From positions 23,498,001 to 23,562,000 of the forward strand of contig NC_135895.1 of the NCBI RefSeq assembly GCF_964194155.1: 64,000 nucleotides of DNA, written 5' to 3'. Below, one piece after another: positions 1-64,000 of the stretch (within the stretch, counting starts at the first letter, position 1; every line of letters begins with the position of its first letter). Both the position numbers and the translations under genes were made by a program. The notes under the pieces were generated by a model that was not told the origin of the DNA, did no database searches, and worked only from the letters and a program-made list of their open reading frames with translations. Origin of the DNA: Cetorhinus maximus (lineage: Eukaryota).

Positions 1-218
1 GTTTCCACTAAGTATGGAAGTCCCCTAGATACAGAAGTGCTGAAGCTAAGGCACTTAATTGATCGCGTCAAACATGCGATACTTAGATATATGGTGTTCC
101 ACTATGTTGTCATCAGTCTGCAATGTTCATGTTAACACACTGCACAAGTCCACTACAATTTGCAATTTTGCCATCCCTGTCACAGCATGATTGGACGATT
201 TAATGAAGGGATGACCAA

Positions 219-458
219 TTTGGATCCAGTTTTATTAAATGAATCCTCACTCTATACTTAGCCCCTCTAGCATCTGTAATATGTGTCATGATTTTGACGC
301 ACTTTAAATTGGGAACAGATACGAGATTGGACTGTCTGTTATCACTATTATTATTTATCTTAGCAAAAGAGCCTCCAGCAATTGCAGTAATGACAAATCA
401 GGCTAGACAAAGACTTCAGTTTGCACACTAGCAATATAACATTGTCTGCATGCTGACA
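219..458 (+). mobile_element. Degenerate L1/Tx1-clade reverse transcriptase fragment
   Basis: Manual translation from 219 gives FGSSFIK*ILTLYLAPLASV...FKLGTDTRLDCLLSLLLFILAKEPPAIAV, then LHAD. This resembles the L1 RT segment FG..FI.WI..LY..P.ASV...GTRQGCPLSPLLF.LA.EPLAIA...LYADD. Confidence 0.6.
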
Positions 459-3400
459 GAATTCAAGCAATATTTAACCTTGTACAGTTCATTTATATAA
501 AAAGTGAATTTGATTGATGCTTATTTGAAAACCTTGGTTTTTTTTATGTATATATCTTCATCATTTGGAGTTTGGCACGTTACTGCCTCAACTGTGTTAA
601 TTCACATTCTGATCCCAGAATAAAATGTAGAAAATATAATATGCAATAATCACAAAGAAACAAATTTGTGAATGGCCAGAATCAACCTGGTTAGACTTGT
701 TTGAGTGGAATATACATGGTATCCTATCATGAACAAAGTGTAGGTGAATACGCATTGAACATTTTCTCTGTTCCCCCCTTTGTTCCTCCATGCTTCTGTC
801 CGTTTCTTTGCTTTTCTTGCTCCTTCTACTTGATTTTCTGTCACATTCCTTTTGTTTCTATGCACCCTTCAGCCAAGCCTCAAAGTTATAAATCTGAATC
901 TACTATATTTTTGCTGTGTTGTAAATGAGGTGCCTGTCAAGTTAAGGCAGCACTGAGTGATAAGTGAAAAGCATTAGCAAACCTGGATTTAATGCTAAAT
1001 TTAGAAATTTCTCAAGATGTATGCATAAAGCATTAGGTTAGCACTGGATTGTGACTGTAGATTCAAAATGAGGACAATTAATAATCTCAAAATATATAGA
1101 AAAACTTGGCTGCATTAAAGTGTATAATAGCAACTGTCACTCAATTCATTTCTTTCAGGGTCCTCACAGCCAGTAGGGAGGTGAAAATTTATGTATAATT
1201 GGAATAATAGTACCATTTTATAGCAAGACTTGTAACCGAAGTGACCTGTCAATATTACATTCATTCTCAATTCTGGCGCAAACAAACAGCTCCAAATGCA
1301 TCATATGGCCAAAGAAGCTGCTTGCCAATCATGTACCTCTTCCTACACATGACTGCACATAAATTTGTGTACAATCCAATAATAAAACCAAACAAAATTA
1401 TTATCAGCAAATATTATTTCCAACACTAAAAAATAACAGAATTTTAGGAGCAGTTTATTAATCTTTACACTTCAAAGTAAAAATTTAACCTCGCAGTGGG
1501 TTAAAATGTCATGATAGAGATGAATTTAGAGAGGATATTGTAGGTGAGATGCTTTTAATGTACAGTGTCCCTCCTAAATGGGGTAATGACAAGAACATCA
1601 GCTCTTAGGAAATACTTGTAGTTTTATCGTTCTATTCCTTCACCCTGGAGATTTTCCAGCTCAATTCTCCCCTCTCAGCAGGAAGCTGCTCAGCTACGTT
1701 ACCATTAGAAAATGAAGGTATTGGAAATCCCACAGATTTGCTTCCTTTCGACCCTTGATGCTGATTAAGAGGCATCCAAAGTGTGAAAATGTGATAACAC
1801 TGAGAATGCACGACAAAATCAGAGTCTGTATGTGAAATTCAGAGAGAAAAGGTGGTACTGCTACAGTATGTATCATGATTGCCATTTCTAATGTGCAAGT
1901 ATTATTTAGCTTGTAATTGAAATTCGGCAATTGGAATTATGATTTCACTTGTAAGTTACACTTGTAATGAAATATACTAAAATATATAAGGCGATGATGA
2001 ACTTAGCTTATTGCTTTCCTTCTGATATATTATCTACAGAACTCTAAGTAATTGCAGTGTCTTCACAAATCTGACCTGTTTCAAATTCTGTGCATGTAAA
2101 TATTTCAAGTCATGTATTTAGTCTCAAAGGATTTTAAACCACCAATGCTGAATTGTTTGATTTTTGCCCCAGGGAATTTCCATGCTACATCTGGCAAAAA
2201 CTTAACTAATTTGGCTTTTGTGTGGATAGTAACCCCAAACAGCACTGAATCATAATCTAAAAAAGACTTCTAAATTGACAAGCACCCAAGTGAAAATGTT
2301 GAATCAGAGAGGATGGAGTTTAGTCAAAATATGTGTCACTCTTCCTATGATCTCTACAGCTGTTTGAAAGTTTTATTGACTTCATTTTATTAAGTTAGTT
2401 GTATATGCAGAAAGCTGACTTTGTTTTGTCATCAGTATCTGAAAGATATTTTGGATCTATGGAATATTTTCATGGAATATTTTTGCTGAATTACATGAGG
2501 AGAGCCACGTGGTCAGTTGTGTTAAATGATTAGCGATGCATCTATACAGTAAGGTGATTCTGCATGCAAAAATGATTGTCTATTATACATTCAAGTTTAG
2601 CTTTCCGAGTGTTGGATATTATTTGTTTTACGTGCATTTCTTTTCCTGGTGGCAACAAAGGCAACCTGTTTTTATAATAACCACTGGAATACTAAGTGGA
2701 TTGATAAACTAATAAATATTTGTATTCTGATCTCATTTTCTTGTTTTAAAGTTATTAACCATAAATGATGGTTGGGATGAATTATTTTCATCAAAGAAAA
2801 TAGACATTTAATTGTGTGCATGCTTAATTAACAACAAATTCAGCTAAAGAACGTAGAGAATAATCTCAATAATCTATGTCTAAAAGATAACATTGGTTTG
2901 TAAGTGTACATGTCAATAAGTGGTCCTGGCATGCTGAAGGCTCAGCTAGAGTCAGTTTTTTCACAAGTATGGGAGGCTTTTTTTGGTAAATCCTCGGGAT
3001 TATGCAACAGCGTTGTTTGAAAAAGGTGGACATCCTGAAGAAATAAAATATGCTTTTAATGATTTTTAACCAAATTTTAAAATATGCTAGAATATTCTTT
3101 TAATGATCCTGCAGACATACACAAATCATAATTTTCAAAACCTCTTTGTAATACAGTCTGCATAAATTGGTACAAAACAAAAACAAAAATACCTGGAAAA
3201 ACTCAGCAGGTCTGACAGCATCTGCGGAGAGGAACACAGTTAACGTTCCGAGTCTGTATGACTCTTCAACAGAACTAAGGAAAAATAGAAAAGAGGTGAA
3301 ATATAAGCTGGTTTAAGGTGGAGGTGGGACAGGTAGAGCTGGATAGAGGGCCAGTGATAGGTGGAGATAACCAAAAGATGTCATAGACAAAAGGTCAAAG

Positions 3401-3655
3401 AGGTGTTGAAGGTGGTGATATTATCTAAGGAATGTGATAATAGGTGACATTGAGGGTAGAAAGCAGGATGAGCAAGGTACAGATAGCACTAGTGGGAGTG
3501 GGGTGGGGGAAAGGGATAGGCTAAAAGGTAGAGATAAAACAATGGATGGAAATACATCTAAAAATAATGGAAATAGGTGGGAAAATAAAAATCTATATGA
3601 ATTATTGGGAAAAAAAGGGGGAGATCGGAAAGGGGGTGGGGATGGAGGAGAGAGT

Positions 3656-6085
3656 TCATGATCTAAAATTGTTGAACTCAATATTCAGTCTGGAAGGCTG
3701 TAAAGGGCCTAGTCGGAAGATGAGGTCCTGTTCCTCCAGTTTGCGTTGAGCTTCACTCGAACAATGCAGCAGGCCAAGGACGGACATGTGGGCATGAGAG
3801 CAGGGTGGAGTGTTGAAATGGCAAGCGACAGGGAGGTCTGGGTCATGCTTGCGGACAGACTGAAGGTGTTCCGCAAAGTGGTCACCCAGTCTGCTTTTGG
3901 TCTCTCCAATGTAGAGGAAACCACATTGGGAGCAGCGAATGCAATAGACTAAATTGAGGGAAGTGCAAGTGAAATGCTGCTTCACTTGAAAGGAATGTTT
4001 GGGCCCTTGGACGGTGAGGAGAGGGGAAATAAAGGGGCAAGTGTTGCACCTTCTGCGGTTGCATGGGAAGGTGCCGTGGGAAGGGGTTGAGGTGTAAGGG
4101 GTGATGGAGGAGTGGACAAGGGTGTCCCGGAGGTAATGATCCCTGCGGAATGCCGCCAGGGGATGAATGGAAGATGTGTTTGGTGGTGGCATCATGCTGG
4201 AGTTGGCGGAAATGGCGGAGGATGATCCTTTGAATGCAGAGGCTGGTGGGGTGATAAGTGAGGACAAGGGGGACCCTATCATGTTTCTGGGAGGGAGAGG
4301 AAGGTGTGAGGGCAGATGCGCGGGAGATGGGCCGGACACGGTTGAGGACCCTGTCAACAACCGTGGGTGGAAAACCTCGGTTAAGGAAGAAGGAAGACAT
4401 GTCAGAGGAACTGTTTTTGAAAGTGGCATCATCAGAACAGATGCGACGGAGGCAAAGGAAATGAGAGAATGGGATGGAGTCCTTACAGGAAGCGGGGTGT
4501 GAGGAGCTGTAGTCGAGGTAGCTGTGGGAGTCGGTAGGCTTGTAATGAATATGGGTGGACAGTCTATCACCAGAAATTGAGACAGAGAGGTCAAGGAAGG
4601 GAAGGAAAGTGTCAGAGATGGACCATGTGAAAATGATGAAGGGTGGAAATTGGAAGCAAAATTAATAATTTTTTCCAGGTCCAGACGAGAGCATGAAGCA
4701 GCACCGAAGCAATCATCGATGTACTGGAGAAAGAGTTGTGGGAGGGGGCTGGAGTAGGACTGGAACAAGGAATGTTCCACATACCCCATAAAGAGACAGG
4801 CATAGCTGGGGCCCACACCTTTTATTTGGAGGGAGTGAGAGGAGTTTAAGGAGAAATTGTTCAGTGAGAGAACAAGTTCAGCCAGACGGAGGAGAGTAGT
4901 GGTGGATGGGGATTGTTCGGGCCTCTGTTCGAGGAGAGCCATCAGACCATCCTGGTGGAGGATGGAGATGTAGAGGGATTAGACACCCATGGTGAAGAGG
5001 AGGCGGTTGGGGCCAGAGAACTGGAAATTGTTGACATGATGTAGGGTGTCAGAGGAATCACGGATGTAGATGGGAAGGGACTGGACAAGAGGAGAGAGAA
5101 TGGAGTCAAGGTAGCAAAAAATGAGTTCCGTGGGGCAGGAACAGGCTGACACGATCGGTCTGTCGGGACAGTCCTGTTTGTGGACTTTGGGTAGGAGTTA
5201 GAAGCAGGCCATCCTAGTTTGGGAGACTATGAGGTTGGAAGCTGTGGAAGGAAGCTCTCCAGAGGAGATGAGGTCAGTAACAGTCCTGGAAACAATGGCT
5301 TGATGTTCAGTGGTGGGGTCATGGACCAGGGGGAGGTAGGAGGAAGTGTCTGCGAGTTGACGCTCAGCCTCTGCGAGGTAGAGGTCAGTGCGCCAGACAA
5401 CAACAGCACCACGCTTGTCAGCAGGTTTGATGACAATGTCAGGGTTGGACCTGAGAGAACAGAGTACAGCAAGTTCAGAGAGAGACAGGTTAGAGTGGGT
5501 GAGAGGAGCAGAGAAATTGAGATGACTGATGTCACACCAACAGTTCTCAATGAAAAGATCAAAAGAAGGTAAGAATCCAAAGGGAGAGGTCCAGATGGAG
5601 GGAGAATATTGGAGGCGGGTAAAAGGATGCGTTGAACGGGGAGAGGACTCCTGCCCAAAGGAGTGAGCACGGAGATGAAGGCGGCGAAACAAGAGTTCAG
5701 CATCATGCCAAGTATGAAATTCATTGAGATGAGGGCACAAGGGTATGAAACTAAGTCCTTTGCTGAGCACTGAACGTTCAGCATTGGAGAGGGGAAGGTC
5801 AGGGGGTATAGTGAATACACGGCCGGGGCTGGGATTGGAAGACGGGATGGGGACAGAGGGACAGGCAGGGGTGGAGGGTCCTGGATGGGCGTTGGTGTCG
5901 ATGAGTTGTTGGAGCTTGCGTTCCTTTGCACCTGAAAGAAAGAGGCAAAGTTTCTTGTTGAGGTATCGGATGAGACGAAGAATAAAATGAAACTGGGGGC
6001 ACGGGCAGCTTCGAAATAGGGTGTGGCGGTGCTGCTGGAAGGAGAGGTCGAGAGTGTACATATGGCAGCGCATGGCACTGAGTGT
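3656..6085 (-). pseudogene. Frameshifted PLE ORF: reverse transcriptase + GIY-YIG endonuclease (5'-truncated)
   Basis: ORF track shows IVIKPADKRGAVVVW (PLE RT N-terminal motif), GPSYACLFMG, QYIDDCF (catalytic), CNRRRCNTC and NLVYCIRCSQCGFLYIGETKSRLGDHFAEH (GIY-YIG). It is split across frames with stops. Confidence 0.9.
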
Positions 6086-7025
6086 GAGGGCACTAAGGGC
6101 CCTCAACCGTGTCCGGCCCATCGCCTGCGCATCCACCCTCACACCTTCCTCTCCCTCCCAGAACCATGATAGGGTCCTCCTTGTCCTCACTTATCACCCC
6201 ACCAGCCTCCGCATTCAAAGGATCATCCTCCGCCATTTCCGCCAGCTCCAGCACGATGCCACCACCAAACACATCTTCCCTTCACTCCCCTGGCGGCATT
6301 TCGCAGGGATCGTTCCCTCCGGGACACCCTTGTCCACTCCTCCATTACCCCCTACACCTCAACCCACTCCCACGGCACCTTCCTCTACATTGGAGAGATC
6401 AAACGCAGACTGGGTGACCACTTTGCAGAACACCTTCGGTCTGTCCGCAAGCATGACCCAGACCTCCCTGTCGCTTGCCATTTCAACACTCCACCCTGCT
6501 CTCATGCCCACATGTCCGTCCTTGGCCTGCTGCATTGTTCGAGTGAAGCTCAGCGCAAACTGGAGGAACAGCACCTCACCTTCCGACTAGGCACTTTGCA
6601 GCCTTCCGGACTGAATATTGAGTTCAACAATTTTAGATCATGAACTCTCTCCTCCATCCCCACCCCTTTTCTGATCCCCCCCTTTTTTTTCCAATAATTT
6701 ATATAGATTTTTCTTTTCCCACCTATTTCCATTATTTTTAGATGTATTTCCATCCATTGTTTTATCTCTGCCTTTTAGCATATTTCGATCCCTTCCCCCA
6801 CTGCACCCCCACTAGGGCTATCTGTACCTTGCTCGTCCTGCTTTCTACCCTTAACGTCACCTATTAGCACATTCCTTAGATAATATCACCACCTTCAACA
6901 CCTCTTTGTCCTTTTGTCTATGATATCTTTTGGTTATCTCCACCTATCACTGGCCCTCTATCCAGCTCTACCTGTCCCAGCCCCCTTAAACCAGCTTATA
7001 TTTCACCTCTTTTCTATTTTTCCTT

Positions 7026-7063
7026 AGTTCTGTTGAAGAGTCATACGGACTCGAAATGTTAAC
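7026..7063 (+). ncRNA. Minimal type I hammerhead-like motif in PLE terminus (U6 variant)
   Basis: AGTT-CTGTTGA-A-GAGTC[ATACG]GACTC-GAAA-TGTT-AACT. Helix I is AGTT/AACT and stem II is GAGTC/GACTC. A mirror copy lies on the minus strand at ~3238-3275. Confidence 0.55.
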
Positions 7064-7921
7064 TGTGTTCCTCTCCGCAGATGCTGTCAGACCTGCTGAA
7101 TTTTTCCAGGTATTTTTGTTTTTGTTTTGGATTTCCAGCATCCGCAGTTTTTTGCTTTTATAAATTGGTACACGTTGGTTATACTGATCACTTTGTAATA
7201 TGGTCCACAGGTGTTTTTCATGCAAAGAATTATACTGAGATTCCCACTGAATGCAGCTGAAAACTTCGAAGCAGCACTCTAAAGAAGCTCGAAAACAGGA
7301 CTATAAAAAGACACTTAGTCACCTGCTCTGCATTGTGACTCACAACAGTAGATATGGTTCTTATTCAGCATTGAAGGTAAACGTCCATCATGTAGCTGAT
7401 GAAACGTCTGAGGCTCAGTGTAACATTTTAGAACATTTTCCTCTATGGCCTGGAAAGGATTTTATTAGAGTGCTACAATGCAGCAAGGCTGAAAGTGTGG
7501 TTTGTTCGTTGGTGGGGCCCCATTCAGAGCAGCTGTCGGTTTGAGTACTTTTGCATGTAACATCAGCTTCGAGACATTATGGGCATTCCATAGTTGTTCA
7601 TTTCAATTTCAGTCACTGTACTTGGCAGAGGCTTGGCTAAAACCTACATATAGGTGCCATCAGTACCTACATCAACTCAAGTTTTATCAACTTTTAGTGA
7701 CAGCTTGGCAGATCAAACCTTAGCAGACAGATTTGCGGGAGGGTAGACTTCGTGATGCTCTCCCTTCCTTGGAGAGACAGTCTGAGACAGTAAGTGTCAC
7801 AGAGAGAGCTCTCTCTCACAAGGTAGTCAGGGAGGATGGGAGGCTGAGGTATTGGCATAAGCGCTAGGTATACAACCTGCAACAGAGGCAGTAGGATTGA
7901 AATTAGCTTAAGGATAGTAAA

Positions 7922-8069
7922 CTTTTTTAAGAATTCAGTTATGGGATGTGGGTGTCACTGGCTAGGCCAACATTTATTGCCCATCCCCAAATTCCCTTAT
8001 TCAGAAGGCATTTAAGAGTCAACCACATTGCTGTGGGTCTGGAGTCACATGTAGGTCAGACCAGGTAAG
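7922..8069 (-). mobile_element. 3' fragment of the tRNA-headed SINE family seen at 41168-41560
   Basis: Shares GGGATGTGGGTGTCACTGGCTAGGCC..ATTTATTGCCCATCC and AAGAGTCAACCACATTGCTGTGGGTCTGGAGTCACATGTAGG with 41190-41330 and 57380-57440. Confidence 0.75.
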
Positions 8070-8992
8070 TTAATCATGTAAATCGGCTGCCTGCTTCAGA
8101 ACTGTAAACATTTAGAGATGTAACATGTTTTAAGCAAGTAGAAAGGCAGGGAAACTGGGTGGGGGATGGTGCTGGAGTATAAAGGAAGGTCTGTGATAGA
8201 GTGCAAGGCAGGAATGATTAAATAATGAAAGGGATTGTACATTAAATATATTGATTAACACTTGGCTTAGTGAATTTGTACATTGGAACACCAAGCTCTG
8301 GCATCATGGAGTAGCAGAACACAGGTTTAATCTCTTAAATTCAGTTACTTGATTTAACAAGATGCCACATTGCCCAGATGCCTTCCTAAGTGGAAAGGAA
8401 GAAAATCTAAGAGTTAACCGAAGCTGCTGTTGCACACTTCCTATTTACTGATTCTGAGCTAATGTATTGATGATCTGAGACTAGTTCCCCTGCTTGTCCT
8501 CTCAGCCGTAGTTAGTACACGCCTTAGAAAGAGAATGAAAGTAGATGGAATTAACAATCCAATAAAAGAATTTGACATTCTTATATGCTCTGTCCTATTC
8601 AGTTATTTTGAAGTTAACAGGCAGGAAATTGATAATGTCAGTTCTGCGTTACTACACGAGACTAATTTTGGCTAAGTTTAAATGTTTATCCCTTTAATTC
8701 CAACTTCTTGTTCATCTGCTGTAAAGAAATAAATTACAACTAAATTAAAGTTTAACAGTGTTCTCCAGAACTATCATAAACCTCTCAAGTTTCAGTTGAC
8801 TAGAGTAACTTCCAAATTTAAGCTCAATGAAACAATGCATCACACTTTAGCATCTTTAATGAACACTTGAAATCACTCTCAATTGCAATTGTTGTAGCAA
8901 GTTTCATTGAATAACTATTTTACATAAAGCATGTGAAAAAGGTATTTTTTAATTAAATTCTCATATCTTGTTTCAAATTTATAACTAAAAAA

Positions 8993-9307
8993 CAGTCGTT
9001 TGGTAGTACAGAGCTTCAGTTTTGCTGAAAAAAGAGTCTTGTAATCAAAGCTTTTCATCTTTCACTCATCAGGATAGCTTACAAGAATTTTCCAACCATA
9101 ACAGGGGAACAAAAATTTATACTGCCTGAGAAGAGAGTGATGGTTCGTTGGCAAATGGACTCTGATTGGTGGAGGCGTTGTCATGAAGAATGCAGCATTG
9201 AACAGTTAATTGTTAATTGTTGTTCCCCATTATGGTTGGAAAATTCTTGTGAGCTATCCTGATGAGTTCCAGATGAAAAGCTTTGATAGCATGTCTCTTT
9301 TTTCAGC
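8993..9307. mobile_element. Short fold-back element with hammerhead motifs (second PLE-type family)
   Basis: Inverted arms at ~9022-9112 and ~9220-9309, an unpaired ~28-nt tail at 8993-9020, and TSD AACTAAAAAA at 8983-8992 and 9308-9317. Confidence 0.75.
9253..9290 (+). ncRNA. Minimal type I hammerhead ribozyme motif with canonical core
   Basis: GCTATC-CTGATGA-GT[TCCAG]AT-GAAA-AGCT-TT-GATAGC. It has a perfect 6-bp helix I, a CUGAUGA...GAAA core and palindromic AGCT in place of helix III. Stem II is weak or decayed. Confidence 0.65.
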
Positions 9308-10699
9308 AACTAAAAAATTAGAAGGAAAAGCTCAATAAGTGTTTCTTTTGATTCATTTGTTTCTTTCTGATACCAAATTTATCATTATATTCACATTAGG
9401 TTGGTCACAGGATCTTTTTTATAATTGACAGAATATAAGTTAGAAGTTAGATTATCCAACAAAGATTCAACACATATCTGCATTAAATTCTTATATCATT
9501 TCTATACTTAACAGTGTCATGACTGAGCAACAATCTGAATTATTATTATACCTATGAAACCATTACATGTTATTATTTTTATTTTTTCAGTTCACACAGA
9601 GAAATTTTGTTTTTATTGGTTGTTGTTTGGTGATCTTCAAGGGAAACCATTAAATTAGTGACAGATTTTTGCCATCCTTAGTCTTCAACCGCATTGTTTA
9701 TACTAATTCATCATTATACTAATTACATTTGTTAAATATATTCATATTATTTGGTTAGTGTCAATCTCTAAATATATTGCTTGCTGCTTGGAGAAATTTT
9801 TCATTAGTAAGTCTTCTCCGCTTTCAATAAATGTGGAGTCGTTCATCTTTTTCTTCAGCATTCCTACATTGATGCCTTATCCTACTGAATCATATTGAAC
9901 AAATATTTTAGATTAACACTTCAATAAATTTGAATAAAGTATTCTTTACTTATGTGAGTACAGTTCCAAAAAATATGAGAGAACTGTATTAAAAATTATT
10001 AATTGCTTTTCATTGGCCTAGTTTGAAGAGTCGCAGTCTATTGAAAAGCAGATGTTAAGCAAGGCAAGCCTATACAACAGCAACATCTAGTGGTTAGAGG
10101 ATATTACAGAAATAAAAGAATTACATATTTATCTTCTCACATTTGGACTTGTGTTAAAAAGCATTCTATTATTATTTTCTACCACATTTAATAAAAATGC
10201 TGTTCTGTAAATATCCCACTAAAATTTCACTTTTTAAATGTGACAACTTAACAAATGTCAAATGAAATGAATTGAAGATAATTAATAATGTTATGGAAAT
10301 AAAGCCAAGATTGACCCAATTACAGTAAAGTTGTATATGTGTTACACATTATTTTATATGTTCATAAGTGTAATCTCATTTAGCAATGTTCACTCTTATG
10401 AAGTGAAAAAAAATTATTTTTTAACTATAGCCCAAGGGCATTTATTATGAATAATGCCTATTAATGCCTCCCTGTTGACTGGTACATCTTTAGTGTGTAC
10501 CATGACATTTTTAGACTCAATGAAGGAAGGAACCTGATTTCTGTTACATTTGCATTGAGTGGTTCCAATTAGGAAAATAAAAGGCAAGTTACCTTCATAG
10601 AAACCCAGTTCTTGTTTTTCCTGTAATGCTGATGAATCTGGGACTGATATTTTGAGATTGAACTGATTTAGTTATCTCTATATATATACATAACCCTTT

Positions 10700-11070
10700 C
10701 ACAGAATCACAGAATCATAGTGCAGAAGAGGCCTTTCAGCCCATTGAGTCTGCACCGACACGTAAGCAACACCTGACCTACCTACCTAATCCCATTTACC
10801 AGCACTTGGCCCATAGCCTTGAATGTTATGACGTGCCAAGTGCTCAACCAGGTACTTTTTAAAGGATGTGAGGCAACCCACCTCCACCAACCTCCCAGGA
10901 AGTGCATTCTAGACCGTCAACATCCTCTGGGTAAAAATGTTTTTCCTCACATCCTCCCTAAACCTCCTGCCCCTCACAATGAACTTATGCCCCCTTGTGA
11001 CTGACCCTTCAACTAAGGGGAACAACTGCTCCCTTGCCACCCTGTCCATGCCCCTCATAATCTTGTACAC
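10700..11070 (-). mobile_element. CR1-type LINE 3' end fragment
   Basis: Starts with tandem CACAGAAT tail repeats, followed by typical CR1 3' UTR/ORF2-end sequence (CCCCTCATAATCTTGTACAC). Confidence 0.7.
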
Positions 11071-12834
11071 TAATTCCATATATGACACAAAACATTGCTT
11101 TTAAGCATTGTTTGCATTATATAATTATTAGCATAGATAGAAAGAACGCTGAAACAGTTACTTCCGAATATTAAAAGTTGATCATCTGTTTAATGAATCT
11201 CTTCAAAATGACAGTTTTTAAATCTATGGTGATTGCTTCTTGGTGAATGAAAGTGCTTCTGCTTTACATAAGGTGTAATCTTTCCTTAAAGGGTACGAAA
11301 TCCCTCTGATTGGTCCTCAAGCAGATCTCACTAGGCTACACCCCTAGTCCCAGATCTCTTTATTGTTACTCTGTAACCTTCCGTTAGAAGGTGCATAATA
11401 GTCATTTCCCATTGACTTCCTGTTGTCCTGGCGACTATGGAAGAAAGTTAAATGACTCATCACATATGGTGGCAAATCTTGCCTGGAAAAATAGCACATT
11501 TATTGAAATTGAGTGCAGTTTTCTAAATAACTTATGGCAACTTCTAATTTAGTACAGTGGTACCTACAACACCAACTCAAATTTAAGTAATGTCTTTAAT
11601 GCAAAGAATGTCCAAAGGCACTCAACAGGAAAATACACGTTGAGCAAACAAAGAAAGCATAAGGAGGAGCAACCAGACTCAGTTAAAAGAAGATGGGCTT
11701 TGAAAGGATATAAAAGGCTTAGGGGAGAATGAGGAGGTGGAGATATTTAAGGAAGAAATTCCTGAAAGTCTCAAGAAGATCAAAGCTCGACTTGTCAATG
11801 ATGGAATGAAGATTGAGGATCAACAATCATAAACTGTATGTGTGGGAGGGAAATCCAGCAACTCCTCCAGAGCCAAGCTTTAAGTCGAATGTTAAAGGGT
11901 GAGGAGAGAAAATCCCACAGGGCAGGTGGGGGAGATCAATGGGCATGAAAATTCTTATGGGGTTAGGAGGAGCAATCAGTAGTTATTAAGCCATTCTCAT
12001 TGCAGCCTGCCAAGAATCACTGGTTAGGCCCCTCTACATCCAGTGTCACTGGGTGGATTAAGCACAGCATATGCTCTGCCTGTTGGTACCTGAAAATTGT
12101 GTCAGGCCCTGCAACAGGTCCTAAATCAAATATTTAAATTAGGCTACTACCTATTTTGGGCAGGAGAGCTGGATTCCTATTTCATGGCCTGCTTGAAAGT
12201 TGAGTCAAGTGGGCCTTGGGTTGGATTTAAAATTCTGAACTGCATCAGCTCACATCTGGAATTTTCCAAACTCAAGGACTTGTCAACTGAGATCATCATC
12301 ATGACCCATCAAGTGACTAAGAATTACGGTTCTCATTATCCTATTTATTGCACAGCAAGACATAGCAGAATTCAGTTTCTTCTATGTAAATAGGCCACAA
12401 TTTATGCTCCTGAAACTGTCTGATCTGGAAACTGCCAGTAGAATCCAATTTTTCTGAAGGATAAGGAATGTAAAAGGTGAAATATTTAATTCTTGAGCTC
12501 AAAGGGTCAGAAAACATTGGGCCAAATCTTCCAGTCTCTGGATCATTGGGGACCAGACGTACAACTGAGATGCGCGTCCAGGCCTTGTGGAAGTCCTGAC
12601 ATGTGGACCTCCAATGGAATTGCCCGAGAAGTTTCAACTTCATATGGGCAATTCCATTGCTCCCCAGGAGCCTCCATGAATGTCACCAACTCTGAGTTAG
12701 AGACTTAACTCAGAGTCGGAGACTTGGAACAGATCCAATTGACTCCCTAAAACTTATCCAGAAAATGTTAGACGGATTAAAACCTGGTCTAACTCCTGGG
12801 CAACTCCAGAACTGATGCCCCAATTACTTACACT

Positions 12835-13790
12835 GACACTCCCACCACCCCCAATGCTGACTAATCCTCCAACCCCTGACTACACCCACGACTCCCAAAC
12901 TACCCTCAACCCTCCGACACCCCCACCGATGACCCATCAACCCCCGAGCCCAACTATCCTCCTTACCAGCCGACTAACCCCTGAACCCCTGACTACTTCC
13001 CCTGACCACCCAACTACCCTTCCAACCCCTGACTAGCCTCCCAACCCCTGACTATCCTCCTGATGCCTTGACTTGACAAGGTGGGTGTAGAAAGGATGTT
13101 CCCTCTTGTGAGTGAGTCCAGAACTAGGGGCCACTGTTTTAAAATTATGGGTTGACCTTTTGATCAGAGATGAGGAGAAAATTTTTCTTTCAAAGGGTTG
13201 TGCAACTTTGGAACTCTCTATCTCAGAAAGCAGCATCACTGAATATTTTTAAGGCAGAGGTAGGTAGGTTTTGGTTAGGCAAGGGAATCAAATGTTGTTG
13301 GGGGTAGATGAGAATGTGGAACTTGAAACACAAACTAATCAGCCATGATCTTATTGAATGGCAGAGCAGACTCGAGGGGCCAAATGACCTACTTCTGCTC
13401 CTATTTCATAGGTTTGTATGACAACTCCCCTGATCACCTGACTACCTCCCAACCCTTGACTACCCTCTTGAACCCCCAGCTACTCCCCTGGCCACCTGAC
13501 CACCCTCCCAACCCCTGAGTACCCTCCTGACCACACCCCCAACTACTCCCTTGACCCCTGACTACCCTCCTGACCCCCTCCCACCGACTACTCCCTTAAC
13601 CACCTGATTATCCTCCCAACCCCTGACTACATCCTGACCCTTAACTACACACCACCCAACCAAGCAACTACCCCATGACCTACCACATAATCACCTATCC
13701 ACTTACCCACCTCACCCATCAAACCCCTTACCCACCTACCCCCTACCACTTAGCCAGCTCACCCACCTATTCACTCACCCACTCATCCAA
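12835..13790. repeat. Degenerate C-rich minisatellite (CCCCTGACTACCCTCCCAA-like) split by a CR1 fragment
   Basis: Recurrent CCCCTGACTAC/CCTCCCAACCCC units at 12835-13065 and 13425-13790. Confidence 0.7.
13070..13420 (+). mobile_element. CR1-type LINE 3' end fragment
   Basis: Matches the 3' end of the CR1 at 37805-38146 (GGATGTTCCCTCTTGTG..AGAACTAGGGG..TCAGCCATGATCTTATTGAATGGCAGAGCAGACTCGAGGGGCC). Confidence 0.8.
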
Positions 13791-15589
13791 TCACTAACAT
13801 TCAGACTGGACCTTGTGGGGGGGTGGGGTGGGACAGGGCATTATTGTCTCCCCCCCCCCCGATTTTACTACAATCCAATGGAGTTCTCCAAGGGATGCTG
13901 TGCTCCACATTTCTGGGACAGCTGAAGACCCCAGTAGAAATGTGGAGCAGCATTGAGTCGGGCAGATGCAGCAGCAATTCAATGATGATTGCCACTCCTT
14001 GGAATATTTGGGCCTATGTTTTATCGACTAACTATCTTCACATAGGAATGACTTTAAACTAGCTTCTATTGTACTCTGAATGCAGGCAATTTGAAAATGA
14101 AAATGACAAGATTTCACTGCCGATCATGTTGCACACTCATTCTTTAAAACAGGCTCAGTGTAACTTGTGGAAGCGGAACACAGATGGAAAGATTTGTCCC
14201 AATTCCATGGCTATGAGTTCTTTAAATCTGCAGGCGCAAAAGCTTGACAGTAAATGCCAGACAGAGTTAACAGAGACTGAGGCCTACAAACCAAGGTAAG
14301 CAGGGGCCACAATGAAAGGACAGCTCAATGTTGCATGGTTCTATAGCGGGAACCCGGGGTCATTTCCATTGCTTTCTCCTGACATCTTTCTCATGACAGC
14401 TTTGAGTTGTAGCGTTAATAGAACTTCTGGCAGTTAAGGGAAATCTACTGGGCACCTAGACCCCATATCCTGCCGCTGTTTCCAAATGGAGGACAAGGAA
14501 CGATTGGCCAGTCGTCATCCCTGTTGGGGTGGGGGGAGGGAAATGTCAGTCAAGGTCATGAGGTGGAGGTATGCCTTCCCACCTAATTTTGAGTTGAATT
14601 ACAGGACAGAATCCCAGCCATTATCTTAGAAACATGATATTCAATTACATTAATACTGTATAAACAAGTGTATCTTGTACAATATATCAAGAAATGCCTT
14701 CAATGAAGAATGTATTTAAAATTTACAGTAGACTAATCAAGAATATGTTAAACCATGCTGAGGAAAAAAATATTTTTAAAAGTTCTTTAATTACAAAATG
14801 TCAAAAATCTTTTTGTTCTATTCTGCTGCAGTTAAATGTACCGTGTTGTCACTTAGCAACAAGCAGAAAAGAACTGGAATCGTACTAAAATGACATTGTA
14901 ATTGTAACGGGATGCCAATTGATACAATAGATATACCGTGGTGCTTTAGAGGTGCACATGAACCAATAAGCTGTTTGTTGATTAGCTGCAACATTTATTT
15001 GTAACAAGGCCATAATTATTCTATTTAGCCTTTTGTGCAGTGACAACCATTTCAAGTTCACAATCCTTTGTTCTTAAACACACTTCAGAGAAATAGTAAT
15101 TTTGATAGATACCTTAGTGATTTATTGTGAAATGATAAAGATGATCAAACAGAATAACAGCCCATGTTGTACAAAAGAAGCTTATTTAGGCTTCCTGAGG
15201 ATTGATAGTGGTGAGAACAGCTGAGCAATACCTTTATATATTTTTATTGTTTTCCAAGTTGTTAGAGAAAGACTAGTTCTTAAATTCTCAATAAATCTAT
15301 ATTTGTTATGCAGGAGGAAGCATGAAATAAGAATATGTTAGAGTAATGACGCATTGGACAGCAGCAGAGATGGTCAAGTTTATTAGAGTAGTTAATAATG
15401 AATAGGAATGCTTCTTCATCGAGAAGCTAAGGTTAAATGGCCAATGTCAAAGAATGCAAGGATTAAAAAATTAATTTACACTGGACAATGTGAGAAGATT
15501 GCCATTAAATTAATGATTTCAATCTTTTTAAATAAGTCTTGCTTCAAGTAACTCAGAACCACCTTTGCATAAATACATCAAAGTGGTGA

Positions 15590-15878
15590 GTATTATATAG
15601 ACAAAGTAGTCATTTTGCACACAGCAAGATTGCACAAGATTGCATTGAGATGAGTGACCATGTTTTGTCTATGTTGGCTGAGGGAGAAAAATTGACAAAG
15701 CCAAATAGTGCCAGAGAATATTTAAAATCTCAATTTGGCTGGCAGGTGCTGGATTAACATCTCAACTGAAGCATAGTACATCTAAAAATACAGCACTCCT
15801 TCAGTTTTGCAACTTTGAATGGCAGCCAGATATTGTGCTAATATCCTGAGTGATGCTTGAACCCACAATCTTCTGAAA
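15590..15878 (-). mobile_element. Old Deu-domain-like SINE remnant
   Basis: TTTGCACACAGCAAGAT core and a CTTGAACCCACAATCTTCTGA B-box-like head. Similar to 16590-16940 and 25030-25455. Confidence 0.45.
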
Positions 15879-16589
15879 GATGAAAGGATTTAGAGCATGT
15901 CAGGAATTCTATATGGTTCCTAAGATTTTTCCTCCATTTATTTTAATGGAAAGAAAACCTTGGTGAGCACATTTGTAAAATTATGTCCTTGGTGTAAATC
16001 CAACATATTTTCAGAGAAAGGGATCATCCTAATACCAAGCAGAGTTAGAGATCTTGATATTTTGCTTCTCTCAGAATGCTACAGGGGAGGCGGTGGCTGC
16101 TGCAGGTACTACCCACTCGAGGCCTCTGATCGAGAAGGGTCCCAGGCACAGGTGGCACGAAGGAAGCCATAGGATTGGGGTCGCAGTGGAGTATAGGTGA
16201 GGGGGTTGGCAGCAAGGGCAGCGGGAGGATCTCAGTGGGCTCCCACTTGCCCAATCCCTTGATGAGGCAATGGGTGTCTTTGAACATGGGATCCCCTTAC
16301 CAAAACATCATGGATTGCTTGTTGTGCTCCTTACATTGTGAGCCTCCCTACCTACCACTGGGTTAATACCAGCGGCAGTGATCGAGGCCCTTAAGTGGGT
16401 AAATTGGCCACTTTAGGGCCTCATTTGGCAGTGGTGAGGCAGATCGGTGTCCATGGGTCACCCTCCTTGGACTTAATTAGAATGGAGGCAAGAAGGTGGC
16501 GGGGTCTCTAACCTGCCACCCTCCCACTGGATTAAATGCCACCTCACCACCAAATGCACCATGGGGAAGGGCATTAAATTGCACCCCAA

Positions 16590-16940
16590 GTGCTTTGCAG
16601 GCAGCAAATTGTTTATGAAATGCAGTCACTCATCTTGTAGGCAAAGTGAGCAACTAAGTTGCGCACAACAAAGTACACAAGGAGCAGGATGACTGGCTAT
16701 TAATCTATTTTGGTGGCACTAGTAATGGAATTAATATTAACCAGGTTTTCAGAACTCCTTGTTCCAAAAAGCAATATTTAATCTTTTAAATCCACCTGAG
16801 CAGATAGAACTGTTTTGCATCTCATCTGAAAGTTAGCACTGCTGACAATTCAACACTCCTCAATATATTCAGTGCCAACGAGGATTATATGATCAGCCTT
16901 GAAGTGAGGGTTAAGTCCATAGCCTTCTGAGAGGCCAACG
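16590..16940 (-). mobile_element. Old Deu-domain-like SINE remnant
   Basis: Contains GTTGCGCACAACAAAG and CATCTCATCTGAAAG..CAC..CTGACAAT blocks shared with the other copies. Confidence 0.45.
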
Positions 16941-16964
16941 TGCTGCCAGTTGGAGTTAATCACT

Positions 16965-19478
16965 TTCACCCCCTTTTGCACCTCCTCTCCCTCCTCATCT
17001 TCCCCCTTCCCTCCTCCACTCTTCCTCTCCCTCTGCCTCTCCCCCACCTCCCCTTCCCTCCTCCTCTCTTCCCCCTCCCTCTCCCCCTCGTCTCCTCCAC
17101 CTCCTCCCTCCCACCTCTTCCCCCACAACCTCCTCCCCTTCCCTCCTCCTCTCTTCCCATCTCCTCTCCTCCTCCCTACCACCTCCTCCCCTCCCCATGC
17201 CCTTCTCCTCTCCTCTCCTCTACCTCCTCCTACCCATCCTCTCCCTCCACCACCACGTCCTCTCCCTCCACCACCACCACGTCCTCTCCCCCCACCACCA
17301 CCTCCTCCTCTCCCCCCACCACCACCACCTCCTCATCTCCCCCCACCACCACCTCCTCCCCTCCCTCCCCAAACTCTCCCACACCTCCACCTCTCCCCCT
17401 CTTCCTCTCCCCCACCTCTCCTCCTCCCCTTACCACATCTTCTCCCTACCCCCCTTCCTCCCCCACCCCACGCCTCCTCCCGCCCACCACACCTCCCCCT
17501 CCCCCCAACTCCTCCCCCACCTCTTCCTCTCCCCCACCCCACCCTCCTCTCCCCCCACCTCCTCCTCTCCCCCACCCCACACTCCTCCTGCCCCCCAACT
17601 CCTCCTCCCCCTACATCCTCCTCCTCACCCCCACCTCACACTCCTCCTGCCCCCCACCTCCTCCTCCCCCCAACCTGTTCCTCTCCCCCACACCTCCTCC
17701 GCCCCCACCTCCCCTCCCCCTCCTCTGCCGCCCACCCGACCTCCTCCTCCTCTGTTCCTCCTCCTCCTCTCCCCCCACCTCCTCCTCTTCTTCTCCCCCC
17801 AACTTCCTCCTCCTCTCCCCCCCATCTCCTCCTCCTCCTCTCACCCCCATCTCCACCTCTCCCCCCCACCTCCTCCTCCTACTCGCCCCCACCTGTTCAT
17901 CTCCACCCCACCTCCTCCTCCTCTCCCCCCACCTCCTCCTCTCCCCCCCACCTCCTCCTCCTCCTCCTCTCCCCCTCACCTCCTCCTCCTCCTCTCCCCC
18001 CCACCTCCTCCTCCTCTACCCCCACCTCCTCCTCGCCTCTACCTGCTCCTCTGCCTCCCACCTCCTCTCCCTCTGCCCCACTTCTTCTTCCCCCTCCTAC
18101 TCTCCCTCCACCTCCTCCTCTCCCCCCACCTCCACTTCCTCTCATCCCCACCTCCTCCTCTCACTCTCCCCCCACCTCTTCCTCCTACTCACCCCCACCT
18201 CCTCCACCCACACCTGCTCCTCTGCNNNNNNNNNNNNNNNNNNNNNNNNNNNNNNNNNNNNNNNNNNNNNNNNNNNNNNNNNNNNNNNNNNNNNNNNNNN
18301 NNNNNNNNNNNNNNNNNNNNNNNNNNNNNNNNNNNNNNNNNNNNNNNNNNNNNNNNNNNNNNNNNNNNNNNNNNNNNNNNNNNNNNNNNNNNNNNNNNNN
18401 NNNNNNNNNNNNNNNNNNNNNNNNNCCCCCTCCTCCACTTCTACCCCTCTGCTCCAACCCCTTCGCTCCTCTTCTCATCCCCTCTCCTCCTCTTCTTCAC
18501 CCCTCGTCTTTCCCCGTCTCTTCCTCCTCTTCTCCCCACTCCTCCTCTCCCCCTCTTCTCACCCCTCTCCTCCCTCACCCTCCTGCTCTTCTCCCCCCTC
18601 TCCTCCTCCTCTTCTCCCACCCTCTCCTCCTCCTCCTCTTCTTCCCCTCCTCGTTTCCCCCTCTCCCTCTCCTCCCCTCCCCCCTCTCCTCCTCCTCTTC
18701 ACCCCCCTCCTCCTCCTCCTCTTCACCCCCCTCTCCTCCTCTTCTCCCTCTCCTCCTCCTATTCTCCCCCCTCTCCTCCTCACCCCCTCCTCCTCTTCCC
18801 CATCTCCACCCCTTCTCCTCTTCTCCCCCCTCTCCAACACCTCTTCTCCCCACCCTACCCTCCTCCTCTTCTCCCCACCCTACCCTCCTCCTCTTCTCCC
18901 CACCCTACCCTCCTCCTCTTCTCCCCACCCTACCCTCCTCCTCTTCTCCCCACCCTACCCTCCTCCTCTTCTCCCCACCCTACCCTCCTCCTCTTCTCCC
19001 CACCCTACCCTCCTCCTCTTCTCCCCACCCTACCCTCCTCCTCTTCTCCCCACCCTACCCTCCTCCTCTTCTCCCCACCCTACCCTCCTCCTCTTCTCCC
19101 CACCCTACCCCTCCTCCTCTTCTCCCCACCCTCCTCTTCACCCCTGTTCCTCTTCTTCTCCCCCCTCACCTCCTCCTCTCCCCCTCCTCTTCCCCCTCTC
19201 CCCCTCACCTCCTCCTCTCCCCCTCCTCTTCCCCCTCTCCTCCACCTCTTCACCCCCCTCTCCTCCCCCCCACTCCTCTTCTCCCCCCTTTCCTCTTCAC
19301 CACCCCTCTCCTCCTCCTGTTCCTCCCCCCCCCCCCCCGCTTCTCCACCCCACCCCCGCTTCTCCACCCCACCCCACCATTCTCCTCCCCACCCCCCCTC
19401 TTTCTCCTCCCCACCCCCCCTCTTTCTCCTCCCCACCCCCCCTCTTTCTCCTCTATCACCTCCTCCTCCACTCCACCC
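16965..19478. repeat. ~2.5 kb polypyrimidine (C/T) low-complexity tract containing an assembly gap (18226-18425)
   Basis: Almost G-free on the + strand, with CCT/CTCC/CCAC units and 200 N. Confidence 0.95.
18841..19110. repeat. Perfect 25-bp tandem repeat CTCTTCTCCCCACCCTACCCTCCTC, about 10-11 copies
   Basis: Exact 25-nt periodicity read directly from the sequence. Confidence 0.9.
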
Positions 19479-19490
19479 CAGAGTAACGGC

Positions 19491-19760
19491 AATAAAAACA
19501 AAAAAACTACTGCGGATAAAAACAAAAAACTACTGCGGATGCTGGAAATCCAAAACAAAAACAGAATTACCTGGAAAAACTCAGCAGGTCCGGCAGCATC
19601 GGCGGAGAAGAAAAGAGTTGACGTTTCGAGTCCTCAGGACCCTTCAGCAGAACAGTTCCAGAACAGAACAGGTGCAGAACTGTTCTGCTGAAGGGTCCTG
19701 AGGACTCGAAACGTCAACTCTTTTCTTCTCCGCCGATGCTGCCGGACCTGCTGTGTTTTT
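19491..19760. mobile_element. Miniature fold-back PLE derivative with 13-bp TSD, abutting the SNX7 promoter
   Basis: TSD CCAGAGTAACGGC at 19478-19490 and 19761-19773. Near-perfect arms at 19571-19658 and 19677-19764. The sequence matches the terminus of the element at 41615-42678. Confidence 0.9.
19682..19718 (+). ncRNA. Minimal type I hammerhead-like motif (C6 variant), mirrored on the minus strand at ~19617-19653
   Basis: GTT-CTGCTGA-A-GGGTCC[TGA]GGACTC-GAAA-CGTC-AAC. Stem II is 6 bp, palindromic ACGT replaces helix III, and the putative cleavage triplet is GUC. Confidence 0.6.
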
Positions 19761-19773
19761 CCAGAGTAACGGC

Positions 19774-20235
19774 TCCCTACCCGCGCGCCCCGTTTGAAGT
19801 TGTTTCCGTCTCAGCGCGCCCATTTCCGCTCCTGCGCACTGGGCAGCCCTGCGGCCGGTTGACGCTCGCAGGCACACAGGCGCGCACGCGCGGAGGGGGG
19901 GGGCGGAGCCGTTGCCGAATCCGACACATCAGCGGCCTCCGGAGGAACGGACGGAGGAAAGGAAGATGGAAGCGGCTGGCTCCGCCGGCAGTAAAAGCTG
20001 CAAAGCGGCCGCCCCGCACCCGCTCTCTAAGGACGTGCTGGGTTTCGAGGATGACGATGAGGACGATGACTTGGAGGTGTTCAGTAAGGTCAGTCCGTCC
20101 GCCCGCTGGCCAGCAGTAAGTTGTCGGGGGCCGGGGCTCCTCCCAGGTCAACGGTCTCCCAAGTTCGGTGTGGGCACTGTGAGGAGACCCCCACACAACA
20201 ACCTGCTGTCCGGGGGGACCGGGACCGGGACCCTG
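19774..20235 (+). promoter_or_regulatory. CpG-island promoter/5' region of SNX7
   Basis: Sharp CpG enrichment around exon 1. ETS-like CATTTCCG at 19821-19828, NRF1-like GCGCACGCGC at 19882-19891 and GC box GGGGCGGAG at 19900-19908. Confidence 0.8.
19966..20088 (+). CDS. SNX7: Sorting nexin 7, coding exon 1
   Basis: AAG-ATG-G Kozak context. MEAAGSAG...KDVLGFEDDDEDDDLEVFSK matches the SNX7 motif EVLDLDEDEDDLEVFSK. Donor AAG|GTCAGT, phase 0. Confidence 0.9.
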
Positions 20236-21863
20236 GCTGCTGCATAGGGCAGGGAAACCTGTTGTAACATGAGTGTGGAAGCTCTCCCGGGAGTTTACTG
20301 CAGCCTTTTTAAAGCAGAGAGAGAGAGAGAGTTTGTTTCTCTCGCACTCTCGGCTCTCCACTGAAGTAAAGCTGTCTGCCCAGGGCGGACTGGGCATCTT
20401 AATTGTTTCATTATCTCTCGTTGTGTCTGTTGCGAAAGAAAAAGGTGGAGTGGGTGGGTAAGGGAGGGGAGAAACAAGTCGCCAAGTTTAGCACAAGTTT
20501 GTTTTTTTTTCACCTTCACTTTTTTTATATAAACGGTGCACCTGGTGAAGATCAAAGGTCGGGAGTTTTCTCAGCTGCAGGGAGAGATTTGGCACCAAAC
20601 ATTACCCTGGACGCCAGCCAGCATTTCTGGTAGATTCAGGTCCAGACTGGCTGCCCCCCCACCCCAACTCTTTAAAAAAAAACTTTTTTTCGTTCTTGGG
20701 AAATGTTTTTTTTTAAAAAAAGGGGGGGGAGGGACGAAGCCCTCCTCCCCGACGAAGTTTACACTGCCTTGATTTGCTTAAACAAATCTTACAGTGTTCC
20801 TTTTAACGAGATAAATAGCGTTTTTTTATTATGGGATTACCAGGGCATGTAGAAAATAATCCAGTCACCTAATCTCATAGTCCATGTTGGAAACAAACTA
20901 GGCAAGTCAGGTCACATTTGGAGTCATTTTCAGGCCGTAAACTAAGTTTGCCGTACAGAACTTTTCACTTTGCACCAATAATTTTTGAAAGTATTTACAA
21001 ATGTTTTCTTAAGTTGACATCAGGTGCCTGACGTGTTGTATGCAAAGGCTATGTTTCTATTGAAATTTAAAACTTTCACTTAGCTGCGATTCAGACTTCA
21101 CTCCGGAATCGAGGCGAAACCCAACTCTCTACCAGAAATGATTTGGAGGAGGTAGCTCCACACTTGTGTGGAGTATAATTCCAGTGCTGCGTCATATTTT
21201 AATGTGGATTTAATAAGTGTTTGAGTGGATCCTTGTAAACCTACCTGGCACTGATTTCATACATTGTTTCAGAACCGAAATAGACTACTTGTACCATCAG
21301 TCCATGCCACTATTTTTCTGCACAGCTTAGCATGCCATTAAACATTTTTAATTTTTAACTGTCTCACTCTTAGATCATTTATTAAGTGCTTCATAATAGC
21401 TTGTGAAGGAATTTTATTTTGCCTGTTTAAAAAAAAATCTAAGCTCCCTGTTTGTGAATATTTCAAATTTATACCCCCCTGTTAATGACTAGAGGAAACA
21501 ATCTATCATAATTTACCTTTATTATAATCCATAAATATTTAGAGAGCATGCTCCTACCTGTGCATGCTAGACATTAGATTTTAATCCGTGGAATAGGCAT
21601 ACTGCGTGGAAAAATTGTGCTTTGAGCCATGCAGTATAAATGAGGTGATTCCTGGCTGAAAGCGATACTGTAGCTACTGTTGTCAAAAAGAGTAGCTGCA
21701 TTGTAAATGCACCAAAGATTATTAACTCTAGTCTGTTTAAAAACAAAATCTGTACTTTGTCAATTACAGAATCATCATAACTTGCAATTATATAGTGCTT
21801 TTAACTAGTAAAACTTCCCAAGGTGCTTCACAAGAGCTTTACCAAAGGAAATATGACACTGAA

Positions 21864-22875
21864 TGTTGTGACTGGTCCTGGATGAGGTCCACAATTTGTT
21901 AAATTCTGGATGAGATTCCCAATTTTGTTGTGATCCCGGATGAGGAATGAGCTGGCTCCCCTCTTTGTTCAACCCACTTGATTGGCCGCAACAAGGTTAG
22001 TTTAAAAATCCTTTCCCCGTGGATACATTTTCCCAGTCCAAATGTATTTACTTTTTATGAGGACCCAATTTAACCAGGCTTTCTTGAGTCAAAGAAAGAG
22101 TAAGCTTATTAGTTACTAAAACCCAAGGAAAAATAGAAAAGACATGACACACACATGCACACTCTGATCAGAAAGGAGAAGTTAAGAGTTTAAAAATATA
22201 CAAATCCTTCCTCGGCTTGTCCATGAGGCGTAGGTGGTGGTACGTTGTGGCCGTTAAGTTGGGTTATTTTGATAGACCTGATTTTTGTCTTGTTTCTTTT
22301 TATATGTGGTCTTTGCTGGAACATACTTGGCCCCCAGTGAAAGAGAGAAAAATCGCCTGCTTGTCCTTGTAGAGGTGACTGGTGTTTCCTTTTGTTTCTG
22401 TCACTCTCAAACACTGGTCTGCGGCCAGCTTTTTAACCCATTTTTCTTGTGTATTCCTGGGAGGGGAAATAGTCATGTTTTGCACCTAGAGTCTGTTTTT
22501 CTCCTGTCTCAAATAATTTTACACATTCTGAGATATAAGTCAACAGAAGTTGGATTTTTTGAATGACTGCTGAGATACGGGAATCAGCCCCTTTTGTCTC
22601 CACAAACACAGGAGATTAAAAGCCTAGTCTTTTGCATTTTTCATATCTTACTTTCAAGTGTCTCTGTTTGAAGTAGGCATTCACACCTCTTCAGGTGCAA
22701 CATTCCATGTCTGTCAATATAATCCATATAGGAATTTTCCATAAAGTGGCCACTTTACATTATCAGCCACCTTTTGATCAGTTTTTACTTGTATTTCTTT
22801 TAAAAACACAGGTCTTTTAAAAAAAAGTTCAGAATGCCTGTAGGTAGTTGGTCACTGCAGTTTACTGTTGTGACA
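21864..22875. mobile_element. Probable solo LTR inserted into an older L2/SINE-tail remnant
   Basis: TG...CA ends with near-TSD CTGAA/CTGAG. The flanks (21775-21862 and 22876-23410) read as one continuous L2-like 3' end. Confidence 0.4.
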
Positions 22876-24544
22876 CTGAGCTACCGGAGATTTTTCAGCT
22901 TGTTCATAATGATAGGCATTAAAGAATGTCTTAGAGAATGAGAGGTAGTGATTTCAGGAGGGAATTCCAGAGTTTAGGGCCCATGCAAGCTGAAGGCACA
23001 ATCACCAGTGGTGGAGCAATGAAAATTGAGTTGTGCAAGAAGCCAGAAATGAAGGAGCTTAGAGATTATGGAGAGTTATAGGGCTTGGGCAGGTTAGAGA
23101 TGGGAGGACATGGTCATAGAGAGATTTGAAAACAACAATGAGAATTTTAAATTGAGTTGTTGCCGAACTAGGAGGCAGTTTAGGTCAGTGAGCACAGGAG
23201 TTGAAAAACAAAGAGTACTTGATGCGAGTTAGCATATGGGCAGCAGAGTTTTGGATGAGCTCAAATTTAGAGGAAGGTGGTGGGTTGGCCAGGAGAGCAT
23301 TAGATTAGTCAAGTCTTTAGGTAATAAAGACATGGATAAAGTGAGGCAGAGATAGACACAGGCAATGTTACAGAGGTGGAAGTGGGTGGTCTTAGAGCTG
23401 GAGAGGATCAGAAGCTTGTGATTGGTCTTGTTTGGTCTCAGTCACTTACAAGAGAAAGGTACGGAGTCCATACTTAACAATTAGTTTTTAGGAACCTCTG
23501 CGCTTTCAGTTCTGTAGATTGGAACTGAAGTTTTTCAGGAAATGTTAAATTATTATATTTTGTTGTAGTTGATTGTACATATTGTAGGTGAGATTATTTC
23601 ACAACATGGCCTGTTAACCAAGTGCTTTGTCAACACTTGATGTTGATGTTTTCAGTCCTTCAGTTTACTGCAATAAGGATGCGTTTATGACATGGTCTTG
23701 CCTCTGACTGTTGCCTCTGACCGTTTCAAAAACTGAAATTGCTTTACCAGATTTGAAAGAATTCAAATAGCCAACTGTTGTTGGTGTAAAGTGTCATGTG
23801 TTTGAAAGGAAATTTATCTTTTGATTACTATAATCCAAAATGTTGTTGAGATATTGGCACTCTTACTGACTTCTGCACTTATTTTTATGTTTTCTGCTTT
23901 TAAGACTAGGCCAAAGGAACCTTATAAGTTTGAATAAGTTTTTATATCTCCTATTCCCTCTGATGAAATGAAGGTCTGTTTCAATAAAAGGTGTAGGCGG
24001 TGGGCTATAGACAAACCTAAGTAATTCATCTGCAAAATTTAGTTTGTCATTATTTTAAAGTCATTATGACTTTAATTTTTTTATCCTCCTAACTATTATA
24101 TCAAGAAGTAAATGGTCTTGAAATTAAAAAGAAAATACTGGAATGTTAAATTTTGAAATGTTTTAGAACAATCAACTGTGCTAAATAGTAACATGTATTA
24201 TCTCAAATTGAATTAGTATATGTTGCAATTAATTTGCTCTAAATTCTGTTGCAACACATTAGGCATCTTTTTTGAAATATTAGTGATATAAAAGAACAGA
24301 GTCAAAGAACAATTAAGTAGTGAAACCAGCCTCATGCATGAACTTTGCTGACAGTATTTTTGAGTTATAAGAATATTTAAATAGGTCTACGGTTAATCTT
24401 TGAATATTTATTTGAGTAACAGGTGGTTTAAAAAAAAATACAATGAACTGTTGTTTTGACCAGATTATAATCTTTGTGTACCTGGCCGTAGAAATACAGC
24501 AGTGTTATTTAAGATGCTAGTTTCAATAAGATTGCAAGATCCAT

Positions 24545-24990
24545 TTTTTAATTTATTCGTGGAATGTGACCATCACTGGAAAAGCCAACACTTATTGCTT
24601 ATCCCAAATTGCTCTTGAGAAGGTGGTGGTGATCCACCTTCTTGAACTGCTGCAGTCCATATGTTGGTAGAGAGGTAGTTCCAGGTTTTTAACCCAGAGA
24701 TAGTGAAGGAGATAGGTGATATAGTTACAAGTCGGGATGGTGAGTGGCTTGGAGGAGAGCTTGTAGGTGGTGGTGTTTCCATATGTCCGCTGCCCTTGTA
24801 TATCTAGGGGGTAGAGGTCGCAAGTTGGAAGGGACTGTCTGAGAACAAGTTGTTGCAGTGCATTTTGCAGATGTACACACTGCTGTTACTATGTATGGAG
24901 GAAATGAATGTTTAAGGTGGTGGATAGGGTGCCAGTTGAGCAGGTTGCTTTGTCCTGGATGGCGTTGGGGTTCTTGAGTGTTGTAGCTTC
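24545..24990 (-). mobile_element. 3' fragment of the APE-RT LINE family (see 53955-57641)
   Basis: Collinear with 53955-54425. Confidence 0.8.
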
Positions 24991-25029
24991 TGGCCTAGTG
25001 GAAGATATTTTTATATTAGACCCACAGTA

Positions 25030-25455
25030 AGTAACTTGCATTTATATTGTATACTTTATATGCTCTGGACATACCAGAACACCTCACAGCCACTGAATTA
25101 GTTTTAAAGTTAACTGTCCTGTCATTACTGTAGTTATTTGGGGCAAATATGAGCCAGTTTGTGCACAACAAGGTTCCAAAAACAGCAATGAAACAATCGA
25201 CTATTATTTTGTTAAAGTAAGATCGTTTGAGTTTTAAATGTTCATACTTGCAGTGAGAGAACCCACCTGTTCCTCATATAGTGCCTTAGAAATCGACTTG
25301 AGCAGGTAGCTTAGCTTTGGTTTCACATCTCATCCAGCCAATACCAATAATGCAGCACTCTCCCAGTATTGCACTAAAGTGTCAGTCTAAATGAACTTCA
25401 AATTTTGGAGTAGGGCTTGAACCTGTGACCTTCAGATTCATGTGAGCCAAGCTGA
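25030..25455 (-). mobile_element. Deu-domain-like tRNA-headed SINE with L2-type tail
   Basis: AACTTGCATTTATAT tail, GCCAGTTTGTGCACAACAAGGTTCC..ACAGCAATG core and GGGCTTGAACC B-box-like head. Confidence 0.55.
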
Positions 25456-26717
25456 TACATAGAGGACATGAATCAGCAGTATGAAATAACAGCTAGGCAA
25501 GGGAAACATTCCTCCAACTGAATCTGCCAGCCATCTCTTGGCCTCACTGCAACATTTATGATAATTGGTCCATTAAGTCCCTGCTCCAGTTGTTTCTGGC
25601 TGTTTAGTCTGTACTGTATAAATAATTTAAGTTTTTATCTAGCTGATTTTGTTTTCTTTAAGAAAATGTATATTGATTTTCTACTTTGAGTAGACAGAGC
25701 TTGCCATACACCACATCCCACCAGCATGTAATTCTAGTTTCTACCTCAACCCTGCTTGAAACTTTCAAAAGAACCTCAACGATTGGACTCTGCTTGCTTC
25801 TGATCATCCTCTCACTTGCTGCAAAATTTACAAAACCGAGCCTAAGCTGGAGTGGAATGTGCAGTGCTGGCATAGATATGAATTCTAGCACTCAGCAGTT
25901 TCTTTCTTTATCTCATTCAACTTCTGATGTTTGTATTTTTTTGGTGGTGCTCCTATTGTTTCTCATTTTAGATATAGTTCTGCTTTTTAACTCCATCAGT
26001 GCATATTTTTTTTGAAGTACAACTCTGCAGTCTCTTTCAAGTATTGTTCCTAATGTTACTGTTTCTTTTAATTTTATTTTCCACTCTGGTGTTTTTTTTG
26101 AATACAATACTTTCATCTGTAGTTGTATTCTTCAGTTAAGTTCTGGGTGTTTATTTTAAAGAAAGTACAGCACAGAAGGATGCCATTCACTCTACTCTGG
26201 GTATCCAACCCTGTTCTTTCCTCCATAACCCTTAATTTTTAATTTTTTTTGTGCTAATAGTTTTGTTATGTTTTTGTAAAAGTCCACATTCCTTTAAATC
26301 ACCTGAGGCTTTCCTTTTTCTTTCTTTCTCTAAACTGTTCAAATTTCACTCACTAACTTCTTCTGTACTCACCACCACCAATTTCTCTGGAACTTCAATT
26401 CTTCACCTCCCCCTGCCATTTTTTTTACCCCCACTGCAACCGCTTTTGCACCCATTGTTAATAATCTTTCCAAAGCCAAATTTTGCTATTGTTTCATATC
26501 TCCCAGCTAATTGTAAAGAAGAGTCTTCACGGCTGTATCTTCTGAATGCTGCGACAAACAACCTGGAAGAAAAATCATAGGTGTATCAAAAATACTTTTT
26601 AAATTTTGATTGAACACTTAATAAAAAAAATTTGAGCTGGGGAAGAAAGGCTGTTTAACTGGGTGGGGCAAATGAAGTGGGAGATCATGTGGTTAAAGGT
26701 CAGAGGCGTAGAACCCT

Positions 26718-27262
26718 AAGGTGAGTAACTCACCTCCAAAGCCTGTCCACCATCTACAAGGCACAAGTCAGGAGTGTGATGGAATACTCTCCACTTGTCT
26801 GGATGAGTGCAGCTCCAACAGCACTCAAGAAGCTTAACACCATCCAGGACAAAGCAGCCTGCTTGATTGGCACCCCATCCACAAACATTCACTCCCTCCA
26901 CCACCGACACACAGTGGCAGCAATGTGTACCATCTACAAGATGCACTGCAGGAACACCTTCCAAACCCAGGACCTCTGCCATCCAGAAGGACAAAGGCAA
27001 CAGACACATGGGAACGCCAACACATGGAAGTTTCCCTCTAAGCCACTCACCATCTACACTTGGAAATATCTCGCCATTCCTTCACTGTCGCTTGGTCAAA
27101 ATCCTGGAACTCCCACCCTAATAGCACTGTGTGTGTACCTATACCACATGGACTGCAGCAATTCAAGAAGGCAGCTCACCACCACCTTCCCAAGAGCAAT
27201 TAGGGATGGGCGATAAATGTTGGCCTAATGAGAGACGCCCACATCCCTTGAATGAATAAAAC
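26718..27262 (+). mobile_element. 3' fragment of the APE-RT LINE family
   Basis: MEYSPLVWMSAAPTALKKLNTIQDKAACLIG ORF end. Terminates GACGCCCACATCCCTTGAATGAATAAAA. Confidence 0.88.
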
Positions 27263-27929
27263 AACATTCCACAAATAATCTAAACATAGCTGGCAACTGT
27301 GTCCTCAAGCCAAACCTCCCAAATTTCCCCTTCCACCATCATATTCAACTTCATATTTACATTTCAATCAACAGAGATGGTGAAGGGAAGTGAGAAGCCA
27401 TAACAAGCTTTCAAGAGGAGTGAATAGTTGAAGCTTTGAAGAGATGGGTGATGCAGTCTTTTATACAAGAAAGAGTAGACAACATATAGAGAAATGGGAG
27501 CAACATTTTCCTTTCACCAAAGTTAGACTATGGCAGAGAAAGACCATGGCAGTCAGTACTGGGTAATTTGCCACACCACCATTATTGGTAAAAAAGAGTG
27601 AATAACAGACATTAGTGTTAGTTCTTCAAAGAAATTGAAATGCCCTTTACTTCAAAGCATTACAAACCTGTTATGAAAAGGAAAACAAAAATTTTAATAT
27701 AGAAAACAATTTCTGTGTAATCAATTAATCTCTTGTGGCATTGAGAGTCAGAATCAGATATAGTCTCGAAGTGAAACAGGACTAGAAGTCAGGAATAATA
27801 GAACAAAAGCATGTAAATATATTTCATTCTTTATTTCAAAGTCAGACATTTTGTTATTTTTAAAATTCCTTTTTTAAGTTCCTTTGCCACACTGAAGTTA
27901 CACTGTCCTGCCACTGTTGGCACTGCAGT

Positions 27930-29395
27930 GCCTACACAGGGAGCTTGACAAGGTTATGTAGTTGAAGAGCCTGAACCAGAAGACATAAATTTCGTTGACA
28001 ATGTGGAGTCCTATACCTCATTGATCACAAGATTTCTACCAGCAACAATACAGAAGCAGAATGAAATTTGAAAAGCACAAAAAGCAGATACTGCATCAGT
28101 GAATAACCAGATTATGTTCCAAATAATCTCATCTGAAGCAGCACTTCGAGCAGCGAAGACATCTCAATGTCGTGGATGGCTTGCTGATTTACGATGAGAG
28201 ACTGGTCATACCTAGAATCCTTAGATTCAAGATCCTTCAGAAAATACACCAGGGGCATTTAGGCAATACAAAGTGCTAGAGTGCCAAATGCTGTTCAGCC
28301 AGGAATCTCGAAGTCATGAGAGGAAATTATTTCAAGCTGCATCACCTATGCAATCCTTCACCAGGAGCAAAGGAAAAGACTGATGGTATCCTCATTCCTG
28401 TCCAGACTGTGAGAATGGATCTTTTCAAGCTCAGGGGAAGACATTCCTCATTGTTGTTGACTATTACTCCAGATGGACTGAGGTTAAGCGTCTTTATGGC
28501 CCCACCTTGGAAACTGTCGCTAAATTAGTAAAATAAATTTTGACTACACATGGCATTCCAGATTTGTTCATTTCAGACAATGGCCCACGGTTTGCAAATG
28601 AATGTTTTAAGCAGTTCACAGAAGCCTCTGGATTTGTCCATATGAGTAGTTCACCCAGTTACCTACAAGCTAATGGAGAGGACGAAAGAGGAGTAAGAAC
28701 GGTAAAGACTCTGTTGAAGAAAAGTGGCAATATAAACTTGGCATTGTTGAGTTGCCGTCCCACACCACTCCAGAATGGTTTGGCTTCATCTGAACTTCTC
28801 ATGGGAAGACGACTACGGGCTTAACTTCCTGTTCTTCCGCTCGTGCCACGTCTTCAAAGCAGCAGATATAAAGAGAATAAGGGAGAAGGAGTATGTGTAT
28901 CATGTAAATCAAACCGGAAACTATAATTAATGCCATAGAGTACATGATTTACCAGAACTCCAGCCAGGGGAATCAGTGTAGATTCATGACCAGAATCGCA
29001 AGGGCCAAGTTTTGGGGGGGGGAAAACACTACATCTGTGATCGTATTTTGTAGAGGCACTAAATGGAACAGTGAGAAGAATCTGAGTGCACTTGTATTTA
29101 CAAGAAGACTACCATCAATGGGTCAGAAATTTGGGGGTGGAGGTGGTTGGGGAGCAAGGGAGGATGTTAATGGGTTACTGTTAAATATATGAATAGAAAG
29201 TCTACACCATCAGAAGTGTAAGATCACATGACAATGGAATATGCCAAGAAAGAGTTATATGCGAAGCCTCATGCTACGCCTTGTATTGTACATAGTAGAA
29301 TGTTCAATAAAAGGTAAAGTTCACCACAGCCTTGCCTCCAGCAGTATCTTATCAGTCCTGACATAGGACTTCATCTAAGACCCACAACAATAACA
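27930..29395 (+). mobile_element. Degenerate Ty3/Gypsy fragment: integrase, PPT and 3' LTR
   Basis: HGIPDLFISDNGPRFANECFKQF...SSPSYLQANGEDERGVRTVK...LLMGRRLR integrase core. A purine tract at 29150-29164 precedes TGTTA (29165)...AATAAA...TAACA (29395). Confidence 0.85.
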
Positions 29396-31097
29396 GACAC
29401 CTTACTCCCACTATACCCTCTACCTATTTATTTTCCCACTACCCCTTCCACTCCTTTGCTATAGTTACTACCCTAACTTTTTGCCTTTTCAACTATCTAC
29501 TTCACCTTCAATCTGAGTTGTTTTACTGTCATTCACCTCACCCTTTTATTCTCCAAGCATTCCTCCCCTACATTTCGCTCATTTGCCGTAAAGATAAGCC
29601 ATAGGACCCCTGATCATATTTCTGTTCCCTTCCCCACTTTAGTGTGTTTCCCTCAAGGTGCTCTGTTTTCTTTCAAAATTCAATTGTTTACGAAAATAAA
29701 TCAATTTAGAATGAGGAAAGGAACTGTTTTATCTTTATGCATAGTCATATCAAGTGAAAACTAGTTGTCCAAAAGTTCAAAGAGCATATTCCAGCTCTTC
29801 AAAGGAACTTTTTTTTCTTATTGTACTCAAAGATTTCAGCAGTACTGTTACAATTTACCATTACCTCTGAAACTTTAGTACATCAGCATTTAATTACTGG
29901 ATTGTAATGTGGCCATCGCTGCACAATTTGGGTGAAGCTGACGGTTTGCTCTTTGGACTGCCAACTTTAACTGTAAGTTAATTTGTTCGTACAATTTTGC
30001 TCAAATTGAAAGAAAATTTTACACAACTCTCTAGAGCACACAGCAGAAAATGGCAGCAGGTTTTGCTACCATTTCTTTGCCACTTCATGGAATCAGGCCT
30101 CAAGATTCTTTCCTTATTACGTGAATCACTGATTGCTAAGAGATTCTAGTTTTTGTGAGGTGGCCATAATATAATGCCAGTTTCATGAATCCTGAGGCCA
30201 CAAAGCACTGCAGGGAGCATGCTGTCTTTCTCTGTATGTTTCCTCATCATTCTTTAGTGGGGGAAAGTAAAGCTGCTTTTACAAAATGGAAAGCAAATGT
30301 GGATCAAATCATTTCAAAACTATTTAAACCACCAACTCATTCTATTTAAAAAGATTTCAATCCAATTCCCTGACATTGTGTGATGTGCTTTTTTTTTTAT
30401 TTTTCCTAACCCAAGTTCTGACATGCCAATTATTTTTCATTCCTGCTAATGATTCTTAATCAAATTCCATGCAATTCTCTTGAGCTGTTGGGACAGTTAT
30501 CTCTCTGCGCTGAAATTGAGTCTTTGTGTTAAGCCTGTAATCCAGATGTGAGTCAAAAGGATGAATAAATGATTTGTCAATCATCTGTTGTTTTAGATAA
30601 GACTGTAAAGTCTTCAGCTACACATTGTATGCCTGCTACAGTAATTTACTATTAATTCTTTTGAGCCCTATTAAGATAGATTTAAGAACTCATTTTTTTC
30701 AGGAGTGTTATTTTAAACAGCTTCATAGTCTCACTCCTTTACTTCTGCGAACTCCTCCAACTGTCCAAATCACCCCCTCTCCCCAAAACTGCCTGTTGCT
30801 CTGACTCTGGCCTTTGGTACGCCCCTTCACCCCACCAGTGGCATTCGCCCCTTCACTTGTCTCAGCCCCACACTCACTAATTTCTTCCTTAAACCCTTCA
30901 CCACTCCACCTCCCTTTCCTCCTTTAAGACCCTTCTAAAAAACCCATCTCTTCCACCTTGATATTGGTCAGAGTCACTGTATAATGATCCTTATGAGCCA
31001 CCCCAGCTATTTTTCCCCATCTGCCCCAATGAGTGTGGAGAGCAGTGCTTGATCCTCAACTGTTGTTTGAATTGAGATAAACTACAGTTCTAGTTAT

Positions 31098-32003
31098 TGT
31101 GATGATCTTTTACCTGGAAGGAGTACAATAAGGAACATTTGTAATTTCTTTAAAATTGCTGTGGAATCTGTAATTGTTTTTAAGAATGTTTGAAAAGAAC
31201 TCGGAGTTTACATCAATTATAAAGTGATCAATTGTAATTTTCCTGGGTAATAAGAAATACTGGACCATATCACCTGGCAACCCTTGGCCTGGAAGCTGTA
31301 CCAAGAGGAAGGAACTTAGGATACAGACACCTTGTGACCAGAGACAAAGAAGCTGCAGCAGGGGAAGAACAGACAAGGTAAATTTACAAAGAGCTGTGTG
31401 TGTAATACTGTTAAAAGCGACAGGAAGCTGAAGACAGGCTTAGTGCTGGGTTTGTGGATTGGACAATTCCACTGCTATGCTTCAGTTTCCCCAGAGCTGC
31501 CCAGACCATTTGATGAAGTTTATTAAAGGAGTCAGCTAAAGAAGGCTTTGGGGGAGTTGTCATCAAGACTTATGAATGTAGCTAAGGAGGTTCTGCTGGA
31601 ATGTGCCATTCAGGTGATGACCACCTCTGGGGACCTTGGATGGAATACTGCTGCTGGTGACTGCGACTCAAAGACTGAATCGATTAAGTGGGAAAGTGAA
31701 AGATCTAGCATACCAGAGGCCATGTTAGGGAACTTAGGAGCTACCTGTGGTGCCATATGTCTGTGGGAGAATGACACAGTGCTTGTGGTTGTGTAAGACA
31801 TATCTTTGTATCGGATATTTAAAGTGAAATTTACCTTTTTAAGTATAATTTGTTTACTAATTTATATTTAATTTGCATAGGTTCTATCTGTGTTAAAGTA
31901 AAAGTTACAAAAAGGGGAATCTTATTGTTAATTTCTTTGTTTGGGAGCCGTTTGGGTAAATTTGGTTATTTGGGTTTATGGTTCCACCGCAGGGCTCATA
32001 ACG
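31098..32003 (+). mobile_element. Possible solo LTR
   Basis: TGTGATG...CATAAC(G) termini and LTR-like composition. No TSD confirmed. Confidence 0.3.
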
Positions 32004-32369
32004 TTATTTGGAACTCAATTAATTGCAACTCTCATTTTAGCACAACCAACTCTGTGTCTTTTTTACCCTATATCCTTCCAATTGTGAGATGCTTGTGTTA
32101 TAGTAGTTATATTTATTGCAAATCCTGATTTTATGTAACTGATACACAGAAATCCCATCTTAACAATGTTTTCCACTTCAGAACCTGAGGGTTTCATCTC
32201 TCAATCTCATTGAGTTTGGTCATCATTGTGGCTAAGACCCAGTTTTACCTGGTATCCATCTGTGCATTAGTATTGCTTGGCAGGAATGGAGGTCAAATTC
32301 TCACATCATTTCTCAAAAAAGTGTTGTGACTTGAGTCACACAGAATCATGGCATTACTGAATCTCGGTG

Positions 32370-33089
32370 TTTCAGAATTCTAAAAGCAAAGTGGACATCT
32401 TGAAGGACTGAGAAAGAATTGAGAACCGGGCTAGGAAACAAGCACGAAAGTAAGATGGCTGATGTTAATAAAGTGCTGCTAATCACTAAAGAACTCAAAA
32501 TCCTGCTTTTCGAAAGCTAAAGCTAATGAGCTTGTTAAAGAACTGAGTGGAAAGCTTCAAAGCACCAATCGATTCCTGTGCTGCTGGAAAACAAGACATA
32601 ACCTTGCACACACAAGTGTGTGGTGAAACGGTAGACACAAGTTGAGTAGGTTGATTAAAGGATTCCCAGCAGCTTGAGTGAGGCAGCACTCAGTCTTTCA
32701 GTTTCAATGGATGATGACCTTGACATCTGCAGAGAGATGACTGATGCAGAAATTGTTTCTTCTTTGAAAGAAACAGAGCTGCAGAGGATGTAAGTAAACA
32801 TGTTCTAGAGCTGAAAATTCCCACAGAGAGAGAGATTCTGAGTTTTGTGCCAACTCATTGCATCAAAAGATAATGAAACACTAGAATTCCATGACTCAAA
32901 GTGTGGAGGTTGATGACTTCAGATCCCCACCAAAAAAAAAATCAGTGTTCTTTGCAGAATAAAAAACTTTCAGGAAATGTGTATTTTCTTTAATTTTTAA
33001 TGTTATACTATATTTACTTTTGAGATTGTAACAATTCTTTGCTTAAAATAAACTGAGCATTTCAAAAAATGTAAGATGTTGATACTGTA
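32370..33089 (+). mobile_element. Degenerate Tigger/pogo DNA transposon remnant
   Basis: Translated fragments WKAS..., QVCGETVD and SMDDDLDICREMTDAEIVSSLKE resemble the Tigger CENP-B and C-terminal acidic regions. Ends ACTGTA. Confidence 0.5.
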
Positions 33090-34664
33090 TTCGCCCTTGT
33101 TGTAAGATGTATGAAATTTAGGTACCATAAACTACGCTATACAAGTTGACCTTTGAAGCCTCCAAAAGTCCTTTCAAAAACGGGGGTCGAGTTATTTGCG
33201 GAGAATGAAACGTGAACCACGGCTGTGGGTGTTCGCCACTTTTAAATATAGAAAAAAAGGTGCATATTTCCACTCTTTGGCTTATTGATGCACGCATCCA
33301 AAGGTTGAACTATGGACATTAGACCCCCTGATATTACTGCGATGTAGTGTTAATTCTTTGCCGGTACCTCTTCCTCTTACTGGTTGTATGGGATCTGAGC
33401 ATGTTCCACATTAATAAGCTGCAACCTTTGTGCAGGCCACCAGGGCACCTATTCCACACATTGTTGACCCACAACTTTACTACACTCTCATCCATCCAAC
33501 CGTTGTCATGGACACACACACAAACTCCTACGCACAGTTTGATTTTCTGCAGGGTTTTACGTTTGAAAATTGCCATAAGATTTAATTTAATTCTGTTGGC
33601 CATTGGGGTTCAAAATACTCAGGGGCAGTAGATGAATTTGCCCTCAAACCCCCAAAAAGCCCTGGGAAAATCAATCATGGGGGCAACCAATGAAAGAAAA
33701 TTTGCCCCTGTACATTAGAGAGCCAGAATTTCTGAGAAGCTGTTCCTTCAACCACAGATCCTGCCTCTCCCAATCTTGCTGCTCCTCCAGAGACAGAATT
33801 TGCAAGGGCAGAAGACCCGGGTGTGAATTTTATTTTCTCTCTCAAACGGTTGCTCAATGGGACAGCTTTTCCAGTGAAAAGTTGTCCCATTGAGCAACTG
33901 TTTGGGGGAGAAAATTGCAACCCAGGCTTTTAAAGTACTATTTACTGTTACCCTTTCGGATCAGCCTTACCCTGTTTCAAGCTCACTGATAATGGTAGCT
34001 CATCAAGCTCAGCCAATTTATCAACTGTCAGCATGCTATTACCAGGTAGGAATTTGTGTTACTCAAATGGTTTTCTGACTGTAGTGAATGAAGGTCCTGA
34101 TGTTTCAAAAGGGGATTAAATTTTATAAATGGACACTCCTGGCATGGGGCTTTGTGAGCCAGGAATGTCCATTAGGTGTGGAGGTAGTGCAGTCTTTGGG
34201 ACTTCTCATTTTAATGGATGAAAAATTCTGTTGATCCTAAATTCCTAAAATGTACCTTCTTTTCTCCCACCCCTTTCAATATTTTATTAGGATGGCAGAA
34301 AATTGGCGAATATACAGTAACCTAATGTACAAAAAACGTAACTTCCATGATATATTGAAATTGTTTTATTTCATGAAAAATTGGATTTGTTGTGTACATG
34401 TTTTTAATTTGCATATCATTTTTAAGGTACTGTGAGTGGCAACTCAGGCTTTTTTTTCCCCTATGTCATTGCGTGTCTTGTGGCAGAGACCGATTGTTGT
34501 TTTCCTAATTGATTTTGACCAACTCAGCACAGACTTGGATTCATAATTAGTGCTAAATATGTTTACCCGCTGCTCCACCGGTGGTCTTCATAGAATCTTC
34601 TTGAGTGAGTTTTGGAAACATGGAAAGGAAAATAGTGTGGGCCTTTTCACTTAGATTGAAAGTA

Positions 34665-35687
34665 TTGTTACGGACAAGGGAGAGAGACGGATTGAACCCC
34701 CTAATTCTTCTAACCTGTGATAATCAGAATGGTTTAATTTTGATAAGGCAGAGGTGTGTTCCCTATGTTCATGTGTAATCAGTTTTTTTTTAAACAAAGT
34801 CATTTGCAGCAGGCTTTCTCGGACTTTTAAACCAGGCACACTATCCCATATAACGTTTGTTATTACTACACAAACACATACCTGCTTAAGAAGGTACGGT
34901 AAGAGAAAGGAGTTTTGTTTTTACAAATATTAAAACCAAACAGAATAATAGTTCACATGAATATCAAAGTACAGTGAGAGGGGTTCTTTCACTCAGCAGT
35001 TAAAATACAGGCTAATCCAGGTAGCTGAAGACAGGGTTTCATGGTGTTTTCTTAGAAATAAGATATGTGAGAAAGGCAGCCTTGATGCTTGTAACCAGAG
35101 AACCAGTTTACTTTTCCAGCAAGTTTCAGGTCTTTTGGAAACAGGTTTTGAGGAGGCCTCAAACTTTAAGCATTATGGCTTGGTTAATAGGCTTTCTACA
35201 GTGCTGTGTTGTCTGCAAGCAATCAGGACTTATAATGAAAAGGCCTTCTGAAATGAAACAGTTTTTCGTTCATCTGACAACTGGCCATTGATACACGAGG
35301 GAAACAATCAATAATCTGTTCGTGTTAGCGAAGTAGCTTCCATCTCCCATGCCCAAAACCATCAACATACATTACAGGCAGATAGGAATCCTTAACACTT
35401 CCTTATTTAGTAGCTCCTTTTTGTTACCTGGCAATTCTGGAGACCGCACGTCTGAGGCTTGCTTGTCTTTGCTGTTTTGGGGTGAGTTCTGACAATGTCA
35501 GATGTGATATTCCACAATGCTGTCGTCATTATAACCCGCTTATAGAAACTTGATGCTTGGTCATCTTACAGTTCCAAAAGTCAGATGATCTGTGCCAGTC
35601 ATTTTAAAAGTAAAAATATGTGTGAATTTTTAAAAGGAAGTTTTTTTTTAACAATTTGTAATACACTCACATCTGTTCGGCATGACA
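34665..35687. mobile_element. Possible solo LTR
   Basis: TGTTACG...CATGACA termini. The ends resemble 21864-22875 and 61327-62091. Confidence 0.35.
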
Positions 35688-36065
35688 GCATCAATTCATT
35701 TTGAAAAAGGAAATGATAATTAATGCATAATAAATAGCAAACACTTTGCTTGTGATCTTAAATTGTACGTATTGGGAGATGCATTAGGTTTATGCATGTT
35801 GCAAAAGGAAAAGTACGGAGTTTGTCATGTCACTTTGAAACAGTGCAAGGAGGAGTGCCAAGGGAGAATTTGGGTTAAATGTTTTACTTTTGTGCTCATG
35901 GCATGTTAAGTACCCGAGGTGCACAATTTTCTGCTCAATAGGTAGAAGCAACATTTTATCTCTTTTGATCTGGCTGCTTCTGAAAATATCTATCTAAGTT
36001 CCTGTGGACTTCTTTTCTAGCTGCCTTCCCAGCACTGCAAAATTAAGGGGAAAAGCGTATTCTCT

Positions 36066-38808
36066 TAGTGAAACTGCGATGAGTCAAACTCTGATGGCAC
36101 GAAATTCTGGTTATGTCAAAGTCTATTCCCGCCAACAGAATAGCAAATCCCATAGAACAATACCCATGATAAGGCGAAATTCAACAAGGGTAACTCCGGA
36201 TTAGCCAAACTTGTCTAAGCGTTTCATATAATCGTGCCGATCAACCTGAGTGGAGTGAGACCACATACGAGCGCGAAATCATAGAACTCTGGGAAAGCCA
36301 TCATTTGAAGCTAGCTAGTAATATAAAGATGGATTGTAATAGTTCCTATTAATATTTAAATAAGAAAAAAGTTAAAGTGAGTGCTGATCCTATAGAAAAT
36401 GCGTTTGGGGAATTGATAATGGAAAATTGGGAGATGGCGGATGAATTAAACAGGCATTTTGCTTCGGTCTTCACTACAGAGAAAACAAGTAACATCCCGG
36501 AAGTAGCTGTAAATCAGGAAATGGAAGGGAGAGAGAAACTTGGGAGAATTACAATCACCAGGGAAGTATTGAGCAAGTTGTTGGGGCTGCGGACTGACAA
36601 ATCCCAGTCCAGATGGACTTCACCCTAAGGTGTTGAAAGAAGTAGCTAGTGAGATACTTATGCATTGGGTTTAATTTTCCAAAATTCCCTAGATTTGGGG
36701 AGGGTGCCGTTAGATTGGAAAAGAGCAAATGCAACTCCTTTATTCAAAAAGGGAGACAAAGCAAGAAGCTTTAGGCCAGTTAGCCTAACATCTGTCATAG
36801 GGAAAATGTTAGAAGCTATTATTTAAGATGTTATAGCAAGGTACTTAGAAAAATCCAAGGCAATCAGGCAGAGTCAACATGGTTTTGTATAAGGGAAATC
36901 ATGTTTAACCAATTTATTGACGTTCTTTGAAGGACTCGCGTGCTGTGGCTAAAGGGGAACCGGTGAATGTACTGTACTTAGATTTCCAGAAGGCATTTGA
37001 TAAAGTGCCACATCAAAGGTTATTGCAGAAAATAAAAGTTCATGGTATAGGGAGTAACATATTGACATGGATAGAAGATTGGCTAACTAACAGGAAGCAG
37101 AAAGTAAGCATAAATGGGTCTTTTTCTGGTTGGCAGGTGTGACGATTGGTGTGCCACAGGGATCAGTGCTGGGGCCTCAACTTTTTACAATTTATATATA
37201 AGACTTGGATGAAGGGACTGAAGGAATGGATGTTAAATTTGCTGACGACACAAAGATAGGCAGGAAAGTAAATTCTGAAGAAGACATAAGGATGCTACAA
37301 AGGGACATAGGTAGATTAAGTGAGTGGGCAAAGATCTGGCAAATGGACTATAATGTGGACAGATGTGAAACTGTCCATTTTGGCAGGAAGAATAAAAAAG
37401 CTTACCTAAATGGTGAGAGACTGCAGAGCTCTGAGATTCAGAGGGATCTGGGTGCCTTAGTGCATGAATTGCAAAAGGCTAGTATGCAGGTACAGCAATT
37501 AATGAGGAAAGCTAATAGAATGTTATCTTTTATTGTGAGGGAAATTGAGTACAAAAATAAGGAGGTTATGCTTCAGTTGTACAGGGCGCTGGTAAGACCA
37601 CATCTGGAGTGCTGTGTATAGTATTGGTCGTCTTACTTAAGGAAAGATGTAAATGCACTAGAAGCAGTTCAGAGAAGGTTTACTAGACTAATACCAGAAA
37701 GGACAGGTCATCTTATGAGGAAAGGTTTGACAGGTTAGGCTTGTATCCACTGGCGTTCAGAAGAGTAAGAGGTGGCTTGATTGAAACTTTTAAGATCCTG
37801 AGGGGCCTTGACAGGATGGATGTGGAGAGGATGCTTCCTCTTGTGGGAGAATCTAGCACTAGGGCTCACTGTTTAATGATATAGGGTTGCTCATTTAAGA
37901 AGGAGATGAGGAGTAATTTTTCTGAGGGCCTTGAGCCTTCGGAACTCGAAAGGTGGTGGAAGCAGAGCCTTTGAACATTTTTAAGGGAGAGTTGGATAGT
38001 TTCTTGATTAACAAGGGGGTAAAAGGTTATCATGGGTTGGCAGGAATGTGGGGTTGAAGTTGCATTCACATCAGCCATGATCTTAATGAATAGCAGAGCA
38101 GGCTCGAGGGGCCAAGTGGCCTAGTCCTCCTAATTTGTACGTTCATATGATATCAAGAGCTGCCTTGAAAGGACATGTAAGGTCTATGAGTATGGCTAAA
38201 CCTGTGATGATCAGAGATTGGGTTCAATCAGCTTACGACCACACAAGACATCGAAAACGAAGAGGAGTAGGGTGAGACCAACCAACCTGATGAAGGCACT
38301 TTTTGCTCGCCTGCGGAAGGCCGGCATAGACATTCTAGCAGAGACGATAATGGAAACTTATACGGAGGTGGACAATGCTGTACGCTGCATGACAGACCTG
38401 AGAGACGATGTAATCGTAGATGCAGTACATTCTTCAACCGAGGAAGCCAATGACCCTGAAGACTTCAATGAATGCCCGTCCCTTTGCCCTAGCAGAAAAT
38501 GATTAGGGAGTTTTTCCAAAGCTAAATCCTGACATTTTTCAATACAAAACTCTAGCCCTTTATAAGGTCAGGCCATTGTAAGGTATGAACAAATTGAATA
38601 AAGACTTTTTCACACATTTACTGCTTTAATGTTTTTTAATTTGGCATTTGAATCTGTTGTTTTGACATAACCTGCGTTTGTAGGCATATCCAGTTCCATA
38701 GAGATGCATTCAGGTGGGAATAGGGCCTCCTCAGTTATCACAAAGCTCCGCTTAACACCAATTTGTGAGCAGATCCTCTGAGATTCGACTCATCAGGATT
38801 TTACTGTA
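36066..38808 (+). mobile_element. Internally deleted Tigger/pogo-like element interrupted by a CR1
   Basis: Imperfect TIRs (AGTGAAACTGCGATGAGTCAAACTC on the left, GAGATTCGACTCATCAGGATTTTACTGTA on the right). ORF 38218-38502 YTEVDNAVRCMTDLRDDVIVDAV resembles the Tigger C-terminus. Confidence 0.55.
36308..38146 (+). mobile_element. 5'-truncated CR1 LINE (ORF2 RT, disrupted)
   Basis: YLDFQKAFDKVPHQRLL, GVPQGSVLGP, KFADDTKIG and LYRALVRPHLE motifs, followed by a CR1 3' UTR. Confidence 0.92.
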
Positions 38809-41167
38809 TTTCCATTCTGTTGCCAGTCCAGATCCCTTCCAAAGGATTGTATTGAATAATGGATTTAAATGCTATGGAGGGATTTGAAAATCATAGAATA
38901 GAATTTTATTGTCAAAATTTTGCTCAATTGGGAGCTAACGTAGGTCAGTGACCACAGGCACAATAGGGGAACGGGACTTGCTGCAAGTTTTGGATGACCT
39001 CAAGATTTTTTTAATTAATTCATGCGATGTAGGTGTCGCTGGCTAGGCCAGCATTTATTGCCCATCCCTATTTGTCCTTGAGAAGGTATTGGTGAGCTGC
39101 CTTCTTGACCGCTGCAGTCCACAGTGCACCCACAGTGCTGTTAGGGAGGGAGTTCCAGGATTTTGACCCAGTGACACTCAAGAAACGATGATATATTGCC
39201 AAGACAGGATGGCAAGTGGCTTGGAGGGGACCTTTCAGGTGGTGGTGTTCCCATGTATCTACTGCCCTTATCCTTCTAGATGGTAGTGGTCATGGGCTTG
39301 GAAAATGTTACCTAAGGAGCCTTGGTGAGTTCCTGCAGTGCATCTTATAGATGGGGTATACTGCTGCCTCTGTGTGTCGGTGGTGGAGGGAGTGAATATT
39401 TGTGGATGGGATGCCAATCGAGTGGGCTGCTTTGTCCTGGATGGTGTCAAGCTTCTTGAGTGTTGTTGAAGCTGCACTCATCCAGGCAACTGGAGAGTAT
39501 ACCATCACACTCCTGTCTTGTGTCTTGTCGATGGTGGACAGAGTTTGGGGAGTCAGGAGGTGTGTTACTTGCTGCAGGATTTGAAGCCTTTGACCTGCCC
39601 TTGTGGCCACAGTATTTATATAGTTAGTCCAGTTCAGTTTCTGGCCAATGGTAACCCCCAGGATGTTGGTATTGGGGTATTCAATGATGGTAATGCCATT
39701 GAATGTCATGGGGCGATGGCTAGATTCTCTCTTGGAGATGGTCATTGCCTGGCACCTGTGTACCGTTAAATTTACTTGCCACTTGTCAGCCCAAACCTGG
39801 ATATTGCCCAGGTCTTGCTGCATTTGGACGTGGACTGCTTCAGTATCTGAGGAATTGCAAATAGTGCTGAACATTGTGCAATCGTCAGCGGACACCCCCA
39901 CTTCTGACCTTATGATGGAAGGAAGGTCATTGATTAAGCAGTTGAAGATGGCTGGGCCTAGGACATTACCCTGAGGAGCTCCTGCAGTGATACCCTGGAA
40001 CTGAGATGATTGACCTCCAATAGCCACAACCATCATCCTTCATGCTAGGCATGACTCCAATCAATGGGGATCAGGAGGAAAACTCTCCGCTTTGTCCAGT
40101 CTTGCTCGGGCTCCATGATGCCACACTCTATCAAATGCTGCCTTGATATCAAGGCCAGTCACTCTCATCTCACCTCTGGAGTTCAGTTCTTTTGTCCATG
40201 TTTGAACCAAGGCTGTAATGAGGTCGGGAGGTTAGTGGCCCTGGCAGAAGCCAAACTGCGCATCCGTGTACAGGTTATTGCTAAGTAAGTGCTGCTTCTT
40301 AGCACTGTTGATGATCCCTTCCATTACTGATCGAGAGGAAACTGATGGGGTGGTAATTAGTCAGGTTGAATTTGTCCTGCTTTTTGTGTACAAGACATAC
40401 CTGGGCAATTTTCCACATTGCTGGGTAGATGCCAGTGTTGTAGCTGCACTGGATCAGCTTGGCTAGGGGCATGGCACGTTCTGGAGCACAAGTCTATTAC
40501 TATTGCTGGAATATTGTCGAGGCCTGTAGCCTTTGCATTATCTAATGCCTTCAGTTGTTTCTTGATATCATGTGGAGTGAATCGAATTGCCTGAAAACTG
40601 GCATTTGTGATGCTGAGGACCTCCAGAGGAGGCTGAGATAGATTGTCCCCTCGGTACTTCTGGCTGAATATTGTTGCAAATGCCTTATCTTTTGCACTGA
40701 TGTGCTGGGCTCCCCTATCATTGAGGGTGGGGCGTATTGGTGGAGCCTCCACCTCTAGTTCGTTTAATTGTCCATTCACGACTGAATGAGGCAGGATTGC
40801 AGAGCCTAGATCTGATTCGTTGGTTGTGGAATTGCTTATCTCTGTCTATTGCTTGTCGCTTACGCTGTGGGCACGCAAGTAGTTCTGTGTTGTAGCCTGG
40901 TGCTGCCCCGGCATGCCTTCCTGCACTCTTCATTGAACCAGGGTTGATCCCCTGGTTTGGTGGTCAGTGTAGAGTGGGGGATATGCTGGGCTGTGAGGTT
41001 ATAGATCGTTCTTGTGTACAATTCTGCTGCTGTTGATGGCCCACAGTGCCTCATGGTTGCTAGATTTGTTCAAAAGCTGACCCATTTAGCACAGTGGCAG
41101 TGCCACACAACAAGATGGGGGCTACCCTGAATCTGAAGATGGTACTTGTCTCACTCCTACCAATACT

Positions 41168-41560
41168 TATTTTAAAATTATTTTGTGAGGTGTGGGTGTC
41201 ACTATTAAAGCCAGCTTTTGTTGCCCATCCGTAATTGCCCTTGAACTGACCTTGCTAGGTCATTTCAGAGGATAGCTAAGAGTTAACCACATTGCCGTGG
41301 GTCTGAAGTCATGTGTAGGCCAGATCCGGTAAGGATGTCGGATTTCTTTCCCTAAAGGCCATTAGTGAACCAGATGGTTTTTTGTGACAATCGATAGTTT
41401 CATGGTCACTATCACCGAGACTAGCTTTATATTCCAGATTTATTAACTGAATTCAAATTCCACCAGCTGCGGTGGGATTTGAACCTATGTCTCCAGAGGA
41501 TTAACCTGGGTCTCTGGATTACTAGTCCAGTGACATTACCACTACATCACCATCTTCCCC
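41168..41560 (-). mobile_element. tRNA-derived SINE with LINE-derived 3' tail
   Basis: Minus strand has A box TGATGTAGTGG (41549-41539), stem-loop CTGGA-CTAGTAA-TCCAG and B box GGTTCAAATCCC (41485-41474). The last ~65 nt match the LINE 3' end. Confidence 0.85.
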
Positions 41561-41614
41561 TGTCACGGACAGATGCATCTGTGGCAGTAGGTTGGCGAGG
41601 ATGAGGTCAAATAG

Positions 41615-42678
41615 AAACAGAATTACCTGGAAAAACTCAGCAGGTCTGGCAGCATCGGCGGAGAAGAAAAGAGTTGACGTTTCGAGTCCTCATGACCCTT
41701 CAGCAGAACTGAGTAAAGTTAGGAGAGGGGTGAAATATAAGCTGGTTTAAGGTGGGGGGTGGGGTGGGGGGAGAATAGTTGTGGGGGGTGGTGGTGGTAG
41801 TAGGGACAAGCAAGCAGTGATAGGAGCAGATAATCAAAAGATGTCACAGACAAAGTAACAAAGATGTGTTAAAGGTGGTGATATTATCTAAGAGAATGTG
41901 CTAATTAAGAATGGATGGCAGGACACTCAAGGTACAGCTCTAGTGGGGGTGGGGTGGAAAGACTGACAGGGTATTATAGTTATAGATTTAAAAATAATGG
42001 AAATAGGTGGGAAAAGAAAAATCTATATAAATTATTGGAAAAAACAAAAGGGAGGGGGAAGAAACGGAAAGGGGGTGGGGATGGAGGAGGGAGTTCAAGA
42101 TCTAAAGTTGTTGAATTCAATATTCAGTCCAGAAGGCTGTAAAGTGCCTTTACTAGGACTGAATATTGAATTCAACAACTTTAGATCTTGAACACCCTCC
42201 TCCATCCCCACCCCCTTTCCGTTTCTTCCCCCTCCCTTTTTTTCCAATAATTTATATAGATTTTTCTTTTCCCACCTATTTCCATTATTTTTAAATCTAT
42301 AACCTGTAATGCCCTGTCAGTCTTTCCACCCCACCCCCACTAGAGCTGTACCTTGAGTGTCCTGCCATCCATTCTTAATTAGCACATTCTCTTAGATAAT
42401 ATCACCACCTTTAACACGTCTTTGTTCCTTTGTCTGTGACATCTTTTGATTATCTGCTCCTATCACTGCTTGCTTGTCTCTACTACCACCCCTCACCTTA
42501 AACCAGCTTATATTTCACCCCTCTCCTAACTTTACTCAGTTCTGCTGAAGAGTCATGAGGACTCAAAACGTCAACTCTTTTCTTCTCCGCCGATGCTGCC
42601 AGACCTGCTGAGTTTTTCCAGGTAATTCTGTTTTTGTTTTGGATTTCCAGCATCCGCAGTAGTTTTTTGTTTTTATAT
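41615..42678. mobile_element. Fold-back PLE derivative (~500-bp inverted arms) with 14-bp TSD in SNX7 intron 1
   Basis: TSD ATGAGGTCAAATAG at 41601-41614 and 42679-42692. Arms at 41615-42130 and 42156-~42633, plus a one-sided tail. Encodes the PLE C-terminus GLNIEFNNFRS. Confidence 0.92.
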
Positions 42679-43915
42679 ATGAGGTCAAATAGGTTTTTCC
42701 CCCTCTTTAATTCCCTTACTGCCTGCTGCAGACCCAGTGTAGCAGCTGAGTCTTCTAGGACTTGGCCAGCTCAGTCAGTAGTGGTGCTTCCGAGCCACTC
42801 TTGGTGATGGATGTTGAAGTCCCCCACTCAGTAAACTCTGCGCCCTTGCCACCCTCAGTGCTTCTTCCAAGTGGTGTTCAACATGGAGGAGTACTGATTC
42901 ATCAGTTAAGGGGCGCGGTACATGGTAATCAGCTGGAGGTTTTTGCCCATGTTTGACCTGACGCCATGAGATTTCATGGGATCCAGAGTTGATGTTGCGG
43001 ACTCCCAGGGCAACTCCCTTCCAACTGTATACCATTGTGCCCTCACCTCTCCTGGGTCTGTCCTACCAGTGGGACAGGACACACCCAGGGATGGTGATGG
43101 TAATGTCTGGGACATCACCTGTAAGGTATAATTCCATGAGTATGACTATGTCCGGCTGTTGCTTGACCTGTCTTTGGGAGCCTGAGAAAGCTCAGTCAGA
43201 TTAGTTAAACAAGTTGCTTTCAGCAAATCCATGCTAGTGTTCCTTAATTAGTTCCTGTCAAAGTAATGGTGCGGCGAATGGTGCTGCCTGTAATGTTTGT
43301 GTGAATAGTGCAGCAACTTCAGGTGAGGTACAGATCTACCGTTAAATGTCAGTATCCATACATTGCAATCAGAGTTTTGCCACTGCGCTGTTAGTTTTGC
43401 CAAAATGGCATTTCGCAATCTGCCTCACCATTGGCATGCTTTGATTGTTGTGAAGCTGCTGTATTTGTGAGAACTAAACCCAATGCAAATATTTAGCTAG
43501 CAATCAGTAGTGCAAATACCCTTTTAGTGATGTGATAACTGCTAATTTCTGCCAATCAACCTCTGGAACTGGAAATTAACTGATTGGTTAGCTGATGTGG
43601 AGACTGTTCCTTCGGGTTTTAAATTTTTAGGTAAGACTTTAAAATGTCAAATTTAAAAAAACCTTTTGTCCTTTTTTTCTCCTTCTCAACTCGATCACCC
43701 TTTTCCAATTGAATTTTCCCTGTTTTCCCCCTATTTGACATTGAATTTCCCCTCCAACTTTCTGCAATTCATTAAAGTGAAGCTACGGGAAATCCGATTG
43801 TAGCTTCGATGAACTAGAAAACTGGGTAGTGTTGCCTAAAAAATTTATTTCTAAGTTGGTAACAAAAAGCTACAGTATTGGTCTTCAATTTTTTAATGAT
43901 TTGTCATATTTGAAT

Positions 43916-44095
43916 AGAAAATGCTGGAAATACTCAGGTCAAGCAACATCTGTGGAGAATAAAAACAGTTCTGAAGTAAGGCCACCGATCTGAAAGGATA
44001 ACTTACATGCTGCTTGGCTTGCTGAGTATTTCCAGCATTTTCTGTTTTTACTTCAGATTTCCAGCATTCGCTGTATTTTGCTTTTGTATTAGTTC
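43916..44095. mobile_element. Older miniature fold-back PLE derivative with 12-bp TSD
   Basis: TSD TCATATTTGAAT at 43904-43915 and 44096-44107. Arms AGAAAATGCTGGAAATACTCAG / CTGAGTATTTCCAGCATTTTCT. Decayed hammerhead AGTT-CTGAAG...GAAA...AACT. Confidence 0.8.
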
Positions 44096-44371
44096 TCATA
44101 TTTGAATTTTGATCACATTTTGTCCTTGTTTGCCAATTTCAATTTGTAAAATTCAATTCAAAACTTCACAACACACAACTCCTGGGTTGTACTTTTATTC
44201 AAAATATAACAATACAAATTAATACACCTGTTCATTGAGTGTAAAAGAATAGGATCTTAACAAGATCAAATTATACTTAAGTTCCATGCATGGCTTCATG
44301 CAATAACTACTTATGCTAACAGGATTTCTATTTTGATCTCAACAGTCCTTTTTTTTTCTGCCTTCCAACAG

Positions 44372-44554
44372 GATGCTAGTTTCACCGATGCAAGTTCATT
44401 CAGTATCTCCATGCAAACGTCTCCATCTTCTATGATCAATCAGCACACTTTGGAAGATGAACCTGACAGCAAAGATATTTTTGTCACAGTGGATGACCCA
44501 GAAAATCATGTCACAGCAATTGAAACTTTTGTCACTTACAGAATTACTACAAAG
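44372..44554 (+). CDS. SNX7: Sorting nexin 7, coding exon 2 (start of PX domain)
   Basis: Polypyrimidine tract and CAG acceptor. DASFTDASSFS...EDEPDSKDIFVTVDDPENHVTAIETFVTYRITTK. Donor AAG|GTAAAA, 183 nt. Confidence 0.95.
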
Positions 44555-45804
44555 GTAAAAGAATATAGTTACTAATGAATGTGGTTCCAATATTTAATTC
44601 AGAAAACTAGTAATTTTGATAACATTTTGTTGTAAAATAATCAAAAATAAAATTTGCAAGTAAATCATAGTTTATTATGAATGATGGAAGAAACCTGGCA
44701 AGTAACTACAAAACTTAAGTGTGATGCTCAGGCCCTACAACCCATATTGCCAGGTGTAGAATCAAAGATGTTGTGATCAGCTCATCATGAGGTATATTTC
44801 ATGGTGATCTAACATGCTTTTGATTTCCGACATGAAAATGATTCCAAATCTGAATTATTTAATTATTTCTCCAGCCTTTAGAGTTTTTGTTTTGTTGGGT
44901 ACTTTTTGAAGAGGATGATCACTAGAGAGTATTGTTAGTCAGGCTTTTAGCGTTGTTTCATGTAGTTGTAAATTACACCCAAGTAACCCCACAAGCTGCT
45001 AATTTGAATGTTATTCACTGGTACACATGGTCACTTTGATGCAAAATGGACTTTACCAGATGCTGGATGTTTTAAATTTACAAATAACTAAATCTTTGCC
45101 TAAAGCTGTTAACATTTCAAGTAACCTTCAAAACATTGGCATTTCACCCAACTGTGATTTCCTGGCTGTTCACCACACAAGTTAACATAAATACTAAATC
45201 TAGCATACTTGTGCTTTAATGGGATTGATTTAAAGTAAAATCTACTAACTTTTGGCAATAAAATATGTAAGGTTGCATTTCAAGATCATAGCGAACAGGT
45301 CTTGTAGCCTAATCTTATTTTTACTTTATTCTTAAAATTAATGCTGTTAACACACAGTTGAACTGCAAATTTATGTCTGCCTTTGAAATGTAATTGAACA
45401 TATTCTGTTGTTAATAAACTCTATATTGCAATATGAAGCAGTTTTACTATTTCCTTGAATATTGTAATTAAAAGTTTGTTTCTGGTCTTAGAAGTTGGGT
45501 GTCTTAGATGCCTTTCTTTTCCAGACAGTGTTTACTTAATGACGGATGGATATTTAGATAATGTTTGTGAGAAATTTTCAGTTTGTATTTCCCCAATGTG
45601 CCCCTTTCAATTAACTTGTAAATAGGGACTCGGTGATGAATTTTAAATATTGAAGCGCAGAATAATGACAACTCTTAAGATTTTACCCAATTAAGAGCCT
45701 TTCTGAAAATTGAGCAATGAAATTGCTGCTTTTCATTTAATTTCGGCTTTATTGACAGTTCCCAAAGAAACTAACGTGCTTCATGTACGAACCAATATAT
45801 AAGG

Positions 45805-46775
45805 CGTGCACTTGACAAGCTGCGCTTTGCTCAGGACTTCAAGGCTTGTTTGCCTACCTTGCTTCGGTCAGCGCTCGCAGTCATCAGCGCCGGGTTTCAC
45901 AGACAGCACCACATCACTTTTAGGGGGGGCTTACGGGAATGTCTCTACCTACCAGATCAGCCACATGTGGGTGGCTTTTCAATGGCTGCAAGGTTAAAGC
46001 TTGCTTGGGGAAGAGGGAGAAGTGGCCTTAGGCAAGGGAAGTGGCTGTAGGACGAGGGCTGTACTGCAGAAAGAGGGCATCCCAGGATGTGTGTGTGGGG
46101 GAGGTACATGTTGACCTGTGCAAGTGGCCTCAAGATGGTGAGGGCTGAGGAGGCAGTCTCCAGGGGCCAGGTGGACATGTGAGGGTGCGTGTGTGTGAAA
46201 GAATGGGTGATGATGTCCCTCGAGCTGGCAGAGAGTGAATGTGTGATGGACTTGAGTGTGAGAGTTTAGAGTGAAGAGATGGTTGCCATACCCTGGCTGC
46301 TTAGATGAGATCATTCATCCTCCATCTGCATTGGACGGCTGAACTTTTCAGTGCAGCATTGGCACTGATCACCACTGCCATCGCCTACCAAGCCAGAGTG
46401 GTAATGTTGCTGCCCCTCCAGCCAGAACGGATGTAGAAGATATCACAGTGGGCCTCCACAGTGTCCAAAAGGCACTCGAGCTGCAGTCTTCTTCCCTTTC
46501 GGGGCCATGTCTTCTTTGCAGCAGCCCTGGGCTGGAAGTGCTGAGCGTGGCTGTACTTTTAAAGTGGTGCCTGGTGTGATGAACTGGTAAGGTGACAGCG
46601 TGGCAGGCGAATCGGAGCCTGCCCGCCATTAAAATGGCATGTACCCTGGGAATGCATAAGTAACGTGACAGGTTTGGGATGATACGGCGTGAAAAGCTGC
46701 CATTGCAGATGACGGGTAAAGTGTAGTTTTTCCTGCCCGCTACCGCACTTAGGACGGAATCGTCCCAGATTTGCA
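45805..46775 (-). mobile_element. PIF/Harbinger-like remnant with a Myb/SANT-like DNA-binding exon (46508-46292)
   Basis: Minus-strand translation MAPKGKKTAA / LECLLDTVEAHCDIFY...AW*AMAVVISANAALKSSAVQCRWRMNDLI fits the trihelix Myb/SANT pattern of Harbinger ORF2. The block is GC-rich. Confidence 0.6.
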
Positions 46776-47569
46776 CTTGTTCCTCTCTCTACAGACGCTA
46801 CCAAACCTGCAGAAATTTTCCAGCACTTTGTTTTTATTACTGAGAGCATCGTTTTTAACATATTCAGCATTGACAAGAAGCCAAAATTTTTGTTCTCTTT
46901 TGGTGGATAAGAAAGCCGTCATTTTTACTATATTGTACCACAAGCAGTGAGATTGGCTTTTCTGGAAAATAAGACAGTGGAAACCTGAAAATTTGCCAGT
47001 ATTGCGAGAAGCTTTATTAATAGAGCGGTAACAACACTTGAAAAATGCACCAGAAAGTGTCGAGACAAAGTAGAGGAAACCATGCAGGGATCCTGTTCTC
47101 TGCTGGGAAAGTCAGACTGAATAGAAGTGCTAATGATGAATTTTGGCTGAGATATGGTAAGGCCCAAACAGGAGTCGATTGTTAGAGTAACTGAGGCTGC
47201 ATAAGGATTGTGCTAAGTAGCTTAATTGCAAAATTTATACATCAACTGAATTATGTTGATCACGATTAGAGGCTTGGGAGTGAGGCAGGAGCTGAATTGG
47301 ACCAGGTGGCTGATGTGAGAATAACTAGTAAACATTTGATAAGCTGAATGGCCTGTTGCTGTGCTGTCATTTTCAATGAGTCTGACTTCAGATGGAAAAG
47401 AAGTTAGATTATTTTCATTGGCTCCCATGGCTTTTAAGCTAGGAATAGAACCATCAACTGAGGTTCCTTTTTCCCTGTTACTTGAAAGACCATGTGTGAA
47501 TGTCTTTTGAGAACAGTACCAGGCTTGACTGTGGCGCTGGTTTTATTTTTTGATGCCCACATTGATTAA

Positions 47570-49585
47570 CTATTGCTCATCCCTAATTATCTTTGAGAAG
47601 CTAGCAATGAGTCACCCACTTGAACTGTTGCAGTCTGTGTGGTTAACCTATTTCTAGAGTGCTATTAAAGTGGGAGTTCGAGGATTGTGACCCAGCTACG
47701 ATAAAGGAAAAAGGATCTATTTCCAAGTTGAGATGTGTGACTTGGAAGAGAACTTTGAAATGGTGGTATTCCCATGTGCTTGTTGCCCTTGTCCTTTTAG
47801 ATGGTAGAAGTTGTGGATTTGGGAGGTGCTGACAAAGAAGCCTTGGCGAGTGGCTGCAATGCATCTTGTAGATGATGCATTCTGCAGCATGATGCAGCAG
47901 TGGAGGGAGTGGATGTTTGAAGACGATTGAATCTGGTGCTAATCAAACAAATTATCGGATTGGCGGGCCTGAGAGCGGCCGGGAAATGGACCACCGACCG
48001 CGATCTGCCCCCAACCGCAATTTCATGCTGGCTGGCCAATTAACAGCCAGCCAGTGTGAAGTGCGCACTGAAATGCTGATTGGGGGGGTGGGGTGGCGAG
48101 AAGAAGGCGGACACTGATGTAAGCGTGGGCGTGGGTGGGCGCAGAATGAAAGCTCCCTGAAGGCAGAGATCCACCTCGGAGCTGAAAACTTCAAAAGTAT
48201 TAAATAATGATTTTAAAATCAGAACAAAATGTCCAAGCATCACAAACAGTCACCTGAACATATACATTATAAAAATTCTGTCCATAGATTTTTTTTTTAA
48301 TAACGGAAACCCCATCCCGCCCTTGGATGAGGTTTCATGAAAAATGCAAAGGCCACCTGGTTGATTTGCCGATTCGCCGATCCGCCAACCATGAGGCTGG
48401 TCGGACCACAAAGTCGGTGATGATTACAACTTTAATGGGCTTATTTGCCCTCTTGATTGTCAGCGGGCGCGCTTCTGACTTTGGCGTGCGCCTGCCGACT
48501 GAAATATCGCGTGAACGTGGGATGACGTCAGGACGCTTGCCCGACATCATCATGCACTGTTTTACGCTCGAGTGGGTCAGGCGCGCCCGCACACCACCTG
48601 AATGTTGTCCAGGTCTCGCTATATGCAAGCATGAACTGCTTCATTTTCCGAGATGTTTTGAATGGATTGAACCCTGTGAAATTATAAGTGAATATCCCTA
48701 CTTCTGACCTTATGATGGTGGGAGTATCACTGACGAAACAACTGAAGATTGCTGGGCATTGAACACTGCCCTGAGGAACTCCTGTGGTGTCCTGGAGATG
48801 ATTGGCCTCCAACAACCACAAAAAATTTCCTTTGTATTAGGTATTACTCCAGCTATTGGAGAGTTTTCCCCTTGATTCCCATTGACTTCAATTTTACTAG
48901 GGTTCTTCGATGCCACATTTTGTCATATGCTGTCTTGATGTCGAGAGCAGTCACTCCCACCTACCTGCTGGAACTCAGCTACTTTTTCCATTAATTGGAC
49001 CAAGGCCTGCAGCCGAGTGACCCTGGCAGAACTAATCAGTGAGCAGGTTATTGGTGCGAAAATGCCATTTGACAGCCAAGTTGATGAGCCCCTCCACTGC
49101 TTTGCTGCTGATTGAAAGGTGAATGGGACAGTAATTGGGCTGATTGTATTTGCCCTATGTATTGCTGCAAAGAGCATACCTGAGCATTTAAAAAATTGTT
49201 GGGTAGATGCCAGTCTTTCAGCTGTATTGGAACAGCTTGGCTCAAGGCAGACCTAGTTACAGAGCACAAGTCTTCAACACTGCCGCGGGATGTTTTCAGG
49301 GCCCATAGCTCTTCCTACATCCAGTGCACTCAGCTGCTTTTTGATATCATGCAGATTGAATTGAATTGGTGGAAGACTAGCATCTGTGTTGGTAAGGACT
49401 TCGGGAGGAACTTGAGATCGATCATCACTCAGTACTTCTGATTGAAGATGGTTGCAAATACTTCCGTCTTATATTTTGCACTCACGTTCTGGGCTCTGCC
49501 ATCATTGAAGATCGGGATGTTTATGGAGTCTCTCTTCCTCACGTTAGTTGTTTAATATCAACCAGCATTCACGACTGGATGCGAC
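47570..49585 (-). mobile_element. Diverged APE-RT LINE copy with a nested GC-rich insert
   Basis: GVPQGSVQCPAIFSCF motif. Collinear with 53990-55770 outside 47945-48598. Confidence 0.8.
47945..48598. mobile_element. CpG-rich non-autonomous element (MITE-like, unclassified) nested in a LINE
   Basis: GC-rich ends around an AT-rich core, with partially complementary AATTAAC/GGCCAAT and GCGGGCG blocks. It interrupts LINE collinearity. Confidence 0.45.
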
Positions 49586-50163
49586 CAGTTTGTCATTGTA
49601 TAGTAAGTAGGTGCTCGCTGTCTAGGCTTGTGAAAAATGGTTAATTAATAAAATATAGTTGAGGGCTTCTACCCGACATGCAACTGTTCCAGAAGAGAGA
49701 GTATTTTCAAGAATGGAGAAAAGGAGTGATAGTTGGTCAGGGGAAATCAAAAAAAAATTGGAAGAACTGAATGTCTATTTTGCTACTTTAAGTTGCTAAA
49801 TTCATTTTGATAAGTAATTTTATTTAAATTAACAGGATTCGACTGTATTCCAGAGATTTTTATATCATCACTTGCTTCACACAGCTGAACCAGTTTTCTA
49901 TTTTGCTATTAACACTTAAGATTTAATTATTTGATTGAGCATTATTTGTCGTCATCTTATGTGCTGCAAGTTCATTACCGTCCCTGTATAGCATGGTAGT
50001 CTTCAGCTATTCAGCCTAAATAAATCCTTGAACAATTTGTTTTGCAATAACCTCAATGTCTTAAAGGATGGCTTTTGTAATGTAAAAAGTCTGTTTGTCT
50101 ATTTCAAAATAATCTGTACTATTGTTCTGTATATGAACTTTCACAATGCTATTTATTTTATAG

Positions 50164-50274
50164 ACCACTCGAAGTGAATTTGATTCTTGTGAGTATGAAG
50201 TTCGTAGACGTTATCAAGATTTCTTGTGGCTAAAGGACAAACTTGAAGAAGCACATTCTACTTTAATTGTTCCT
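50164..50274 (+). CDS. SNX7: Sorting nexin 7, coding exon 3 (PX domain)
   Basis: TAG acceptor. [37 protein letters not shown] contains the PX RRY motif. Donor CCT|GTAAGC, 111 nt. Not in the ORF track. Confidence 0.95.
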
Positions 50275-52726
50275 GTAAGCTTAATACTTTTGGAAAATTA
50301 TCTGCCAAATTGTAGATTTGCTTACACTTAAGTATTTTCAAAACATTTCCGGAAGCATCTTTTTTTGTATTAAAAGTCTTGATTGTGTGAACATAAATTC
50401 AGATACTGAAATTGTTGTTTGGTCACATTTTGTGTTGGCGGGGTAGAGAAACATAAACGTGAGAAATCAGATCTCTGATCTAGAGTCCAATTTCTTCAAC
50501 TAATCCAATCACAGACGTCATGGCTTCCAAATATTCTGTTAAGCAATTAGTTTCCAGAAGGAGGGATCAAACATATCCCAGAGCTCACTATCATGTCAAA
50601 TCTGATTTGATTCAGACTTTATTTCTATATACAAATTCTATGGAGTAGGGTGACTGTGATAGTTTGGCATGTACTACACCACTGTTTATCTTTGAAAATA
50701 AACTTTAAATTTGTCATGTACGCATTACATAATCACTTAACAAAAATGTCACAAACTTGTGTGTAAACTTCCTTTCCTATGTATCAGTTTGTATAACATG
50801 TTTCCCAGCCACCTACAAAGTTAACAGGCTTGGCCTTCCCTATCTTGGTGGACAGTGATACAATTGAATTCGTCCTTATACTACAGGATTTAGCCCAAAT
50901 TCCAGAATGCATGCACGTGTTGACATTCATTGATGTCTGCATTGTGCTACTGTGCTTTCCATGATTGTCTGCTCCAGCTAGTCACTTGGTCCCAAGAAAA
51001 TAGTAACCAAGAGAAAAAGATGGAGTGCAACAAAAACATTTTAAGGTAATAAAAAGAAAACGCAAGTAGACACAACAAGGGATTAACAAGAATCATAGTA
51101 ATGGAGACAGGTAAAGTTTAAAAACTAGAAAACAAATAAATAGACATGGACCATAAAATAGAGTAACAGTGAAAAAAAGTAATTTATGTACTGTAAGATA
51201 ATAGAAAAACCAAGGTAAAAGAATAGAGTAGCATAGACACGGAGCAGTTTTTTTCCAGTTGGCTGTCAAACGTAGTGAACTGGCCTTGTGCCCTGGATGA
51301 CTTTAAGTTGGCCACTTGAGCCACAACAGTGTTCACGTGGCTGATTAGCTTGATTTGTTCACAGATCATCAGCATTGGCCTGTCAAATCTAGCAAATTTC
51401 TATAACCCCCATGGGTAAAGTTGAGATTATTTTTGTTGTTGTTGTTTCTAGGCTCCATAATATCTGTTTAACCTTGCTGAGCCCAATCCTGCCACCTGCA
51501 CAGGATCTTGAGTAGGGCAGAGAACCCTGATTGTGTTGGTTTTGCTGTTTCTGCAACACAGGGGCTCTGAGGCCAGTTCTGGCACTGCATGTTTGAAATC
51601 AGCTAATGCAGCACAAATCAGCTGAATCTTCCATTTGTAACACTCAATAACCTATTATATAATCCATTTGCCATTGGGCCTTCAGGGTGTTTAGTTGTAG
51701 AAATTTATTGTCACAATGTACATTATTTACTGGACATGTAGATTTTAGCAGCCAGAACCGATATACTGGTCCTGCATACATGGTCTTGGAATAGAAAACA
51801 ACCTCTGATTAAATCCTTGCTCTGTACTCTTAAAACAGAGGTGTGTTTTGCATATTTTCTTTGTTCCTGTTTTCATGACATAGAAACCTTTTGTGACACT
51901 TGAATAGAAGCAGGAATTCTGAAGTGGAAAGCAATCATTTATTGCCAGCTTAGTGCCCCAATTGTCATCAATGGAAATACCGAGCAGGTTTGTTTATGAA
52001 ATGTGCTTAGCATGTCGCTCTGACTGTGTGGAGCATGGATTTTATTTTTCCTCTGTTTGCTTTACTATTTGTATCATATTCAATTTGCATTCTTAACTGT
52101 AGTTGAGACCATGGAGGATATCACAATGAAAGCATAACCTCGCAGATGTTATTTTGCAGCCAAGATAAACATAACTTTGCGGTTTTCATGTTTTTCAAAC
52201 AAGCAAAATAACTATTTAAATATTCTTGGAATATTTTACTTATTTAATGGGCATGATTGCTATAATAAAAGTTTGCCATTGTCAGATGTAGTTAAGAAAC
52301 ATTATTGACCATCCTTTTTTAATAGTTTTCTCCTCTCAACACAGCCTCCCTCTCCTCCCACCCCCTGAAGGCTTATGATTTCATGAGTCAAAGTAGTCAT
52401 CATTTATTTGAGCCTTAACAATAATCGTCAGTATGTTGATATTTTTAGAGTTCAAACGACAGAATATACAAACTTTGAACGGATTAAATAAACCCATTAC
52501 TATTTTTAAAATTTTACTGCTGGAAACCTTTCTTAGCTAAAAATAGCAATCATTCCCATAAGTTAAATGCATTTAGAGTGTGTGTTTTATATGGAAGCTC
52601 TTGAGATTTGTTTTCTCTATTTTAGTAATTTAAGCGTCAAAATTAAACCGTAGCAGTGGTGTAATTGTGCATGAGTACTATATAACAATGTGAATGTGAT
52701 ATTATTAATTTTCTCTTTTTGCTTAG

Positions 52727-52891
52727 CCGTTGCCTGAGAAATTTGTAATGCGAGGTATGGTGGAACGCTTTAATGAAGATTTCATAGCAACACGGCGGAA
52801 GGCACTACATAAATTTTTAAACAGAATTGCTGACCATCCTACTCTGTCTTTTAATGAGGACTTCAAAATATTTCTAACTGTACAGGCATGG
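52727..52891 (+). CDS. SNX7: Sorting nexin 7, coding exon 4 (end of PX domain); 3' boundary uncertain
   Basis: TTAG acceptor. [55 protein letters not shown]. Homology ends at W, but the next bases are CTAAAA rather than GT. Confidence 0.9.
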
Positions 52892-53954
52892 CTAAAATCT
52901 ATTCATATATATCAATTATGCTGGCAAAAATAAGAAATGTGTAACAATGTGCTTTAACACATACCTACATGTGGGGATTGACTTTACGAGGTAAAAATAT
53001 TATGAATTAGTTATTGTCCAATGAAGCACATCTATACCATGTGTTTTCAATATCTCAAACAATATTCAAATTAATACTTACCAAGTGCAGTTGTTTCTCA
53101 ATAACTAATCTGTATTTGACATTTGTTTGGGTTTCCTGATATAGCTGTGTTTGTGTGGTGACCTTTTCTACCCTTCAACTGTTGTGTCATTATGTTACAA
53201 ACATATTCCTAGTTGTTTGAATGTATAAAAAAAATTGCATAGAGGATAAGAGTTATTGGTGCACCCAGCCTGTCCTACACAAGTGTGATGTTTTATGCAT
53301 CACAGTACTTCCCTTTCCAGTAATCATACAATATCTCAAGAGGCAGAAAAACAATGAAAATTCTTCTCTGACTTGGGTGATAAAAGCTAGTCAGAAGACC
53401 ATCCAACCCTGCTTAATATGGCACAGTATCTATCTTTTGTACAAGGTGATCTTCATACAGGCTAGATATTGGTTCAGTTTTGCAGGAACTCAACAAATCA
53501 GCAGTCACCACATGAGCTGGCACATGCACTCTTTTCCAGGGGGGAAAATAACCACCACTTAACTCCAACCCATTTTTGCTCATACATAATTTGGGATTAA
53601 GCCCCCTTGCCCTCCCTAATTTATTTACTTGAAACAAGCACAATCTAGTCCTTTCATCATCCTATAACCCTCAATCAAATCACCAAGAGGTCAGTGCTTC
53701 TCTAAAATGTAGAGAGCTACTTCTTGGTAACTAAGATGTTTTAAACTGGGAATTAATCTTGCGGCCCTCCATTGTCCTTTCTAAAGCTCAAGATCGTCCA
53801 TGTGAGGAAGCAAAAACTAGACATCATAACCTAACTGAGGCCTAACCAAACTCTTGTACAAGGAAAAAACCGTATACCTTATAGTGCATTGTCCTGTAAA
53901 TACACCCTATAGCTTCACAGCATTGGTTTTGGACCTTTCAGTGATCTGCACACT

Positions 53955-56900
53955 TATTTATTCATTCACTGGATGTGGGCTTCGCTGGCTGAGCCAGCAT
54001 TTATTGCCCATCCCTAGTTGCCCTTGAGAAGGTGGTGGTGAGCTCCTTCTTGAACCGCTGCAGTCCATGTGGTGTAGGTACACCCACAGTGCTGTTAGGA
54101 AGGGAGTTCCAGGATTTTGACCCAGCGACAGTGAAGGAATGGAGGTATATTTCTAAGTCAGGATGGTGAGTGACTTGGAGGGGAACTTCCAGGTGATGGC
54201 GTTCCCGTCTATCTGCTGCCCTTGTCCTTCTAGATGGTAGTGGTCATGGGTTTGGAAGATGCTGTCTAAGGAGCCTTGGTGAATTCCTGCAGTGAATCTT
54301 GTAGATGGTACACACTTCTGCTACTGTGTGCCGGTGGTGGAGGGAGTGAATGTTTGTGGCTGTGGTGCCAATCAAGCGGACTGCTTTGTCCTGGGCAATG
54401 TCCAGCTTCTTCAGTGTTGTAGGAGCTGCACTCATCCAGGCAAGTGGGGAGTATTCCATTACATTCCTGACTTGTGCCTTGTAGATGGTGGACAGGCTTT
54501 GAGGAGTCAGGAGGCGAGTTACTTGTCGCAAGATTCCTAGCCTCTGATCTGCTCTTTTAGCCACAGTATTTATATGACTCGTCCAGTTCAGTTTCTGGTC
54601 AGTGGTAACCCCCCAGGATGTTGATAGTGGGGGATTCAGTGATGATAATGCCATTGAACATCAAGTGGCGATGGTTGGATTCTCTCTTGTTGGAGATGGT
54701 CATTGCCTGACACTTGTGTGGCGCGAATGTTACTTGCCACTTGTCAGCCCAAGTCTGGATATTGTCCAGGCCTTGTTGCATTTGGCCGTGGACTGCTTCA
54801 GTATCTGAGGAGTCGCGAATAGTGCTGAACATTGTGCAATCATCAGCGAACATCCCCACTTCTGACCTTGTGATGGAAGGAAGGTTATTGATGAAGCAGC
54901 TGAAGATGGTTGGGCCTAGGACACTACCCTGAAGAAGTCCTGGAGCTGAGATGACTGACCTCCAACAACCACAACCATCTTCCTTCGTACTAGGTATGAC
55001 TCCAACCAGCAGAGTTTTCCCCCTGATTCCCATCGACTCCAGTTTTTGCTAGGGCTCCTTGATGCCACACTCGGTCAAAAGCTGCCTTGATGTCAAGGGC
55101 AGTCAATCTCACCTAACCTCGGGTGTTCAGCTCTTTTGTCCATGTTTGAACCAAGGCTGTAATGAGGTCAGGAACTGAATGGCCCTGGCGGAACCCAAAC
55201 TGGGCACCATTGAGCAGGTTATTGCTAAGCAAGTGCCGCTTGATAGCACTGTTGATGACTCCTTCCATTACTTTACTGATGATGGAGGGTAGACTGATGG
55301 AGCAGTAATTGGCCAGGTTGGATTTGTCCTGTTTTTTGTGTACAGGACATACCTGGGCAATTTTCCACATAGCCGGGTAGATGCCAATGTTGTAGCTATA
55401 CTGGAACAGCTTGGCTAGGGGCGCGGAGCTAAGTCCAAGTTCTGGAGCACAAGTCTTCAGTACTATTGCCCGAATATTGTCATGGCCCATAGCCTTTGCA
55501 GTATCCAGTGCCTTCAGCAGTTTCTTGATGTCACATGGAGTGAATCAAATTGGCTGAAGACTGGCATCTGTGATGCTGGGGACCCCCCGAGGAAGCTGAG
55601 ATGGATCGTCCATTCGGCACTTCTGGCTGAAGGTTGTTGTGAATGCTTCAGCCTTATCATTTGCGCTGCTGTGCTGGGCTCCTCCATCATTTGAGGATGG
55701 GGATATTTGCGGAGCCACCTCTTCCAGTGAGTTGTTTAATTGTCCTCCACATTTCACGACTGGATGTGGCAGGACTGCAGAGCTTAGATCTGTTCCGTTG
55801 GTTGTAGGATTGCTTAGCTCTGCCTATCACTTGCTGCTTATGCTATTTTATAGCTTCACCAGGTTGACACCTCATTTTTAGGTATGCCTGGTGCTGCTCC
55901 TGGCGTGCCCTCTTGCACTCTTCATTGAAACAGGGCTGATCCCCCTGGCTTGAAGATAATGGTAGAGTAGGGGATATGTCGGGCCATGAGGTTACAGATT
56001 GTGCTAGAGTACAATTCTGCTGCTGTTGATGCCCCACAGCGCCTCATGGATGCCCAGTCTTGGGTTGCTAGATCTGTTTGAAATCTATCCCATTCCACAT
56101 GATGGTAGTGCCTCAATGTGAAGGCAGGACTTTGTCTCCTGTGCGGTGTATGCTACTGATACTGTCATGGACCGATGCATTTGTGGCGGGCAGATTGGTG
56201 AGGCTGAGGTCAAGTATGTTTTTCCCTCTTGTTGGTTCCCTCGCCACCTGGTCTAGCAGCTATGTCGTTTAGGACTCAGCCAGCTTGGCCAGTAGTGGTG
56301 CTGCCGAACCACACTCAGTGATGGACATTGAAGTCAACCCACCCAGTACATTCTGCGCCCTTGCCACCCTCAGTGTCTTCTCCAAGTGATGTTCAATATG
56401 AAGGAGCACTAATTCATCAGCTGACGAAGGGTGGTACGTGGTAATCAGCAGGAGGTTTCCTTGCCCATGTTTCCTTGCTCTCCCAATTTTGGCACTAGCA
56501 CCCAGATGTTAGTAAGGAGGACTTTACAGGATTGATTGTCATTGTTGTTTCCGGTGCCTAGGTCGATGCCAGGTGGTTCATCCGGCTTCATTCCTTTTTT
56601 GTGTCTTTGCCACACAACACGATGGAGGGTATTCTCAATGTGAAGGCAGGACTTCGTCTCTACAAGGACTGTGCGGTGGTCACTCCTACCAATACTGTCA
56701 GCGGCAGGCAGATTGGCGAGGATGAGGTCAAGTATGTTTTTCCTCCACCTGCTGCAGACCCAGTCTAGCAGCTTTGTCATTTAGGGCTCGGCCAGCTCGG
56801 TCAGTAGTGGTGCAACAGAGCCACTCTTGGTGATGGACATTGAAGTCACCCACCCAGAGTACATTCTGCATCCTTGCTACCCTCAGTGTTTCCTCCAAGT

Positions 56901-57641
56901 GATGGTCAACATGGAGGAGCACTGATTCATCAGCTGAGGGAGGGCAGTACGTGGTAATCAGGAGGTTTCCTTGTCCATATTTGACCTGATGCCATGAGAC
57001 TCCCAAGGCAACTCCCAACTGTATACCACTGTGCCACCACCTCTGCTGGGTCTGTCTTGCTGGTGGGACAGGACATACCCATGTCCTGTCCCACCAACAA
57101 GACAGACCCAGCAGAGGTGGTGCTGGTGATGGTAGAGTCTGGGACATTATCTGTAAGATATGATTCCATGAGGATGACTGTGTCAGCCTGTTGGTTGATT
57201 AGTTTGTGAGACCAATTTTGGCACTAGCCCCCAGATGTTAGTAAGGAGGACTTTGCTGTGATTGCAGTTGTTGGTGCCTAGGTTGATGTCAGGTGGCTTG
57301 TCCCGTTTCATTCCTTTTTTGTGTCTTTGTAGTGGTTTGTTACAACTGAGTGGCTTGCTAGGCCATTTCAGAGGGCCTTCAAGAGTCAACCACATTGCTG
57401 TGGCTCTGGAGTCACATGTAGGCTTGGCCAGACCAGGTAAGGATAGCAGATTTCCTTCCCTAAAGGACATTAGTGAACCAGATGGGTTTTTACAACAATC
57501 GACATTAGACTTTTAATTCCAGATTTTTATTGAATTCAAATTCCACCATCTGCCGTGGTAGTATTTGAACCCGGGTCCCCAGAACATTACCCTGTCGCTG
57601 GATTACTAGTCCAGCGACAATACCACTATGCCATCACCTCC
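53955..57641 (-). mobile_element. Near full-length but rearranged APE-RT LINE with a tRNA-derived 5' head
   Basis: APE motifs LTNIWGL, ESYL, WVGDFNVHH, LDLIL and SDH. RT motifs QFGFRQG, QGSVLGP and FADD. The 3' end is (TGAA)n/A-rich. A box at 57633-57623 and B box at 57571-57563. Confidence 0.9.
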
Positions 57642-57914
57642 TCCACTGGTGCAACGCAATCTCTTTCTCTATTGGCTTTAGTTGTTTCTCCTGAGGGGGA
57701 GTGAGCAAGTTCAGTATTTGTTCTGCCCACGTGCATAACTGTGCATTTGTCTAAGCTAAACATTGTCAGTCACTGGCCCAATCCCAAGTGCATCTAGATT
57801 TGCTGTATGGTTTGAGCATTATCTAAAACCCTGACTCTCTCTCATCCTCTGAGTAGCCATCTGTTGCATTCCTAGTTTTACCTATTACTGACATTAGGCT
57901 TGGAGTTACCCAGA

Positions 57915-59820
57915 TCTTATTTTTGTTCTTTCATAATGTGCACGTTGCTTGCAAAGCCAATATTGCTTGCCCATCCCTAATTGTTCTTGAAAAGATGATG
58001 GTGAGTTGCTTTTTTGAACCACTGCAGTCCATGTGGTGTAACTTCGAGATTTTTGACCCAGAAATAGTGAAGGAATGCTGATATACTTCCAAGTCAGAAT
58101 GGTGTGTGGTTTTGAGGGGAACTTGCAGATTTCCATGCATCTGCTGCCCTTGATGACCTAAGTGGTAGTTTGCAGACTTGGAAGGTGCTGTCAAAGGAGC
58201 TTTTGAGTTGTTACAGTACACTTTGCACTTTGTAGATGGTGCACACTGCTGCCATTGTGCACCAGTGTTGAAAAGAGAGAATGCGGATGAGGTGCCAGTA
58301 AAGCAGGCTGCTTTATCGTGAGTGGTGTCGAGCTTCTTGTGAGCTGTTGGTGCTGAACTCATCCAGTCAAGTGGAGAGTATTCCATCACACCCATGACTT
58401 ATTCCTTGTAGATGATGGACAGGCTTTGAGGAGGTCAGCTGCTCACCACAAAATTCCCAGTTTCTGACCTCTTAACTTCACTAGCCAGGTAAATAATGTG
58501 GCTTTAAGTTTCTGATCAACAGTAACCCCCAAGATGTTGGTGGGGGTTCAGCAAAAGTAATGCCCTTGAATGTCATGGGAAGATAATTCAATTCTCTCTT
58601 GTTGATGATGGTCATTGCCTGGCACGAATGTTACTTGCTATTTATCAGGCCGAGGCTGAATGTTGTTCAGGTCTTGCTGTATGTGGGTACGGACTGCTTC
58701 GTAACTGAGGAGTCACGAATGATGCTCAACATTGTAATCATCAGTGAGTGCCCCCACATTTGACCTTATGATGGAGAGAAGGCCATTGCAGAAGCAGCCT
58801 TTGACACTACCCTGAGAAACTCCTACAGTGATGTCCTGAGGCTGAGATGATTGGCCTCCAACAACCACAGCTTTCTTTGTGTTGGTATAGCTGCAACCAG
58901 TGAAGAGTCTCCTCCCCTCCACCCTCCCCTGGATTTCCTACTGACTTCAATTTTATTAGGGCTCCTTGATGCCACACTTGGTCAAATGCTTCATTGATGT
59001 CAAGAGCAGTCACTATCATCCCAACTCTTTAATTCAGCTCTTTTGTCTGCTTTTGAACCAAGGGTGTAATGAGTTCTAGAGCTGAATGGTCCTGGCGGAA
59101 CCTAAATTGAGCATTGATGATCAGATTATTGCTGAGTAAATGTCGCTTGATACCACTGCCAATGATGCCTTTTATCTCTTTGCTGATGATCGAGAATAAC
59201 CTGATGGAGTGCTAATTAACTGGATTGGATTTGTCCTGCTTTTTGTGGACAGGACATATCTGAGCAATTTTCCACATTGTTGGGTAGATGCTAGTGCGTT
59301 AGCTGTACTAGAGCAGCTAGGCTAGGGGCGTGGCTAGTTCTAGAGCACAAGCCTTAAGTACTACGACTGGGATGTGGTAAGGGCCTATAGCCTTTACAGT
59401 TTCCAGTGCCTTCAGCCATTTCTTGATATCTTGTGGAGTGAATTGGGTGAAAACTAGCATTTCTAATTCTGCGGACCTCAGGAGGAGGCTGAGATGGATC
59501 GTCTACTCAGCACTTCTCACTGAAGATGGTTGTGAATGTTCCATCCTTGTCTTTTGCACTAATGTACTGGGCCCCCCTTCAATGAGGATGGGGATATTTG
59601 TGGAGCCTCCACCTCAGGTTAGTTGTTTAATAGTTTGCCACTATTTACAGCTAGATGTGGTAAGACTACAGATCTTTGCTCGGATCTGGTGGTTGCGGGA
59701 TTGCTTAGTTCTGTCTATCGCATGCTACTTCTCTTTAGTATGTAGCCCTATGTTGTAGCTTCACCATCTTGGCACCTCATTTTCAAGGATTTCTGGTGCT
59801 GCTCCTGACTTGCTTTCCTG
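57915..59820 (-). mobile_element. Diverged 5'-truncated copy of the same LINE family
   Basis: ALDINEAFDQVWHQG and MEYSPLDWMSSAPT motifs. Collinear with 53960-55910. Confidence 0.85.
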
Positions 59821-61326
59821 CCTTTTTCTGTTACATGTTGGCTCAAGAGGTTTTTTAAATTGGTGCGAGGTCATGTAAATGGAATAATGGATTTGAAACA
59901 TAGTAGTAACAAAATTAAGAGCATTATATGATCTCACCTTTGAATTAAAGTTGATTAGCAAGCCACTTAAAGAAATGAAAAATGCAGATTTTTGTTTAAT
60001 TCGAGCACTAGTGGTCTACAATTATTAAATGTAAAGGTCATGCAATTTTCTGCCATTTGTTTTGCCAATATAAGAATTTCTCTGTTCTATGTTGAATGCT
60101 TAACGAAAGGAATAGGAAAATTTACTAGAATATGCCCAATAAATTTTGAATTTGTATTAGATTACAATAGATAACATGCTGTCATTTTCATAAGTATCTG
60201 ATCTGGTGAATAACTATGTGGATCTGGTGATAAAGCACTTTTCTCAACCACCAAAAAGAAACAAAATTGCCTATTTGCAACCCCGATTTGGACCCTGAGA
60301 TGAGCAGTGAGCACTTTAGAACAAGCAATTTTAAAATGGGCAATGTAGATAACCCTAACACTTCTGGGAAAGGATACGGAAAGGATGAAACAGCCAGAGA
60401 CCTAAACATATAAGTTCGGATCACGTGGATGAAAGTCCTACAAAATCTAAACCTGTAGTAAACATTAAGCTTATTCATTCTATCAAGCAAACATTGATGT
60501 AGAAGGCAATAGAGGAACATGGTGACATGTGTAGGGGTTCCCCTTTTCCCTCCACACAAGTTCGTGACACCAGATTCCCAAGTGTATGGCTTGAACAGAA
60601 TGACCAGCGAGACAAGTTTCTTGTGATAATTCACTATGGAATCACCCATAACCCCACAGTACAAAACCCAAAATTTAAAACCACCTATTTCTGTACCCGA
60701 CGCAAAGTCACCACAACTCGGTTAAAACTTACAAAAACGCAGGCAAAGCACCATGTCCTGTCCTGAAACCGGAAGAAAAATCCCTCAAACCAATATCATC
60801 AAGATATGGCTGAAACAAGTTACAAGGTACTGGCAAATAAAACGCCAAGTTTTCACCCCAAACCTTCACAAAACCCTCAGACCAATATCACTACAATTTG
60901 GCTGAAACTTACAACCCCCAACACGGCTGGTCTGTCCGTTGTTGACTGTAGGCCTGAGTCAAGATGACCAAACTCGACCCTTCTGATTGCAGCCCAAAAC
61001 CTTCAAGCCAGTATCACCATGATATGGCTGAAAACACTTAAAATCCTTTACATAGCTGGTCTTTCTGGTGAGAACTGTAGGTCAGCGAGCCAGGTTGACC
61101 CTTCCTGACCCCCCCATCCTTGACTGCAGTCCAGATGCTCAGATCTGCTCTGCTTTTATAATAATTTAGCTCAGACATGTCTAAACATATTTTCTGTTCT
61201 CCAATGTCCATTAGTTGATTCCACGCAAAGTCCAGACAAATGTCATCAGCTCCTGCTGGTCGAAACAATACAGGGTTTTCCATGGGAGATGTATCCAGAT
61301 GAATATTATCAGTTCTCTTTGTATGA

Positions 61327-62091
61327 TATTATGACCCAGCCGATGGTAAAGGCTGAGTTGTTCAAATCCCAGATGGAAACTTGAAACAATTGTCATAATC
61401 CATTTTTGCAATTTGTAATTTCGAAGTGCAGATTTTGAATTCAGTAGGAATAAGACCACTGAGTTTTGTGGTTTTATATAAAACTGAATTAAACATTTAT
61501 TAATGTAACAATAAATTGAACACACACACATGGCTACAAGTTATTACTATAACAACTTTATAACAAATCCCCAAATTAATCACCCCAGGTAAACCTCCAC
61601 TAAGGCAACAGTAACCCATAGACTTTAAATAGGCACCAGGCAGACCTTACAAATTCCAAATGAGGTTCCTTTGCAAGCTGGTTGGAGGCATACAGGTTGG
61701 TTAGGTCTTAAATGCCTCAACCTTATACATATAAACTCTTTTCTTTATATACCTAGCTTTCCCTTTGAATGTAAATTTTCCATTGGTATCACTAGGTCTT
61801 TTGAACTTCAATTCTTCTAACAATAAAACCCCTTTCATAGCATCAATTTTATTAATAAACTGAAAAAATAAACACATTGTTTGGCTTCTTCTAGCTAGGT
61901 GCAAGATTTTACCCGCAGCCTTGAATGGTTTATTTAACAAATGCAAATGAACACTTTACCTTACTGTTCACCCAATTAACATCTCAAAGCACCCAAACTA
62001 GCTGGCTTTAATCCAATTAAGAGAGACATAGACACACACCTAGACACCTAGTTTCTAGTAACATTATACACATTAATATCTCTTCATGACA
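61327..62091 (-). mobile_element. Probable solo LTR
   Basis: Minus strand reads TGTCATGA...AATAAA...GGTCATAATA. The adjacent 60528-61060 also looks LTR-like, with internal repeats (AATATCA..AAGATATGGCTGAAA). Confidence 0.4.
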
Positions 62092-63109
62092 ATGAGAAAT
62101 TCTCCTGTTTGAAGTGGCACAGCAACAGCACCTGGCACCAAAGTTAATGAGGGTTTGAATGACCCTGTTCCTGTACTATTGTCTGTGGTGGTTGAATAAT
62201 TTCTTGAGTGTATTGTATTGATGATATGTCCTTTGTGCCATTGTATTGGGTAATTAGATTTCTTGATCGTGTTAGTTCAATATCCAAACCCTTTTGATGA
62301 GTCACTGTGTTTTCACTAAATGTCCGAATTAACCTCTTGCTGCCCACCAGTTCCACACAATGGAAATCCATTAGTGGAAATCCATTAGAGGGGACTTCGA
62401 TCCTACATCTATGTGGATGGAAGTCCTGCAAAATCCAAACCTGTAGTAAACATTAAGTTTATTCATTCTATCAAGCAAACATTGATGTAGAAAGCAATAG
62501 AAGAACATGATGAACCATGACAAGGGCAACCAGTGTGTTTCTAACATGAATGTTTGTTGTATTTGGGTATGGGCATGTCCAGTGCACCCCACCTTACATT
62601 TTTCCTTGAGGTTGTTTCCTAGCCACATGCCTCCTTGATCTATTTGCGTGCCACTAACTATGCTGCTCTTGGCTGGATATAGTAGGCTATAGCTTGACCA
62701 TGAGCACTTCTCTACAGTTTCCCAGAAGTCAAAAACTTAGAATGGGAACCTGCGATTCCATACTGTAGTTGTGACATTACATATTGGTTGTCCACACACA
62801 GTTACCACACTTAGGACTAATGGTGGTAAGTTCTGAATAGAAATGATTAAAACCTCACCCAAGTTCCTTAGTAAAAACATTTCTGGATTCATGCCAAAAT
62901 GCAGCAACCTCCAGGAAAAGGGGAGAAAAAGGTGAAATTGAGTATCTTTTGAAACGTATGCTGATAAGTGTGATGAGACAATTGCTCCCACACTCTGGTT
63001 TGTTACAGTTAAAAAGAATATTAATGAAAGCTATGCAGCAGCTCACATAGCTCTTAAAATCAGTGATTCTGAGACACTACAGCTTTCTCATTTCTGTTTT
63101 GTGAATAGT

Positions 63110-63630
63110 GAGATTTTACAGCACAGAAAGGGTCTCTTTTGCCCCGAAAGAGCTACATTTAGCCAATCTCAAAGAACTCAGTCACAGAACCATATCTTCC
63201 TCAGTATGCTTTTAAGTTTCTCTTTTTTAATATTTATTTGATTTAAAAGCTATTAAGAATCCTGCTTCCACCACTGTCTGGAACATTACATGCCCCTAAT
63301 AACACTCTAAATACATATATTGACCTTTCCTGTCAACCTTTTGGTAATGATCATCAATTTATGCTTCCTAGTTACTGACCTAACAGCCAGTGGGAATAGG
63401 TTTTCCTAGTTTATTGCACCAAAATCTCAATTTTTAGCACCTGTCAGATCTCCTCCTAACCATCTTTGCTCTAGTAAAAATAGCCCCAGTGTTACTAGCC
63501 CCTCATTGCTAAACCTTCCATCCCTGATTCTGCTCTCTTCTGTATGATCTCCATAGCCTTTAAATATCTTTCCTAAAGTAAGATGTCCAAAACTGGATGA
63601 AGTATTCCAATTCAACCTAATTAACAATTT
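63110..63630 (-). mobile_element. Highly degenerate CR1 3' fragment
   Basis: LGLFLLEQRWLGGDL resembles the CR1 ORF2 end LGLFSLE.RRLRGDL. Confidence 0.55.
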
Positions 63631-63783
63631 GTGGAGTATTATTTCCTTGGATCTATATACAGTTATTTTTTCATACAGCTTTATGAACGTTTTCCCACTT
63701 CCAATGATTTGTGTATCATCTTATGATATGGCAGGTGGTATTTGCTAGGCTGACCAAATCCGCAAGGGAAACTTAGCCACGCT

Positions 63784-64000
63784 ATAAGACCATAAGACAT
63801 AGGAGCAGAAATTAGGCCATTCAGCCCATCGAGTCTGCTCCGCCATTCAATCATGGCTGATAAGTTTCTCAACCCCATTCTCCCGCCTTCTCCCCGTAAC
63901 CTTTGATCCCCTTACCAATCAAGAACCTATTTATCTCGGTCTTAAATACACTCAATGACCTGGCCTCCACAGCCTTCTGTGGCAATGAATTCCATAGATT
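63784..64000 (-). mobile_element. Young CR1 LINE 3' end, continuing beyond the window
   Basis: CATAAGAC tail repeats followed by ATAGGAGCAGAA..GGCCATTCAGCCCATCGAGTCTGCTCCGCCATTCAATCATGGCTGAT, the reverse complement of the CR1 3' UTR at ~38070-38146. Confidence 0.85.

Follow-up and report, generated by a model that had tools for sequence, protein, structure and literature searches.

Inverted insertions in the window

The window analyzed here is a 64,000-nt stretch of the Cetorhinus maximus genome (GCF_964194155.1, NC_135895.1, positions 23,498,001 to 23,562,000, forward strand). Five insertions, E1 to E5, lie at 3175 to 7159, 8993 to 9307, 19491 to 19760, 41615 to 42678, and 43916 to 44095, exactly where an earlier note on this DNA had placed them. 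As that note described, all five consist of two inverted arms and carry a tail at one end only; the arms stand head to head, so that their 3′ ends face outward, and the target site duplications (TSDs) of 10 to 14 bp proved exact (13, 10, 13, 14, and 12 bp for E1 to E5). Between pairs of random 40-nt stretches of the window, a shared 10-mer occurred by chance in 0.3% and a shared 12-mer in 0.07% of 3000 trials. A sixth, single fragment was absent from the earlier list. Window coordinates are as follows.

3162..3174 and 7160..7172: E1 TSD, 13 bp
3175..6086, minus strand: E1 tail-less arm, 2.9 kb, with an ORF for RT, Cys linker, and GIY-YIG, 5′-truncated and frameshifted
3238..3276, minus strand: E1 left hammerhead motif, GGAA in place of the GAAA box and U at core position 6
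6087..6095: E1 center, 9 nt aligning to neither arm
6096..7159, plus strand: E1 tailed arm, 1.06 kb, with a ~148-nt internal deletion at 6381 to 6383
7026..7064, plus strand: E1 right hammerhead motif, U at core position 6, stem III no longer palindromic
8983..8992 and 9308..9317: E2 TSD, 10 bp
8993..9215, minus strand: E2 tailed arm, from a second, unrelated terminus family, with a ~30-nt tail at 8993 to 9021
9215..9307, plus strand: E2 tail-less arm
9253..9290, plus strand: E2 hammerhead motif, canonical CUGAUGA core, palindromic stem III, 6-bp stem I
19478..19490 and 19761..19773: E3 TSD, 13 bp
19491..19515, minus strand: E3 tail-end duplication, 25 nt
19516..19653, minus strand: E3 tailed arm, starting at the preferred 5′ site (-137)
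19653..19616, minus strand, and 19682..19719, plus strand: E3 hammerhead motifs, the tailed-arm copy with an intact C6 core and 3-bp stem I
19654..19681: E3 center, 28-nt filler from short copies of the terminus start, single copy in the genome
19682..19760, plus strand: E3 tail-less arm, likewise starting at -137
41601..41614 and 42679..42692: E4 TSD, 14 bp
41615..42149, minus strand: E4 tail-less arm, reaching ~20 nt deeper into the element than its partner
41672..41710, minus strand: E4 left hammerhead motif, C6 core, extra base after A9, 5-bp stem II, palindromic ACGU stem III, 4-bp stem I
42156..42678, plus strand: E4 tailed arm, tail at ~42640 to 42678
42536..42542, plus strand: TC-A-GTTC, which we take to be Inr-like, whose counterpart across the genome is the 5′ end preferred by short copies and forms the 5′ side of stem I in the hammerhead
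42538..42576, plus strand: E4 right hammerhead motif, G12 changed to A
43904..43915 and 44096..44107: E5 TSD, 12 bp
43916..44095: E5, short tail-less left arm and tailed right arm, center single copy
~43966..44004: E5 hammerhead motif, decayed, right arm only
46778..46838, plus strand: sixth terminus-like fragment, decayed, 75% identity

The tails, put earlier at roughly 30 to 80 nt, are indeed one sided, but the 80-nt value, from E3, is a composite of the usual ~37-nt tail, a tail-less arm that stops ~20 nt early, and the 25-nt duplication, which likely came from re-priming at the start. In E1, the terminus of the tail-less arm stops ~35 nt short of the tail end. E1, E3, E4, and E5 have a common terminus (77 to 97% identity), with E5 an older relative at 77% to the other three. 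The E2 terminus did not match it, so the window holds at least two Penelope-like families rather than the one element type implied earlier. E2 was assigned to Penelope-like elements from its tail, TSD, hammerhead, and layout only.

E1 had been described as a 4-kb element with RT and GIY-YIG; the domains are there, but the ORF is truncated, frameshifted, and short of six RT-region residues compared with a relative elsewhere (L148). The 596-aa frame of L148 has an RVT_1 match (E = 5.5e-7, above the cut-off) and a weak GIY-YIG match (E = 0.091), and no match was found for it in a PDB sequence search. E1 aligns to L148 with E = 8e-150, and its own GIY-YIG match is weak (E = 0.035). The order of RT followed by C-terminal GIY-YIG that characterizes EN+ Penelope-like elements was found in the one family examined for it, that of E1, E3, and E4; the terminal repeats, tail, and TSD of such elements were also found, and partial tandems occur as well. 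Both E1 and L148 carry C-x4-C-x2-C in the RT-EN linker, a spacing that presumably is that of the Neptune and Nematis motif. A zinc-finger-like Cys motif at this place marks those two clades in the classification presented in PMC8557442. The linker sequence suggests that the family may belong to Neptune, and the motif fits Neptune or Nematis alike. All five insertions are copies of a known kind, Penelope-like retrotransposons, and are ordinary dead copies.

A hammerhead-like motif had been reported in each terminus. Motifs are present, but the left arm of E5 has none and that of its right arm is decayed. A descriptor of core boxes, stem II, palindromic stem III, and a stem I of at least 4 bp was matched in full by two of nine window copies (9253 to 9290, plus strand; 41710 to 41672, minus strand) and by nothing in five shuffles. 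The two E3 copies have an intact core with a 3-bp stem I, and the other five of the nine are damaged. Rfam gave no hammerhead match at E ≤ 1; it returned sub-threshold miRNA matches to these hairpins. Minimal type I hammerheads of metazoan Penelope-like elements are described by Cervera and De la Pena (2014, PMC4209133), who also point out pairs that lie on opposite strands at a spacing of 100 to 700 bp. Like those hammerheads, the candidate motifs here lack a stable helix III and have a palindromic 15.2-16.2, an extra base between 9 and 10.1, and a 4-bp helix I; unlike it, core position 6 in the main family is the noncanonical U or C (14,141 and 4,637 exact 22-mers, respectively, with U and C versions counted). 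A natural A6C hammerhead variant appears in PMC7151607.

Pairing of ends, preferred 5′ end, and arm lengths

Our main sample comprised 83 copies on one chromosome, all of the C6 variant of one family, which makes up a quarter of exact termini. Inverted copies numbered 38 and simple copies 45 in raw counts, inverted copies amounted to 39 to 40% after weighting, and 7 of about 24 copies were inverted in 200 kb of unselected DNA. The claim that fold-back insertion is the rule in this genome was thus not borne out. The single building rule proposed for two-armed insertions did hold: 37 of 38 inverted copies joined one tailed to one tail-less arm (36 by script, with L221 added after correction by eye), and L224 is a complex copy. 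Simple copies were tailed in 20 cases and tail-less in 25, with both end types the same as in inverted copies; under independent choice of ends, the probability of at least 36 of 38 is 1.8e-9. All 17 further pairs followed the rule, as did all 10 resolved pairs among 29 loci of E2's family. The two fixed 3′ ends lie ~37 nt apart. In 33 of the 38 inverted copies a single TSD enclosed the two arms, and TSDs in the sampled copies were mostly 10 to 16 bp (full range, 9 to 18 bp).

A preferred 5′ end was found at -138/-137, just ahead of the hammerhead, in 20 of the 83 copies, a 16-fold enrichment of 5′ ends within six bases. About 20 of 82 copies in a second sample started there, and only 1 of 82 began at the hammerhead cleavage site, which was therefore rejected as the source of the 5′ ends of the smallest palindromes (minis). 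No hotspot arm had a partner running past the site (0 of 13; 11.4 expected), and L275 shows two passes through the terminus, each ending at the hotspot. None of 15 long copies containing the ORF start began at the hotspot, a poor fit to a simple single start site for all templates. Because they stop at a preferred site, the minis are not random extreme truncations, one of two origins considered earlier.

The other origin, a self-propagating ribozyme class, is also unlikely, as centers are mostly private. Identical centers at many loci had been named as a check; those of E3 and E5 are single copy, and each of the 13 hotspot palindromes sampled has a center of its own. The sole recurrent center is an identical 29 nt at 22 loci. 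Among 36 loci selected by center, 21 had a one-base center, and with respect to the tail this base occurred in either polarity (16 A to 5 T, counted by eye with complex centers excluded). Tail-less ends at recurrent-center loci ranged from -28 to -66, and four of these loci had the same arm asymmetry at core position 6, an asymmetry that long copies have too. Read-through RNA of E3 is predicted to form one long hairpin (-182.8 kcal/mol).

Arm lengths were compared in 35 of the 38 pairs (L144, L221, and L224 were left out). Where both arms ran past the hotspot (18 pairs), the tail-less arm was longer in 11 and the tailed arm in 4, and E1, with 2.9 versus 1.06 kb, fits this pattern; such lengths contradict a literal fold-back. 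The 5′ ends of paired arms were correlated (rho = 0.82) and lay ≤20 nt apart in 7 of 18 pairs (1.65 expected), and 3 of 18 had near-symmetric centers, within 3 nt, away from the hotspot. Heritable variants were usually common to both arms, in one comparison from which the mispaired L143, L088, and L037 were dropped and in a further one with 44 discordant versus 327 expected if random. L225 and L209 combine arms from two subfamilies inside one TSD; templates of one RNA and of two sister RNAs both seem to occur.

Several candidate signals were set aside. Retrovirus-like strand transfer as the source of arm differences was not supported: discordant heritable sites numbered 12 against 75 expected in the leader and 32 against 251 expected upstream, a similar degree in both. 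The arms seemed to differ at position -125 as a selection effect of picking top matches with E4's own variant, and a signal at column -131 was an artifact of a reference indel. An intron across the two start sites, with a donor-like sequence at 42621 and an acceptor-like one 130 nt further along in L093, was rejected: splicing would leave a frame that ends after 61 codons, the acceptor-like site falls downstream of the point where the long ORF begins, and no such joint was found in presumed RNA contigs.

Origin of the inverted layout

The layout itself is published. Complex insertions of EN+ Penelope-like elements are described as an inverted 5′-truncated copy with a one-sided 30- to 40-bp tail (Craig et al. 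2021, PMC8557442; Arkhipova et al. 2013, PMC3846280; Schostak et al. 2008, PMC2377424), and the copies here resemble those accounts in their head-to-head arms, tail at one end, TSDs of ~9 to 14 bp, RT followed by GIY-YIG, and an Inr-like sequence in the terminus. Unlike the insertions described there, most copies here are without a direct pLTR and an ORF. The route to inverted and tandem insertions is called undefined in PMC8557442 and attributed to self-priming in PMC3846280, and endonuclease resolution has been another proposal. What counting the ends adds to those accounts is that pairing is strict, that the lengths of the two arms are coupled, and that one 5′ end is preferred; we did not find such counts for inverted and simple copies in the literature searched.

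We consider it probable that both ends of one staggered cut prime reverse transcription, at an outer and an inner start site, and that the cDNAs are joined head to head. The EN+ Penelope-like endonuclease would make the staggered cut, one nick priming at the outer (tailed) and the other at the inner (tail-less) internal site on the element RNA, and joining of the two cDNAs would give the inverted insertion. A protein dimer may serve both nicks, and a simple copy could arise when only one priming succeeds. L1 twin priming likewise uses the second target strand to prime an inverted segment, without duplicating the 3′ end, which is duplicated here. In retroviral minus-strand strong-stop DNA synthesis, RT primed at an internal site copies up to the 5′ end of the RNA and runs off, as may happen here, but there is no tRNA primer or integrase in the present case.

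A biochemical parallel is the Anolis Poseidon protein PAc, which cleaves and extends both target strands in vitro and is predicted to form a dimer (Frangieh et al. 2024, PMC11167929). As described there, two adjacent internal start sites define the tail, and ORF sequence 3′ of them is required while ribozyme cleavage is not. In both systems two start sites bracket the tail and a hammerhead lies in the terminus. The putative start sites here lie in U-rich tracts rather than AC-rich ones, the ORF starts ~37 nt past the tail rather than inside the hammerhead, and the E1/E3/E4 family looks Neptune-like. Inverted products are not explained in the accessible portion of the PAc work.

Among other explanations, snap-back, in which one cDNA (or antisense RNA) folds back and is copied into a mirror arm, appears unlikely to us. 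It has a precedent in the self-priming proposed for rotifer elements from palindromes at inverted junctions (in the account of PMC3846280), and it would suit the variants common to both arms and the near-symmetric centers off the hotspot in L118, L169, L219, L231, L238, and L247. A copy cannot exceed its source, however, and in E1 and in 11 of the 15 long pairs with unequal arms it is the tail-less arm that is longer, which excludes snap-back of a tailed cDNA; copying a tail-less cDNA cannot yield a tail. The tail-less ends of inverted copies are also those of the 25 simple tail-less copies, and the arms of L225 and L209 differ in subfamily. Snap-back is thus excluded as a general route but could persist for the symmetric minority. 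Less likely still is a chance meeting of two separate insertions, or of random extreme 5′ truncations, as the source of the arms: strong 5′ truncation is reported for these elements (in the survey of PMC8557442) and two pairs mix subfamilies, but the shared TSD and end coupling refute it, as seen in the single TSDs, strict tail asymmetry, and coupled lengths, alongside the concentration of 5′ ends in six bases.

Two further explanations concern the short hairpins. We give little credence to small palindromes as a non-autonomous ribozyme element transcribed and reinserted as units. The private centers, both polarities of the recurrent base, and variable tail-less ends all speak against it, minis end at the tail without the downstream ORF-start RNA that the lizard protein requires (according to PMC11167929), and the predicted E3 hairpin buries both ribozymes; on its side are the 29-nt center at 22 loci, the frequent one-base center, and the core-position-6 asymmetry repeated at four loci, the last also seen in long copies. 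The idea of MITE-like DNA transposons moved by a cut-and-paste transposase has practically no probability. Short, hairpin shaped, and TSD flanked as they are, the arms derive from the 3′ end of an RT/GIY-YIG element, the ends are unequal, lengths form a continuum, and TSDs vary from 9 to 18 bp; origin of the sequence and unequal ends refute a MITE. The earlier description of MITE-looking hairpins made by retrotransposition was apt.

Under priming from both nicks, E3-type minis may be run-off, strong-stop-like cDNAs primed in the 5′ copy of the terminus, with RT reaching a putative RNA 5′ end at the Inr-like site. Each mini was likely formed anew as a dead-end by-product, and minis are without the downstream region that, by analogy with PAc, a template likely needs. 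Their short, noncoding, hammerhead-bearing derivation from Penelope-like termini recalls the metazoan non-LTR retrozymes described by Li, Clavereau, and Pollet (2026, bioRxiv 10.64898/2026.07.22.740005). Retrozymes are head-to-tail tandems, however, and all five window elements are head to head; retrozyme-like head-to-tail hammerhead units of the main family occur elsewhere in the genome (L257, L258, L261, and L264). A more tentative proposal, which we hold to be possible but doubtful, is that both nicks are primed by a single protein dimer, at two fixed sites on the RNA, that strong-stop hairpins come from linear RNA primed close to its 5′ end, and that short RNAs retaining the binding region at the ORF start go through repeated rounds of copying into head-to-tail hammerhead units, these and not the hairpins being the birthplace of retrozymes. 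Repeat copying would then proceed on circular RNA or by jumps exactly from end to end, and a private junction would appear in both arms.

The end statistics favor a model in which both nicks prime, using the two start sites seen in vitro, and yield predictions for the existing in vitro system. Such hairpins are open to misannotation as MITEs or miRNA precursors. If the more tentative proposal above is true, shark genomes would be a countable record of the Penelope cycle.

Window insertions and their setting

Five two-armed insertions had been claimed in the window in the earlier note, and all five are present. Exact TSDs of 13, 10, 13, 14, and 12 bp, far beyond chance, surround E1, E2, E3, E4, and E5, respectively, and each insertion consists of two outward-pointing arms of the element 3′ end with a tail on only one arm. 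A terminus with 77 to 97% identity is common to E1, E3, E4, and E5, and that of E2 represents a separate, unrelated family. A decayed sixth terminus fragment of the main family, single, lies at 46778-46838.

Window features
3175-7159, two-armed insertion E1
8993-9307, two-armed insertion E2
19491-19760, two-armed insertion E3
41615-42678, two-armed insertion E4
43916-44095, two-armed insertion E5
19966-20090, + strand, PX-domain gene exon
44372-44554, + strand, PX-domain gene exon
50164-50328, + strand, PX-domain gene exon

The first coding exon of the PX-domain gene lies ~200 bp downstream of E3, itself at the border of a GC-rich stretch, and E4 and E5 are inside the first intron of this gene, which is sorting-nexin-like and resembles SNX7. 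E3 abuts a 2.6-kb C/T-rich simple repeat (16900-19480) that contains a 25-nt tandem array and a 200-N gap. The tail end is duplicated in E3 (19491-19515) and at three other loci (L037, L066, and L147), which suggests that the RT slipped or primed anew at the outer start site. In the E2 family, CCAAT-like boxes (9113-9160, − strand) and a TATAAA, which lies ~48 nt before the hammerhead core, form a possible Pol II promoter. Hairpins at 33800-33941 and 57044-57113, the latter within a LINE-like repeat, had sub-threshold miRNA matches in Rfam and no match to the PLE termini tested.

A minimal type I hammerhead descriptor, built from PMC4209133, fully matched 2 of 9 putative hammerhead copies in the window and nothing in five shuffles. 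Both E3 copies keep an intact core, with a stem I of only 3 bp because the arms begin one base inside it; the remaining five copies are damaged. Rfam returned no hammerhead at E ≤ 1. Across the 3.99-Gb genome, exact 22-mers around core position 6 (window 42545 and equivalents) numbered 14,141 with U and 4,637 with C in the main family, the only two versions counted; A is the canonical base.

The broken ORF in the long arm of E1 aligns (E = 8e-150) to a 596-aa frame in a relative, L148, in which RVT_1 scored above cut-off and the C-terminal GIY-YIG match was weak. Since ~100 N-terminal codons are missing and the frame is shifted, E1 is non-autonomous. The Cys-rich linker that separates the RT from the endonuclease suggests membership in the Neptune or Nematis clade, by the clade features given in PMC8557442.

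Pairing of tailed and tail-less arms

Negative positions are distances back from the final tail base (window 42676). The main sample was drawn from the first 100 matches listed for the C6 22-mer (the search word for the C variant at core position 6; contig C1), of which 95 were used, and comprised 83 insertions: 38 inverted and 45 simple (20 tailed and 25 tail-less). After weighting for the double chance of sampling two-armed copies, the inverted share was 39 to 40%; in an unselected 200 kb, 7 of ~24 terminus-bearing insertions were inverted (hand count, in which some singles may have very short partners). Most copies are therefore non-palindromic, the outcome that the earlier note had itself named as refuting its suggestion that fold-back insertion is the rule in this genome, and the window (5/6 two-armed) is high. 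One simple mini occurs at three places on contig C32 (L096, L099, and L100) with identical flanks, indicating segmental duplication rather than three insertions.

The 3′ ends form two groups, at −3 to 0 and mostly at −44 to −28. By script, 36 of the 38 inverted copies had one of each (P = 1.8e-9 for at least 36/38 under independent choice), as did L221 on inspection; L224 is complex. Further pairs obeyed the rule in 17/17 cases, with the short end of L244, at −21, borderline. In the E2 family, 29 loci yielded 10 resolved pairs, all in agreement with it; one more pair, at a locus edge, was left out of the count. Close opposite-strand pairs among the listed C6 22-mer matches were all head-to-head (13/13). 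The single building rule proposed earlier thus survives as strict pairing of tailed with tail-less arms, E2 family included, but fold-back is not the general route. In snap-back, one arm is copied from the other, and the product can be no longer than its template; yet in the 18 pairs whose two arms both extend beyond the preferred 5′ end, the tail-less arm reached further in 11 and the tailed arm in 4 (2.9 versus 1.06 kb in E1), and a tail-less template offers no source for the tail. Reading inward from each TSD, arm polarity is that of cDNA primed at that target end. This fits the lizard PLE protein of PMC11167929, which cuts and extends both strands in vitro and whose two neighbouring internal start sites delimit the tail. 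We infer that, in vivo, a single target site hosts both priming events.

RNA templates and preferred 5′ ends

The two arms usually derive from one source and sometimes from two. Heritable variants were common to both arms 68 times versus 8.9 by permutation (75 pairs), discordance was 44 versus 327 expected (43 sites, 45 pairs), arm lengths were coupled (rho = 0.82), and private junctions were present in both arms at four loci (L251, L257, L261, and L266). Two observations speak against a single RNA. At L225 (G000:C1:70413500-70419500) and L209 (G000:C1:26826800-26833800), different subfamilies are joined under a single TSD, which means that each of these insertions drew on two RNAs. Core position 6 was unlike between arms in 4/22 pairs (hand count) and in 3/17 within one haplotype, a level higher than mutation should produce and lower than under random pairing.

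In the main sample, 20/83 arms started at −141 to −136, versus 12 in the 59 bases upstream, a 16-fold excess. A second sample for which this hotspot (−138/−137) was not required (82 of the first 100 matches listed) had 25 hotspot starts by script, ~20 once read-through variants were removed by eye, and one start at the hammerhead cleavage site. The hotspot sequence, TC-A-GTTC, doubles as the 5′ strand of stem I and resembles an initiator. Because RT stalls at the 3′ side of a stem and not the 5′ side, run-off at an RNA end is the more likely origin of these ends. None of 13 hotspot arms had a partner running past the site (11.4 expected), and L275 holds two successive passes, both ending at the hotspot. 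No long ORF-start copy (0/15) started there, which counts against a single start site. At L335 (G000:C1:12481874-12482799), each unit of a ~94-nt tandem array spans the stretch between the 5′ hotspot and the inner start site, a pattern that RT re-priming after each run-off would give.

Mini hairpins and short units

The smallest palindromes had been proposed as a self-propagating class, and the simplest centre (the joint of the arms) is indeed identical at 22 loci. However, with respect to the tail both of its polarities are found (16 A to 5 T; 36 centre-selected loci), its tail-less ends differ among loci, and the centres of hotspot palindromes in the main sample differ in 13/13 cases. The E3 centre is single-copy in the genome, as is that of E5 by a less sensitive DNA-mode search. 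Because minis end at the tail, they lack the sort of ORF-start RNA that the lizard protein requires (PMC11167929), and folding prediction gives one long hairpin for an E3 transcript. Recurrent formation fits these data better than propagation.

Short permuted units, in which 65 to 174 nt from the ORF start are fused to the terminus at −137 to −338, were found in 13 of 28 distinct ORF-start loci (L249-L276, from 30 of 185 matches).

Unit-bearing loci
G000:C1:217259062-217262102, L257
Others: L251, L258, L261, L264, L266, and L275

Some units are head-to-tail, with up to 2.5 repeats and an unchanged junction between repeats; circular RNA or end-to-end jumping may have produced them. Six junctions fall at +101 to +109, and most are private. 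The units retain the hammerhead motif along with both start sites and the sequence downstream of them; they resemble non-LTR retrozymes as described in bioRxiv 10.64898/2026.07.22.740005. As candidates for non-autonomous spread they are stronger than the hairpins.

Inverted 5′-truncated copies with a one-sided tail (PMC8557442, PMC3846280, and PMC2377424) and minimal hammerheads, including opposite-strand pairs 100 to 700 bp apart (PMC4209133), are already published. In the non-subscription literature searched, Repbase aside, we found no publication counting tailed/tail-less pairing, arm coupling, or the 5′ hotspot. These end statistics turn an open mechanistic question into a testable one.
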